From: Adineta steineri
Lineage: Eukaryota
Length of the DNA: 64,000 nucleotides
Direction of reading: 5' to 3'
NCBI GenBank assembly: GCA_905250115.1
Contig: CAJNOI010000010.1
Span: forward strand, 327,403 to 391,402
Shown here: positions 1-64,000 of the stretch, one piece after another
How positions within the stretch are numbered: the stretch's first letter is position 1
How the letters are laid out: each line of letters begins with the position of its first letter
Notes under the pieces: generated by a model
Databases searched by the model: none
Seen by the model: the letters and a program-made list of their open reading frames with translations, nothing else
Told to the model about the DNA's origin: nothing
Position numbers and translations under genes: made by a program

Positions 1-3000
1 ATAATTCTAACACCATCATCAATTGTTAATATAGATAAAAATGAAAAGAACATAGCAAATGATGATAATATATGCCATATATCATGTGAATCATATGTAT
101 TAAGTAATATACATCGTTGATTATATGTTCTAGATATAGCTGGTTTCACTTCATAACTTTTAACTTCATGATAAAAGAAATACATTGACGATATCCACAA
201 CATCAATGATAACAAGAGAAATGCAATAGAAAAAGATGTAAAATGTTCACGGTGAATTGCTTTCATAATGATATAATATACTAAATATAAAGCTAAATTA
301 CCAAGAAAAACAAACAATAAATGATTGGGAAATGATTCCGGTTTATAAACAGCACCATATATAGCAAATCCCATATTAAGTAAATTAGCTAGAATCAATA
401 TTCCAATACGATTTGGATAGAGTGGCCAAGAAAAAAAGCCATTATCTTTCATAAGTCGATACAAATGCACCTAAAAAAAATAACTAACCAAATTGAAAAA
501 AAGTAAAACATATTTTTAAACTTACATGTACACGAACTGTGAACTTTAATTTACCAATATAATAAATTTTTCCAGTAAATGTTATACTAGTTATAATATG
601 TATAATAGCATAAGTTATCCAAAACCATTGTTTATCAAAATACTAAACAAATACAAAAATATTTTCTATAGAATAAAAAAAGACATAAAGATAAAATTAC
701 CACTCCAATGACATTGATAAAAATAATAATAGCTAAAAACGAAAATGCACCAGTTGAACCTGGATTTATATCTGGATGGCGTTTTTGATAGATTTTAATG
801 AGATTCAAAACAGCTATGATAAACATAAAGCTTGTATCAAATTGAAAATTTTGTCTCGATGGACATACATGATAACTAAATGATGATAATTATTATATAA
901 AATATTAGTTTAATTAATATATATTTACCATGCACTCATAACACCTTCCATGAATAAAGCAATAGCCATAGCATAAAAAAGGCCAAAATGTTGTGGAATA
1001 CCATATTTCTTTCCTACTGCTGGATACTGTGAAAGAAATTGAGTATAAGCTTTATCTCTATATAAAACATGGCAAAATTCTTATAAAGATATATTTATTT
1101 ATTTTACCTTCTAAAAACAATAAGAAAGAAAAGAATACCCAGTGCACAATAACCAATATTAGAGAAAATATTATTAAATGCCGTTAACTTGAATAATTGT
1201 CGTGTGCATAAAAAATTAAAATAACAGATATCTTCATTTCCAATTGAATCAATATTTAATTGATATTGTAAAACGAGTTGTATAACAGGTAACGAATAAA
1301 ATATAGCAATCGTTACCATTGTATGAGGATAAATACGAAATTTTTGTTTTAAATCAATATATTCTCTAACACACAATTATTGAACAGTGACATATCCAAC
1401 CTAAAGAATAAAATAAATAGAATCTTGAATTTTCCTTCTCTAATTAAATATTTTATCTAAACTTACACCTTCGGGTTGGATAACTTCCATAGCAGATGTT
1501 TGACGAGCATATGCATTTGTACTCGATTCGTCTTCATTCGTTTGACTACGTTGCATACTAGCTCGACGTTCTATTTCAATACCAAAAGTTAAATATCTTA
1601 TCTCATACTGAATGATACAAACCAGCAAGTTCTGCTCCTGAGGTTACTTCTAACGATGCTATAGCCAAAGAATTTCAATAAATAGAAAATGAAATAATAA
1701 TAATACATACCCAAATGAGCAGTATCTAAACCATCACTACAAATAATAAATAATTTTTCAATTATATTCATAAGTAAAGAAAAAACTTACTAAGTATCCT
1801 TATATTTACACATAAGACTAAAAGCGATAAGATAAATTAGAAAAAACAATCCACCGGTAACAAATATAGCCACAAGAAGATAATTATCTATTGTAAGAAG
1901 TAAATGATTTTCAAATAAAATTTTAGACAATTTATATTTATACAATATGTTGTTGTTTGAAGTTTAACTACTGCATTTTTCTTTCTTGGTACATCAACAA
2001 CACCAGCTGAACATAAATTTAAACTTAAGAAAAAAATAATCGAAAATAAAATTACAAACCAGGTTGAATCATTGTTGATTCTTTATCATTTAAACAATCA
2101 AAATCTGTTGGTTTAACAATAAAAACCAAAAGAAATTCATTTCTTTTTGGAAATTCTTTTGACTAAAACATAAAAATTCAGCATAATTCTATTCTAAAAC
2201 TATCATCTACTCTCTTACATGAACATTAAACGAAGCACTTTTTGACATTGTCTGATAATGTCCTTGTCTAATACCAATTTCATTCACATCATATACTGGA
2301 CAATCGAATGATTGAACAGATACACTAGTGCATAATTGATCTTGTGATTCAACTTCAATAAAAACACTTTCAACAGTAGGTGGAAATTTATATTTATAAT
2401 AAACAGGCATAGATGGTGATACATCAAATTGATGTGAAACCCCTACTCTAAAAATAAACGTTTAAAAACTCATTAAACTTAGTATTTCTTTCTTACTGAA
2501 GTGAATATTCAGTGACATTATCGAGTTGAATTGAATATTCAATTAAATCCGTATTCGATGTTGATATTTCAATAAAAACAGTAGTAAGATGGTTTTCTGT
2601 ACGATTAGCTTCATTATGTAAACATAATATACGTGAAACATTTGAATAAATCATTCTATAAAGAATTCAAGATTTACGAATTTTCGATTAAAACAATGTG
2701 TTTCTACCCATTTGGAAAAGTATAAGGAAGTGTCCATGAAACAATTCCACGAATTTGTCGGACTACAACTAAAATCGGCGCATCCTGTTCTATACTATAT
2801 TTCATATTTGTTGTTACACGTACAGTCTATTAACAAATAATACTAAAAGAAATATGCTTGTCTACCTTCCCTATCTTTTACCGTGTTTGGCGTAAATGTA
2901 TATTGAACTGCATAATAATATACGGAGCTTGAATTAACAGAACCTGTGCATAATTCTCCAATCGTACAGTTTTTCATAATAACATTTGGATTCAATGTTG

Positions 3001-3149
3001 AATCCACAGCATTCGAAAATAAATTATGACATTTGACAACAGTCTAATAATTATAAAAATCAACTATTTGATATTAAAAGTAAATTAAAATGTCTTACAA
3101 ATAAGTTAGAAATGATAAATAATTGTATACAAAACGACAGCCGTTGCAT
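1..3149 (-). CDS. SIDT: SID-1 transmembrane family (SIDT) homolog, multi-exon; 3' end runs off the window start
   Basis: Exon ORFs at 635-826, 1104-1376, 1440-1628 and 2207-2410 on the minus strand. Conserved SIDT motifs are present: [10 protein letters not shown]...[11 protein letters not shown]...[11 protein letters not shown], and the C-terminal [25 protein letters not shown] of the CREST/SID1 family. The start ATG at 3147-3149 encodes [15 protein letters not shown] (signal peptide) and is followed by a gtaag donor. Confidence 0.7.
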
Positions 3150-3529
3150 TATTGTCTAGGAAATAACTACAATGTAAAGAAAAAATATTCGTTGTTTTTA
3201 TATTTACATAAAAAAAGAAGATTGCATAGAATACTCTTCACTTGTTTCTGATAAATAAGTTGCATCTTCTCTCTTATCTGTATTTAAATATAGAAGAATT
3301 TAAATGAACAGTCAATAAGCGACATCTGGATTGTTCTGTTATTTCGAAATATATTTAGAAATGAAATTAGAATTATTTTAATATATTTAATAATCTTTAT
3401 TTAGAAATTAAAAAAAATTTCAGTTCAATTCTATTCCAATTGTATCGATGGAAACGATTTGCACAATGATAGAAGAATATGGCGGTTGGTGTACTACTTT
3501 TTGTTTTTGGGATTAGTTAGTTATTAATC

Positions 3530-6500
3530 ATGCAGACTAATTATTATTCAACAAGTGGAACAACACCTCAAAGAGCTCCACCAGGTTATGATATGAATCA
3601 TCTTTATTTAAGTCCATCTCATCAACAAGCAAATCGACCAGGAATATTTCTTAAACGAAATGAAAAAATTGATTGGCGTCGAATGGGTATGAAAATTAAC
3701 AAAACAAGAAGAGAATATAGATATTCATTCTTTAAATTATAGCCGCTGTTGATGTTGATCGTATTGCACGTGATATGGATTTTCAAGCATTACAGGATAA
3801 TCTCGAACAAATAACATTATGTAATATTGATACTGAAATTGTAAGTTTTTATTTACAATTAACGAAAATATTTTAAATTAAATAAATAAGGATTCACGAG
3901 CTATGGATCCAAATTTTATTAAATTATATAAAATGGCTCAATTAACAATTGAATATCTTCTGGTTTGTTTTTTTGAAATAATTGAATTTTTTTATTCAAT
4001 TGATTTTTGTACAGCTTTGTCAAGATCAAATAACAACTCAATTAGCAGATTATGACCAAATCAAAAGCAAAGGTTTTTATGTATGTATGATTTATTTTCT
4101 TAATATGAAAATTCATTTGAAAATCAAATAGGAACATGAAGGTGCTCATCGAGAAATTGAAAAATTAAAAAATGATTTAGCTGAAACAAAAAAAGAATCA
4201 AAAAAACGACGAAAAATGCTTGAAACACAACAAAGAATGTTAATGGCACAAAATTCGAATTATCATACTGTAAAAAAAAAACATAATTTTGAGTTTTACT
4301 AAAAAAAATTATTTTTATTTAGTGTCCCGTATGTACACATGCGTTTTTAAGTGTCAATTATTTACAAGCACATATAAAACGTCGACATCCGGATTATGAT
4401 TCAAGTCGAAGACGTGAACATGATGTTGATATTGAAAAAGATATTCAACATTTAAAAGATCAATTAAATAAAAAAGAAAATGAATTACAACTTATTAAAG
4501 TTCAAAAAGCAGTTGATGAAGAAAAAATTCGAGAACGTGATACAACGATTCGTCAACTTAAAGTAATTTTCAAATTTATTATTAATCTTCTTTATTCATA
4601 TTATATAGGAAGAAATTCATACATTAACAACAAAAATGACTATATTAGATGATAGATTCACACATATGAGATCAGTAAGAAAAACGAATTTTTTTTGTAT
4701 TTCGTATTATTTATTAAATTTTTTAGAATGGTCTTACACGATCACCTTCACCTCATCGAAATGATAATAGTGTATCGGAATTATTAAAAGAAAATAAAGG
4801 TTTACGTGATGATATTGAACAACTTGTAAATAAATAGAATTTATGATTATTTTTAAAGAATTTTTTTCTTTATATAGAAAAAATTACTTCAACAAACAGA
4901 AAATGATTTAAAGAAAGAACAAAAATTAAAACGACGTTATGAACTTGAAAACGAAAATGTAATTATTCTTCTATGTTAACTCTTCAAATGACTTTTTTTT
5001 TCTTTTAGCTAATAAAAGAAATTTCAAAACTCAAAGAAAATCTTCAATTACTTCAAAATACATCTGGTAATTCATCTCGTTTATCTGAAGAATTGATTTC
5101 ATATCAAAATGTAAGTTACACAAATATAATCATACAAAAAAGTCTCTATTTAAATATTTAGCGATATAATGAAGAAAAGTTGCTTAGAAAAAAACTTCAA
5201 AAAGAACTTCAAGATGCAAAAGGTTATTCTCAAGATCAACCAGTTATTGATCGTAAATCACCTGTACCATCAATACATTCAGTTGATTCACCAGTTCCAA
5301 TCAGACCAGTTCGACCTGTACAACAATCAACAGATATAATTCTACGTAATTATTGTCCAAATCTTGTTACACGATTAAAAGATAATCCAAAATATTTAAC
5401 ACGATTTCGTGAAGAAGCAAAAAGACAAATCAATGATGAACTTGAAGATGGAAATCTAGGCATATCTGAAGTACGTATATAATTTATAAAAAGAAAATAA
5501 ATAAAACAAAATTTGTATTATTTTTTAGACTGATACTCGCCTTACTGATCTAGATTTTCGAACTAAACAAGAAAGTGTTCTACGAACAAGACGAAATATT
5601 CAAGAAGTAAAATATTGATAATTCTATTGAGAAAAAAAATTAATAATTATTCATTTAGGATTTACCTGAATTTGAACGTATTCGTGCTGATATTAGTCGA
5701 ACATTAGACAGACTTGTTACTGAACGACTTGACCTACGACGTAGTACTACATCTATACGTTCAACAGGTGGTAGTAAATTAGTTACATTTGAAGATGAAC
5801 AAAAATGGGAAAAATATACAGCACAAAAGCCTTCATTGGATCAACGTCGTAATCCAACAGTAGTAGTTCCATCAAAAAGCAAATATGATGATAGTCGTCC
5901 AACAATAAATAATGATTCCGATGAAGATATGACTATTTCAAATATGCATGATAGTGATAATGATGAAAGTACACAACGAGAAAATCAACATAATATTCAA
6001 CCAATACCAAGAAAAAATCTTCCGACAACAAAAGGTGTCAATGCATTAGTTAAAACTAATATAAAACCATCGCAAACAAATGAAGGAAGTACGATATCTG
6101 CTGTTGTTACACAACCACTTATTAAACGACCATCATCAACAGTAGATAGATTTAATTCTGACAGGTAAACATATACTAGACAAATGAAAATTTATCTTAT
6201 TTGTTTTTTTTTGAAGTGAAAATGAAAGTCCAGTACCACCACAACATACATCAAATGCAATAGAAAAAAAACGAATTATTGAACAAAAATTACATATTTA
6301 TAATAAAAACGAACAAAAACCAGGTATAAATGCTATTGCACAAGTCATTCGACCATCTCATGAATCTCTTACTACTCAAGTAAATACAATTATTTAACAA
6401 AAAAAAGTATTTAGATATGTTTTTAAATATAGAATAATGATGATGATGTTGATGAAAGTGAATCATTGACAACATTACATACAAATCCTCCAGTAAAACC

Positions 6501-7155
6501 ATCAAATGGTCATTTACCCCAACTCTCGTATGTATTGTTTGATTGCTAATAATAATCTAATCTGCTGGCTTTCTTTTTTTTTCGAGTGTACACATGTAGC
6601 GTTTTTGTTTTTTCTTGTAAAACAACAAACAAATTATTTCTTTTTCTAGTCCATCTTCTGTAAGAACGCAATCACGTATGCAGATATAATAAAAAAAAGA
6701 TGCTACTTCTCGTTTTCTTTTGCACTATCTTTATTGAATGTATCACTCTAACTAAACTTATTGCACAATATTATTTACATATTTTTGGAAGAGAACAAGA
6801 TAAATTAGAAATGTTTTTTCAGAACAACAAAAAAAACATGACCTATCATTTCTAATTTATTTTCTTCTTCAAAAAAATTAAAAGAAATATATATACTAAT
6901 AAATTTTTTTTTTTGTATAGAGGCCGAGAATCAGTGAATAATAATCCTTTATCATCAGGCGATGTTTCTCAACATACTTATGACTCGTAAGTGATGATTT
7001 TTGTGTTTTAATTTTCTATTTTGCTTTAATTTTGTTAGTCTATGGAAATCACAACATAGTAAAGGTGTTGAACATCGACGACCATTAACAGCTGATTCAA
7101 CTAAAACTTCTATGATCGATTCTGATGATAATCTAGATGGAGAAGAATCTAATTA
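3530..7155 (+). CDS. DZIP1-like (Dzip/Iguana family) coiled-coil protein with a single C2H2 zinc finger, multi-exon
   Basis: The N-terminus ...RNEKIDWRRMG|AAVDVDRIARDMDFQALQDNLEQI resembles the Dzip-like N domain. A C2H2 finger CPVCTHAFLSVNYLQAHIKRRHPDY lies at ~4321-4400. Many K/E-rich coiled-coil exons are separated by short AT-rich introns with gtaag donors. The last exon ends ...LDGEESN with a TAA stop at ~7153. Confidence 0.5.
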
Positions 7156-7306
7156 ATCTTTTTTTTATTATTATTATATTTCTATACTTCCTTTTTATGT
7201 ATATTCGTGCTTACTATAAGTAGATTTGGTAGATTTTTATAGAAGAGTTTTTTTTGTTTTGTTTTAATAATAATTATGATATATTTGTTTTTTAGAAAAA
7301 AAGGAA

Positions 7307-10300
7307 ATGGCATTAGAAAATTATTTGAATAATATACCGACGAAATCTAAAGTAACGGCTATTGGAAGTAATCCATTGAGACGTGAATTAATACTTGGGT
7401 TTGAAGATGGATATGTATGTACTTATGATCATGAGACAGGTGACCGTATTCATGAGTGTTATAAACATAAAGGATGGGTTACAGCATTAAGTGCACTTCC
7501 TGCAGCTAAAGTATTTTTTTCAGCTGGCAATGATTCTACACTTATAACATATAATGGTTAATTGTTTTTTCTATTTAAATTTTATTTCTATTCATTTTTG
7601 TTTTTAAGCAATCGGTGGGTCTTCTGTTATTGATAAACTTAATATTGGCTCTGTAATTTATACAATTACTTATCATTCTCGTGCAAATCAAATTATTTTC
7701 GGTATATCACAAGGTAAAATAATCATATAATTATTATCGAATTAAGAAAAAAAACAAAAATCTTTCAAAGGAATTCAAATACATGAATATAATTTAAATC
7801 ATATAACTGGTCAAGTTATTAGTAGTACACCATTAAGTATAGTATGTGAGCATACTGATATAACAACAGGTGTTTTAATGCTTGATAAAATCTATTCAGT
7901 TGGTTTTGATGGAAAATTAATTCTTTATGATTGTTTATTTGATAATATACCAACAGTTTCAAAAAAAGTATCTGCGCATACTGCTGGAATAACATGTTTA
8001 ATAGCACAAAAGAATCCGAAAGATAATAGTGAATGGTTAATGACTGGTTCATTTGATAAAACAGCCAAAGTTTGGAGTCTTGATGGTAAACTTTTGTATA
8101 GATTTACGGATTTTACACAACCGGTAACCGGTTTAACGTATGTTAATTCAACAAAAACTGTTTGGATCGGTAACTTCTATCATTTATTTACATCGAAATA
8201 AATCATATATTTTTTTAGCTGCTGGCCTTCATTATGCTTATGTATATGATCCAAAAAGTGGTGAAAAAGTATCGAGTTTTATTGATACATTTCTGAATAT
8301 TGAAGGAAAAGAAGCACATTATTTTCTTATTCTACTTCGATATATACCAGAATTAAATATTGTTATAGCTTCAACTAATATAAAACAATTTAATGGGTGG
8401 TATTATAAAACGACGTAATTACCGAAGAATTTCTTTTTTTTCTTTGTTGAAATATTTGATTAGATTGGTTTGTATCTTAGTGGTTGTGTATCATGTTTGA
8501 AAGTAAAATCACCATTAGAAAATGTGTGTTATACTAAAAAATCACCGATATTGGTAAGAATATATAAATAAATATATTTTTCTTATTACGATTACTTAAT
8601 TAGATGTTTACAGGAGATAATGAAGGTGAGCTTAGTTCACTAAACATAAGTTTTGTGTGTTCATGACTAGTATTTTTTGTGAAAGTATTTAACAAATGAC
8701 ATAATATAGAAATGATTATATTGATTTATTTTATTGATTTGATTTTGTTTTTCTATTAACATAGGTAATGTTTTTAAATGGGAACAAATGCAATCGAATC
8801 AAATTATGTATTCACAAGATCATTTACTTAAATTAGAAGGTAAAAAAGATATAAGTGCATATTTAATACAAGCTGTATCTTTGGGTGTTGCAAAAACTAC
8901 ACTAATTAAAAATGATACAGAAAATGTAAATGATAAAGAATTAATGATAAATCCAAAACCAGTCGCATCGACTAAACGTATCAAAACAGTCGATGAACGT
9001 TTACCAGCCTATTATGTACGTTCACGTTCTGCAGCAAAAATTAGTGAACGTGAACGTGGTGTCGGTGGTTATATATCACAATATGAACATTTAGAGAAAA
9101 AGAATGAACCGAAATCATCAAATCATATAGCAAGAACAGCATCGGGAAAATCAATACTTCGAATAATATTTATTGAAAAACTTGATTTAATTATAGCTGC
9201 TAGTGAAGATAAAGATATTTATGTATGGGGATTTGATTTAGAAGCATTACAAGCATTGAATACATTAAAAATTGAATCAGAAAATAAAAAAGAAGGTATT
9301 ATTAAGATCTTTTTTTATTATTTAAACTTCTTAAATTTCAGATAGTGGAACTGCAAATCGTGCTGTTAGTTTTACATTACGTAACGTATTTCGAAATCAT
9401 ACAGAACCTGTTACTTCATTAACACTTGTTGATGATGTTGATTCTTTTGGTGCTGTATTTTTACTGAGTGCTGGATGGGATCGACGTATATGTGTTTGGG
9501 ATTTAAATCATTTTGATCTTTTTACAGTTTATAGTGATCCAAATGCAACAAATGTTGAGACTGCTGAAACAGCATCAATGGGATATATTCATAATATGGA
9601 TTATAGTCCACATTTAAAATATTTTGCTTATGCTGCTGGTAGTGATATGTGTGTTTATGTTCGAAAATTTTCACCAATAGGATCAGAAATGACACTTATG
9701 TATGAACTCCGTGCTGGAATTGATTCGGAAGTTACTTGTGTTAAATGGAATTTTATAACAAATGAATGGGTTACTGGAATGGATAATGGAGAATTTCGAA
9801 TATGGGTATTTAATAGATAATATTATTTTAAAACTTCATTTTTATGTCTTTTCAGGGAATGGATGGAACATTACTTCAAGCAATTAATACTCGAGGAAGT
9901 ATACATGCAATTGCTATTGATTATGTACAAAAAGCACTTTTAATTGCTAATCAAGATACATTAAAAATTTTTGATATGGATGAATATACATGTGTACAAA
10001 CAAATGATGGACATACAGATGTCATTCGGTATAGAATTATAAAAACTACGAATTTCTTTGAATTTGATTGTTTTTTATTTTTATTTTAAAGAGATGTTTT
10101 ATTTATCCCAGAACGTAATCAATATATAACTGTATCACTTGATTGTACAATGCGTATATGGAATGCTTGGTCACGTGATTCATTTCAAGAAACAGATATT
10201 GATCCTAAAAAGAAATTTTCTGATAATATTTGGGAAGATATTCGTAAATGTGTTAAAAATACAATTGAAGTTGAAGATCCAAATAGTATTATTGATAAAT

Positions 10301-11933
10301 TTTTTCAAAAACGATATGAACAAAATCCTTCATCATTTCATGAGGATCATCAACAACCAGTACGACAAGTGTCTTTTATTAATCCATGAACAATTATTTC
10401 TTTTCTTTTTTATTTTACAAAAATCTCAGGCTAACGAATTTTCTTTTCTCTTTTCCAAATCACTTATATTTGTGTCGTGCGGTGCACTTTAAACAGAAAA
10501 TCATTTTTTTTTATAGATTAAGAATATGTCTAATGCTCATTATGAAGCAGTTCGTTTTTCAGCTGACCGTCCATATACAACAGGTGGCTCGAGAAGACCT
10601 CTATTACCTATTCGAATGAGACGAACACCTGTACCGCTTGATACAAAAGTTTCACATCGATTTTATCATCCAGAAGAAAAACTTGTTCAGCAAGTGACTC
10701 ATGAACATATTCTTGGTAAGCAAGTAATATTTTATGTATATATAGACTAATTTAATTAACTATTAGCAAATATTAAACAAGTTTTAAGGTAAGATTGTTG
10801 TCTAAGTATCTCTTGTGATTGAATATGATTTCTATCCTTTATTCAATACTAAACTGAATTAACTATATCTATTATTCTATTAGACCTTGGTGGTCGTATA
10901 TTAATACAAGTGGATATTAATAATGAACGTCGAATACAACAAACTTATCAACAATTAGTTGCAGCTGAACGATTAAGATTAGAAAATGAATATCGATTAA
11001 AAACGGAAGAATTAATGCGACGATGGCAAGAACAATTAGATGAAGAAAAACTTCGATTAAAAAAGGAATATGATGAGATTTTAGCTGAACTTGAACGTAT
11101 ACGTGAAGCAAAAACTCGTGCTGAGATAGAAGCATTAATAAAACGAATGAGAGAAGAAGCTGAACAAGCATTAGCAAGACAATGGAAATTAGCTCAGGAA
11201 CAACTTGCTCTAGTATGAATTAAAATAAAATTAATTTTTTAGACAATTATTTTTTTTTTCACTAGGCAGTTAAACAAGCAGAAGATCGATTACGTTCACT
11301 ACTTGAACTTGAATTTCTTGAAGAAAAAGAACGATTTGCACGAGAATTAATTGCAAAAAAAGATGTAGGAATATTTATAAAAATTTCAAAATAGTGTAAT
11401 GTTTCTCATAGGCTGAATATGCTGAACGAGAATTAAAAGCTTTAGAAAAACTGAGAAATGAATTGACAAAAGAACATGATCAAAATGTAGAAACTATTAG
11501 ACAACGACATGCAGAAGAAGTTACAGAATTAAAAAACAAGTTCGAATATTCATATTTGATATTTCAACTAAATTTCAAAATATTATTTTAGATTAAGATT
11601 AGCTGAAGAACGATATCGTCGAGAATTCTCAACACGTGCTCGACTTGAAAGTGATTTTCGTGTATGTATTTTAACATACTATAAATGATTATATATTCAT
11701 CGGTTTTTTATTTTGTTATTTAGTTACTTCAAACTGATTATAAACGTTTTATGGATAATAGTGATGTTTTTCATTCCGATTATATGCTTAAACTCTACCA
11801 TATTGGTGAACAAGTTGGTGATGCAAAATTTGAAAAAGTACTTGATCGAATATTAACTGAATCGAATATTCAACTTATTCCAGCTAAAGCAATTAAAGCT
11901 CAAATTCGTAAACCGAAACAATCATTAAAATAA
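7307..11933 (+). CDS. WD40-repeat protein with a C-terminal coiled-coil region, multi-exon
   Basis: WD40 signatures appear in exon ORFs 7307-7561, 7878-8201, 9578-9820 and 9844-10020 (TGSFDKTAKVWSLDG, DRRICVWDL). The exon ending at ~10717 (ggtaag) splices at the tattag acceptor at ~10886 into the coiled-coil exons 10910-11218, 11270-11350, 11410-11545, 11590-11660 and 11751-11933 (stop). Confidence 0.6.
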
Positions 11934-12143
11934 TATGATACATTTTGAGTGATATTTGAACAGTCTTGAAGTTGTAACTATTCTATTATTTATAGATATC
12001 TTTTCCATATTCTCAAAACACAAACTTGTCTTTCTCTGATTTATTTTATTAATAAATCGATACATTTTTGTAGCCTACAATTTGTTTACGAAAATAATTC
12101 TTTAACTTTTTTTATTTCCTTTTCTGAAAGAAAGGATTATATG

Positions 12144-12211
12144 GAGGGTGGGTGTGAGTGTGGATCTGGGTGCTACTTCTCTAACGATACTCACACCCAC
12201 CCACACCCTAT
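12144..12211. repeat. Telomere-repeat foldback hairpin #1 (G-rich arm ggagggtgggtgtgagtgtgga, 23-bp loop, C-rich arm actcacacccacccacaccctatc)
   Basis: A near-perfect inverted repeat of a degenerate TGTGGG-type repeat, read directly from the sequence. Confidence 0.8.
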
Positions 12212-13007
12212 CTTGTAAAATATTTTGTTATGTCTCTATTTGTAATAATAATATACTATATAATTATATTGGAATATCTAAAAAAGAAAAATGTAAATTT
12301 AAATGAGTCATTGTAAAGAATAGATCATATGAATCATCAATAAACAAATGAAGACTATATTCGAATTAAATCAACATTATATTTGAAAAAAAGCAATGTT
12401 TAAAACTAAAATAATTTCTTTGTTCTATATTATGACATCATCAATAATACTGTAGTAACAATTTTCATATCAGAGATTATTATTAATCTAATTGGTAAAA
12501 ATATTCATAAACATAGATATGCAATTCTCTTGATGGTGAACAAGTAACAAAAACTGTTTAGATATCTGAGATAATTCTTATCGATTTAATTGATAAATTA
12601 AAATGGTAATGTTCATTTTGTTTCATTATAATTCTAAAGATGAAAAGTTTTGTCACTTTTTAGATCATTATATTTATATGAATCAATTCAAAGAAAAGCA
12701 AAGAAATACTTGATTGATATTCAACTATTCATAGATTTGAAACTGATTTCATACCAGATAAAAAAATTTTCATCGACAGATTTCTTTTATTCAAATAGTT
12801 TTTGTTTACAAATCAACAAAACTTTCCTTCATTATATCATTAGGTGTTAGTAAAGTAATTAACATCTACTTTCAAATTCCACAACAATATTTTGTCAGTA
12901 TTGACAAGGCCTTGTCGTGAAGATATTTCTCTGTGTGACCCGCATATGAAAACACATAGACAATTAATCACAATAATTGATAAGCTTTCTTTTGATAATT
13001 TTATAAG

Positions 13008-13364
13008 AAAAAAGTGTTGCTCTGGCAGACTAGTGTCACCACCAATCCGCACAATTTCGTCATCGCAACATGTATTTGATCGGGTGGGATCATTTACCTC
13101 TTGGTAAGTTTGTAATAAGCAACTTTTCTCGATCGTCTACAGAGCACGACCTCTACTTTGTCTTTACACGTTTCATTCTTTCTTTTCTGTCTCTTACCAT
13201 GATATATATAAAGACAAAGTAGATATCGAGCTTTGAAAGGTGTTGAAAAAAGTTGCTTATTACAACTTACCAAGAGGTAAAGATCTTTCTCGATCAAATA
13301 CATGTTGCGATGACGAAATCGTGCGGACTGGTGGTAACACTAATCTGCCAGAGCAACATTTTTC
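13008..13364. mobile_element. Foldback/MITE-like palindromic element (~360 bp). Its central ~180-bp unit at 13098-13277 has ~25-bp TIRs (cttggtaagtttgtaataagcaact)
   Basis: The left half 13008-13097 is the reverse complement of the right half 13278-13364 (ttgctctggcagactagtgtcacc...cgatcaaatacatgttgcgatgacgaaat). The inner unit recurs at 38676-38840. Confidence 0.7.
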
Positions 13365-13620
13365 TATAAATTAAAAATAAAGAAAAAAAATGTCTATATA
13401 ACTTTTCGTATTCAATTTGATCGATCTAAAATATTTTACTTTAATTGATCACATGATATTGACAAAAATCGTAAAGAAATCTTTATCATCTATGACTCAT
13501 ACTGAATGATGTGGAAATTCTCGAAAAAGAATAGCTGATTCTCTTTCTCTTTCTTGTATCAAAAAACGAAATGTGTGTAGACACAGGAAAGAAAAGAAAC
13601 TTGAATTTGAATGTTTAGTT

Positions 13621-13846
13621 ATCGCTTCTCGGCCTTTTCGGCTAAGATCAAAGTGTAGTATCTGTTCTCGTCGGTTTGAAAGCCGGCGCTGGTCTCATTG
13701 AGGCCAGGCTCTTTCAAGCGGATTTTTGGACATCGGCCAGGATCACCCGAGTTCACTCGGACCTGTGCCACGGATCATCTCGACACTGCAGTGCCGTTGA
13801 GTTTGGTCCACTCCCGTTTCCTTCGGGATACGGGAATCTTAATAAA
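13621..13846 (+). ncRNA. U2: U2 spliceosomal snRNA
   Basis: Begins ATCGCTTCTCGGCCTTTTCGGCTAAGATCAAAGTGTAGTATCTGTTCT, near-identical to the metazoan U2 5' end including the branch-point-pairing GUAGUA. An Sm site GGATTTTTGGAC follows, and the 3' stem-loops show compensatory changes. Confidence 0.85.
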
Positions 13847-14123
13847 AATTTAAAAATGAAAATATAAAATATCTTCTACAAACCAACCAAAGAAATGGTT
13901 TCTGATCTTGTCTTTTATGTTAGTCATTTCACTTCTGTCTCGTTATATCTAATTATTACTCAAATTTTAATCAGTTCATATACAGAAGCAATTCTACCAC
14001 AATTTATTGTTTCTTTTTTGTTTTCATCGTTGTACTCTAAGAAACTGGAAGATGAGTAAAAGAGAATATGATTTATGAAAGATCAACATTCAGTCACTGT
14101 TTTACTTTATATCATAAATATTT

Positions 14124-14179
14124 CTTGAGGGTGTGGGTATGTATTTAAGCTATTTCGTATCTACACCCACACCATCAAG
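14124..14179. repeat. Telomere-repeat foldback hairpin #2 (cttgagggtgtgggtatg...ctacacccacaccatcaag)
   Basis: An inverted repeat with CTTGAGGG and CATCAAG termini. Confidence 0.8.
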
Positions 14180-14522
14180 ATGTGTCTTAAACACATCAGA
14201 TCTTTATCAGCTCCACTGATAAAAATCTTTATATTTTAATATAACAAATAGTGTTTAACTGAATCGATCGCAACGAAAACTTCGTTTTCATTATTAGTTG
14301 CTAAATGAAAGAATATGAACAAGATTTAGAAATATATTCGAAAATATAAGTCAACAATATGACAATCAACGAACTGTTTTTTTCTTATGAACTGTTCGAA
14401 GGCGTACACGAAACAATGATTACGAGTTTAATCACTGATTGTACAGCTTAACCATATTGATAATATCATATGTATATGTTATGCGGGTCTGATATATAAT
14501 TTTTGAAAATAAGACATAAATT

Positions 14523-15482
14523 TCAATAACAGATTCGCCGTTGCCAAGTTTTCAATGATTCTTTTAGTGTTTTTAGGTACAATTCCGATGGAACGACAAA
14601 TACAACGAAAACAAGTATTGAAGGAGTAAATGAAATGAAATAAGCAAGAAGATATAACCAAGGTTTATCAGATACCTTCACACATCCAGATAATAATGAA
14701 ATGATCAAACGTGGCATTGATAGAACAAGTAGAATTGCTGGACTAATCACTAATTGTTTATGTTCACGTAATTGTTCACGAATATGTGCAATATAATTCT
14801 GATTCGTCTGAGCTAATGACCGTTGTCGAGCAGTTCCGAAAATAATGAATAAAGCAGAAAAGAGATTAGCAATAAATGGACCAATTAGATGAATGAAAAG
14901 AATAGCTGTATTGTAATCTTGTACAGCAGAAGAATAATTAATGACACACCATCTATGTATTTCTATTATTTTCGTGTCACCAAATGTGTCTTTTTCTTGT
15001 ACTGGATATTCGAAGATATTGCGATGTAAAGGTTCGTGAATGATTGTAGCAATGATACAAAATGGTAAAATAAATATAATCCATCGAGCCAGACGTTTAC
15101 TCTTTTCTTTATTAAAACTAATACCTTGATAAACATTAATTGCTCGTTCAATAGCAACACAAGCATTAAGCCATGTATCAAAGTAAAGAAAAAGTTTCAG
15201 GATAGGTTCAATAGAAATACATCCACCTCGACGAACAGATAAATTAATTGATGAATTCGTTTGAGTGAGAAGAATAAACCAGAAATTGATTGTAAACATA
15301 GAAATTGTGAGAAAAGAAGTTATTGAAGATGCTAAAAGATACATTCCACATCCAACTTTTCTTAAATTTTCATTTTGAAATGTTAAAAGTGATAAAATAC
15401 TATTGATTAAACCCAAAAGAAACATAATCATTGTTAAAGCAACACTTATTTTCACTAATAATGATTGATTCTTCAATGTCAT
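14523..15482 (-). CDS. Rhodopsin-like 7TM receptor (orphan GPCR), single exon
   Basis: 319-aa ORF with seven hydrophobic segments, an ERA(I) motif at the TM3 end and a W in TM4, with no introns. It lies between hairpin #2 and an AT-rich intergenic stretch. Confidence 0.55.
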   Translation of the reverse strand: MTLKNQSLLVKISVALTMIMFLLGLINSILSLLTFQNENLRKVGCGMYLLASSITSFLTISMFTINFWFILLTQTNSSINLSVRRGGCISIEPILKLFLYFDTWLNACVAIERAINVYQGISFNKEKSKRLARWIIFILPFCIIATIIHEPLHRNIFEYPVQEKDTFGDTKIIEIHRWCVINYSSAVQDYNTAILFIHLIGPFIANLFSALFIIFGTARQRSLAQTNQNYIAHIREQLREHKQLVISPAILLVLSMPRLIISLLSGCVKVSDKPWLYLLAYFISFTPSILVFVVFVVPSELYLKTLKESLKTWQRRICY

Positions 15483-17369
15483 ATTTTTCTTAATTTCATA
15501 ACGTAAAATGTCATCAAGAGTTATACCAATACCTTTGGTTTGACTATTACATGAACCACCAATAATACATTTATCAGGATTTACTAAGAAAATAAAACAA
15601 AGATTTGAACTTTGATCGACTAAAGCTAACTATTTTATCCGATACGTAAAAACAAGTTTGATAAAGATATTTAGACCATTTATAATTTGAAATTCATGAA
15701 AGTAGATCTTTGATCAGCTATTAGATAATATATGAAATATCAAGTAAAACTCTTTTAGAATAAGACAATTTTCATCATTAATGTGCTTTTTGTATATCAA
15801 AGATCTCTAACAAATCATTCATTCTTCAATTTGAAGAAAACATTTGTCAATTTTCGGTACTAAGTAATAAAATTTAACATCGTACTGAATACTGAGAAAG
15901 TCAATACTTTTTTATTAAGTGTATTTTTACAAGATATATATCATCTAGTGATTATAACAATTAAAAAACATCGATCAATAGATATTCAGCCTAACATTAC
16001 ATCAATATTTTAGAGATGCTGAAAGTCATTGAAGAATTCTTTGTCTTTGTTGAAAACTTTAACAAGTCAATAAACTAAACAAAGAATGAAACTTCGATAG
16101 TAAACTTACAGAAACGTTTTAATCGATGAGTATTTAGTGATTCTATATGGTGAAGCACTGTTTTCTTCTTTAGAACTCATGCGTTGAAGGATCGATTATC
16201 TATGTATATTTGCCATTTCCATCGACTTATCCTTATCTTGTGTTTTACTGTTGAGAATCAAAATAATTTCATTTTTTGATTAAGTTAATAAGAAATAATA
16301 GTAAAAGATTCATTTATTCTATACTATAATAGTGAAAGATGAATATAAAAACGAATGAAATTCTATGAAAAAATATCAACTTGTGGCGAAATACTTCTAT
16401 TCTTGGTTATATGTAGTTTTACGTATATTTTGATTAACACAATGGATAATCATTAATCACAAAGGTTATTTCATCAATGTTTTTGTATTAGCTATCCTTA
16501 TTAACTTGATATATCCTCGATAACAACAAATATAAATATACAGAATAACGAAGCTATATTCGAAACAACTCATAGTTAAATATTGTTTCGGATAGAGTCA
16601 ATATTATGACAATAAGATGAGCTGCAGATATATCATTGAGCGTATTAATCGATTCTCTCTCGAAGTTCACTGATAAAGAGATCTAATTCGAAGTGAATGC
16701 AGGACAGTTTGAAAAAAACAGCCTAAAACTAGAAATATAAATAACGAGATATTGTGTCTAACTACATCGAAAACAGTCACTGAAAATATTTTTCTCGAAG
16801 TCGATATTTTCACAATATATTTTTAACCATTTCTGCATTTGCATCATACTAATAGTATCAATGTCGAATCATTTGAGAAGTGTCTTTTCGAAGATTATTC
16901 CCTGACTTCTCAAAATATCTCTATAACAATATGATAGTGTAGAATAGAAAGTAAGTCTGTCTGTGCTTCTTGGATTGTACACTACTGTACCAACCATACT
17001 TTTCGATCAGAGAGCCTGCAGAGAATCAATTCATGTCAAAAAGTTAAGAAGATGTGTGAGTTTTGCCAAAATTTCAAGAAATTTTTACTAAAATGTTCAA
17101 GTTCTGATGATAAACTTAGATAAAAACCTGACTTTTGAGTTATTATTATTAGTTATTTGACAGAATACATAATGAAAACACTCTTTGTCGTCTAAACCTT
17201 ATAGCAAATGCATAGTCTAAGTGTTTTTTATTTGGCATCCTTCAGAAGATCATACAAAGACACTTTATGATAAAACTTTGCGCTTTCTGCACAATTTTAG
17301 TCCCTTTCCATCATATAAAATAATGAGGGAATATAGCACCAACTATGGCGAAAAAGTATGAATACTTAC

Positions 17370-20300
17370 TAATACGTTTGACACTGGCGTTCGCTGGTCC
17401 AGACACAATGATTGAAAATGATCCTGTCACATCTGGTTTGATTGTTGTCACAACTAATATGTATTTAACATTGACTACAAGATTGACGGCGAGTCGAAAA
17501 TTTTCAAGGATGCATCCCAAAATGTTTTTTGAGATTAAATTTACAGATGGATCGAATGGGTCGAAATTGCCCTTGTAGATATATCCGAATTTATAAATAC
17601 TAGATTTACTTGCAATTATATATAATCCATTGGTGACTACATCGATTTGTATAGTTTCATAGTAAAAGTTTTTTTTGTTACAGATACGAGAATACTTTTG
17701 ACTATTTGCTGTTAGCTTTGATGAATACACCGATTGAACAACTGATGAAGTATCTAGTTAACAAAAAACAGATTTATCAGTATTCTATTCGTAGTACATG
17801 TAGATGAATTTGAATACTTTTTCAATGTCGTTTTTTTCAAATATATATCTACAGAGTGAAGATTTGGGACAAAGATCTATCTAATACGTTCAGCAAGAAA
17901 ACAGAAGGAAATCATAACGATTATTTCATAATCATTTCGACAGAGAAAGTTGATTATATTGTTCCAATTTTGTTTATTTTAAGATAATTCATGAATATTG
18001 CAGTATTCATATTTCTGATGGAATAAATGCAGAAAATGTTAAAATTACGGTTTTATATTGAAATATAGTGAAGAAACTTTGATAAAAGATATTATCGATG
18101 GTTGCCTCATTGAAATTTCATCTTTTGAGAAGATGTGTAGAACTTAATCGAACTTTTAATAGAAAAGATTTCACTTTAAAATCAGATATTACATCCAATC
18201 AATTAATCTTTTAATTTTATAAGAAACAGTTTCTTTTAAACTTCAAGTAATTCCTACTGATCTCGCTGACATCTTATATCTGTTGATTGTAATCAATTTT
18301 GGGACTGAAAGTTCGTGTTGGATACTATAAAAGGATGGATGTGGTATGGAATCTGAAAAAATTTTACAAACTTCTAATAAAAACGAAAGCTGTTTCAGAT
18401 ATTTTGTTATTTAAGAAAGGCTCAAAAGATTTTCCGCTTTGTTCGAATAAACAAAATAAAATTTGAATTTTCTAAATATCATTTATGTGTAGTGTATTGA
18501 CACTGAATTTTGAACAATGATCCTTGTAAATATTAACCTCTAATTGTTTCGGTAGTGAGTTTTTGAAGATTTTTAGTGAATTCAGAAATCCGATTGAGTT
18601 TAACATACGTTTTTTGACTTTTCTCTTTTTGAGACTGACTTTTACTAATAGTATAAGTACTCACTTAGACGTTCGAGAGTTATGTTGCTGACACCAGATA
18701 CAATGATTGAGAATGATCCTGTCACGTTTGGATTCCTGGTTGTCACAATCAAGATGTATTTAGTACTGATCTCAAGGTAAACTGAGAAGCTGAACTGATT
18801 GTTAAGGCAGCTGTTGTCGTCTGTTGAGATCAAATTTTTTGATGTATCGGATGGATTGAAATCATCTCTGTACATAGTAATAAGTATATCGATACTGCTG
18901 TTGCTAGCAAAAGTATAATAGCCACTCTCATTTACATTTACTTGTATCGCTTCATAATAGGTTGAATGATCGCAGCCAGTATTCGAATACATTGGATGAT
19001 ATTCTGTGAATACTGATGAGTAAATCGAATGAACGACCGATGAAGTATCTATTCAATAAAAAACAATCAGATGAAAATTCGTAACATATTATTAAACTTA
19101 TACAAATTTTTATCTAGTTTTTTGTTCGAATATATGTACTTAAAGTGCATATTCCATGATGAAGCTGTAATAGTTATCTTGTATGACTTTTATGAATGAA
19201 AGGGTATGGGTGAGGGTGTGGTTGTTATTAGAGCGCTACACTCTCATCCACACCCTTCTTTCTCTTGATTAAAATTCTGTATTTTTGATATTTATTAACT
19301 CACAAATCTATGCGAAAATTTGTTACAAAAACAATAAATAAAATGATTTCTTTGTGTGAACGTATCGAATTAAAATGTATCAACAACGTTCAATATGTTT
19401 TATTTTGAAAATATTTAGGAAGAAAATATGTGCATATCTAAACAAATAATGTATTTTAATCGTCAATTTATATCATCGTAATGTTTTCTCAACATTTCCA
19501 AGGTATTATAAAAATGTCGTCTTAACGAATTTGTTTTTGTTACGATGTCATTAGCAAAGCATCTTGACACGGTTACAGATATTCTGAATAAATAAAAAAA
19601 TTTAGTCAGACGAATTTGTGCTTAGTTTAAATAAAAAATATTTCACTTGAAATATGTATTATTTCGGCGGAACAGAATCGCGAAAACTAACTTTGATTTT
19701 TCTCAATGAGATCAATCATTTTATGTAAAGGTCTGATATTATTCTCATATATCGCTTTCGAAGAGTAATGAAAACAGAATTCTGTTTATGATCTCTTGAT
19801 TATTTTCATGAAAGTCGGTTAAATCCTTATCTTTTTTCAAAAAGAATTTGTGTTGTCAACTGTGAAATATTTCATCATATCAACATTATGAAAAAAGTAC
19901 CTCTTTCGACTCTATTTCAACTATTTTCGTTCTTCTCAATATCAAAGATCAAATCTTACACTAGAGAAAAAGGCGAATATCTGTTTTTCGAGTATTTTAC
20001 AATGTTGAATGTTGTCTGATAACAGTTACTTAAGCTGAATTTCTTTCTTACAAGTATCACTATATGTAGCATTGAATAGAAGGCTCATCACACGAAGGAC
20101 TCTCATGCTTAATCACTTCAGTTCCGCATACATATTAACTAATTACATATGAGAGAGTTACAATAACTGATGCTTGTTACATTATAATCATTATACGAAT
20201 GTATCGATGATATGAGACAAACGATCGTTAATGATCTGTTCAAGATTATTTTATATCTGACCATATTAATACTCAAAGAGTATTTCAATAGCACATGTCG

Positions 20301-22443
20301 ATCATTTTTAACTCACTCATAAGACCTTTTTCTATCCGACAGATGAGGAACTCTAACTACCAGCACTAGGTGTATTTTCACTTTTGTAGATGCGATAGTG
20401 AACAACAACTGTGAATCTATGATAATATTACTGTTATTTATTTATACCCACGTAATCTCAATATTTGAAAAGTTTTCGGCAAAGAATAAAATATCGAGAA
20501 GTTACTGTTGTCAAGTTTTAATAAGTACATTTTTCCGTTCATGTCGTCCTCTTCGTTCAAGTATTTTTGTAAAAGAGGATATTTAGCATATGAAAATTCT
20601 ATTTTGAAACAGTGATCTTTGCCAATATTTTTTTCTATTCAACGCGGAACTTTTCAAGATTTCTGACGAATACAGAATTGATATTGAATATACGTAAATT
20701 TTCTACGCTTTGTACTTCTGCGCTGATGTTTATAAATAGTATAGACACTCACTTAGACGTTTGAAAGTGACATTATTGAAACCAGACACAATGATTGAGA
20801 ATGTTCCTGTTACATTTGGGCTATACGTTGTCACAACCAGTTTATTCGTAGTGGTGGACCGAAGAAAGGGTCTCATCGGAAACTGAAGTTCAACGAATCT
20901 CTTATCACTCTCCGGAATTAAATTTATATATGGACCAGATGGATAAAAATTTCCTGCGTATATGTAGCCTAATGTATCGTTAGTGCTGTTAATATTAAGA
21001 GTATAATAGCGACTTTCATTGACATTCATTTGTATGGCTTCATAATAGTAGTTTGGAACATCACAACCGGTAGGAGAATATGTTGGATGATTTTCTGTTA
21101 ATACAGATGAATACACTGATTGAACACTTGATGAATTATCTATTTAACAAAAACAAATCAATCAAAATTTATGAAATATTAAATAAATTTCAATGATTTT
21201 TATTATTTTTTTTCTTTTCGATATATCCTCCGGTGCGTGGCTGTTCGTATATAAATAATCATTATTATTTGCATACTGCTTTTACTGGTCAAAAAAACAG
21301 GTTACGTAATCATTCAACATTACCTATAATCGAGACTATCGGATACAATTTGTCTTTCTTCCTCATAGTAAAATATAATATAAATCTTGGTGTGGGCGTG
21401 AGTGTACTGGCTGGAATATGAATATGCTATTCACTAGTGGGTGCGGGTTCCTTCTTTGCTTACGTAAGCAGACATTCACACTCACACTCACACCCACACC
21501 CCACCCTCAAATGAATTTTTCTGTTATTGAATTATTTTAAACTTACCACAAGAACTTAATAAGAAATCAAATTTTTGAATGCGATGATTGGACTTATCAA
21601 TAATAAATACGTTTCCGTAACTATCGAAACTAGGACTCATTGGAAAGGATAATTGATGAGATTCCGATCCTACCCAATAACATCCAATTATACATCGAAT
21701 ATCATTTGGTCCTGATCGAATTATACGATGATTATGTTGATCGACAATAAAAAGATATTTATCAGCATCTAATACAATTCCAGATGGACATGTGAGTGAA
21801 ATAGTGTTATTTGATGATTCTTGTCCAACTATTGTTGTTCCATTTAATTCTCCAGATTTAAATAATTGTATTCGGTGATTACCACAATCTGCCACATATA
21901 AATCAAAGTCTAAATCAACAAAGATTCCCATAGGATCCTGAAGTTCATTTGAATCAGATCCTTGAATACCTGTTCCAGCTGCAGTTGTTAATATCATTTC
22001 ACTATCATTTAACCATCTTTTGATAACTTTATGATCATCATTCATTGAACAATATAAAGTATCATTAATATCGATAAAGATACCAAAACATGATGAATTA
22101 ACATTCATGACATTAACAAAAGTATCTGTATTTGATATCCATTTATCGACTCGACTATTCTCATAACCATTATCATAATAAATATCACCATTATTTGTAA
22201 CGAAGATAGAGAAAGATTCTCCTAGTTTATCAGGAGTAATTTTATTTGGACTGATACTATTGTTAATCCACGTTAAGATTTCTTTCTTGTCGTTATTAAC
22301 TGTATAAACTGTGTTGTTTGTATTGATAAAAAGAGAGGCAGTATCTTCCCCAAGTGTTGTTTCGTTAGCAAAAGTAATTCCATAAGGATTCCATTCTGCT
22401 GTTGGACAAAACTTTGGTTGATTGAATGAAAGTGCTAAAATGA
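17370..22443 (-). CDS. Secreted NHL-repeat protein gene. One ~920-nt NHL exon (21524-22443) is followed by three tandem paralogous exons: A 20753-21139, B 18665-19048, C 17370-17753
   Basis: NHL motifs are present: GNHRIQLF, HNHRIIRSG, SNHRIQKFD. An N-terminal hydrophobic leader LKLFILALSF sits at ~22440 (exact ATG not resolved). A ggtaag donor follows ...SSCG at ~21521. The three downstream exons are 387, 384 and 384 nt. Each begins after a ...tag acceptor with ATAmTTCATC and ends with CTAA|gtgagt or ATTA|gtaagt. All are phase 1-1 and are mutual paralogs sharing ...YYEAIQ.NVNES.YY...NLI...TT..P.VTGSFSIIVSG..N.T.KRL. The 3' terminal exon was not found. Confidence 0.6.
19198..19256. repeat. 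Telomere-repeat foldback hairpin #3 (gggtatgggtgagggtgtgg...acactctcatccacaccc)
   Basis: An inverted degenerate TGTGGG repeat. It lies in the intron between paralogous exons A and B. Confidence 0.7.
21386..21510. repeat. Telomere-repeat foldback hairpin #4 (~125 bp; cttggtgtgggcgtgagtg...cacactcacactcacacccacaccccaccctcaaatg). The loop holds an inner palindrome ttgcttacgtaagca
   Basis: An inverted repeat. It sits inside the first intron of the NHL gene, between the donor at ~21521 and the acceptor at ~21140. Confidence 0.8.
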
Positions 22444-23012
22444 AAAGTTTCAGATAAAAATTTTCTCCAAATAATTTGCCTCTTCAAACACATATTGTTC
22501 GTTAAATGTTCCTTTTATTTAAAATAATTCATTTACAAAACATTGTCAGTTTGACTTAGACATCAAAATAATTAATATTTTAGAAAAAATTTGATTTCAT
22601 CAAACAAAAAATTCTCATTTGACAGCTTTATAGAATATTTTGTTACATTTTCTATTTTCATCTTTGTTAAATCGAATCAATTGCTCATCTATTAGAAAAA
22701 TTCAAGAGAATAACGTTTGATTATTCTCTTGGAAATCAATCATTAATTAATATAAATCTTAAAGCTAATTTTACAATGAGTTTATGAATAAAATACACTC
22801 TTCTCATTTAACATCAAAATATGCACATCATGAATTCTATTAGATGTTTCTAGTTTTCCTCTCCTTAAACGTTTTACAACTATATTCTTATTGTTGTACC
22901 TTTATCAATATACTTCAATGTCTAATCATCTATACTTCTATACTTGTCACACTAACTTTAATCTAAATCTATATTTGTGTATCTCTATACTAATCACTAT
23001 GATCTTTTTAAA

Positions 23013-23066
23013 GAGAATGGGTGTGGGTACGAATAAAATAGAATACTCACACCCACACCTTCAAAT
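23013..23066. repeat. Telomere-repeat foldback hairpin #5 (gaatgggtgtgggtacg...actcacacccacaccttcaa)
   Basis: An inverted repeat read from the sequence. Confidence 0.8.
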
Positions 23067-25941
23067 TATGTTACTTACTAATAGATATAAGGCTTTTATA
23101 TACAAACTTAATATAATTCTTATCATTATTTATTCTATTCAGCGCTTATTAATACATTTATCAAGCGAAGTTTTATTGTATAACAAAACACGATTTCATT
23201 AAATATCTTTCAAACTCATAGGTGAACCACATTTCTTCTTATTATTCTTTGCTTACTTATGTCTTTAATTAGCACATTTGATGTATCTTAAAACAATCTA
23301 AACGACTATTTCGTAGAAAGTAAGTTATAACTAGATTTTACTTATCACTAGATACTATTGAATGCAAATTTCGAAAAATCATATCAAACTATCAGAGAGA
23401 TTAGAGCTATAATTCGAGTCTAATCGACAGACTATCTCGATGTAAACAAAATGCTTCATTTGATGAAATTTTACTGATCGAATGGATTCTTCTCAATCAT
23501 ATTTATTCAATAGTTTTTATGAAAATCTAAGAACAGATCAATTAACTCTCTTAAGTCTAATTCATATCATTTTAAGTTAAAAAAACAATAATCATTACCT
23601 GATATTTCATTAATCATAACCAACAACAACATGATGAAAATGTTGAAAATGTTCTTCGTCATCATATCAAACAACATTTTTTGTTTAATATTTACCAATG
23701 ATCAAGAAAACTGAAACTGTTGTAATCAAATAGACAACTAATATTCTTGTTGGAGAAAAACAAGTGAAACTATTTCTTCATTTCTTTATTATTTATATCT
23801 CTTTTTTTTCTCTTCTCATGATCAACAACATCATCTAGAGAAACAATGACATATTTCGAGAGACGATTCTTTATTGATAATTTTGATTATTATTGCTTAG
23901 ATTTAATTAATAACTCGTCACATGATTTTATTTTGAATCTGATGGGATTTTACTTTGAAATAGAAAGCATCATTATAAATTCAGTTATTTAACAATGAAT
24001 TTCATTTGAAAATATCTTTTTTTTTTTAGATAAAAGACGTGATAAAAAAAGAATAATTCTAGCTAGACATTGTGTTGATATTCAGACGTGATTAAAATCA
24101 AAATCAAATATCAATTTCCATGATAAATATATGATTAACATCAGTCAAATATATTATCTAAATAATTCATTTAGTCAGGACTTTATTTTATCACGTTCTT
24201 TTATGTTGTTTTTATTCGATGAACGCCATCAACTTGTTACCTAGATGAGATGTTTTTAAATAATATCTATTCTTTCTGATTAAATATGAATAAAAGAGTT
24301 TTTCAAATTTTATTTGTTACATTAATATTGGAAAAAGATGCAAATAATCTCCAGTAGATATTTAAGAATGATTGTATACGTATTAGAGATGTTTAGTCAT
24401 CATAATGAAAGATGTTGTGTTTTTTTGCAAGAATTGTTAAAATAAATCAACTAATATATTCAATAGTTTAATACTAATGAATAATGTTCAAAATGTAATT
24501 AATATCTATAATATTTACATATAATAGAAGAAGAATATATCAATCGACAAATAAAAGCATTATTTTTTTTAACTAAAAGTCATGAATAAATATTCTTTTT
24601 CTATTTGATTGTTTCAGTGTGAGAAGAACAACATTCTTCTGTTAAATAATAGATGATCATATTAGTTTCATAGTGCATTGGTACAAGTATTCAAACGTTA
24701 TCCGATTAGCATTGAGTATCATAGAACTCTAATCAAGTCAGTATTGATTAAATACAAACTGTATTTCTCGTTTAAACCAAAGTTGATAATTGATTTATTC
24801 TATTGAAATCATCTAACATGAAAAAATAGAATAGTAAAATCTAGTCATATGCTTTTCAAAGTACTCTTTCATTAATTGTTGTTTTTCATTATCTGGAATT
24901 TTTTTATAAAAAGAGAACATATTTACAATATCTATTTTTACTGACTAGAAGTATTACTTTATCTTTTTTTTTATAAAGAATAAAGATAATCTTTATCCTT
25001 ATAAAATAAAGATAAACTTCTTCTTTATTTTCTTAGAGTACCTCACAAAAAATTATGATACTATGTAGCTAACTAGAATATGGAATAGCATTTTTCGTAT
25101 ATAATATGTCTTGTATGATCTTTTTTTTTATGATACGGCATATGGAAACGATGATGATGATGATAATAAAGAACCTTAATAAACGTATGCTGTTGTTAAA
25201 TAGGGTATTTGCATACGTACTTATTGCATGAAAAAGTATATTTTTATTCTTTATTTTAACTTTATTATTATTTATGAAGTAAAGATAAAGTAACATTACT
25301 ATTACTGACAGAAGAATAGTAAATAAAAAGAAGTTCAGACGAGATATATCCTTCTCATAAACAGACGAGTATTGGATTTTCCCTTTGTACATCAAAAACT
25401 AAACGAACGAAATTCAATTGACTGTATGTCCTTTATATATTGATATAATTGTAAAATACAGTGACATGTGAAATATATAAAATATTTTATTATTATTATT
25501 ATTTAGGTCTGCACCGGTAACAATTAATCGGGTGTCAGTAGCACTAGATAAATATTTGAGTTAACTTGAATATAGGTGTCTGACTCCAACTTGATTTTGC
25601 GTATCAATGGACATGAAATAAATAGTATATCTACGCTCAACTCAACAGTCATAAACCCATATATAAGATAAGCTAAATATATATCATCTATTCAGAATTT
25701 TTACTTATTTACGTTTATGGATTTAGAATAAATAAAGATTGATCTAAAGCTATAAAAAATTAATTATAGTTCTTCAAAATCTCATTGCGTGACACATAAG
25801 ATATCAATCATTCATTCAATTATATCTTTATTTAATTAAAAAAATTGTAACATAAAACACAAATATATTCTTATTTTTCTATAAACTGAAAGTTCATACT
25901 ACATTGAAATATGTATGTATAAAATATTCAAACATTATTAA

Positions 25942-27293
25942 TTATTTTTGATAAATGTCTATAGTTTTTGTTTGATTTATAGGTGAAAGTAAATATTGTT
26001 CATTATTATTTGTTTCACTCATTTTTATTGATTTAGTTGACTTTTGATTCGATTTACAAGTAATCAGTTGGATAAAACCATTTCGAAATGTAGTTGATAT
26101 TGTAAGATGAATATAAAACTTATTAGAATAAGTAATTGATGAGAGTGTTAAAAACAAATTAGGCAAAATTCTATAAAACTTCCATCGTATTGAACAGTAC
26201 ATAGTATTATAAAAGAATCGATCATGTACAATATAGATTTCTAAAATACATCCAGGTAATATAGATAAAAATAAACCAAGTGAAAACACGAAAAGTAATA
26301 TTGAATGTCTGTGCATACGACGAGCATTTGCACTGAAATTATTTTTATACATTCGTTTATGTTTACATCGATTATGTAATAAAATGGCTGAACATATACA
26401 TACAATTAATGATGGAATACCTACAAGAAGTATTGCATGTATAAATGACCATCGACGTATTCTTCGATAATAAAGAGATGGATTAAAATCACAAAGAAAA
26501 AGTGTGACTCGTGGTTCGTAATAAAAATAAAAATGATGAGGAATTGATAGTAAAATAATTATAAAAGTAACTAATACAATACGTAATATAACATGAGATC
26601 GTGTAACTATTGAACGATAACGAGTTGGATAAATAATTATTATACTTTGATCAATAAAATATGATGCTAAATAAAGATGTGATAATGTTGTTGAACCAAT
26701 TATAATACTATAAAAAATTCCACATGATATTATTTCTCGAGGATCAGTTTTAATAAGTGACATCCTTACACACCATAACCAAAATAAACCTATTAGAATA
26801 GAAATCAGATTACTATTAAATTAATTATGATTTTCTAACTTAAATATCATCCAATCAAAAAAATTCATTATAATGAGAATTCTTTTTTTTGTTTGTAAAT
26901 GTCGACTTATTCTTTAACTAGACTAATTACAATTTCAAACTTGAGATCTTCTATCTAAGACAAAAACTCATGCAAACCTAGAAGAAAGACTATTTCAACT
27001 ACTGAAATAGCAATAGAATACAATGAAGTTGGTTCTTTTCGACTAGTTTTATTCAATGAAATAATTATTTGTAAAATATGACCAGGTATACCAAATAAAA
27101 CACCAATAAAACCAACTACATGCCATATACTATTGGATATATGAAATAATCTATCATAAGTAACATTACTAACACACATTTCTAATGTTGTATTATTATT
27201 ATTTATCATCATTTTATTGATTAATACTATATGATAAGAAATGTCACAATGGAAATCAAAGAAAATAAGAATGTATTTGCATACGTTAGTCAA
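25942..27293 (-). CDS. Rhodopsin-like 7TM receptor, 2 exons (exon 1 ~26955-27293, exon 2 25942-~26795)
   Basis: Exon 1 encodes the N-terminus with N-glycosylation sites plus TM1-2. Exon 2 encodes TM3 through a PTRYRS (DRY-like) motif, then TM4-7. A candidate gtttgc donor and a ctaatag acceptor keep the frame (…IVFLLG|LFWLWCVRMSLIK…). Confidence 0.5.
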
Positions 27294-27785
27294 TGTAAAT
27301 TATATAAAGATAGTAGCGGAAAAACGAGACTATAAAGAAAAATAAGTTTTTTTTTTCTGTCTTGGTAATATGAAGTACATTTATAAGAAGAGATTTCTCG
27401 ATGATTATTTCACATGAATTAACTTGAAGAAAAGAAAACGAGAATTTTTTTGTTATTTCTGTCATGAATCAACAATTAGTTAAATATAGAATAAAATACT
27501 TACCATTTTCTTCACAATATATAAACTAATACATTGATACCAAAACTAATTGTCTGAGGGACATTGGCATGTTTTTGATATGGAGTTAAATATATACATT
27601 ACACTTAAACACGATAAGAAAAATTAATGATCAAGATATATCTGTTGAATGACTTACGCACAGGGCCAACTTCAATTAATAATAAGAGAATTAAAAATAT
27701 AATGAGAGTAATTATGGCACAATTTACTAAAAATAAAATTAACTATAATCGACATACACAGCGTCCTTGCGATTTACCATGAATA

Positions 27786-27840
27786 CGTGGGTGTGGGTCA
27801 GGATGTGACTAAATAATGATAAACACCCACACTCTCAAGA
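27786..27840. repeat. Telomere-repeat foldback hairpin #6 (cgtgggtgtgggtcagg...aacacccacactctcaaga)
   Basis: An inverted repeat read from the sequence. Confidence 0.8.
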
Positions 27841-28366
27841 TAGTATTACAATCATAGGTTTAATAAATGAATGAATAAGAAGAAAAAAACATTGAATAAG
27901 TAATTTGAGTTATTTATGTGTAATTTAAATATTTATTTAATATCATTTTTCGTCTGTGTTTTTTTTAAGAAGCACGTTTCATTAAATTCGTTAAATAGGA
28001 ATATATCCAATAAAGTAAAGTGATTCATATTTTAAAATGTTTTCTATTGAAAAGGAAGTGTTTGGGGATAAATCTTTTATCAAACAGATTATTCAGTATT
28101 ATGGCATGATTAAAGGGAATCTCACCATTGTTTGGATTTTACACAGATTTGTCCAAAGTCTCTAATTACCGTTGTTTATTTCCAAAATCGAAATATTCTT
28201 GAATATAAACTATGTTACACGCCGAAACATTAAAAATTTTATCAACTGTTACATACGTACTGCAGTATTCAATTACAAGTAACTATCCGATCGATTTTGT
28301 ATAACATTTAGGTAAGCATTTTTTTACAGTATTCAAAATAGAGATAACAAGGATACTGCCACCGAT

Positions 28367-29518
28367 CAGGGATCCTCATGGGATGGGATGGGATGAACTC
28401 TCGTTCCCACGGGATGGGATGGGATGAGTGTTGCCTCCCATGGGATATATGATTTCTTTTTTTTAAGAAAAATATTATTTCGAATAGAAGTTGCATTTGA
28501 CAAGCGGTAGACATAAGTATTATATTCGTCGCTTTTCTGTATTGATTAATAATTTTTACTCTAAACATTATCAAACAGATAAAAAAAGGAATGATAAAAT
28601 TAGAAATCAGAAAAGGAAATCTAAATATTATTAGATCAATAGTATAAAATATTTTATTGTCTTTCGTTATGATATTTACTCAATATTATTTGTCGTTGGA
28701 TTTCATTTGTATTTTTGTACTTATGTATATGATTAATCTTTTTTGTTGATAAGCGGAGCTTTTGTTTGATTTTATTAGGGAGAGGAGAAGGCAGAAACCA
28801 GAGAGAAAGTCTCCCGAAACCAGGTAGAAAATCTTAAGATCAGAGAGAAATGATCTACATGTCATAAGAACTTTCCTCTTTGCGAGAAAACGGCTAATTC
28901 TCCTTGAAAACTATTGTGAAAGCCTTTTTCTACACCTAAAACAATTGATTTTAGTCAATTCTTCAAAATCTCTTTCTCTTTTGAAGGAAGTTTTTTCTTT
29001 TGCATGAATCCTTTAAATTAGTGCTATAAAGAATACCAAAAAGTAGTCAATAAAGAATTTTAGGGGAAAAACTATAGAAGAACAAAAAATTAAGTGGGTA
29101 AATATTTCCCTGCTTCCCACCCTAATCGTATGGTCTGTTGATAATAGTATTGCTATTTTGTATTTTCTTATTTTTTTTGTCTTTTGAGAAAGTACTATTG
29201 TATAGAGAAAAGTATTGAAGTAACTTTTATTTTATATTTATAAAAAATAGATTATCATAAAGAATGTATCATAAATGTAAATGATTATTTGATTTAATCA
29301 AACATATTGCAGAATTAAATTTAATTTTCAATAGAGTTTTATTACAGTGTGACATATCCCATGGGATCCCATGGGATGGGATGGGACTGGTCATGATTCC
29401 CATCGGATGGGATGGGATGAATATTGTTTTTCAGAGGATCCCATGGGATGGGATGGGATAAGTCGCATCGTCCCGTGGTACGAAAAGTCCGTCCCATTCC
29501 ATCGCATGAGGATCCCTG
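28367..29518. mobile_element. Non-autonomous hAT-like transposon (~1.15 kb). TIR CAGGGATCCTCATGGGATGG, (GGGATG)n subterminal repeats, and an 8-bp TSD CCACCGAT at 28359-28366 and 29519-29526
   Basis: The left end cagggatcctcatgggatgggatggg has its reverse complement at the right end (...cccattccatcgcatgaggatccctg). Identical 8-bp direct repeats flank the element. The TIR start CAGGGAT- matches Ac/Ds-type hAT termini. There is no transposase ORF inside. Confidence 0.6.
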
Positions 29519-29562
29519 CCACCGATATATCGTGTAATTTGTCTTCGTTTAGAAAATCAAAA

Positions 29563-29910
29563 ATGCAATATAAATCACTGATTTTTATTTTGTTTTTACT
29601 TACATTATTGACAATCAGTCAAGCAAATGAATCATTTAATATTCCATTGGATAATCATTGTAAGAACTTATCTACTTAAATGAAAAAAAGTAACGCATTA
29701 CATTCTCGTATGTTCTTTTTCCTAGTAGTGAATCATATTGAAGTAGTTAAGCATGAACCTCGTAGTTTGGGTTGTAATGGAGTAAATGATCAAAACGTAT
29801 ATAAATGTCGAATGCATTGTCGAAGTCGAAAATTTAAAAATGGTCGATGTAGTAAATTATCAAATTATATGCATTGTGTGTGTTATACATCACTAAATCC
29901 AAAAGCATAA
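29563..29910 (+). CDS. Defensin-like (CS-alpha-beta) secreted cysteine-rich peptide, 2 exons (29563-29659, 29726-29910)
   Basis: Signal peptide MQYKSLIFILFLLTLLTISQA. A phase-1 intron with gtaag donor and ttcctag acceptor. The mature region is GCNGVNDQNVYKCRMHCRSRKFKNGRCSKLSNYMHCVCYT, giving C-x11-C-x3-C-x9-C-x8-C-x-C. This is the CxxxC...GxC...CxC pattern of invertebrate defensins. Confidence 0.55.
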
Positions 29911-30500
29911 CATCTTTAAGAATATTATACTCAAGATATATATATTAACTTTGTTATATTTATTTTTCGTTAAAACTTTATTCAAGAATATCTAATATAT
30001 CAGTTACAAAATATTTTTACATGAATCATTATATTTCTTTTCGTACGATGGATAACGGTATGGATATAGGATAAAAATTTCACTTGAACAGAAATCTATG
30101 ACACTAAAGAGAACAGTAAAATGAAAACGATATTGACAGAAAGAAAGCAAAAAAGACTGTTGATTTTAAAGGTTAAATTAAGAAAAAATACTTCTCCTTT
30201 TATTATATGTGCACGCTCGACACTCTTTTGAAGTATATGACTCACTTGAATTTGAAATCATTTTTATTTCTTCTTCTACTGTCAATATTATCTGACAGAT
30301 ATCGATATGTTTTTGAGTAAAGTGACGCAAATTTGATATCATTTTACTTTGTAATATACCTGATATTGTATAGTCTATGTAAAATGAGAGAGAACTGTCT
30401 GCCAAAAGGTTATTTTATGCACAGTCAATATAAAACAAACAGCTCTCTTTTCACGTATATATCAACTCAGCAAAGTATCGGATCAGTTTTTAATAGATAT

Positions 30501-30562
30501 CTTGAGAGAGTAGGTTAGAGTTAAGTGTGCGCATAAGGATAGTATAACACCCACACCCTCAG
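30501..30562. repeat. Degenerate telomere-repeat foldback #7 (cttgagagagtaggttagag...acacccacaccctcag)
   Basis: CTTGAG and CCCTCAG termini. It directly abuts the 5' truncation point of a TPR fragment. Confidence 0.55.
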
Positions 30563-30918
30563 TTCACGAAAAAGCCCTAGCAATTCGACAACAATCACTG
30601 CCTTCCAATCATCCTGATTTAGGTGGTTCCCATAATAACATCGGTAATGTGTATAGACACATGGGTGACTATTCAAAAGCACTTTCATCTCATGAAAAAG
30701 CCCTAGAAAGTCGACAGCAGTCACTTCCTTCTAGTCATCCTGCTATGGTCAGTTCCTATAACAACATCGGAATTGTGTATGATATCATGGGTGATTATGC
30801 AAAAGCTCATTCATTTTATGAGCGTGCTGTACAAATTGGACAACAATCATTACCAATAAATCATCTTAATCTTCAAACATGGAGAAAAAACCTCGAGCAC
30901 ATAAACAAGAAATTATAA
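30563..30918 (+). pseudogene. 5'-truncated TPR fragment (C-terminal ~118 codons of the ART-TPR family) with a conserved 3' UTR
   Basis: The reading frame starts mid-repeat (HEKALAIRQQSLPSNHPDLG...) immediately after hairpin #7. It ends ...AHSFYERAVQIGQQSLPINHLNLQTWRKNLEHINKKL*. The 3' UTR matches the 3' UTR of the 904-aa gene (reverse strand, 60660-60732) and of the copy at 33967-34050. Confidence 0.7.
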
Positions 30919-31608
30919 TTTGTTTCTGTTTTTTTTTGAAAGTAAAATAAAGCTGCTGGAAAAGAAAATGTGTCTTTATTGAAACTCTGTTCTTGCTGAG
31001 AACATAATAGGAGCAGTAACACTCAGCGGTAAGGTAAACGATATATATTGAAAAGTTATATATGTACATATATTATATTTGTATCAACATTAAATAATAT
31101 ATGAAAAAATTTCTATCATTTTAAAATATTGAAATTATGCTTCTCAAACAACATCAATAATGAGTCATATTTTAAACGAAGATCAGTATATGCAACTAAG
31201 ATATGTGTAGGCTGATACAAATGAATAATTCTTTTTTTTCTTCTTTAGATATATGATACAGAACATTGAGAATCTTAAATGACTACTACAGTAGTTAGAT
31301 TTCAAAGTTAATGAGCTTCTTAATTTTCAAAAAGATTTCAATATTTTGTAAGTATTCTTTGGATATTATACAAAAAAAAGACAAACCAATTATGAATAGC
31401 TTTTATATAAATACTCCATATTTTACCTTGTAATCCGTCATAAAGTAAAGATAACGAAAAGTGATATTTTATATGAGTCATGTTGACTCTTATCGCTTAG
31501 TTACTATTGTAGTCATATATCACGATTATCGTCATTACTAATACGATATACAATATATATATATATATTCTACTACAATTTTATTTCATTTATTCATCAC
31601 ACAGAAAA

Positions 31609-32465
31609 ATGTTCAAAAATAACGATTATACTGCGAATGCTGGTGTTGGAAATGGTTTTCCGCCAGCTTATTCACGTCATCAACATGCATGTCTGACACT
31701 AAATATGACGGATCGTCTAAGATTAATTCAATTTCCAACACCAATTATTGATATTATTCGTCAAACAATTCTCACTAGTTGGCGTCAAGGTATACAAAAA
31801 GAAAAAAACTATGCTGGTGCATATGAATTCAAATTCAAAGGTATGCCTTGGTATGGACAAGGAGCAGAAGCAGTAGAATCTCGATTTATGATGTATGTTT
31901 TATTTTTAATTATTTTAATCTTTATAAAAAATATTTTGTACATAGGATGTCAGTTCTTTCAACTTTGCATCATCAAGGATGGTATTTATTGATGTCAACT
32001 GATATTTCAAAAAAACAAGCAGATAAAGATTCATTAATTTTTCAACTCGGTACTCCTCCACCACCAACATCATTTTTTTCCGTGTCATTTAATGAATTAG
32101 ATAAATTACGATTAATTGGTGCTCCACCTGAGCTCATACCAGCAGTTCAACAAATTATTGGTACAAGTGAAATTCAACGGGAAGAATGGGTTTATTCTCA
32201 AGCAGCTTATCAATTTAAATTGTACGTAATATTTCATTTTCAAAAGCTTTGTATAAGTAGTTTATATATATTTTTTTTTATATTCAGACGTGGTCATCCA
32301 TGGCTAGGTAGTGGTGAAGAAGCTGTTACTAGTCGAATAAAACTGCTTAATTTACTCGATTGTTTTGCATCTTATGGTTGGCAATTACATGCAACTGTTG
32401 ATATGAGTCTAGGTCATGATGGTAGTGAGACCGATACTTGGTTTTTTCGCAGAATCCAGCAATAA
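31609..32465 (+). CDS. Uncharacterized protein with an internal tandem duplication of a ~90-aa domain, 3 exons (31609-31892, 31946-32221, 32288-32465)
   Basis: Repeat 1 is LRLIQFPTPIIDII...AGAYEFKFKGMPWYGQGAEAVESRFMM...GWYLL. Repeat 2 is LRLIGAPPELIPAV...QAAYQFKLRGHPWLGSGEEAVTSRIKL...GWQLH. The donors ATGAT|gtatgt and AAATT|gtacgt and the acceptors catag| and tattcag| preserve the frame. I do not recognise the family. Confidence 0.5.
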
Positions 32466-32700
32466 TAGTTGCCATCGATTTGTATTATTTTTCTAATAAT
32501 TTTTAATAAATATCAATTGTTAACTTTGTCATATGTATAATCCTATTTGAATTATAAATAGTTTTCTCGAATACATATGATAGTACAACTATACAACAAA
32601 ACAACATATAGAAGAAAACAAGGAGATTTAAAATAATAATAGAATATTTAATTCGAATAATTTACCAGATAGATAAAATTAACTATTTAAAATAAATTTC

Positions 32701-32745
32701 GTGGATGTCTACTCTTTGTATTCACATCCCCACTCACACTCAAGG
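32701..32745. repeat. Weak telomere-repeat-like foldback #8 (gtggatgt...tcacatccccactcacactcaagg)
   Basis: A short imperfect inverted repeat with a CACTCAAG end. Confidence 0.35.
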
Positions 32746-33444
32746 TTCATCAAATATCAAACTTTTAGAAAGTGCTTGATTTTATAAAAAGTAGAAATTC
32801 AATTGGATTTTCTGCTGAAAATCGAAACAAATATTGATCAACTCTCAGTCATATCTAAATATAGCCATATTCGCATGCGGATCGCGACAGTCTAGAGTCA
32901 AATGAATCAAGTTTCGATGAACGTTACTTGTTATCAAGTAGTAATAAAAAAAATCTATAAGAACGACAAACAACTACTAATATGAATAGTTTCTTCTGCA
33001 TTTCATATATTTGACCATAGAAAGTAAGAAATATAAGTGTTTTGTGTCTGAATAGCAATATTTTGTCAATTTTTATAAATTATAATGTCTACGATAATAT
33101 AACTATTTGCAACTTTTGAGTCTTCAATGATATGAGACATGAGAGCAGAAAGAAAACAACCCTAGACTGACATGTGTACAAAAACACTTAAGCAGTTCTT
33201 TTTTGTTTTCTACTTATTAATGAGGAATGTATATGTTGATCTCCGTTTGGTTTCATAATAAACATCTATAATTTTCAATGAAAAGGGCCTGGGCGTCAAA
33301 TTAAGAAAAAAAAGAAAACAAAATCCAAATAGAAAGTAGAGACACTATAAAATGAGCTATTCTAATCATTCTCTTACTCGCAAAGTTTTTCAAGCTACTC
33401 AAATACAACATATTCTTAGTAAAAGTAGCAAATAATCAGAACCA

Positions 33445-33966
33445 ATGGCAACTAGCAAATCAAGTGGTACAAAAAAAATTAACCTAGCATCTGGCGAAAT
33501 TTATCAAGCTTTACTTAATGAAACAACGAATGACAGTGACAAGGCAAGTATTTATCATCAACGAGGTCGAATCAAATATTTTCAAGGCGAATATCGAGAA
33601 GTACTTTCTTATTATGAAAATGCTCTTGTAGTTCAACGACAATCACTTCCTTCCAACCATCCTGATTTGGGGGGTTCCTATAACAACATCGGTAATGTGT
33701 ATAGACATATGGGTAATTATCCAAAAGCACTTTCTTATTATGAAAAAGCTCTTGTAGTTCAACGACAATCGCTTCCACCCAATCATCCTGATTTGGGTTC
33801 TTCCTATAATGATATAGGTAATGTGTATAGACACATGGATGACTATTCAAAAGCTCATTCATTTCATGAAAGTGCTGTACAAGTTGGACAGCAATTATTA
33901 CCAGCAAATCATCTTAGCCTTCAAAAATGGAGACAAAACCTGGAACACACAAAAAAGAAATTATAA
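33445..33966 (+). CDS. TPR-only short paralog (173 aa; first TPR units joined to the last TPR units of the ART-TPR family, with no ART domain); possibly a pseudogene
   Basis: It has its own ATG (MATSKSSGTKK...). ASGEIYQALLNETTNDSDKASIYHQRGRIKYFQGEY is parallel to AQEIYYDLLNQTTDESDKAPLYYQLGWIKYNQGEY in the 904-aa protein. Three TPR units follow, then the conserved tail ...HSFHESAVQVGQQLLPANHLSLQKWRQNLEHTKKKL*. The shared 3' UTR is cut at 34048 by hairpin #9. Confidence 0.45.
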   Translation: MATSKSSGTKKINLASGEIYQALLNETTNDSDKASIYHQRGRIKYFQGEYREVLSYYENALVVQRQSLPSNHPDLGGSYNNIGNVYRHMGNYPKALSYYEKALVVQRQSLPPNHPDLGSSYNDIGNVYRHMDDYSKAHSFHESAVQVGQQLLPANHLSLQKWRQNLEHTKKKL

Positions 33967-34047
33967 CTTCTTTCTGTTTCTTTTTTTGATAGTAAAATAA
34001 AGCTGATAGAAAATAAAATGTGTCTTTATTGAAACTTTGTTCTTGTT

Positions 34048-34117
34048 GAGCGTGGATGTGGGTATGAAGGCAGGTGGATTTTCAGATGATACATACCGAC
34101 ACTCACAGTCTCAAGAG
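34048..34117. repeat. Telomere-repeat foldback hairpin #9 (gagcgtggatgtgggtatgaaggcaggtggat...acataccgacactcacagtctcaagag)
   Basis: An inverted repeat that truncates the TPR 3' UTR. Confidence 0.7.
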
Positions 34118-34383
34118 TAGCAACGGAAGTGAATAATCTAAGTTAGTAAGAATTCTTTGTATCCCTTTCAAATAATAATAATATTATTCACCTTAAAAGG
34201 ATTTCTTCTCTGCTTGTAAGAGATAAGAACAAACCTTCATATACACGTCTGAGATAATGTTACATAGCAGAAAAAAACTTAAAAAATATGCATTCTCTCT
34301 TTCTGTTTTTCGATAACAAACAGTGCTTTTCTTTAGTCAACAAAGGTGCAAAAAAGCATCAAGCTTTTATAGTTCTTTTCACA

Positions 34384-34437
34384 AAATTAGATCGAGTGGG
34401 TGTGGGTATGTTAATAGATGTATTATAATTTACACCC
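34384..34437. repeat. Telomere-repeat foldback hairpin #10 (gagtgggtgtgggtatg...tacacccacgccctca)
   Basis: An inverted repeat read from the sequence. Confidence 0.8.
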
Positions 34438-34550
34438 ACGCCCTCATTTTGCTCCTTCGATCTAAACTTACAAATTGTAAGTTACAATTTAAAACTGCAC
34501 TGACTCAGTTCGCATGCTGCAATTTTTTACATACCAAAAACTGGGTGACT

Positions 34551-34649
34551 GTTAAGGGTGCGGATGGAGGTGGGTATAGGTGTGAGTGATGTTCGTATCC
34601 AACGCTCTCACCCACAGCCATACTATCCACACTCATATCCTACCCTGTG
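34551..34649. repeat. Telomere-repeat foldback hairpin #11 (gttaagggtgcggatggaggtgggtataggtgtgagtg...ctctcacccacagccatactatccacactcatatcctaccctgtg)
   Basis: An imperfect long-armed inverted repeat. Confidence 0.65.
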
Positions 34650-35220
34650 ATATACAAACTAAAATATACACCATCCATTACTTTGCTAGCGTTGAGGAAA
34701 CAGCGAAAATTTCTGTCAGCATACCCAAACAGCTGATTATGCTACTGTTTTAAAATGCTATATTTCGTCAAAAAGTTAATTTTATACAACAGTGTGGACG
34801 ATGTTTTCATTGTATTCTTGAATTCAGATTAGAATAAAATGTGCAAAGTCGCTTGAAAGCATCCTTCAACAAAGTCGAAATCGGTCGTGGTATGCTCTTC
34901 GTCTAACTTGCGCCTCAGTTCCAAAATTCTACAGTTTGTTCAAACATTGCTTTTATACAACTGTGTAGATCATGTTTTAGTTTTATTTTTTAAATTAGAA
35001 TCTGACTAAAGTACTTTGAGAATTAAATTACGTTATCACATCGAACTCATATTTGTGCTTATATATCGTTGAAATTTGTTTTGTAATCTCATATCTCTCT
35101 GTATTCATGATACATTACTGTAGTTATAATAATTCAGAACATACCTGATGATGACTATTTAAGCAATATTCGATATATGTCGTAAATATTTTAATTTAAT
35201 CATTCCTTATTGATTATCTA

Positions 35221-35335
35221 GTCCACACTCACATCTCATACCTAAACTAACATCTATACTCACCCTCACTCACACCTAAATCCAGCACATCCATACCCAC
35301 GCCCTCACAGCCACACTCCATATTTACACCCTCTT
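35221..35335. repeat. C-strand-only degenerate telomeric tract (~115 bp of CACAC/CCCAC-rich sequence with no partnering G-arm)
   Basis: cacactcacatctcatacc...caccctcactcacacc...ccatacccacgccctcacagccacactcc. Confidence 0.6.
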
Positions 35336-35505
35336 AATCTGGTTGAGACAATGACGATAGAATAGAACAATAGTTGATCTGTTCGATAGTTCGATTATAA
35401 AAGTCTTTTTATTTTGTGAGTTTCTCTTCAGCTGGAGAGAAGTAGACTTAACAATTATAGAATTATCAATAATTCTATAACGCATATGCTCTACTATACA
35501 TTATC

Positions 35506-36435
35506 CTACTCAGCTTTAGAAGAACAACAACAACCTATCAGCAACACCAAAACGAATGCTGAGTAACACAGGGTCATAATGCTAGATGTGACCAATACAA
35601 GGATCGATATAACTTTGTCATACGAGGGCAGCATTGATATAGGTATCTCTTTACTGGCAAAAACAATTGTGGAGATACTTACTACGGGTAACATAATAAT
35701 CAAAGAAACCAGCATCATAAAGTAGAACCAATATCGGTAGATTTTCGTGTAATGTTCCTCGAGTTGTTCTTCGACCACACTTAGATAATAACCGGAACTG
35801 GACATATTTTTCATTTCTTCTGAGGATATTCCTGAAGTAACCGTTTTTATGATTGACCGATTAGCATCATCTCCCACCCTATTGAAAACTAAACACATAA
35901 ACAAGCCGACTGTTGTCAATATTTCGTAGTAAGTACTGTGGAACTGTGAGTCCGATCGGAGAAACAGAACCACAAATTGATTCAGACTGGTCATTATAAA
36001 TGTGAATACGCTGAACAACAGTAATAGGATACGTTGACATACCGATGGTTTTTCATCTGCTCGACCGACCAGTATCATATTAATAATATGGAGTATCAAC
36101 TGAAAACCAAGACAACTCAGAGTTACAATACCCATAGTGAAAGCCAGTGTTTTATCGACATTCGGATCAAACAAGTGAAATATGCTAACATATCCACAAA
36201 ACTCAGCAATTTCGATCAGAAACGATAAAAGAATTTGTTTTCGTTTACTGATAATCAGCGAGTTCAATAATGATGCACCGCTGATTCCAAACAGAATAAA
36301 GAAAAGTTTACGCTCTTCCTCATCACTGGCGTTAGCCAGCTTACATAAAATCAAGACTGATAATTGTTCCCCAAAATTTGTTATATCTATCAGGATTGTG
36401 TTGAATTCGATAAAGTACTTCCGACAAGCGCCCAT
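35506..36435 (-). CDS. Multi-pass (7-8 TM) membrane protein, single exon, unknown family (receptor-like)
   Basis: 309-aa ORF with 7-8 hydrophobic helices. It is flanked on both sides by telomere-repeat elements (#12 and #13). Confidence 0.45.
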   Translation of the reverse strand: MGACRKYFIEFNTILIDITNFGEQLSVLILCKLANASDEEERKLFFILFGISGASLLNSLIISKRKQILLSFLIEIAEFCGYVSIFHLFDPNVDKTLAFTMGIVTLSCLGFQLILHIINMILVGRADEKPSVCQRILLLLFSVFTFIMTSLNQFVVLFLRSDSQFHSTYYEILTTVGLFMCLVFNRVGDDANRSIIKTVTSGISSEEMKNMSSSGYYLSVVEEQLEEHYTKIYRYWFYFMMLVSLIIMLPVVSISTIVFASKEIPISMLPSYDKVISILVLVTSSIMTLCYSAFVLVLLIGCCCSSKAE

Positions 36436-36573
36436 TTCTGTCGTTACTCTTGGAAATGAATTAAGTATACAAGTAACCTGCTACTCTCTTATCTTTGTAA
36501 ATGTTGAGTGCTATTGTATCAGTGAGTTTGATTAACTTTACAGCATTTATTATATGGTAACAGAGAGAACAAT

Positions 36574-36688
36574 AGGGTGTGAGGGCGTGGATGTGGATGT
36601 GGGTGTAGTTTGACTAGAGGGTGTAGGTATGAATCTTATAATCTTTTCTCCAACTATTTCATCTTCAACACCTACACCCACCCTTAAG
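36574..36688. repeat. Telomere-repeat foldback hairpin #13 (gggtgtgagggcgtggatgtggatgtgggtgtag...gagggtgtaggtatg ... acacctacacccacccttaag)
   Basis: An inverted repeat read from the sequence. Confidence 0.75.
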
Positions 36689-36923
36689 ATGACTTTTACT
36701 GTTCGTATTTTTGAGTTTCTCTTTTCTGTTGGTTTCTTATCACTTGAAGATTGTAAGTGACTGTGCATGTTTCTGTTGATGATTGATAAGAGACTTTTCG
36801 ACGACGAAATATCAGGTTATCAGTGAAAATTTCCAACTATGTGTTGCGTTATAAAAGAAGGCATAGAATGAGTTTTTTATTTAAAATTTCCAAGTTGACT
36901 AGGGTGTCGAATAATTGAGGATT

Positions 36924-36993
36924 CTTGAGGGTGAGCGTAGGTGTGGGTGTGGGTGTGGATGAAGATGACACATCTACACTCACACTCTCAATG
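36924..36993. repeat. Telomere-repeat foldback hairpin #14 (cttgagggtgagcgtaggtgtgggtgtgggtgtggatg...atctacactcacactctcaatg)
   Basis: An inverted repeat with CTTGAGGG and CTCAATG termini. Confidence 0.8.
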
Positions 36994-37152
36994 TAATTGA
37001 CATTTATTATTACAATTTGTAACTATGATTAATCTTTTTGTAACATATAATCTTCAATAAGATATATGTGCTACTATAATCTAGCATAACTAGTTTATTT
37101 TGAAAACAATTTTTACAAAAAAAGAAATAAAAAAAGTATATTCATTCTTTTT

Positions 37153-37860
37153 CTAAAAACCGGGTTCATGATGAAAAGCAAATTCTATATCATCACAACA
37201 TCTTTTTACTTGACTAGCCATAAGTGTATTTCCTGCTAGAAAAACACTTGTTGATTTATGTTCTGCTTTAAATTTCGAGAATAAAACTTTCCACGGAGGC
37301 CGTCCAACATTTGTTGACGTTTCCAATCCGGTATGTATATCATACTGTTGCATATCTGCATAGATATTAGCAACAAGATCATAGGGAAGAGCTTCTAATG
37401 TTGCTTTTTTATTCGGTTGTAATAATGTACGATATAGATGCATATCTAGATATCTTGATGTTGGTTCTGTAGAATTATTTCTTGTAGCAGTCATAATATT
37501 TAAATAATTTTCCTGTGCATTTCCGATTTCTTCAAGAATATCACGATAACTTGAGAAACTTTCAATTTCACGATCAATCCAAAAAAGTCTACTTTCTTAG
37601 GTTGTTGCTTTGATGTTTATGTATAATAATAACTGTAAGCATTACAACTAACACACACACATCGGTGATTTTGTACACGTTGAGTTAAACTATCCAAAGC
37701 ACTTATAGAAGGTGTTACTCCTATACCAACACCTATTAAAACTATATGTTTACTATTAAATACATGTGATGTACAAGTACTAAATGGTCTTTCAATCCAA
37801 ATGTCAGCATCTGGATCATTCGCTAAAAATGTAATCTCTTTTTAACTAAAATATTTCTTA
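37153..37860 (-). pseudogene. NADPH oxidase (NOX/ferric-reductase family) C-terminal NAD-binding fragment. The TM/heme and FAD domains are missing
   Basis: HIVLIGVGIGVTPSISAL matches the NOX VMLVGAGIGVTPFASIL. NVGRPPWKVLF, TSVFLAGNTLMASQ and the C-terminal FAFHHEPGF match NOX LYGRPNW..., GVFLCGPEALA... and ...FIFNKENF. There are two exons, with a stop immediately upstream of the first. The fragment is bounded by hairpins #14 and #15, and the upstream space is occupied by ELL. Confidence 0.55.
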
Positions 37861-37877
37861 AATTATCATTGGAATGA

Positions 37878-38756
37878 TTAGTGTGTGGGTGTGAGTACTC
37901 TGCTCAATCGACATCCACACCCACACCCTATCTGATCTTTTGAACTTGAATTTTGTATTGGTAAAGATAATCGATTTGCAGTTGATGATATAGATGGAAT
38001 GTCATTAGTTGCATTAACTTGATGTTCTTTTATTCTTTTTCTAACAATTTGTGCTTCTCTTTTTGTATAAAAAGGCCAATCATAATTAACTTCTCCACTT
38101 GTTAAAATACTTTTTAAAAGAAAAAAGTCTCCACTATTTGATTGTCTTGATATTGATGATAATAATGAATCAAATTGTTCTTTTTCATCATCACGCATTC
38201 CACCTTCACTTTTTAATCGACAAAGAAGATCTGGTTTTTTATACGTACTTGCAGCTAATAAATGAATAAGTCGTTCTCTTAATGGTCTATCTGAAGGTGA
38301 TGATTGAGTATTTGTTGTTGGACTAAGACGTTTTTCTTGATTTGTTACAATTCGTTGTTCAATAAGACCACAACTCTCAAGTTGATCTCGATTAACTTGT
38401 TTGATACATTGAAATATTTCGGATGTTTCATCTTCTGGTAATATTTGAAATGAATAGATTTTTTCTTCATTATTATTTATTGGTATTGAAATTTCTCCTC
38501 CACTACGATTAAATTTAATATTGGATAAATTTTGTTTTTTATTTTGTTGAATATATGTCTCAATTGCTTCCATACATGAACTAGTTAATTTAATAAATAT
38601 ATGGAGTTTTCCATCATGATTTGATGTAGCATCTGCATTTAATCGAAATCTATTATTTCCAGGAAGATTTCTATCCATTCTTGGTAAATTTGTAATAAGC
38701 AGCTTTTCTCGATCGTCCACAGAGCACAACATCTGCTTTATCTTTACACGTGTCAT
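37878..38756 (-). CDS. ELL: RNA polymerase II elongation factor ELL homolog, N-terminal ~280 aa only; the ORF terminates inside hairpin #15
   Basis: KLHIFIKLTSSCMEAIETY, ISIPINNNEEKIYSFQILPEDETSEIFQCIKQ, RPLRERLIHLLAASTYKKPDLLCRL and NYDWPFYTKREAQIVRKRI align with the ELL N-terminal domain (SVFHVKLTDSALRAFESY..., RPFRDRVLHLLALRPYRKAELLLRL, QKDWPGYSEGDQQLLKRVL). No occludin-homology C-terminal domain is visible. The 5' most ~20 codons lie within a MITE copy. Confidence 0.6.
   Translation of the reverse strand: MTRVKIKQMLCSVDDREKLLITNLPRMDRNLPGNNRFRLNADATSNHDGKLHIFIKLTSSCMEAIETYIQQNKKQNLSNIKFNRSGGEISIPINNNEEKIYSFQILPEDETSEIFQCIKQVNRDQLESCGLIEQRIVTNQEKRLSPTTNTQSSPSDRPLRERLIHLLAASTYKKPDLLCRLKSEGGMRDDEKEQFDSLLSSISRQSNSGDFFLLKSILTSGEVNYDWPFYTKREAQIVRKRIKEHQVNATNDIPSISSTANRLSLPIQNSSSKDQIGCGCGCRLSRVLTPTH
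37881..37932. repeat. Telomere-repeat foldback hairpin #15 (gtgtgtgggtgtgag...catccacacccacaccctatc)
   Basis: A near-perfect inverted TGTGGG repeat. The ELL ORF reads into it (…IGCGCGCRLSRVLTPTH*). Confidence 0.85.
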
Positions 38757-38840
38757 TCTTTCTTATCTGTCTATTAACATGATATATGCAAAAATAAGGT
38801 AGATGTTGAAAAAAGTTTCTTATTACAACTTATCAAGAGA
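38676..38840. mobile_element. Second copy of the ~170-bp foldback MITE unit (≈85% identical to 13098-13277)
   Basis: cttggtaaatttgtaataagcagcttttctcgatcgtccacagagcac...gaaaaaagtttcttattacaacttatcaagag. It occupies the 84-bp divergent intergenic space between ELL and AADAT and overlaps the annotated ELL start. Confidence 0.65.
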
Positions 38841-40096
38841 TGCAAAACAGTCCTGATTATACTCGTTTTTTAAGTGAAGCTGCTGCACGTAGACAACCTA
38901 GTGCTATTCGAGAAGCTACTCAATTATTTGCACGATCACCACCTACAACTATTAGTTTTGCTGCAGGAAATCCTAATGTATCTTTATTTCCATTTAAAGA
39001 AGCAACTATAACTTTAAAAGATGATACAACAATTCAACTTGATTCTTCTGATATGTCTAAAGCATTACAATATTTACCGACGCCTGGACAAGCAGATTTA
39101 TTAGAATGGTTAAGAAAATTACAAATTCGTTATCATTCTCCTATTGATTTTAAACGGTATGAACTATGTGTAACAAATGGTTCTATGGAAGGATTAAGCA
39201 AAGTTTTTGAACTTGTTCTTAATACTACAGAATCAATCTTAGTCGATTCACCCTGTTATTCAGGATCGTTAGATTTTTTACGTGGATTTGGAGCTAATAT
39301 TATTAGTATAAATACAGATTCTAATGGAATGAGTGCTGAATATTTACATAATATTCTTTCAAATTGGTCTGATTTAAATACTTTACCTCGAGTTCTTTAT
39401 ACAATTCCAAATGGTTCTAATCCTACTGGAGCATCAATGAGTCTCGAACGAAAAAAAGATATTTATAATATTGCTCAAAAATATAATCTATTAATTATTG
39501 AAGATGATCCATATTTTTTTCTTCAATTCGAAAAACTAGTGCCATCATTTTTATCAATGGATACAGATGGTCGTGTTATTCGACTTGATTCTATGTCGAA
39601 AGTATTATCAGGTGGAATGCGTCTCGGGTTTTTTACTGCACCAATTCCATTATGGCAAAAATTAGTTTATCATCAACAAGTAACTAGTTTGCATGCAAGT
39701 TCTCTTTCACAAATGGTAGCTTTGAAATTATTCGAAAAATGGGGTTTATCTGGATTTCATCAGCATACAGAACAAATTTCGAAATTTTATGAAAATCAAA
39801 AAAATTTAATGGTTAATGCTATTAAAAAACATTTAAACGATATGGTAACATTTAATGAACCAACAGCAGGAATGTTTATATGGATGAAAATAAACGGTAT
39901 TGATGATACAAGAAAATTAATCTATGAGAAAGCACTTGAACAAGAAGTATTACTTTTACCGGGAAGTGCATTCTTTTCTGATCAATCAAAAACTTATCCA
40001 TATGTTCGAGTTTCTTATTCAGTTTGTACACCGGAACAAATTGAAACAGGTATGGCTCGTTTTGGTAAAGTTCTCCGTGAAGAACTACATAAATAG
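38840..40096 (+). CDS. AADAT: Kynurenine/alpha-aminoadipate aminotransferase (KAT II / AADAT) homolog, single exon
   Basis: 418-aa ORF that aligns along its length with AADAT: PSAIREATQLFARSPPTTISFAAGNPN, YTIPNGSNPTGASMSLERKKDIYNIAQKYNLLIIEDDPYFFLQF, VIRLDSMSKVLSGGMRLGFFT, PTAGMFIWMKINGIDD. Confidence 0.8.
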   Translation: MQNSPDYTRFLSEAAARRQPSAIREATQLFARSPPTTISFAAGNPNVSLFPFKEATITLKDDTTIQLDSSDMSKALQYLPTPGQADLLEWLRKLQIRYHSPIDFKRYELCVTNGSMEGLSKVFELVLNTTESILVDSPCYSGSLDFLRGFGANIISINTDSNGMSAEYLHNILSNWSDLNTLPRVLYTIPNGSNPTGASMSLERKKDIYNIAQKYNLLIIEDDPYFFLQFEKLVPSFLSMDTDGRVIRLDSMSKVLSGGMRLGFFTAPIPLWQKLVYHQQVTSLHASSLSQMVALKLFEKWGLSGFHQHTEQISKFYENQKNLMVNAIKKHLNDMVTFNEPTAGMFIWMKINGIDDTRKLIYEKALEQEVLLLPGSAFFSDQSKTYPYVRVSYSVCTPEQIETGMARFGKVLREELHK

Positions 40097-40201
40097 ATTG
40101 ACAAAACAATCAAATATTATATAAAATTCTTTTCACAATAAACACACTCATATAATAAAATAAAAAACTCTATTTAGTTTCTTTTAAAGAAAATTTTGTA
40201 A

Positions 40202-41134
40202 CTAAATTGAAACAAAGGCAAATGCATCTAAATAGGCTTCTGCTGGATTGTTTGCTATTATTTTTCCATTATTATTTAAATCAAATGTAACAATATTTTG
40301 ATTGTTCAAACCCTCAACAATCATTGTAAAATAATACCCTTCATAACAATTTCCAGTCGATGCTAGATAATCATCAAAATCAGGAGATAAAATGTCCAAA
40401 GTGCCATTATAAGGATTTAAACGTACTAAACGACAAGCACGTTTACCTTCAACTTCTTGCATACCATAATAAGCATTCGTTTTATTATCATAACATAAAT
40501 ATTCTGGCAATTGCGCATTTGTTATTTCACTGATTATTTTTCGTTGTACGACATCGATACCAACAAGATAATCATCAGCGCCATACACGACTTGTACAAA
40601 ATATTGATGAGCGGTTGAATTAAAAAAGAAGGCCATGGAATCAGGTTGTAGACCATTGGCTTTAGTTATATTTACCCATCGTTTAGTGTTAAAACTACTT
40701 GGATCGATTTGAACAATACCTACAGGAAGACTTTCAACTAAATCTTCCATTTGTATTGAATATAGTTTTCCTGTACTACTATCAACACGTAAACCAAAGA
40801 TTTCACCACCAGATTCTACAGTAATATCTCGATACTTTGTTGTACCAGTCAATGGATTCACTATGATCACTGACGGCGATGATCCTGTACTACCAAAAAT
40901 GTAAAATATTTTATGAATGAAATCATAAGTAACATCGTATGCTTTATAATCTGTCAATGGTACGAAAACAGTAAAATTTGCAGTTAATGGATCAATTTTA
41001 TACAAAGCTTTTGTGGTTGATGTTGGATCATATGATACTGCTAACAAATAACCACTGGGAGTTGTTTGAATGCATTGAATAGCATTGAAAAGAATGTAAA
41101 AATAGAAAAATAAAACTCGAAAAGAAATATTCAT
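40202..41134 (-). CDS. Secreted protein (signal peptide MNISFRVLFFYFYILFNAIQC), beta-propeller-like, single exon, unknown family
   Basis: 310-aa ORF with repeated ~45-aa units of the Y..D......LY.I type. It is convergent with AADAT (105 bp apart) and divergent from FRY. Confidence 0.45.
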   Translation of the reverse strand: MNISFRVLFFYFYILFNAIQCIQTTPSGYLLAVSYDPTSTTKALYKIDPLTANFTVFVPLTDYKAYDVTYDFIHKIFYIFGSTGSSPSVIIVNPLTGTTKYRDITVESGGEIFGLRVDSSTGKLYSIQMEDLVESLPVGIVQIDPSSFNTKRWVNITKANGLQPDSMAFFFNSTAHQYFVQVVYGADDYLVGIDVVQRKIISEITNAQLPEYLCYDNKTNAYYGMQEVEGKRACRLVRLNPYNGTLDILSPDFDDYLASTGNCYEGYYFTMIVEGLNNQNIVTFDLNNNGKIIANNPAEAYLDAFAFVSI

Positions 41135-41454
41135 TCTTTATTGTGATGCTAAGTTTGTTATACTGACGAAGTAATATCGAAGCATGATAACACGTTGCTT
41201 TTTTTAAAAGAAAGATAGTGTTGTATTTACTAAATGACACTAGTAAAATGAGATTTTTATTTCTGTCACTCTATTAAAATACTTCAATATGTCATTCTTC
41301 CGAATTAATGCTTAAAATAATAATAGTGGAAAATATAACTATATAGTTCCTTATAATAATTCAAAAAAGTATTCTATTGGCTTATTTCATTTAACCAATA
41401 AGAAATGACTTGTCATGATTCATTAAATTTATCGCTATTTATATATATATCCAT

Positions 41455-53556
<12,102 letters not shown>

Positions 53557-53929
53557 AAACAACAGCTTAGAAATAAATAGTGTATAATCGGTGATAAAAT
53601 AACTATGCTTTTTCTTATTTTTCGAATGTCATTCGTCTTTGTATGTGTTGTTTTTTTTTAAATAAAATAAAAAATATATTTCAACAAATGTGTTATATTA
53701 AGTCAATAATTAATCATATATCAAATTATATTGAAATAAAATCAATACGTATGTGTAAAGGTAACTGTTATTTTATTTTTCTTGTTCTTCGCAATTCCAT
53801 CAATACGTTTGTAAAGACTTCTGTTTTTTTACTTATTCGTCACTAAGCAGTGGCTCAAAACATCGATTCTGTTCTGTTTTTTTCTCCTGTTTGTTTTTTT
53901 TTCGTGACAAATAGAAGGTCGAATAATAA

Positions 53930-54382
53930 ATGACAGACCAAGTACAAGTAGAAGATTTCGATTCCATCGAACGAAATACACCTGCTGAATTATCTGCTAA
54001 AGAACTTCACAATAAACGATTTCAACCACGAGCAAATTATCAGAATACAAGTAAAACTCCGAAACGATTACAAACATCAAAACCGCCGAAAAATTCTGTT
54101 AAAATAAAACCAATTAAAACTCCTGTTCATTTTAAATGGGCATTATTTTTAACAATATTTTGTTTTTTTCTTGTTGGACCATGTTGGGCATTGTATAAAA
54201 CAATTCAATTACGTCGAATGATTCAACGACAAGAAAACGATGCAGCTGATCGTTTATCACATAAAATAACAACTGTACTTGTTGTTTCAACTATATTAGG
54301 AATATTCGCATGGGTAGCAATTTTATTTTGTACAGTTGGTTTATTACTTACTGGAGAATTATTAGCAACAGAAGCTATCTAA
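53930..54382 (+). CDS. Small two-TM protein, CD225/dispanin-like
   Basis: 150 aa with two TM helices flanking GPCWALYKTIQLRRMIQRQENDAADRLSHKITTVLVVS, which resembles the CD225 intramembrane/amphipathic core. Confidence 0.35.
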   Translation: MTDQVQVEDFDSIERNTPAELSAKELHNKRFQPRANYQNTSKTPKRLQTSKPPKNSVKIKPIKTPVHFKWALFLTIFCFFLVGPCWALYKTIQLRRMIQRQENDAADRLSHKITTVLVVSTILGIFAWVAILFCTVGLLLTGELLATEAI

Positions 54383-57300
54383 AAACTAATCTCAATCAAA
54401 GTAACTATTTATTGACTTCCGTTCTTGTCTTTATTATTTTTTTGTCTATTTTTCTTTCATTTTCAAAACTCGGAACTTATGGGAAAATATACATTGATTG
54501 TTATTTCCGACATATAAAAATTATTGACAAAATTTTCTAAAATCAACAAAATATAAATTAGTTCTATTTAAAATGAAAATAACAAAAAGAAAAAGAGAAA
54601 AAAATAAAAATAAATTTATCTTTTGTAATGTAAGTGCATAAAATAATAATTCAATCTATTTTTAAAACAACTAATAAATATTAGTTATTAAAATAGTAAG
54701 GAAAGTACTTTTTCTTTTATAATGTTGAATTTAAAAAAAGCGGCCATTATAAAACAATGTATTTATATGCATTCAGTAAAAATAAATTTATTTTTGAGAG
54801 TTTTATCAAGTTGAAAATCATTATCTATTACGACATTCTTTTTATCTACTCATTATGTAAGTTAATACAATTTTTTTCTGATGACGACAGCATAGTTGTG
54901 GGCTAAACTGGTAATTATCGTTGATGATAATATGTTTGAAATCATCAGAGATTTGGATTGTGTGCAAAAATCTACAAATAAGATAGTTTTTTGCTTGAAT
55001 AATAGCTATGTCAACATCAACTAATTCTATTGGAAACAACGTCATTTGACAGACGACAAAGATGTATGTCAGGGAAAGTCAAGAGAAAAGAGAAATAATG
55101 ACATATAGGTAGGAGGTAATGATAAAAAGTCATACGTTAGAGACAGATCTTCATTTTCTAATCTTAAAGTTGTGTCAAACATTTGACAGTTAACGGAAAT
55201 AAACGGTTGCACTCAACGTTCTCCAAAAAATTTTACTAGGTACGTAATAGTTAAAATATATTTAAATAGCAAGAAATCTCTTATTCGCTTGAGGTTCTTC
55301 GAACTAATTACAGGTATATTAAATTTTTGCTGACGTACATGAATTTCGTAGTTGAATTCTGTCCTACAGACATTTCATATACTTATTATTTATTTAGTCT
55401 TTTATTAAGCATAAAAAGAGTAAAATCTTTATAAATGTCAGCTTGATATAGGATCGTTATAGATAAATTTTAATCTTTGGACTAAGTTAAAAAATAGAAG
55501 ACACAAGGAACTACAGTAGACTAAAGTCGGAAGTATAACAGTATCATGTTCAATTTATTTTTATATGGTGAAAAGGTTTTTTTTATTAGAAGTCATCCAT
55601 CTTATAACAAAATATATAGAGGAAATTAAAAGTGAGTATGGTTGATGAATATGTTGACAAGTGAATCTAGTGGAAGAAAAAGACGGAAAAGTGAGAGAGA
55701 CATGATTTACTTACGGCTCAATAAAAAACAAAAAAAACATGAAAAGAGAGGAAATAAGAAGACTTTAAAATATGAGCAGAGAGAGAAAGATCAATATATC
55801 ATTCATCACGGTGAAGGTGAATGCATTTAATTTGAATCAAACATATGTCATTCTTTCTTTTTCTTGAGAGTGTCTCTGCATTTTGTTCCCGAATAGTAAC
55901 TAAAACCATTGCGCCTCGTTATAATTTTAATGAAACATGATATATATGAATTAAGTATTAATCACTAGTATTGATATTATATTAATTATTTATCAGCTAG
56001 TATCTTTGATCCAGTTCGATAATTAGAAAAAGAGCTTACAAATTCGAATTGTTTAGTATCAAAAACAGGTGGGCGTATATGATCGACTGTTTTCTTTCAT
56101 AGTTTTATCTGTGAATATATATAGATAGATTTATGTTGTCCCAGACAGAAAGAATTACTTATAATAAGCTTTATTTCTATTGGAATTCAAGCGAAAAGAC
56201 GATCATTTTATTTCTATATATATATATATTATTACTAATTGCGTATATGAGTTAATTAGAATATATTGATCGGTAGCAGTGAGTAAAAATGTAACTAAGA
56301 GAACACTTTTTTAACTCTAATAAAAATGATTATTCATTTCAGTAAACACCTTCACCTATATATTCTTTTCTTATTAAATATGCATATTGTCAAAGAAAAA
56401 AGTCGTTTCATCAATAGACCTTTTACTTCTATACGTCATCGTTCTCATTAATAAGGAAAAGGAGTGCGCTTTAATGTTGACCTAAACGTATATGCCATTA
56501 TAGAAAAGATCCTATGAATAATTCAATATTTAAATTGTCTTTGATTTTCTATATTTTTGTGCGTCATCATTGGTATATTAAGTCATATATATATATATAA
56601 CCTATTTATGTCATCCATGTTAATAATAAAATATCATCTGAATCAATTTTGTTCCACAATTCTATATATTACTTTTTTGCTTTTCTTTTTTTTTGTGCGT
56701 TGTGCGTGAATGTATGTTTCTTCTCCTCTAGAAAAATTAATCAGTCAATCAATAATCAATCGTTCCATTTCTATGCGTCTCATCATTTTTTTTGTTTCTT
56801 TCTATACTGGAATTGAATGACAAATATAGTTAATCATAATGAATATGCACAATATTAAATTCTTTCCCTTTAGCTTAATGTCTACTCAAGGTAATACCTA
56901 CTAAACCCTATGGAATTAACACTCCATACTGTCTGAGTTACTTGTCTTTCTACTAGTTGAGTTATCTTGCTTCTCATATGCATGATTTGATTATACTCCT
57001 TGTCCGATTTTATTGTATGATATTAAATCTACTGTGTCGAATGGATTTATTCGTAGATTATACATATAAATAGATGAATATTTTACATAGTGTATATAGT
57101 TCCATACTATTAACTATTTAGAAGAGCGTAATTTAATTGTTTATATATGAATTCTGATGTATAGCTACTAGTAGGTTTTTGTGTGGGCGGAGAAAAAGGA
57201 GAGAATGATATATTTGTTCTTGTTGACTCCTACTTCGTCTCTTAGCTCTTAAAACTACATTATATATATATATATATATATATAAATACTAGGAGACTAC

Positions 57301-58321
57301 TATCTATAAAGAATATTATGTGTGAGTGTTATAGAATGAGGAGGAGTAGTTTTAATTGAAATGTGCAAAGTAAATCTAGATTTTTCGAATAATATATGAC
57401 ATGAGATGTCATTAGAATTAGTATCATATGACAACATTTATTAGCAACACTGATTTCTTTTCCTATCATTGTCATGATTGCGTGTTTTTTGTCTATTTGT
57501 CACCTTGTTATATTATAAGATTTTTTTGTTCAATCATAGAATTCTTCACGCAATTTCAGTCAGTATATATTCATGAATGAAATGTAGAAACGAACGATTC
57601 ATTGAGACAAGACTAGTTGTTTGCCTTGCTCTTTACTTGTTTCATGTGATTTGAATAGAAGACAGTATAGACAAAAAGAATCGCAATTAATGTCACATAC
57701 AAACGTCAAACGAACAGTCTCATGCTGATTCTCATACACCCTCTCACACATACATACATATATATATATATATATTCTTGTTTGATACCTCTCGAGAATT
57801 TTAAAAATGTAATAGAAAATGAGATGAATGTATATGTGACAATAACAAGTACGACTACTAACTTATCAGCTATCAGAATAACTATGTGTCGCATTTCCTA
57901 TTTTTGTAAGAGCTTATTGTAACAAAATTCATTGATCTTCATATCATGTTTTTTTTTCTTACTTTTTTTTCATCATCAATACAAAGAATAAAAGATAGAA
58001 ATGAGATGAGAGTGCCATTATCTAAAGTATATTTGCTCAGAATTTTCTTTTTCACTTCTCTAACTTTTTCCAAAACTATTCTCTTATTTAATATGTTTAT
58101 ATTGTACTTGTGAAGTTTTTCAATTATATGTCAATAATTGAGTTTAATATTGAGTAGTTTTGGAGCATAATAGAAATAATTTAATAAGAGTATACTGGTA
58201 TGTTGCATTTTATAAACTAGTGTAAAATGAATGAATTATTGTTTCAAAGATTTATAAAAATTAAATATATATATATGTAATATATTTTACAGATTCTATT
58301 TATTTCAGAACATCATACAAA

Positions 58322-59035
58322 TTGCTAATTATCCTCAATCTTTACAAAATGTTATTTGATATTCTGGCCGTGTTCGTTGTTACACTTATTTCATCATTGT
58401 TTTTATGTACGACATCCATACATGGTCTCCCGACATCACCTTCAACTCATCATTATATCCATAATCACCCATCTTCTTCACTCAGGCTTTTACATCAACA
58501 TCCAGTACCGAGTGTCGATTATGATTTAGGTGGTGATACATCTGAAATGTTGTTTGGTGAAAGCAATGAATTATCAACAACTAACCATCATGCCAATGAT
58601 TTATCATCATCATCCTTGACCTCTTCTAGTGATGCATCCAATGTGCCATTTGATTTTTATCTTAATCAATTACCAGCTAAATTATTAAATAGAAAATTAT
58701 TATTATCATTACAAAAACATAATCAACAGAAAGAAGGAAAAGAACAACAACAACAAAAACGAGCCAGTTCGCCATCAATCACTGCATCATCTCCATTACC
58801 GGCAGAATTCAATCTTAATTCAGCTGTTGCTGCAGCTGCATTTGCTGATCCATCTGATCCAGATAGCGTTGTCAATCTTAGTCAATTGAGTGAATCAACA
58901 CGTTTGTCACCTTCACTCAAGGATTTGGTTGAAAAAAATCCATTTGCGCGTGCTTGGCTTACTATGCTTTTACAAAAAGTTATGGAAGAACAACCTACAC
59001 CGTACATATTCAAGTATGGTCGACGTCGCAAGTAG
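58322..59035 (+). CDS. Secreted neuropeptide/prohormone-like precursor
   Basis: Hydrophobic leader MLFDILAVFVVTLISSLFLCTTSIHG. A Ser/Gln-rich propeptide with a KR site. The C-terminus is ...PYIFKYG-RRRK*, an amidation glycine followed by basic residues. Confidence 0.35.
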   Translation: MLIILNLYKMLFDILAVFVVTLISSLFLCTTSIHGLPTSPSTHHYIHNHPSSSLRLLHQHPVPSVDYDLGGDTSEMLFGESNELSTTNHHANDLSSSSLTSSSDASNVPFDFYLNQLPAKLLNRKLLLSLQKHNQQKEGKEQQQQKRASSPSITASSPLPAEFNLNSAVAAAAFADPSDPDSVVNLSQLSESTRLSPSLKDLVEKNPFARAWLTMLLQKVMEEQPTPYIFKYGRRRK

Positions 59036-60732
59036 TTCAACAAAATAAATATATACATATATACATATATATATATTATCAATAAAAAGTACATCGCCGA
59101 ATCACGAGCCAATAAGTCATTTTTGCATCATTATTATCATCATCATTTTGACAGCGCACCAAAAAAAAATAAATTTTTGTAATATCATCATCATCATCAT
59201 CAGAGCCACAGTTGTGTTTGAATGTGGTCTAGACCCAGAATAAAATTCCTTTACCTAAGATAAATTTTCTTAATTTCATATGAAATTCTTTCATTTAAAT
59301 AAGAGTTACATTTTATTGACTGATTAATTAAACTAAATATGATTATTCATTGCATTTTATTGAAATTAATTATTTATAATATGTCATTAGTTATTAAAAT
59401 GAAAACAATAGACTTGTAATCGAGAATACTTCATTTTTTCTCATTAGATTCACTAAAATACAATCGATATGGATGTTTTATCATTGAATATAATTAAAAT
59501 GTTTATTTAGAAAGTCAACCAAACGAACTTCTCCTATATCTATGACGTCAATAAAATAGAAGATATTTGAGAAGCTTCAAGTTAATTGCATCAACGTATC
59601 ATTGATAAAAATATTTTATGACGTTGAATTCTTCTATGTAAATGAAAATTATATGATGTCATTATATATACTTTTTTTTAGAAACATGATAAATTTACAC
59701 AATATTATTAAAAAATGATAGTTTTAAGGCGTAGTTATATAATTAAAGTATTAGAGATATCATGTATGTTACTTCCTGTTTTGTATTTCCTATTAGAAAT
59801 ATAATAACTAAGTATTATAAGTAATCAGCTGTTGGTCTTTTAATAAACTATTATTTGGATTTGTTTTTCTACGTCATTGTTAAGAAATTAAATTGATTAT
59901 TTGAATGAACATATTATACTACATTTTCTTTAAGACAAATTTAATAACCATATTCAAAATTTATAAAGTTATTTTAATATGTATTAAATACTAATCTATC
60001 ACCGATGGATTATATACAAAATCGATTTTAGTATTCATTCTTTTCGATTATGTATTCCTAAATAAAATGATATACTTCTCATACAACATATTTTTCTTTC
60101 TTCGAAGAAAAGATTTTTATGAACAAATAATATTATACATATTCTTGCAAATCTGAACTAAATCTTTGTTTTTTCTTAAAGTATCATGGCTTTCTTTATA
60201 TAATATTTTTACAGTTTATTATAATGCTTAATTTACTCTAAAAACGAAATGAAAATAATTGCAGGCCTTCAAAATTATGTACAGACTTATCTTTCATATT
60301 AGTGACCTTTTAATAACAAAAGAACATGGAAATACGATAAGAAAAGCTTAACGATTTTGTATGAAATTATATAAAATAAAAACGATGTGAAATAATAATT
60401 AACTACTGATTTACTATTTATTCTCTTGCATTTGTTACATAACAGAAAGAATAATTTATTTTATTGATAAAATAAGCTTCTTCTCTCCTTCTATGTTTGT
60501 GTTGAGTATCTTTCTTTCTTATCTAACACAACGAAACTCTACTTGTTCAGACATAATAATTTAATCATGAGGGCCTTTTATAGAATACATATCTTTTCAA
60601 TATATATTATTTACTTTATCGGTGAGTGTTACTGCTCATACTGTGGTCTCAACAAGAACAAAATTTCAATAGAGACACATTTTCTTCTTCATCAGTCTTA
60701 ATTTACTTTCAAAAAAATAATACAGAAAGAAA

Positions 60733-63447
60733 TTATAATTTCTTTTTCATGTCTTCGAGATTCTTTCTGTACATTTTAAGATTGGGATGATTTATTGGTA
60801 GTGATTTTTGCCCGATTTGTACAGCAAGTTCATAAAAGGAATGAGCTTCTGAATAGTTGCCCATATTCTCGTTCACCAAACCGATGTTGTTATATGAAGC
60901 AACCAAATCAGGATGATTGGAGGGAATTAGTAGTTGTTGAATTCTAAGATCTTTTTCATAATAAGAAAGTGCTTTTGGATAATTACCCATACTATCATAC
61001 ACCAAGCCGATGTTGTTATAGGACGTTGCCAAACTAGGATGATTGTAAGGAAGTGATTGTTGTTTGATTTCAAGAGCTTTTTCATGAGATACAAGTGCTT
61101 CGGGATAATCACCCATGTTGTAATACACCAAACCAATGTTGTTATAGGACTTGGCAAAATGAGGATGATTGGAAGGAAATGATTGTTGTTGAATTGTAAG
61201 GGCTTTTTCATAACATGAAATTGCTTTTGGATAATCACTGATGCTGTAATACACCAAACCAATGTTGTTATAGGCAGTAGCTAAATCAGGATGATTGGGA
61301 AGAAATGATTGTTGTTCGATTTCAAGGGCTTTTTCATAATAAGAAAGTGCTTTTAAATAATCACCCATGATGTAATACACCAAACCGATGTTGTTGTAGG
61401 AAGTAGCCAAATCAGAATGATTGGGAGGAAGTGATTGTTGTTTGATTTCAAGGGCTTTTTCATGAGATAAAAGTGCTTTTGGATAATCACCCATGTTGTA
61501 ATACATCAAACCAATGTTGTTATACGACTTAGCCAAATTAGGATGATTGGAAGGAAGTGATTGTTGTCGAATTGCAAGATCTTTCTCATTATAAGAAAGT
61601 GCTTTTAAATAATCACCTATGCTGTAATACACCAAACCGATGCCCATGTAGGAAAAAGCCAAATCTGGATGACTAGAAGGAAGTGATTGTTGTTGAATTG
61701 CAAGGGCTTTTTCATGAGATGAAAGTGCTTGTGGATAATTACCCATGATGTAATGTACACTACCAATGTTGTTATAGGAAGCACCCAAACCGGGATGATT
61801 GGAAAGAAGTGATTGTTCTTGAATTGCAACGGCTTTTTCATAATAAGAAAGTGCTTTTGGATAATCACCCATGCTGTCATATACCATACCGATTCTGTCA
61901 TAAGAATCTCCCAAATCAGGATGATTGGAACGAAGTAATTCTTGTCGAATTGTAAGAGCTTTTTCGTGAGATGACAGTGCCTCTTGATATTCTCCTTGAT
62001 TATATTTAATCCAACCTAGTTGATAATAAAGCGGTGCTTTGTCACTCTCATCTGTTGTTTGATTAAGTAAATCGTAATAAATTTCTTGAGCCTTCGTAAA
62101 TTGACCCATTTTAATTAGTAATTGACCTAGTCTGTACCATCCTTCTTCATCTGGAAAGGTCTCCTGCCGAATCTGGTCGCTAAGAATCCGAAGGTCTTGA
62201 TCGTTGTCATTGGTTAATGTTAAATTTACTTGATAAAGATGAGTATTTCCATCCATTGGCTTAGTATCTCCAATACGAAAAACGGTATGCATAGAAAAGA
62301 GAACTTCATCTTCTGTATGAAAATAACTAATATCACTAACAGAAGCAAATGGAGTTGTTGAATCAGTCGGATTAATTGACATAACAAATAAAATTCCAAC
62401 AAGATCAGGATTTGTAGCAACTTGTGGTGCGAAACAGAGAGAAACATCACGATTTGTACTAGTCGATAAAAAGTTATTAAATGAGAGAAGTCCACCTTTA
62501 GTTTTTGTCATTTCGGTAAAATGTTCTTTTGAAAGACATTGCCCACGATAAACTGTAAATGTTTTATCAGATTGTTGACCATGAAATTGTTCCGAGTGGA
62601 GTCGGTGAATATCGCGATGTAGATCATTAATAAAGAAGCCCATTCGAACAATAATATCAACATCCATCAATCGTAATGCTTGATTAAGCATCGAATATAA
62701 AAAATATTGATAAGTATACCACCAAATCGGTGTTTGATCATGGTAGTCACGTTCCAATTTTTCAATATTATGTAAGTCATAGTCTTTTTCGACAGATACA
62801 TCACGACAATAAGTAATAAATTCTTCAAAATGTCTGTCTTTGAAGTCAATGGTTAACAGGATCTCTTTGAAGATCTGAGTATACATGAATGATGGATCTA
62901 ATTGATCCAAATTTTTGTTTGGTGCCACAAAACTAATCGAAATGGCATTTTGCTCATATTGATGAGCAGTTTGTTTAAGAGCTTTACAGATTGATTTCAT
63001 ATCTGTGAAGACTCCTTTTATTTTAGGCCATTCTTTGGTCCATTGTTTATCAAATTCTTGATTATTACATAAAATAAAAATGGTATCCATTTGAGACATA
63101 TCATGCATACGAGGCACTATATGTTGTCCAAGTGAACCAGAAACAACGATGCATACTTTGTTGTTGGTAATGGTTTGAATAAAGTTAACACACTGATCGG
63201 CATCTGTAAACGTGCTTATGTTATTTGCTACACATTTCAATTGCTTGATTATATTATTACAATCAGCATTATTATCATTAATATTGTTGTCCAACCAAAT
63301 CAAGGGAATGTTTTGCATTCTTTGTATAACCATACGCCGATTTACAGGTGCACCCTTGGAAAAGTTTGATACATGTTTAGCATTAGCTTGTGTATTGGTT
63401 TCAACAGATGTTAGCAATTTGTTGTGCAGCATTGTTTCTTGTAACAT
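60733..63447 (-). CDS. ADP-ribosyltransferase (R-S-ExE type) + TPR (kinesin-light-chain-like, ~12 repeats) protein with an unassigned N-terminal alpha/beta domain; intronless, 904 aa
   Basis: ART triad motifs are present: YTYQYFLYSMLNQALRL, TFTVYRGQ (Arg), FLSTSTNRD (STS) and HTEDEVLF (ExE). A run of 42-aa TPR units of the form (YNNIGLVYY.MGDY.KALSY.EKAL.I.QQSLP.NHPDLA.S) follows. The C-terminal tail and 3' UTR are shared with the fragments at 30.5 and 33.4 kb. Confidence 0.75.
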   Translation of the reverse strand: MLQETMLHNKLLTSVETNTQANAKHVSNFSKGAPVNRRMVIQRMQNIPLIWLDNNINDNNADCNNIIKQLKCVANNISTFTDADQCVNFIQTITNNKVCIVVSGSLGQHIVPRMHDMSQMDTIFILCNNQEFDKQWTKEWPKIKGVFTDMKSICKALKQTAHQYEQNAISISFVAPNKNLDQLDPSFMYTQIFKEILLTIDFKDRHFEEFITYCRDVSVEKDYDLHNIEKLERDYHDQTPIWWYTYQYFLYSMLNQALRLMDVDIIVRMGFFINDLHRDIHRLHSEQFHGQQSDKTFTVYRGQCLSKEHFTEMTKTKGGLLSFNNFLSTSTNRDVSLCFAPQVATNPDLVGILFVMSINPTDSTTPFASVSDISYFHTEDEVLFSMHTVFRIGDTKPMDGNTHLYQVNLTLTNDNDQDLRILSDQIRQETFPDEEGWYRLGQLLIKMGQFTKAQEIYYDLLNQTTDESDKAPLYYQLGWIKYNQGEYQEALSSHEKALTIRQELLRSNHPDLGDSYDRIGMVYDSMGDYPKALSYYEKAVAIQEQSLLSNHPGLGASYNNIGSVHYIMGNYPQALSSHEKALAIQQQSLPSSHPDLAFSYMGIGLVYYSIGDYLKALSYNEKDLAIRQQSLPSNHPNLAKSYNNIGLMYYNMGDYPKALLSHEKALEIKQQSLPPNHSDLATSYNNIGLVYYIMGDYLKALSYYEKALEIEQQSFLPNHPDLATAYNNIGLVYYSISDYPKAISCYEKALTIQQQSFPSNHPHFAKSYNNIGLVYYNMGDYPEALVSHEKALEIKQQSLPYNHPSLATSYNNIGLVYDSMGNYPKALSYYEKDLRIQQLLIPSNHPDLVASYNNIGLVNENMGNYSEAHSFYELAVQIGQKSLPINHPNLKMYRKNLEDMKKKL

Positions 63448-64000
63448 AAACTACTTCAAGAAGAAATGTTTATAAATAAATGAGAATAATGTGTTATTTT
63501 ACAATACAAGCATTTTCTTTTGAGATTGTTGTTTTTATCACTATTTACATTGTTTCCTTTGTTATCAGTATTTCACCTGGTTCTTTTTTGTTTGTTAAAT
63601 ATACGTTACAAAATACTACAAGTATCATCAGAGATATTTATCAGTTATCGACATATGAAAAAGATGTTATAGTATGATCATTGTTCATAATTCAAAAAGT
63701 AATCTGTAAGAAAAGTCCTTAAAATACATGTCGTTACAGAAAATCTCTAAAGGGAACTTTCTTCAATCATTATTACAGTATGATGGAAGTTTACAATTAT
63801 TTTTATCTCGAGACAAATGACTACTGAATAATATGATAAAAAAATCAGAACAATAATAAAGATTTTCTGTTGGAATAATGAGCAAAAAGATTAAAACCAT
63901 TTGTATAAAACTGAAAAAGAAAAATTTAATTATTATATTTGTTGTCGATTATTCTTTTTTTTATCTTCTTTTCATTTTCATGAGTCAAAGACTACGCGTA

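Follow-up and report, generated by a model that had tools for sequence, protein, structure and literature searches.

The short foldback elements clustered in one 26-kb interval of the bdelloid rotifer Adineta steineri are probably scars, each marking the head-to-head join of two ends that telomerase had healed, in a mosaic of subtelomere type. Telomerase, or less probably an Athena-type reverse transcriptase, would be the enzyme and end joining the ligation step. The window is the whole stretch of 64,000 nucleotides analysed; in all, the analysis drew on some 150 kb of A. steineri sequence. The telomere repeat is TGTGGG.

Telomere-like tracts, elements and neighbouring genes

The window was scanned for 18-mers with no more than 4 mismatches to (TGTGGG)3. 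Twenty-three telomere-like tracts are present, all within 12143-37933, against 0.04 expected under a first-order Markov model of the window; the clustering given in the original prediction is borne out. Permutations of the telomere hexamer are nearly restricted to 12-38 kb (CCACAC, 13 of 13; GGTGTG, 13 of 13). Degenerate TGTGGG/CCCACA occurs at all fifteen sites predicted. The layout claimed for every site, a G-arm, a loop (here, spacer) and a C-arm, is found at 14 of the 15; #12 is a lone C tract, and E4 and E13 carry two G tracts each. Elements are 44-126 bp in size, with arms of 8-40 nt and 7-64 nt of non-telomeric filler between the arms. Tract pairs no more than 150 bp apart in A. steineri sequence are G-then-C in 13 cases and C-then-G in none (P = 1.2e-4), which agrees with the predicted miniature telomere-telomere topology, both G strands running towards the spacer. 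DNA hairpin folding is seen in 9 of 15 elements (z <= -2.6); in the same DNA fold test #7, #8, #9 and #13 fold no better than shuffled sequences, and #12 has no G-arm and no fold (minimum free energy 0). E7 (#7) and E8 (#8) are weak elements, E4 (#4) and E13 (#13) are composite.

Features are as follows (no strand is assigned to the interval or the elements).

Mosaic interval, 12144..37928: borders formed by E1 (left) and E15 (right).
E1, 12144..12209: G-arm, 26-nt spacer, C-arm; left border of the mosaic; DNA fold z = -3.4.
E2, 14124..14179: foldback CTTGAGGG...CCATCAAG; z = -5.5.
E3, 19198..19262: old foldback, common to paralogous blocks.
E4, 21386..21511: composite, with two G tracts.
NHL-repeat gene, 21524..22453, minus strand: complete, single-exon, between E4 and E5.
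E5, 23013..23065: old foldback; the alignment to locus L004 passes through it.
E6, 27786..27839: G-arm added at a break within a C-type lectin gene.
E7, 30501..30562: highly degenerate G-arm starting with CTTGAGAG.
E8, 32701..32744: weak foldback upstream of a copy of the TPR gene, its G-arm 8 nt long; fold not significant.
E9, 34048..34115: G-arm added 85 bp beyond the stop codon of a TPR gene copy.
E10, 34394..34446: foldback; z = -4.1.
E11, 34551..34650: foldback with long, degenerate arms; z = -2.6.
#12, 35221..35337: single degenerate C-strand tract of 117 nt; not a foldback.
E13, 36574..36688: two G tracts, 40-nt spacer, C-arm ending in CCCTTAAG.
E14, 36924..36993: CTTGAGGG...CTCTCAATG; left border of the NOX-fragment module; z = -3.4.
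NADPH-oxidase C-terminal fragment (NAD_binding_6), 37153..37494, minus strand: between E14 and E15.
E15, 37881..37928: C-arm adjoining the truncated ELL gene; right border of the mosaic.
ELL gene, 37929..38756, minus strand: 3'-truncated at E15.

The interval 12144..37928 is assembled from segments of different origin, with telomere-repeat junctions at the joins. Collinearity with L002 and L003 (allelic or other-individual copies, 96.6%) stops at 37929. Window positions 14126-27787 are collinear, in inverted orientation, with the contig-end locus L004 at 83-92% identity. The same gene neighbourhood is present on a second contig. The Occludin_ELL domain is present in the ELL gene of L002 and missing from that of the window.

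The NHL domain was found by Pfam in the single-exon gene between E4 and E5. Its coding part is 22453-21527 (minus strand), with the stop codon at 21524-21526; tblastn with P0121, P0122, P0127, P0131 and P0132 spans 300-319 aa without gaps or introns. E4 lies 12 bp 3' of the stop codon, E5 about 560 bp upstream of the gene, and E3 outside it. Two elements had been placed in introns of this gene; since it is single-exon, no element lies in an NHL intron.

Telomere addition and the joining of ends

A double-strand-break end or a shortened chromosome end would first gain a short TGTGGG run on its 3' strand by telomerase, that is, by de novo telomere addition yielding a neotelomere. Two ends capped in this way would then be end-joined nose to nose, with 7-64 nt of filler between them. 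One strand would thereafter read retained DNA, G-arm, spacer, C-arm, retained DNA, and the hairpin potential of the elements would be a by-product of the joining.

At E6, E9 and E15, and at a young event in L004, homology to an uninterrupted paralog or allele runs precisely up to the outer arm edge and no further. One flank only continues the parental sequence at E6, E9, E15 and L004 17.3-17.7 kb, and the G strand is in every case added to the 3' end of the DNA that was retained, running 5'->3' away from it. One-sided breaks of homology exactly at arm edges are the signature of de novo telomere addition. At E6 the window reads ...CATGAATACG followed by TGGGTGTGGGT; L004 and L005 read ...CATGAATACG followed by AAGTTTTTCATT, and there the lectin gene continues. 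At E15 the window reads ...CCACACCCACACCC followed by TATCTGATC, as against ...GTTGTTGTTGA followed by TATCTGATC in L002 and L003, where the ELL gene is intact. The C-arm of E7 adjoins a TPR gene fragment truncated at its 5' end; the minus strand of the window has ...CGTGAACTGA followed by GGGTGTGGG, the parental TPR units ...CATGAAATGA followed by AAGTG, TGA being derived from the parent and the next G added. The G-arm of E9 stands directly 3' of a parental TTGAG (window ...GTTCTTGTTGAG followed by CGTGGATGTGGG), its counterparts being three paralogs with TTGAG followed by ACCACAG or AACATAA. The parent sequence at E9 is already TTCTTGTTGAG; no palindrome is seen in it, and the right flank of E9 is unrelated to the parental continuation. 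In the young event, L004 17297-17673, which belongs to the same genome, 140 bp kept in the window and in L005 are missing; in their place stand a filler of 195 bp, a G-arm of 21 nt, a spacer of 18 nt and a perfect (CCCACA)n array of 137 nt, which adjoins the point where homology resumes.

Complementarity of arms is 19.0 within and 18.5 between elements (P = 0.30); the arms resemble independent samples of telomere repeat. The spacers of the 15 window elements are no more similar to one another than shuffles are, and no source for them beyond chance was found within the window. In simple telomere-telomere fusions elsewhere, for example human 2q13, the arrays abut directly; the unexplained spacers count against the junction-scar reading. 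Metagenome contigs that are AT-rich and bdelloid-like also contain such head-to-head junctions, with arms of up to >150 nt. Five junctions of one metagenome have the spacer GGGT-AAAGA(G/A)A in common, which could be a core that is templated or of common descent instead of random filler.

Start motif and age of the seams

The shared CTTGAG/CTCAAG termini of the original prediction are real and occur in environmental bdelloid-like contigs as well. Of 57 non-redundant arm starts, 10 carry exact CTTGAG, whose frequency at random positions is 0.27% (P ~7e-16); with no more than 1 mismatch it stands at 20 of 57, against 5.2% at random. All 8 strict cases have T at position -1. The motif is on a single side only in many elements and is absent from 3 of the 5 junctions with known parents (E6, E15, L004); among these 5, addition of the whole CTTGAG to a non-matching end is never seen. 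TTGAGG is also found within arrays (L044; L002 1500-1520), and the TGAGGG variant is frequent in the arms.

The recurrent G-strand start A-n-T-CTTGAG-GG probably reflects the telomerase RNA sequence directly 3' of the core template, either by a preference for ends able to pair with the RNA beside the template or by copying of the complement of that stretch into the first repeat. Pairing with, or copying of, the RNA adjoining the template is the suggested origin of the motif. Because TTGAG at E9 is parental, the motif belongs to the addition site or to the telomerase template and not to an inserted element. The conserved start motif of 8-9 nt exceeds the usual microhomology of healing sites, which counts against reading the elements as junction scars.

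E2, E3, E5, half of E4, E14 and E15 are old seams copied with their neighbours by segmental duplication, which explains the degenerate arms. Degenerate arms are old and perfect arrays young, just as mammalian interstitial telomeric sequences are degenerate when old and exact when young (PMC2246262). E2, E3, E5 and half of E4 are common to the 83-92% identical blocks at contig ends. E3, located between tandem paralogous units, is homologous to L004 15352-15440 and L005 15391-15415, both flanks included. The alignment of L004 8321-11804 to window 24950-21516 spans E5, whose copy in L004 lies at about 10300-10355. E8 is probably homologous to L002 4683-4737.

Seams were re-used later: the flanks past one arm differ and the spacer and other arm are common. 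This pattern fits renewed breakage inside the telomere-like tracts, or else ectopic recombination or break-induced replication there. The E2 homologue with identical spacer (L004 21050-21105) shares the Seg2-side flank; on the other side it continues into a paralog of window 41261-40699. In E4 the older G-arm and spacer (21386-21438) are common to L004 13060-13170; the newer part begins with another G tract, the short GGGTGCGGGTT, which is followed by a spacer of its own and then by a C-arm adjoining the 3' end of the NHL gene. The E14 homologue (L002 3507-3570, also in L003) has different outer flanks. E15 matches a module at L002 4496-4537, at 87% identity, from the G-arm through the spacer into the C-arm.

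Other explanations and known systems

A non-autonomous foldback or MITE-like transposon, with terminal inverted repeats of CTTGAG plus telomere-like repeats and many insertion sites, is improbable. The inverted termini CTTGAG...CTCAAG kept in the window and in unrelated bdelloid-like contigs, the spacer core of the five metagenome junctions and the hairpin potential of most copies speak for it, and like foldback/MITE DNA transposons the elements are short, hairpin-capable and bounded by inverted sequences of short repeats. Unlike such transposons, they lack target-site duplications (observed mean 2.9 nt, null 3.4 nt) and clean empty sites, and they show no internal similarity across the family. 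Arm length ranges from 8 nt to >150 nt of perfect telomere repeat. With the unrelated window spacers, the arms that do not co-vary, the one-sided motif, the breaks at E6, E9, E15 and L004 with a single parental flank and the parental TTGAG at E9, these observations leave unsupported the original view that shared termini denote a discrete element rather than telomerase healing. It is likewise improbable that remnants of the Penelope-like retroelement Athena/Terminon are involved, and slightly more so: these would be extremely 5'-truncated copies or (ACACCC)n/(TCACCC)n 3' tails and not products of telomerase. Published copies are capped by short telomeric stretches, their 3' ends bear reverse-complement repeats including a TCACCC variant, and host genes are captured between copies (PMC6431247); the frequent TGAGGG variant would fit. 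Rfam, however, detects no hammerhead ribozyme in the window (sole match, U2), no reverse-transcriptase domain is present among the ORFs tested, and from the published model the mechanism would place repeats on the two sides in one orientation instead of as inverted pairs. The suggestion that the elements are ends of this retroelement is thus not upheld.

Programmed breakage is about as doubtful as a transposon. A nuclease would cut at (A-n-T)CTTGAG and telomerase heal both sides, as at the SFE of O. tipulae or the Cbs of Tetrahymena; foldbacks would be re-fused break sites, or pre-seeded sites giving two telomere-primed ends when the spacer is cut. The length of the start motif, and E4 and E13, re-broken and re-healed inside existing elements, favour it. 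The motif is, however, absent at three of the five known-parent junctions, E9 parental sequence has no palindrome, and TTGAGG within arrays fits templating better than cutting. Bdelloids are also not known to undergo programmed elimination, which weighs against it. The palindromic layout resembles the 29-bp palindromic SFE, with its GGC/GCC sites seeding neotelomeres: both are degenerate palindromes in which each half can seed a telomere after a central break, and both lie towards chromosome ends (PMC13060919). The SFE is a defined motif, necessary and sufficient for programmed breaks (PMC13060919), whereas length, arms and spacers vary in the rotifer. An assembly artefact, in which telomere-repeat reads led the assembler to chimeric joins or palindromic fold-backs, is hardly credible. 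Telomeric repeats do pose difficulties for assembly, and long arrays could make metagenome contigs chimeric; against this, versions of E2, E3, E4, E5, E14 and E15 that differ by substitutions are present in independent assemblies of other individuals and at paralogous loci (L002-L005), flanks are not inverted duplicates, and the gene neighbourhood recurs on a second contig.

Human 2q13, the site of an ancestral head-to-head telomere-telomere fusion, has the same topology: along one strand a G-strand array leads into a C-strand array, between flanks that were formerly separate ends. It differs in that the rotifer arms are tiny and separated by non-telomeric filler, and in that 14 rotifer junctions in 26 kb join kilobase-sized fragments, not whole chromosomes. 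Interstitial telomeric sequences of rodents and primates were inserted by telomerase in double-strand-break repair (Nergadze et al. 2007, PMC2246262); in rodents, break-site microhomology is present and nucleotides 3' of the template are copied along with the first hexamer (PMC2246262), as would be the case here. Short tracts at former breaks, in-register nucleotides (PMC2246262) and exact young as opposed to degenerate old tracts are further likenesses. The mammalian tracts have one orientation and contiguous flanks, whereas the rotifer has two facing tracts with a spacer, mostly joining unrelated segments, and a longer start motif.

Organism group and repeat are shared with the short telomeric stretches of bdelloid subtelomeres, truncated Athena/Terminon copies and the neotelomeres proposed for A. 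vaga (PMC2861651, PMC6431247, PMC13564844). None of these three papers describes inverted pairing across a spacer as a systematic feature, or a CTTGAG start that is conserved. Neotelomere formation at breaks has been proposed in A. vaga (PMC13564844). The setting is the same: TPR, NHL and other genes of multigene or foreign type, fragments of genes, and segmental duplication from one chromosome end to another (PMC2861651, PMC6431247, PMC13564844). The 26-kb interval would be a mosaic of subtelomere type, in which gene fragments and whole small genes are joined at such seams.

Telomere-like tracts and the mosaic that holds them

Fifteen telomere-like sites (E1–E15, numbered left to right) occupy 12144–37928 of the window, DNA of the bdelloid rotifer Adineta steineri in which G + C content is ~28%. 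Degenerate TGTGGG and/or CCCACA tracts are present at all 15, as originally predicted; TGTGGG is the bdelloid telomere repeat (PMC7943196, PMC8494291). Scanning of both strands for 18-mers with ≤4 mismatches from (TGTGGG)3 returns 23 tracts in the window. Every one lies within 12143–37933, which bears out the predicted clustering in one interval; 0.04 tracts are expected under a first-order Markov model. The sites are real and non-random. No telomere-like tract is found in the 21.8-kb gene-rich AADAT locus of A. ricciae, a negative control that is not syntenic.

The foldback layout that had been claimed for every site, namely a G-arm (TGTGGG-like), a spacer and a C-arm (CCCACA-like), stands for 14 of the 15 and fails for E12, a lone 117-nt C tract. 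Two G tracts each occur in E4 and E13; E7 and E8 are very weak as telomere-like sites. Folding of the single-stranded DNA gives z ≤ −2.6 at nine of the 15 sites. Neighbouring tracts ≤150 bp apart run G-then-C in 13 cases and C-then-G in none (P = 1.2e-4; A. steineri sequence: the window, L002 from another assembly, and two contig-end loci with paralogous blocks, L004 and L005). Every arm obeys one orientation rule, by which the G strand continues the retained DNA at its 3′ end. A G-strand array followed by a C-strand array on one strand is the layout of a head-to-head telomere fusion; unlike in such fusions, the arrays here do not abut directly, with spacers of 7–64 nt in the window and of 7–18 nt even at young junctions. 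The best explanation of the sites is that DNA ends capped by telomerase were joined there head to head, as seams of a mosaic of subtelomere type.

Genes and gene fragments in the window (window positions)
5–11 kb: WD40 gene
Ends at 27785: C-type lectin fragment
30563–31063 and 32937–34050: TPR gene fragments
37153–37494: NOX C-terminal fragment
37929–38756: ELL gene, truncated
38840–40096: aminotransferase gene

Mosaic segments also hold intact small genes. The NHL gene (22453–21527) is complete and single-exon, because five homologs of ~300 aa align without interruption (tblastn). Two elements had been placed in its introns; E4 lies 12 bp past the stop codon and E5 ~560 bp upstream, and an intron or introner reading is thus ruled out. 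The sole gene model spliced across an element is the annotated chimeric ELL+NOX gene, which, unless it is expressed, probably arose in annotation as a result of the rearrangement. In the public annotation it is 451 aa long (37153–38678, minus strand, corresponding to L001 8314–9839), with truncated ELL spliced across E15 to a NOX NAD_binding_6 fragment.

A full-length U2 snRNA gene (13621–13816, plus strand; 138 bits, E = 4e-28) is located in mosaic segment 1, between E1 and E2. A large palindrome centred at ~13190, with 67-nt arms (13110–13176 and 13199–13265), is a copy of the bidirectional ELL–AADAT promoter region (80% identical to 38679–38839). Its flanks (12478–13570 together with the palindrome) are inverted copies of sequence 3′ of ELL and 3′ of AADAT in L002 (7984–8580 and 9841–10000) and in L003 (11624–11977), the copies of other A. 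steineri assemblies. It looks as if ELL and AADAT had been removed from between, or inserted between, long inverted repeats around ~13190. In L003, from the other haplotype or another individual, AADAT is set apart from the next gene by ~2.1 kb (11498–13595) that the window does not have; part of this stretch resembles window 13279–13570. Three tandem paralogous coding units (17311–17730, 18645–18992, 20730–21116 (−); 42–53% aa identity, no Pfam match) have E3 between them and E4 after them, an arrangement found also in L004 and L005. The gene for a 904-aa protein (TPR + ADP-ribosyltransferase; 60733–63447, minus strand) has tandem units of 126 bp (42 aa); the mosaic TPR fragments at 30564–30865 and 33592–33913 are 5′-truncated copies of its family, with fewer units each. 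A second G-rich repeat type, (GGGAT)n / ATCCCATGGGAT palindromic, occurs at 28377–28446 and 29348–29467, is unrelated to TGTGGG and forms 30-nt inverted repeats with 83% complementarity. For the left mosaic boundary in the other haplotype, a WD40 exon query matched metagenome fragments only and no A. steineri protein; look-up of a 319-aa GPCR-like ORF gave no record, and none exists for the ohnologous copy (P0009).

Junctions against uninterrupted and duplicated copies

From 37929 to the right, L002 and L003 follow the window collinearly (~96–97% identity), with ELL intact. The collinear stretch ends precisely where the E15 C-arm has its outer edge. The junction reads ...CCACACCCACACCC|TATCTGATC in the window and ...GTTGTTGTTGA|TATCTGATC in L002; on the ELL sense strand, ...CAGATA is followed by GGGTGTGGGTGTGG, which is the signature of telomere addition at a broken 3′ end. 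The pattern at E6 is the same, with ...CATGAATACG|TGGGTGTGGGT in the window against ...CATGAATACG|AAGTTTT in the L004 and L005 lectin genes, which are intact. At E9, ...GTTCTTGTTGAG|CGTGGATGTGGG of the window corresponds to ...TTGAG|ACCACAG or ...TTGAG|AACATAA in three paralogs; beyond E9 the window sequence is unrelated to the parental continuation. At E6, E9, E15 and position 17674 of L004 the tract starts exactly at the end of homology to the uninterrupted copy.

In L004, 140 bp present in the window and in L005 are replaced by 195 bp of unrelated filler, a 21-nt G-arm, an 18-nt spacer and a near-perfect 137-nt (CCCACA)n array, which stops exactly where homology resumes. In this event, what reads as a genuine neotelomere of some length is fused head to head with a short one, and the chromosome region would also have become continuous again. 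The filler (L004 17297–17490) is composed of ~25–35-bp tandem units (ACAATTCGGCC / ACTATTCGTCC / ACATTTCGTCC ...).

Positions 14126–27787 are collinear, in inverted orientation and at 83–92% identity, with L004, the terminal part of contig 5 in the same assembly, and also with L005 at a contig end from another individual. The L004/L005 blocks contain E2, E3 and E5, as well as the first half of E4, with the same spacers. They are therefore older than the duplication, and the 15 sites are not all independent local events. The elements common to the 83–92% identical blocks are degenerate, and the array specific to L004 is near-perfect, in keeping with interstitial telomeric sequences, in which mutations build up with age. 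E2 and its L004 homolog have the spacer, both arms and one flank in common and diverge beyond the second arm. E15 has the G-arm, spacer and part of the C-arm in common with an L002 module and diverges beyond. E4 has G-arm and spacer in common with its duplicated counterpart and then runs on into a new short G tract. This pattern of shared core and different flank fits re-breakage or ectopic recombination in telomere-like tracts, not transposition. Some seams were passed on by segmental duplication, and breakage or recombination probably took place at them again later.

Terminal motif and occurrence in metagenome contigs

Arm starts were set by scan and then made non-redundant (n = 57). Exact CTTGAG is present at 10 of the 57 (17.5%) vs 0.27% of random positions (P ~7e-16), which upholds the shared termini of the original prediction; with ≤1 mismatch it is present at 20 of the 57 (35%) vs 5.2%. 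It heads even a 155-nt array (L036, a metagenome contig). In the strict motif set, T occurs at position −1 in 8/8 and A at position −3 in 7/8. TTGAGG is found inside arrays too. TGAGGG is a common variant repeat in the arms, in agreement with the TCACCC variant that PMC6431247 reports from telomere-associated elements of bdelloids.

Over five informative junctions, the parental bases that may be microhomology to the telomerase template are TTGAG at E9 (parental sequence already reads TTCTTGTTGAG), TGA at E7 (next G new), G at E6 and none at E15 or in the L004 event. E6, E15 and the L004 event begin directly with (T)GGGTG. It is quite possible, though short of probable, that the telomerase RNA has, immediately 3′ of its core template, the complement of (A-n-T)CTTGAG, with pairing ends preferred and the stretch copyable into the first repeat. 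Pairing and copying next to the telomerase template behave likewise in rodent interstitial telomeric sequences (PMC2246262), where a template-adjacent stretch is copied with the first repeat, as would be the case here. The telomerase RNA would then contain 5′-CCCACACC(C)UCAAGAnU-3′, with CUCAAG directly 3′ of the template, and the conserved start is a concrete search string for the bdelloid telomerase RNA. Literature search gave no match to the motif 13- and 14-mers, and every 8-mer match was irrelevant.

Metagenome contigs were scanned with GTGGGTGTGGGT-N(0-30)-ACCCACACCCAC, which returned 46 loci. About a dozen are AT-rich and bdelloid-like, with head-to-head arrays of up to >150 nt and spacers of 7–30 nt. 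The rest are unrelated and include hairpins from bacteria, TG microsatellites and a palindrome that recurs in another organism. Eight Ga0307508 contigs (L011, L013, L017, L024, L026, L032, L038, L045), with G + C content of 44–51% and not rotifer-like, have one conserved palindromic element (GGGTATGGGTATG...CAAAGGTCAGACCCACACCC) in common, with similar flanks. That element makes up a true repeat family of a different organism. The spacer GGGT-AAAGA(G/A)A is common to five junctions of one metagenome (L016, L023, L036, L044, L051) and could be due to read-through past the template boundary, or to common descent with flank swapping. If such spacers are read-through products, the species from which Ga0116226 derives should have UCUCUUUA-like sequence 5′ of the template.

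Alternative origins and biological meaning

The sites are not a mobile-element family. A discrete foldback element type, as originally proposed, or a MITE or foldback transposon does not agree with what was found: target-site duplications are not seen beyond chance (longest flanking direct repeats mean 2.9 nt vs 3.4 nt in mismatched flank pairs), common internal sequence is lacking (best spacer–spacer alignment score 9 vs a mean shuffle maximum of 9.7), and none of the four informative comparisons shows a clean empty site: either the break is one-sided, or 140 bp have been lost in a replacement. Alike spacers are found only between paralogous copies that also have a flank in common. Arms do not co-vary, complementarity within an element being no higher than to the arms of other elements (P = 0.30); with no excess within elements, a hairpin-copy origin of the arms is rejected as well. 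A simple insertion at E9 with a contiguous right flank was hinted at by MAFFT and rejected on local alignment scores within the shuffle range.

Ends of Athena/Terminon elements are likewise an unlikely origin. Unlike in those, neither a hammerhead ribozyme nor a reverse-transcriptase body adjoins: Rfam at gathering threshold finds only the U2 snRNA in the window, and no reverse-transcriptase domain occurs in the ORFs tested, which include part of the short ORFs. Spacers locally templated in the manner of polymerase theta are rejected, the longest matches being no better than shuffles, and no copy of the spacers is found elsewhere in the window. As to programmed breakage of SFE/Cbs type, for which a conserved motif is expected at every break site, CTTGAG heads 17.5% of arm starts exactly and 35% with ≤1 mismatch, and three of the five junctions whose parents are known do not have it.

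The general phenomenon is already known: bdelloid subtelomeres have short stretches of telomeric repeat, and scars of telomerase-mediated repair and head-to-head fusion sites have been described. Systematic inverted pairing with a spacer and a conserved CTTGAG start appears to be undescribed, in literature that does not cover all key 2007 and 2017 work. A joint reading, unlikely in its entirety, is that bdelloids routinely cap both fragment ends by telomerase and ligate them head to head, the CTTGAG start being an extended template/anchor of the telomerase RNA or a break-and-heal site, and the foldbacks being pre-seeded fragile sites. If that were true, the capped fragments would be the animal's own DNA after desiccation breaks, or possibly foreign DNA. 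Paired inverted repeats would be the physical mark left when gene cassettes of subtelomeres, expanded gene families and perhaps genes acquired horizontally are put together. With its A-n-T-CTTGAG consensus, the conserved start would point to the extended template/anchor region, or else a dedicated recognition site for breakage and healing. A foldback cut in its spacer would yield two ends already primed for telomere formation. If the seams are only routine subtelomeric debris, their value is for annotation, as they account for the truncated ELL and the chimeric ELL+NOX model in the assembly.

Bdelloids survive massive chromosome breakage, and their foreign and duplicated genes are unusually many near chromosome ends. 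The seams bear on the way in which pieces of DNA, broken or incoming, become joined in. If the seams are neotelomere pairs joined head to head, they would provide a sequence-level signature that is countable genome-wide, datable and searchable in irradiated or desiccated lines. Such a search would be a direct test of the recently proposed transient-neotelomere model (PMC13564844).

Follow-up and report, generated by a model that had tools for sequence, protein, structure and literature searches.

The locus described here raises the question of why pieces of protein-coding genes should end at short inverted tracts that resemble telomere repeats, and of what those tracts are. The window (the whole stretch of DNA analysed) comprises 64,000 nt from the bdelloid rotifer Adineta steineri and ends ~17 kb from the end of its contig. 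An earlier, sequence-only reading had proposed that broken DNA ends were capped by telomere repeats and later rejoined, a proposal now supported by the arrangement of the tract arms, by intact alleles of a truncated ELL gene, and by an independent segmental copy.

Telomere-like tracts and their polarity

The bdelloid telomere repeat is (TGTGGG)n (PMC8494291, PMC7943196). The window contains 106 exact 7-mers of this repeat or of its complement, versus ~9 in shuffled sequence; the telomere-like tracts are real and non-random. Arms are of the (TGTGGG)n type, with variants, and each pair is laid out as a (TGTGGG)-type arm (G-arm) followed by a (CCCACA)-type arm (C-arm). The numbered elements 1 to 15, i.e., 14 inverted pairs and the lone C-tract 12, follow the numbering of the sequence-only reading for elements 7, 9, 14, and 15; that reading had placed the hairpin-rich block at 30.5-38.8 kb, which must be revised to 12.1-37.9 kb. 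The elements, to which no strand is assigned, are as follows:

12146-12208: hairpin 1, left limit of the hairpin-rich block
14129-14173, 19202-19255, 21389-21506, 23019-23059, and 27787-27832: hairpins 2-6, among NHL-repeat, 7TM, and orphan genes
30507-30558: hairpin 7, with a decayed G-arm (CTTGAG, then AGAGTAGGTTAGAG), a loop, and an intact C-arm (ACACCCACACCC)
32701-32738: hairpin 8, a weak, decayed pair (GTGGATGT ... CACATCCCCACTCACA, then CTCAAGG)
34051-34109: hairpin 9, its G-arm directly after native UTR ending in TTGTTGAG (z -2.2 versus shuffles)
34397-34443: hairpin 10
34556-34645: hairpin 11, with long and degenerate arms
35218-35335: element 12, an unpaired C-strand tract, long and degenerate, for which no G-arm could be recognised
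36575-36683: hairpin 13
36929-36986: hairpin 14 (z -3.4 versus shuffles)
37882-37928: hairpin 15, with G-arm and loop common to all haplotypes (z -2.8 versus shuffles)

A tract similar to element 12 is found at L002 3325-3480.

Arms range from ~10 to 80 nt and enclose AT-rich, non-telomeric loops of 10-60 nt, which are unrelated in sequence and length from one hairpin to the next. Within 120 nt, in the window together with L002, L006, and L007, 18 pairs run G-then-C and none C-then-G, which is the sole polarity expected of scars left by healed ends. Considered from the standpoint of the intervening DNA, each segment carries a C-arm at its left and a G-arm at its right, and neighbours meet head-to-head; repeats would thus have been added at both 3' ends of a segment. 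The motif (ATC)TTGAG is enriched in the unique DNA beside arms (6 of 36, versus 0.64 expected; P = 4e-5), which hints at a sequence-specific component at the junctions. No Rfam family was matched at the hairpins, and no hairpins were seen in the loci examined from Rotaria (one) and A. ricciae (two), too small a sample from which to judge generality.

Junctions with known parent sequence

The gene pieces and small complete genes of the block's right-hand part, with the ELL gene at its edge, are as follows:

30559-30918, plus strand: TPR-A, the 3'-terminal piece of a TPR_12/TPR_10 gene (Pfam), ~117 codons plus stop
31609-32465, plus strand: a complete three-exon gene of 245 aa (public gene call), sharing the hairpin-bounded segment of TPR-A
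33445-33966, plus strand: TPR-B, a short TPR gene of 173 aa with its 3'UTR ending at hairpin 9
35506-36435, minus strand: an intact ORF for a multi-pass membrane protein of 309 aa, filling the segment between elements 12 and 13 and missing from the public annotation
37153-37860, minus strand: a ferric-reductase/NOX-like 3' fragment with the end of the FAD domain, NAD_binding_6, one intron, the stop codon, and 3' flank
37929-38678, minus strand: truncated ELL, codons 1-250 of 408-420, without the Occludin_ELL C-terminal domain

Six arm edges border sequence with a known parent (the right edges of hairpins 1, 7, and 15, the left edge of hairpin 9, and both ends of the L007 copy), and at all six the homology to parent or allele stops at the outer edge of the tract or within a few bases of it, while the DNA across the tract is unrelated to what follows in the parent (6 of 6). 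The sequence upstream of ELL has a paralogous copy at 12209-13276, and this copy starts precisely at the outer C-arm edge of hairpin 1. At L007, positions 2690-9157 constitute an independent 6.5-kb segmental copy of the parent at 13984-20558, with arms at both ends of the homology, a C-arm at left and a G-arm at right; the arms hence belong to the ends of the segment. The idea that breakpoints coincide with hairpin edges thus stands for these six arm edges, but other homology breakpoints within the block (31063, 32928, and 13095) have no hairpin.

TPR-A lacks its 5' part, and its 3'UTR extends to 31063; it is homologous to the full-length TPR genes at 60585-63447 of the window and at L002 5658-7984. 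This homology sets in at 30556-30568, where the hairpin 7 C-arm has its outer edge, as had been read from the letters alone, although element 7 as a hairpin did not hold up, with its decayed G-arm and a folding no better than that of shuffles (z +0.6). TPR-B is internally deleted relative to its full-length paralogues. In a four-way alignment the native UTR reads GTTCTTGTTGAG followed by AACATAAT, and the G-arm in TPR-B begins directly after the native GAG (between 34050 and 34051), which bears out the suggestion that hairpin 9 cuts this 3'UTR; the TTGAG beside hairpin 9 is native host sequence, as shown by alignment with uncut UTRs. Neither the 245-aa gene nor the 309-aa membrane protein ORF matched Pfam; the latter has 43 family representatives, the best at 68% identity over the full length.

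A truncated ELL gene and its intact alleles

The reading frame of ELL was correctly described as running into hairpin 15 and stopping there, with 16 hairpin codons preceding the stop. Residues 1-250 are 93% identical to the intact 408-aa ELL of another assembly, and the missing half, which had been proposed as something to seek elsewhere in the genome, is found in intact ELL genes (408-420 aa) at the allelic position in four other A. steineri assemblies, where one exon encodes ELL without interruption. Identity to the allelic flank is 96-97% as far as base 37929, and DNA homology to three other assemblies stops exactly between 37928 and 37929.

On the other side of hairpin 15 lies the NOX-like fragment. 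Its placement between hairpins 14 and 15, and its NAD-binding identity, are confirmed (Pfam NAD_binding_6), but hairpin 14 lies 166 nt past the NOX stop codon and is therefore not a coding breakpoint; the cut at hairpin 15 is ~35 nt upstream of the first retained NOX exon and probably falls inside a NOX intron. The N-terminal half is absent from every haplotype seen. The unit of hairpin 14, NOX-like fragment, and hairpin 15 is present in all three structural haplotypes seen, with conserved inner arms and loops and with differing outer arms and flanks. For hairpin 14, L002, L003, and L010 share the inner G-arm, the loop, and the C-arm of the window, whereas the outer G-arm and left flank are different in each haplotype; for hairpin 15, the C-arm of the window is 7 nt longer than that of the other haplotypes and is fused directly to the interior of ELL. 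This pattern fits repeated exchange inside the tracts.

Alternative explanations

Could the hairpins be miniature foldback or MITE-like DNA transposons with telomere-like TIRs, promoting adjacent deletions and rearrangements? A size of 40-130 bp and a palindromic shape would suit such elements, the outer motif (ATC)TTGAG...CTCAA(GAT) recurs at many arm edges, and adjacent-deletion chemistry could set a breakpoint exactly at the end of an element. However, (i) there is no target-site duplication, with direct repeats flanking 0 of 14 pairs; (ii) the unrelated loops and variable arm lengths form no alignable family with fixed-length TIRs; (iii) hairpin flanks are contiguous in 0 of 6 known-parent junctions; (iv) the arms of the L007 copy flank the segment and not an insertion; (v) the TTGAG of hairpin 9 belongs to the host; (vi) haplotypes 83-99.6% identical reveal no presence/absence polymorphism of insertions; and (vii) no transposase ORF was found among the scanned ORFs of the block (Pfam). 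Such transposons are thus a distinctly unlikely source. A different agent for the capping step itself would be Athena/Terminon elements (endonuclease-deficient and Penelope-like), whose RNA, ending in (ACACCC)n, would prime on broken ends and add the repeats in place of telomerase; on this view, the loops would represent cDNA with extreme 5' truncation, and TTGAG would mark where the RNA 3' end had paired. The junction motif does suggest a templating RNA that continues past the repeat hexamer. Attachment of Athena would, as reasoned from the published mechanism, leave direct repeats on either side of the element, yet the pairs here are inverted; moreover, the loops have no common sequence, unlike copies of one 3'UTR, and no reverse-transcriptase ORF or domain was found among the scanned ORFs of the block. 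In bdelloids, attachment of these elements to broken or deprotected ends is known, with telomere repeats added afterwards (PMC3846280, PMC13564844), but we regard their involvement here as unlikely.

Formation of a hairpin from one capped end by fold-back (snap-back) synthesis, in which the second arm is a reverse-complement copy of the first, would explain why the variant repeats of hairpins 1, 2, and 3 are mirrored, as is even a motif in their flanks (TCTTGA...TCAAGA). Nonetheless, arms are no more similar within a hairpin (8.41) than between hairpins (8.48; permutation p 0.57), such that they resemble independent additions as opposed to fold-back copies, and the flanks past the arms are not inverted duplicates of one another; this origin is very unlikely. 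An assembly artefact, i.e., chimeric joins via short shared telomere-like repeats, might be suspected from the truncated-ELL haplotype occurring only in two assemblies, both built on a single 10x linked-read data set. At the ELL junction, however, the C-arm is only 20 nt long with unique sequence on both sides, shorter than the assembler k-mer (that of Supernova exceeds 20 nt), and a misjoin would still leave the junction of ELL to telomere repeat intact. Homologous hairpins are also found at matching positions in the independent assemblies of wild ASTE804 and ASTE806, as well as in maxhap assemblies (PMC7943196), so that the assembly error raised earlier as a possible refutation has a nearly negligible chance of being the explanation. 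Spliceable, intron-like (introner-like) elements joining the fragments as exons of chimeric genes are an extremely improbable reading. In its favour, most hairpins measure 40-60 nt, near the 52- and 67-nt introns of a neighbouring gene, GT...AG is present on both strands, and public gene models splice across hairpins, with a 451-aa chimeric ELL and NAD_binding_6 protein in the public annotation. But the flanks are unrelated gene pieces, UTRs, and intergenic DNA with no continuous reading frames, splicing from GT to AG would restore no ancestral frame, and allelic ELL genes consist of one exon. The gene models that cross hairpins derive from BRAKER with RNA-seq of another species (PMC7943196) and hence neither support nor refute transcription of the fragments. 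A transposon family, introns, and misassembly are altogether unlikely as explanations.

A model of capped and rejoined ends

We consider it probable that this block arose when broken ends gained neotelomeres and were then joined head-to-head or recombined inside existing tracts, and, with similar confidence, that the hairpins are scars of repair as opposed to genes or mobile elements. Ends produced by breakage would be extended on the 3' strand by a short stretch of bdelloid telomere repeat (GGGTGTGGG...), a capping step equated with neotelomere formation on the basis of geometry. Joining could then proceed by either of two routes: a very short-capped end may meet another capped end head-to-head to yield a pair of G-arm, loop, and C-arm, or annealing or strand invasion within an existing interstitial tract may re-use a hairpin and replace one of its flanks. 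Repeated rounds would build a mosaic (12.1-37.9 kb of the window) in which gene fragments, small complete genes, and pieces of orphan DNA are each flanked by a C-arm at left and a G-arm at right. In the haplotype of the window, one event would have cut ELL after codon 250, with the cut end joined to the C-arm of a pre-existing hairpin beside the old NOX-like fragment. Arms would later decay fast, mainly through GGG to GAG and CCC to CTC changes. Simple end-to-end fusion does not predict the AT-rich loops (10-60 nt) between the arms.

The block shows structural polymorphism, and TPR, NHL, and 7TM families are abundant in it. Bdelloid subtelomeres contain short telomeric-repeat stretches together with TPR genes (PMC2861651), and A. 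vaga lines are reported to carry neotelomeric repeats at the breakpoints of deletions (PMC13564844).

Relation to known systems

The closest known counterparts are the interstitial telomeric stretches and neotelomeres of bdelloid subtelomeres (Gladyshev & Arkhipova 2007, as cited in PMC3846280). The accessible descriptions (PMC3846280, PMC2861651, PMC13564844) share with our locus the TGTGGG repeat, TPR genes, repetitive families, structural variation, and a proposed origin in repeats added to broken or truncated ends. They speak of "short stretches of telomeric repeats", whereas the tracts here form strict head-to-head pairs with a short loop, and segments capped at both ends, tract re-use across haplotypes, and a junction motif go beyond what they describe. 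The ordered head-to-head architecture appears to be undescribed in the accessible literature, though earlier bdelloid papers may cover it.

MITEs and foldback transposons resemble the hairpins as short palindromes with similar ends and variable interiors; the hairpins differ in having no target-site duplication or empty/filled sites, in their non-contiguous flanks, and in arms that belong to segments. Head-to-head interstitial arrays, i.e., (G-strand)n followed by (C-strand)n, also mark ancestral chromosome fusions such as human 2q13, and G-then-C is, to our knowledge, the only polarity that fusing two chromosome ends can give. The hairpins share this polarity, but their arms are only 10-80 nt long, recur every 0.1-5 kb, join small fragments and not whole chromosomes, and enclose non-telomeric loops. 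Segments with telomere repeats at both ends likewise arise by fragmentation in ciliates and nematodes and typify the Oxytricha elements, and a further likeness may be a preference for certain sequences close to where repeats are added; bdelloids are not known to undergo programmed elimination. Both the fragmentation with de novo telomere addition and the telomere-bearing Oxytricha elements are mentioned in PMC13564844. Compared with these systems, the capped pieces at our locus have been re-joined within a germline chromosome, and their contents are arbitrary host fragments in place of transposase genes.

Telomere-like tracts form inverted pairs of a single polarity

The window holds 106 exact 7-mers of (TGTGGG)n or its complement, versus ~9 in shuffled sequences, and these are laid out as a G-rich arm of (TGTGGG) type followed, no more than 120 nt away, by a C-rich arm of (CCCACA) type. 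Fourteen such G/C pairs and one lone long C-tract (no. 12), herein termed hairpins 1 to 15, all fall within 12146-37928, with no pair or tract in the rest of the window; the numbering of an earlier sequence-only reading was reproduced (hairpins 7, 9, 14, and 15 at 30.5, 34.05, 36.9, and 37.9 kb, respectively). Across the window and three other A. steineri loci, the order is G-then-C in 18 cases and C-then-G in none. The loops between arms are AT-rich and 10-60 nt long. In DNA folding, the majority of hairpins beat shuffles, with z-scores of -6.7 and -4.7 for hairpins 2 and 3, and of -2.2 to -3.4 for hairpins 9, 14, and 15; hairpin 7, owing to the decay of its G-arm, shows no such folding (z = +0.6 versus shuffles). 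"Hairpin" is thus a label for the inverted arrangement and does not necessarily imply a stable structure. An Rfam scan returned no RNA families at the hairpins. The G-rich scan also caught GGGAT-type repeats (GGGATGGGATGGGAT; 28411-28434 and 29372-29391) of a low-complexity ORF encoding MGWD repeats (29353-29676, plus strand), which were set aside as having no relation to the telomere-like tracts.

Gene fragments terminate at tract edges

The genes and gene pieces of the window (G+C 26-35%) are as follows.

Features of the window
1-12 kb and 38-60 kb: conserved genes
38840-40096: kynurenine/alpha-aminoadipate-type aminotransferase, within the conserved flank
Conserved gene set flanking the block: Furry/MOR2-PAG1 homologue
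12-38 kb: NHL-repeat, 7TM, TPR, and orphan ORFs
30559-30918: TPR fragment TPR-A
33445-33966: TPR fragment TPR-B
37153-37860, minus strand: NOX-like fragment (end of FAD domain plus NAD_binding_6, one intron)
37929-38678: truncated ELL

Positions 28840-50096 are identical to 341593-362849 of GCA_905250015.1 contig CAJNOM010000112.1.

The sequence-only reading had placed several coding breakpoints at hairpin edges. For TPR-A, compared with full-length TPR genes at window 60585-63447 and at 5658-7984 of L002 (the same gene region in another A. steineri assembly), this holds: homology begins at 30556-30568, i.e., the outer C-arm end of hairpin 7, and no TPR-like sequence lies left of that start. 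The proposed cut of the TPR-B 3' UTR by hairpin 9 was likewise borne out by a four-way alignment of TPR 3' UTRs, in which the native sequence runs ...GTTCTTGTTGAG/AACATAAT... (slashes mark junctions) and the TPR-B G-arm CGTGGATGTGGG directly follows the native GAG at 34050/34051, with the DNA beyond hairpin 9 bearing no relation to the native continuation of the UTR. Hairpin 8 was considered as the orthologue of a hairpin at L002 4677-4741 and ruled out, there being no homology before 32928.

The window ELL aligns at 93% identity with residues 1-250 of a 408-aa ELL that is intact in a different assembly and then, as had been noticed, reads into hairpin 15, adding 16 hairpin-derived codons before a stop; the Occludin_ELL domain is absent. 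The NOX-like fragment does lie between hairpins 14 and 15. The cut at hairpin 15 falls ~35 nt upstream of the earliest exon still present; hairpin 14 sits 166 nt past the NOX stop codon and so, contrary to what had been claimed, marks no breakpoint in coding sequence. A search for the missing N-terminus brought up no A. steineri copy that retains the N-terminal transmembrane half, and at E<=1e-30 just three relatives of the NOX-like/ferric-reductase fragment are in the database (P0241-P0243). This piece is old; the gene it derives from may have been lost or may be foreign.

Other ORFs of the block were also surveyed. An intact 309-aa ORF (35506-36435, minus strand), missing from the public annotation and without a Pfam domain, encodes a multi-pass membrane protein from a small family (43 representatives; best match 68% identical over the full length). 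The NHL-repeat ORF at 21527-22483 (minus strand), located between hairpin 4 (14 nt past its stop codon) and hairpin 5, belongs to a hugely expanded A. steineri family with 2890 matches at E<=1e-40; many matches at 55-63% are environmental metagenome contigs, and a homologue search for its allele gave paralogues only, none above 77% identity. To find an allelic copy of the left block, the 319-aa ORF at 14523-15482 was looked up as an exact match, which gave nothing, and no database record was found for the homeologue protein P0009.

Haplotypes share hairpin cores and differ in their outer sides

The window was compared with five loci that carry the same aminotransferase and Furry genes and are drawn from four other A. 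steineri assemblies; the assemblies include wild individuals ASTE804 and ASTE806 (table in PMC7943196). The sequence-only reading had pointed to the allelic region for comparison and to the rest of the genome for the lost ELL C-terminus, and both yielded: an intact single-exon ELL is present at all compared loci (L002, L003, L009, and L010), and the breakpoint is exact, with 96-97% identity rightwards of 37929 and alignment ending precisely at 37928/37929. Window 36937-37924 is matched in the other loci at only 85-87% identity, and the unit of hairpin 14, NOX-like fragment, and hairpin 15 is therefore present in every haplotype. The G-arm, loop, and C-arm start of hairpin 15 are common to the haplotypes, the remaining C-arm and right flank exist in three versions, and the left side of hairpin 14 follows the same haplotype pattern.

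Versions of the hairpin 15 C-arm and right flank (C-arm/flank)
Window: CGACATCCACACCCACACCC/TATCTGATC (ELL)
L002 and L003: CGACACCCACACC/ATTTTATAAA
L010: CGACACCCACACCCACTCTCAAGAT/GGTTTTCATT

Such shared cores with differing outer sides at hairpins 14 and 15 point to the telomere-like tracts as re-used exchange points.

In the conserved flank, L003 10427-18388 (an ASTE806 contig) carries a 2.1-kb insertion relative to window 39044-43169, and this contig also displays apparent tandem duplications, with window 41569-43109 matched twice; these may be genuine structural variants or may be artefacts of short-read assembly.

Additional junctions, a junction motif, and arm decay

The ELL-upstream region has a paralogue at window 12209-13276 (81-91% identical to L010), which starts precisely at the outer C-arm edge of hairpin 1; the sequence there is ..TTTCTTGAT/TATCTTGTAAAATA in the parent and ..CCCACACCC/TATCTTGTAAAATA in the window. 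At an unrelated locus, L007, positions 2690-9157 are an 83% copy of window 13984-20558, with an 80-nt C-arm at the left end (..CACGCCC/TATCCACTTTGA) and a G-arm at the right end (..TTGAATAAG/GGTGTGGGTGTG), at which edge the parent runs on into a 7TM gene. Such an arrangement is that of a linear fragment whose two 3' ends have both gained repeats. L007 has an N at 9768, the precise start of its collinearity with another locus (L006).

The paralogous copy of the ELL/aminotransferase neighbourhood extends over 12209-13570 (versus 13272-15720 of reverse-complemented L010 and L002 7984-11977). There, the ELL ORF is gone almost precisely (reverse-complemented L010 14268-15560 corresponding to 7 nt at 13092-13098), the aminotransferase is gone too, and no telomere-like tract occurs at either deletion junction. 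A full-length U2 spliceosomal snRNA gene (13621-13816, plus strand; 138 bits, E 4e-28) lies within the decayed paralogous block, a short way to the right of hairpin 1.

Directly outside the arms, (ATC)TTGAG is found at 6 of 36 arms versus 0.64 expected (P = 4e-5), with additional cases at decayed hairpins; as a junction, (ATC)TTGAG/GGGTGTGGG is enriched at arm edges in the window, L002, L006, L007, and L010. At hairpin 9, the TTGAG is native host DNA. Three of the junctions whose parent is known share GATA/GGG, and TGAGGG is present inside arms as a variant repeat. A preference for A at the base before GGG was dismissed as largely an ascertainment effect of the arm-edge definition. It may be speculated that the (ATC)TTGAG motif stems from a broken end pairing with a templating RNA beside its template. 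Arms diverge much faster than flanks, mostly by GGG to GAG and CCC to CTC (36929-36986 versus L002 3500-3570 and reverse-complemented L010 9727-9810; also 30507-30532 and 35218-35335), a spectrum compatible with the loss of cytosines from the C-rich strand.

Alternative explanations

That the hairpins are a transposon family of the MITE or foldback type is improbable, given that target-site duplications are absent, loop sequences are mutually unrelated, arm length varies from 10 to 80 nt, filled/empty polymorphism was not seen, flanks are non-contiguous in every case with a known parent, and neither transposase nor reverse-transcriptase domains were found in the scanned ORFs of the block. (The three paralogous units arrayed in tandem at 17.3-21.2 kb have diverged too far to serve as a hairpin-free, or empty, counterpart for hairpins 3 and 4.) An origin of the second arm as a fold-back copy of the first is very unlikely, as arms are no more alike within a hairpin than between hairpins (similarity 8.41 versus 8.48, permutation p 0.57).

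Public gene models do splice over hairpins, as introns of chimeric genes would require: ELL+NAD_binding_6 (451 aa, 37153-38678, minus strand), 7tm_1+NHL (1036 aa, 23445-27212, minus strand), and, at L010 10001-11699, a 344-aa "NOX" with N-terminal exons beyond hairpin 15. However, BRAKER built the A. steineri models using RNA-seq from A. ricciae (PMC7943196), so that they are not transcript evidence, and the allelic ELL is a single uninterrupted exon; the hairpins being introns is thus extremely unlikely, and the chimeric models are probably annotation artefacts. Misassembly would sit well with the confinement of the truncated-ELL haplotype to two assemblies of one 10x clone; a look for this haplotype elsewhere by way of the exact TPR-B protein led to the same two assemblies only. 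Yet homologous hairpins recur across independent assemblies, making misassembled junctions very improbable.

A model for capped and rejoined ends

The sequence-only reading had proposed that broken ends were capped with telomere repeats and later rejoined, leaving gene fragments bounded by hairpins. In our elaboration, which is the most likely mechanism, (i) broken ends would gain short TGTGGG-type tracts, after which weakly capped ends would either (ii) fuse head-to-head or (iii) anneal to, or invade, an existing tract of like polarity. The annealing/invasion route would explain hairpin 15: an ELL-side end with new repeats (minus strand ...CAGATA-GGGTGTGGGTGTGGAT) would have paired with the C-arm of an older hairpin, leaving a hybrid arm of somewhat greater length and a flank only 85-87% identical to its counterpart in other haplotypes.

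A possible, if doubtful, generalization is that a "cap-and-concatenate" pathway builds the accessory regions in A. steineri, perhaps also in bdelloids at large, with linear DNA fragments capped at both ends being chained head-to-head and existing tracts serving as reusable docking sites. If true, this could be the physical entry route of duplicated and foreign DNA into bdelloid chromosomes, and the (ATC)TTGAG/GGGTGTGGG consensus would be a readout of the alignment sequence that the capping enzyme has next to its template.

Implications and relation to known bdelloid systems

Bdelloid rotifers survive massive DNA breakage, and the DNA near their chromosome ends is exceptionally rich in foreign and duplicated sequence; the scars detailed herein bear on how such fragments become stabilised and integrated. 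They are base-level footprints, in natural haplotypes, of the ends that were capped, their polarity, the joining partner, and tract re-use across individuals. The G-arm/loop/C-arm pair also constitutes a simple scannable marker for mapping ancient and recent breakpoints genome-wide. In practice, it should be noted that gene predictors handle scars as introns, yielding chimeric proteins such as ELL+NOX.

Around the A. ricciae aminotransferase orthologue, the neighbourhood differs and hairpins are absent; two further loci, one from Rotaria magnacalcarata and the other again from A. ricciae, contain no pairs, which is a very small sample. No description of inverted telomeric pairs in rotifers was found in the accessible literature, outside of which lies key PNAS 2007, Science 2008, and MBE 2017 work; nor did we find described there (i) strict head-to-head pairing, (ii) segments with caps at both ends, (iii) a single tract being re-used by three haplotypes, or (iv) the junction motif. 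The general theme of telomere repeats at bdelloid breaks and subtelomeres is already known. The bdelloid telomere repeat is (TGTGGG)n (PMC8494291, PMC7943196), and subtelomeres are typified by short telomeric stretches, TPR genes, and repetitive ORFs (PMC2861651). Breaks receive endonuclease-deficient Penelope-like elements along with telomere repeats (PMC3846280), and deletion breakpoints with telomeric repeats occur in A. vaga lines (PMC13564844).
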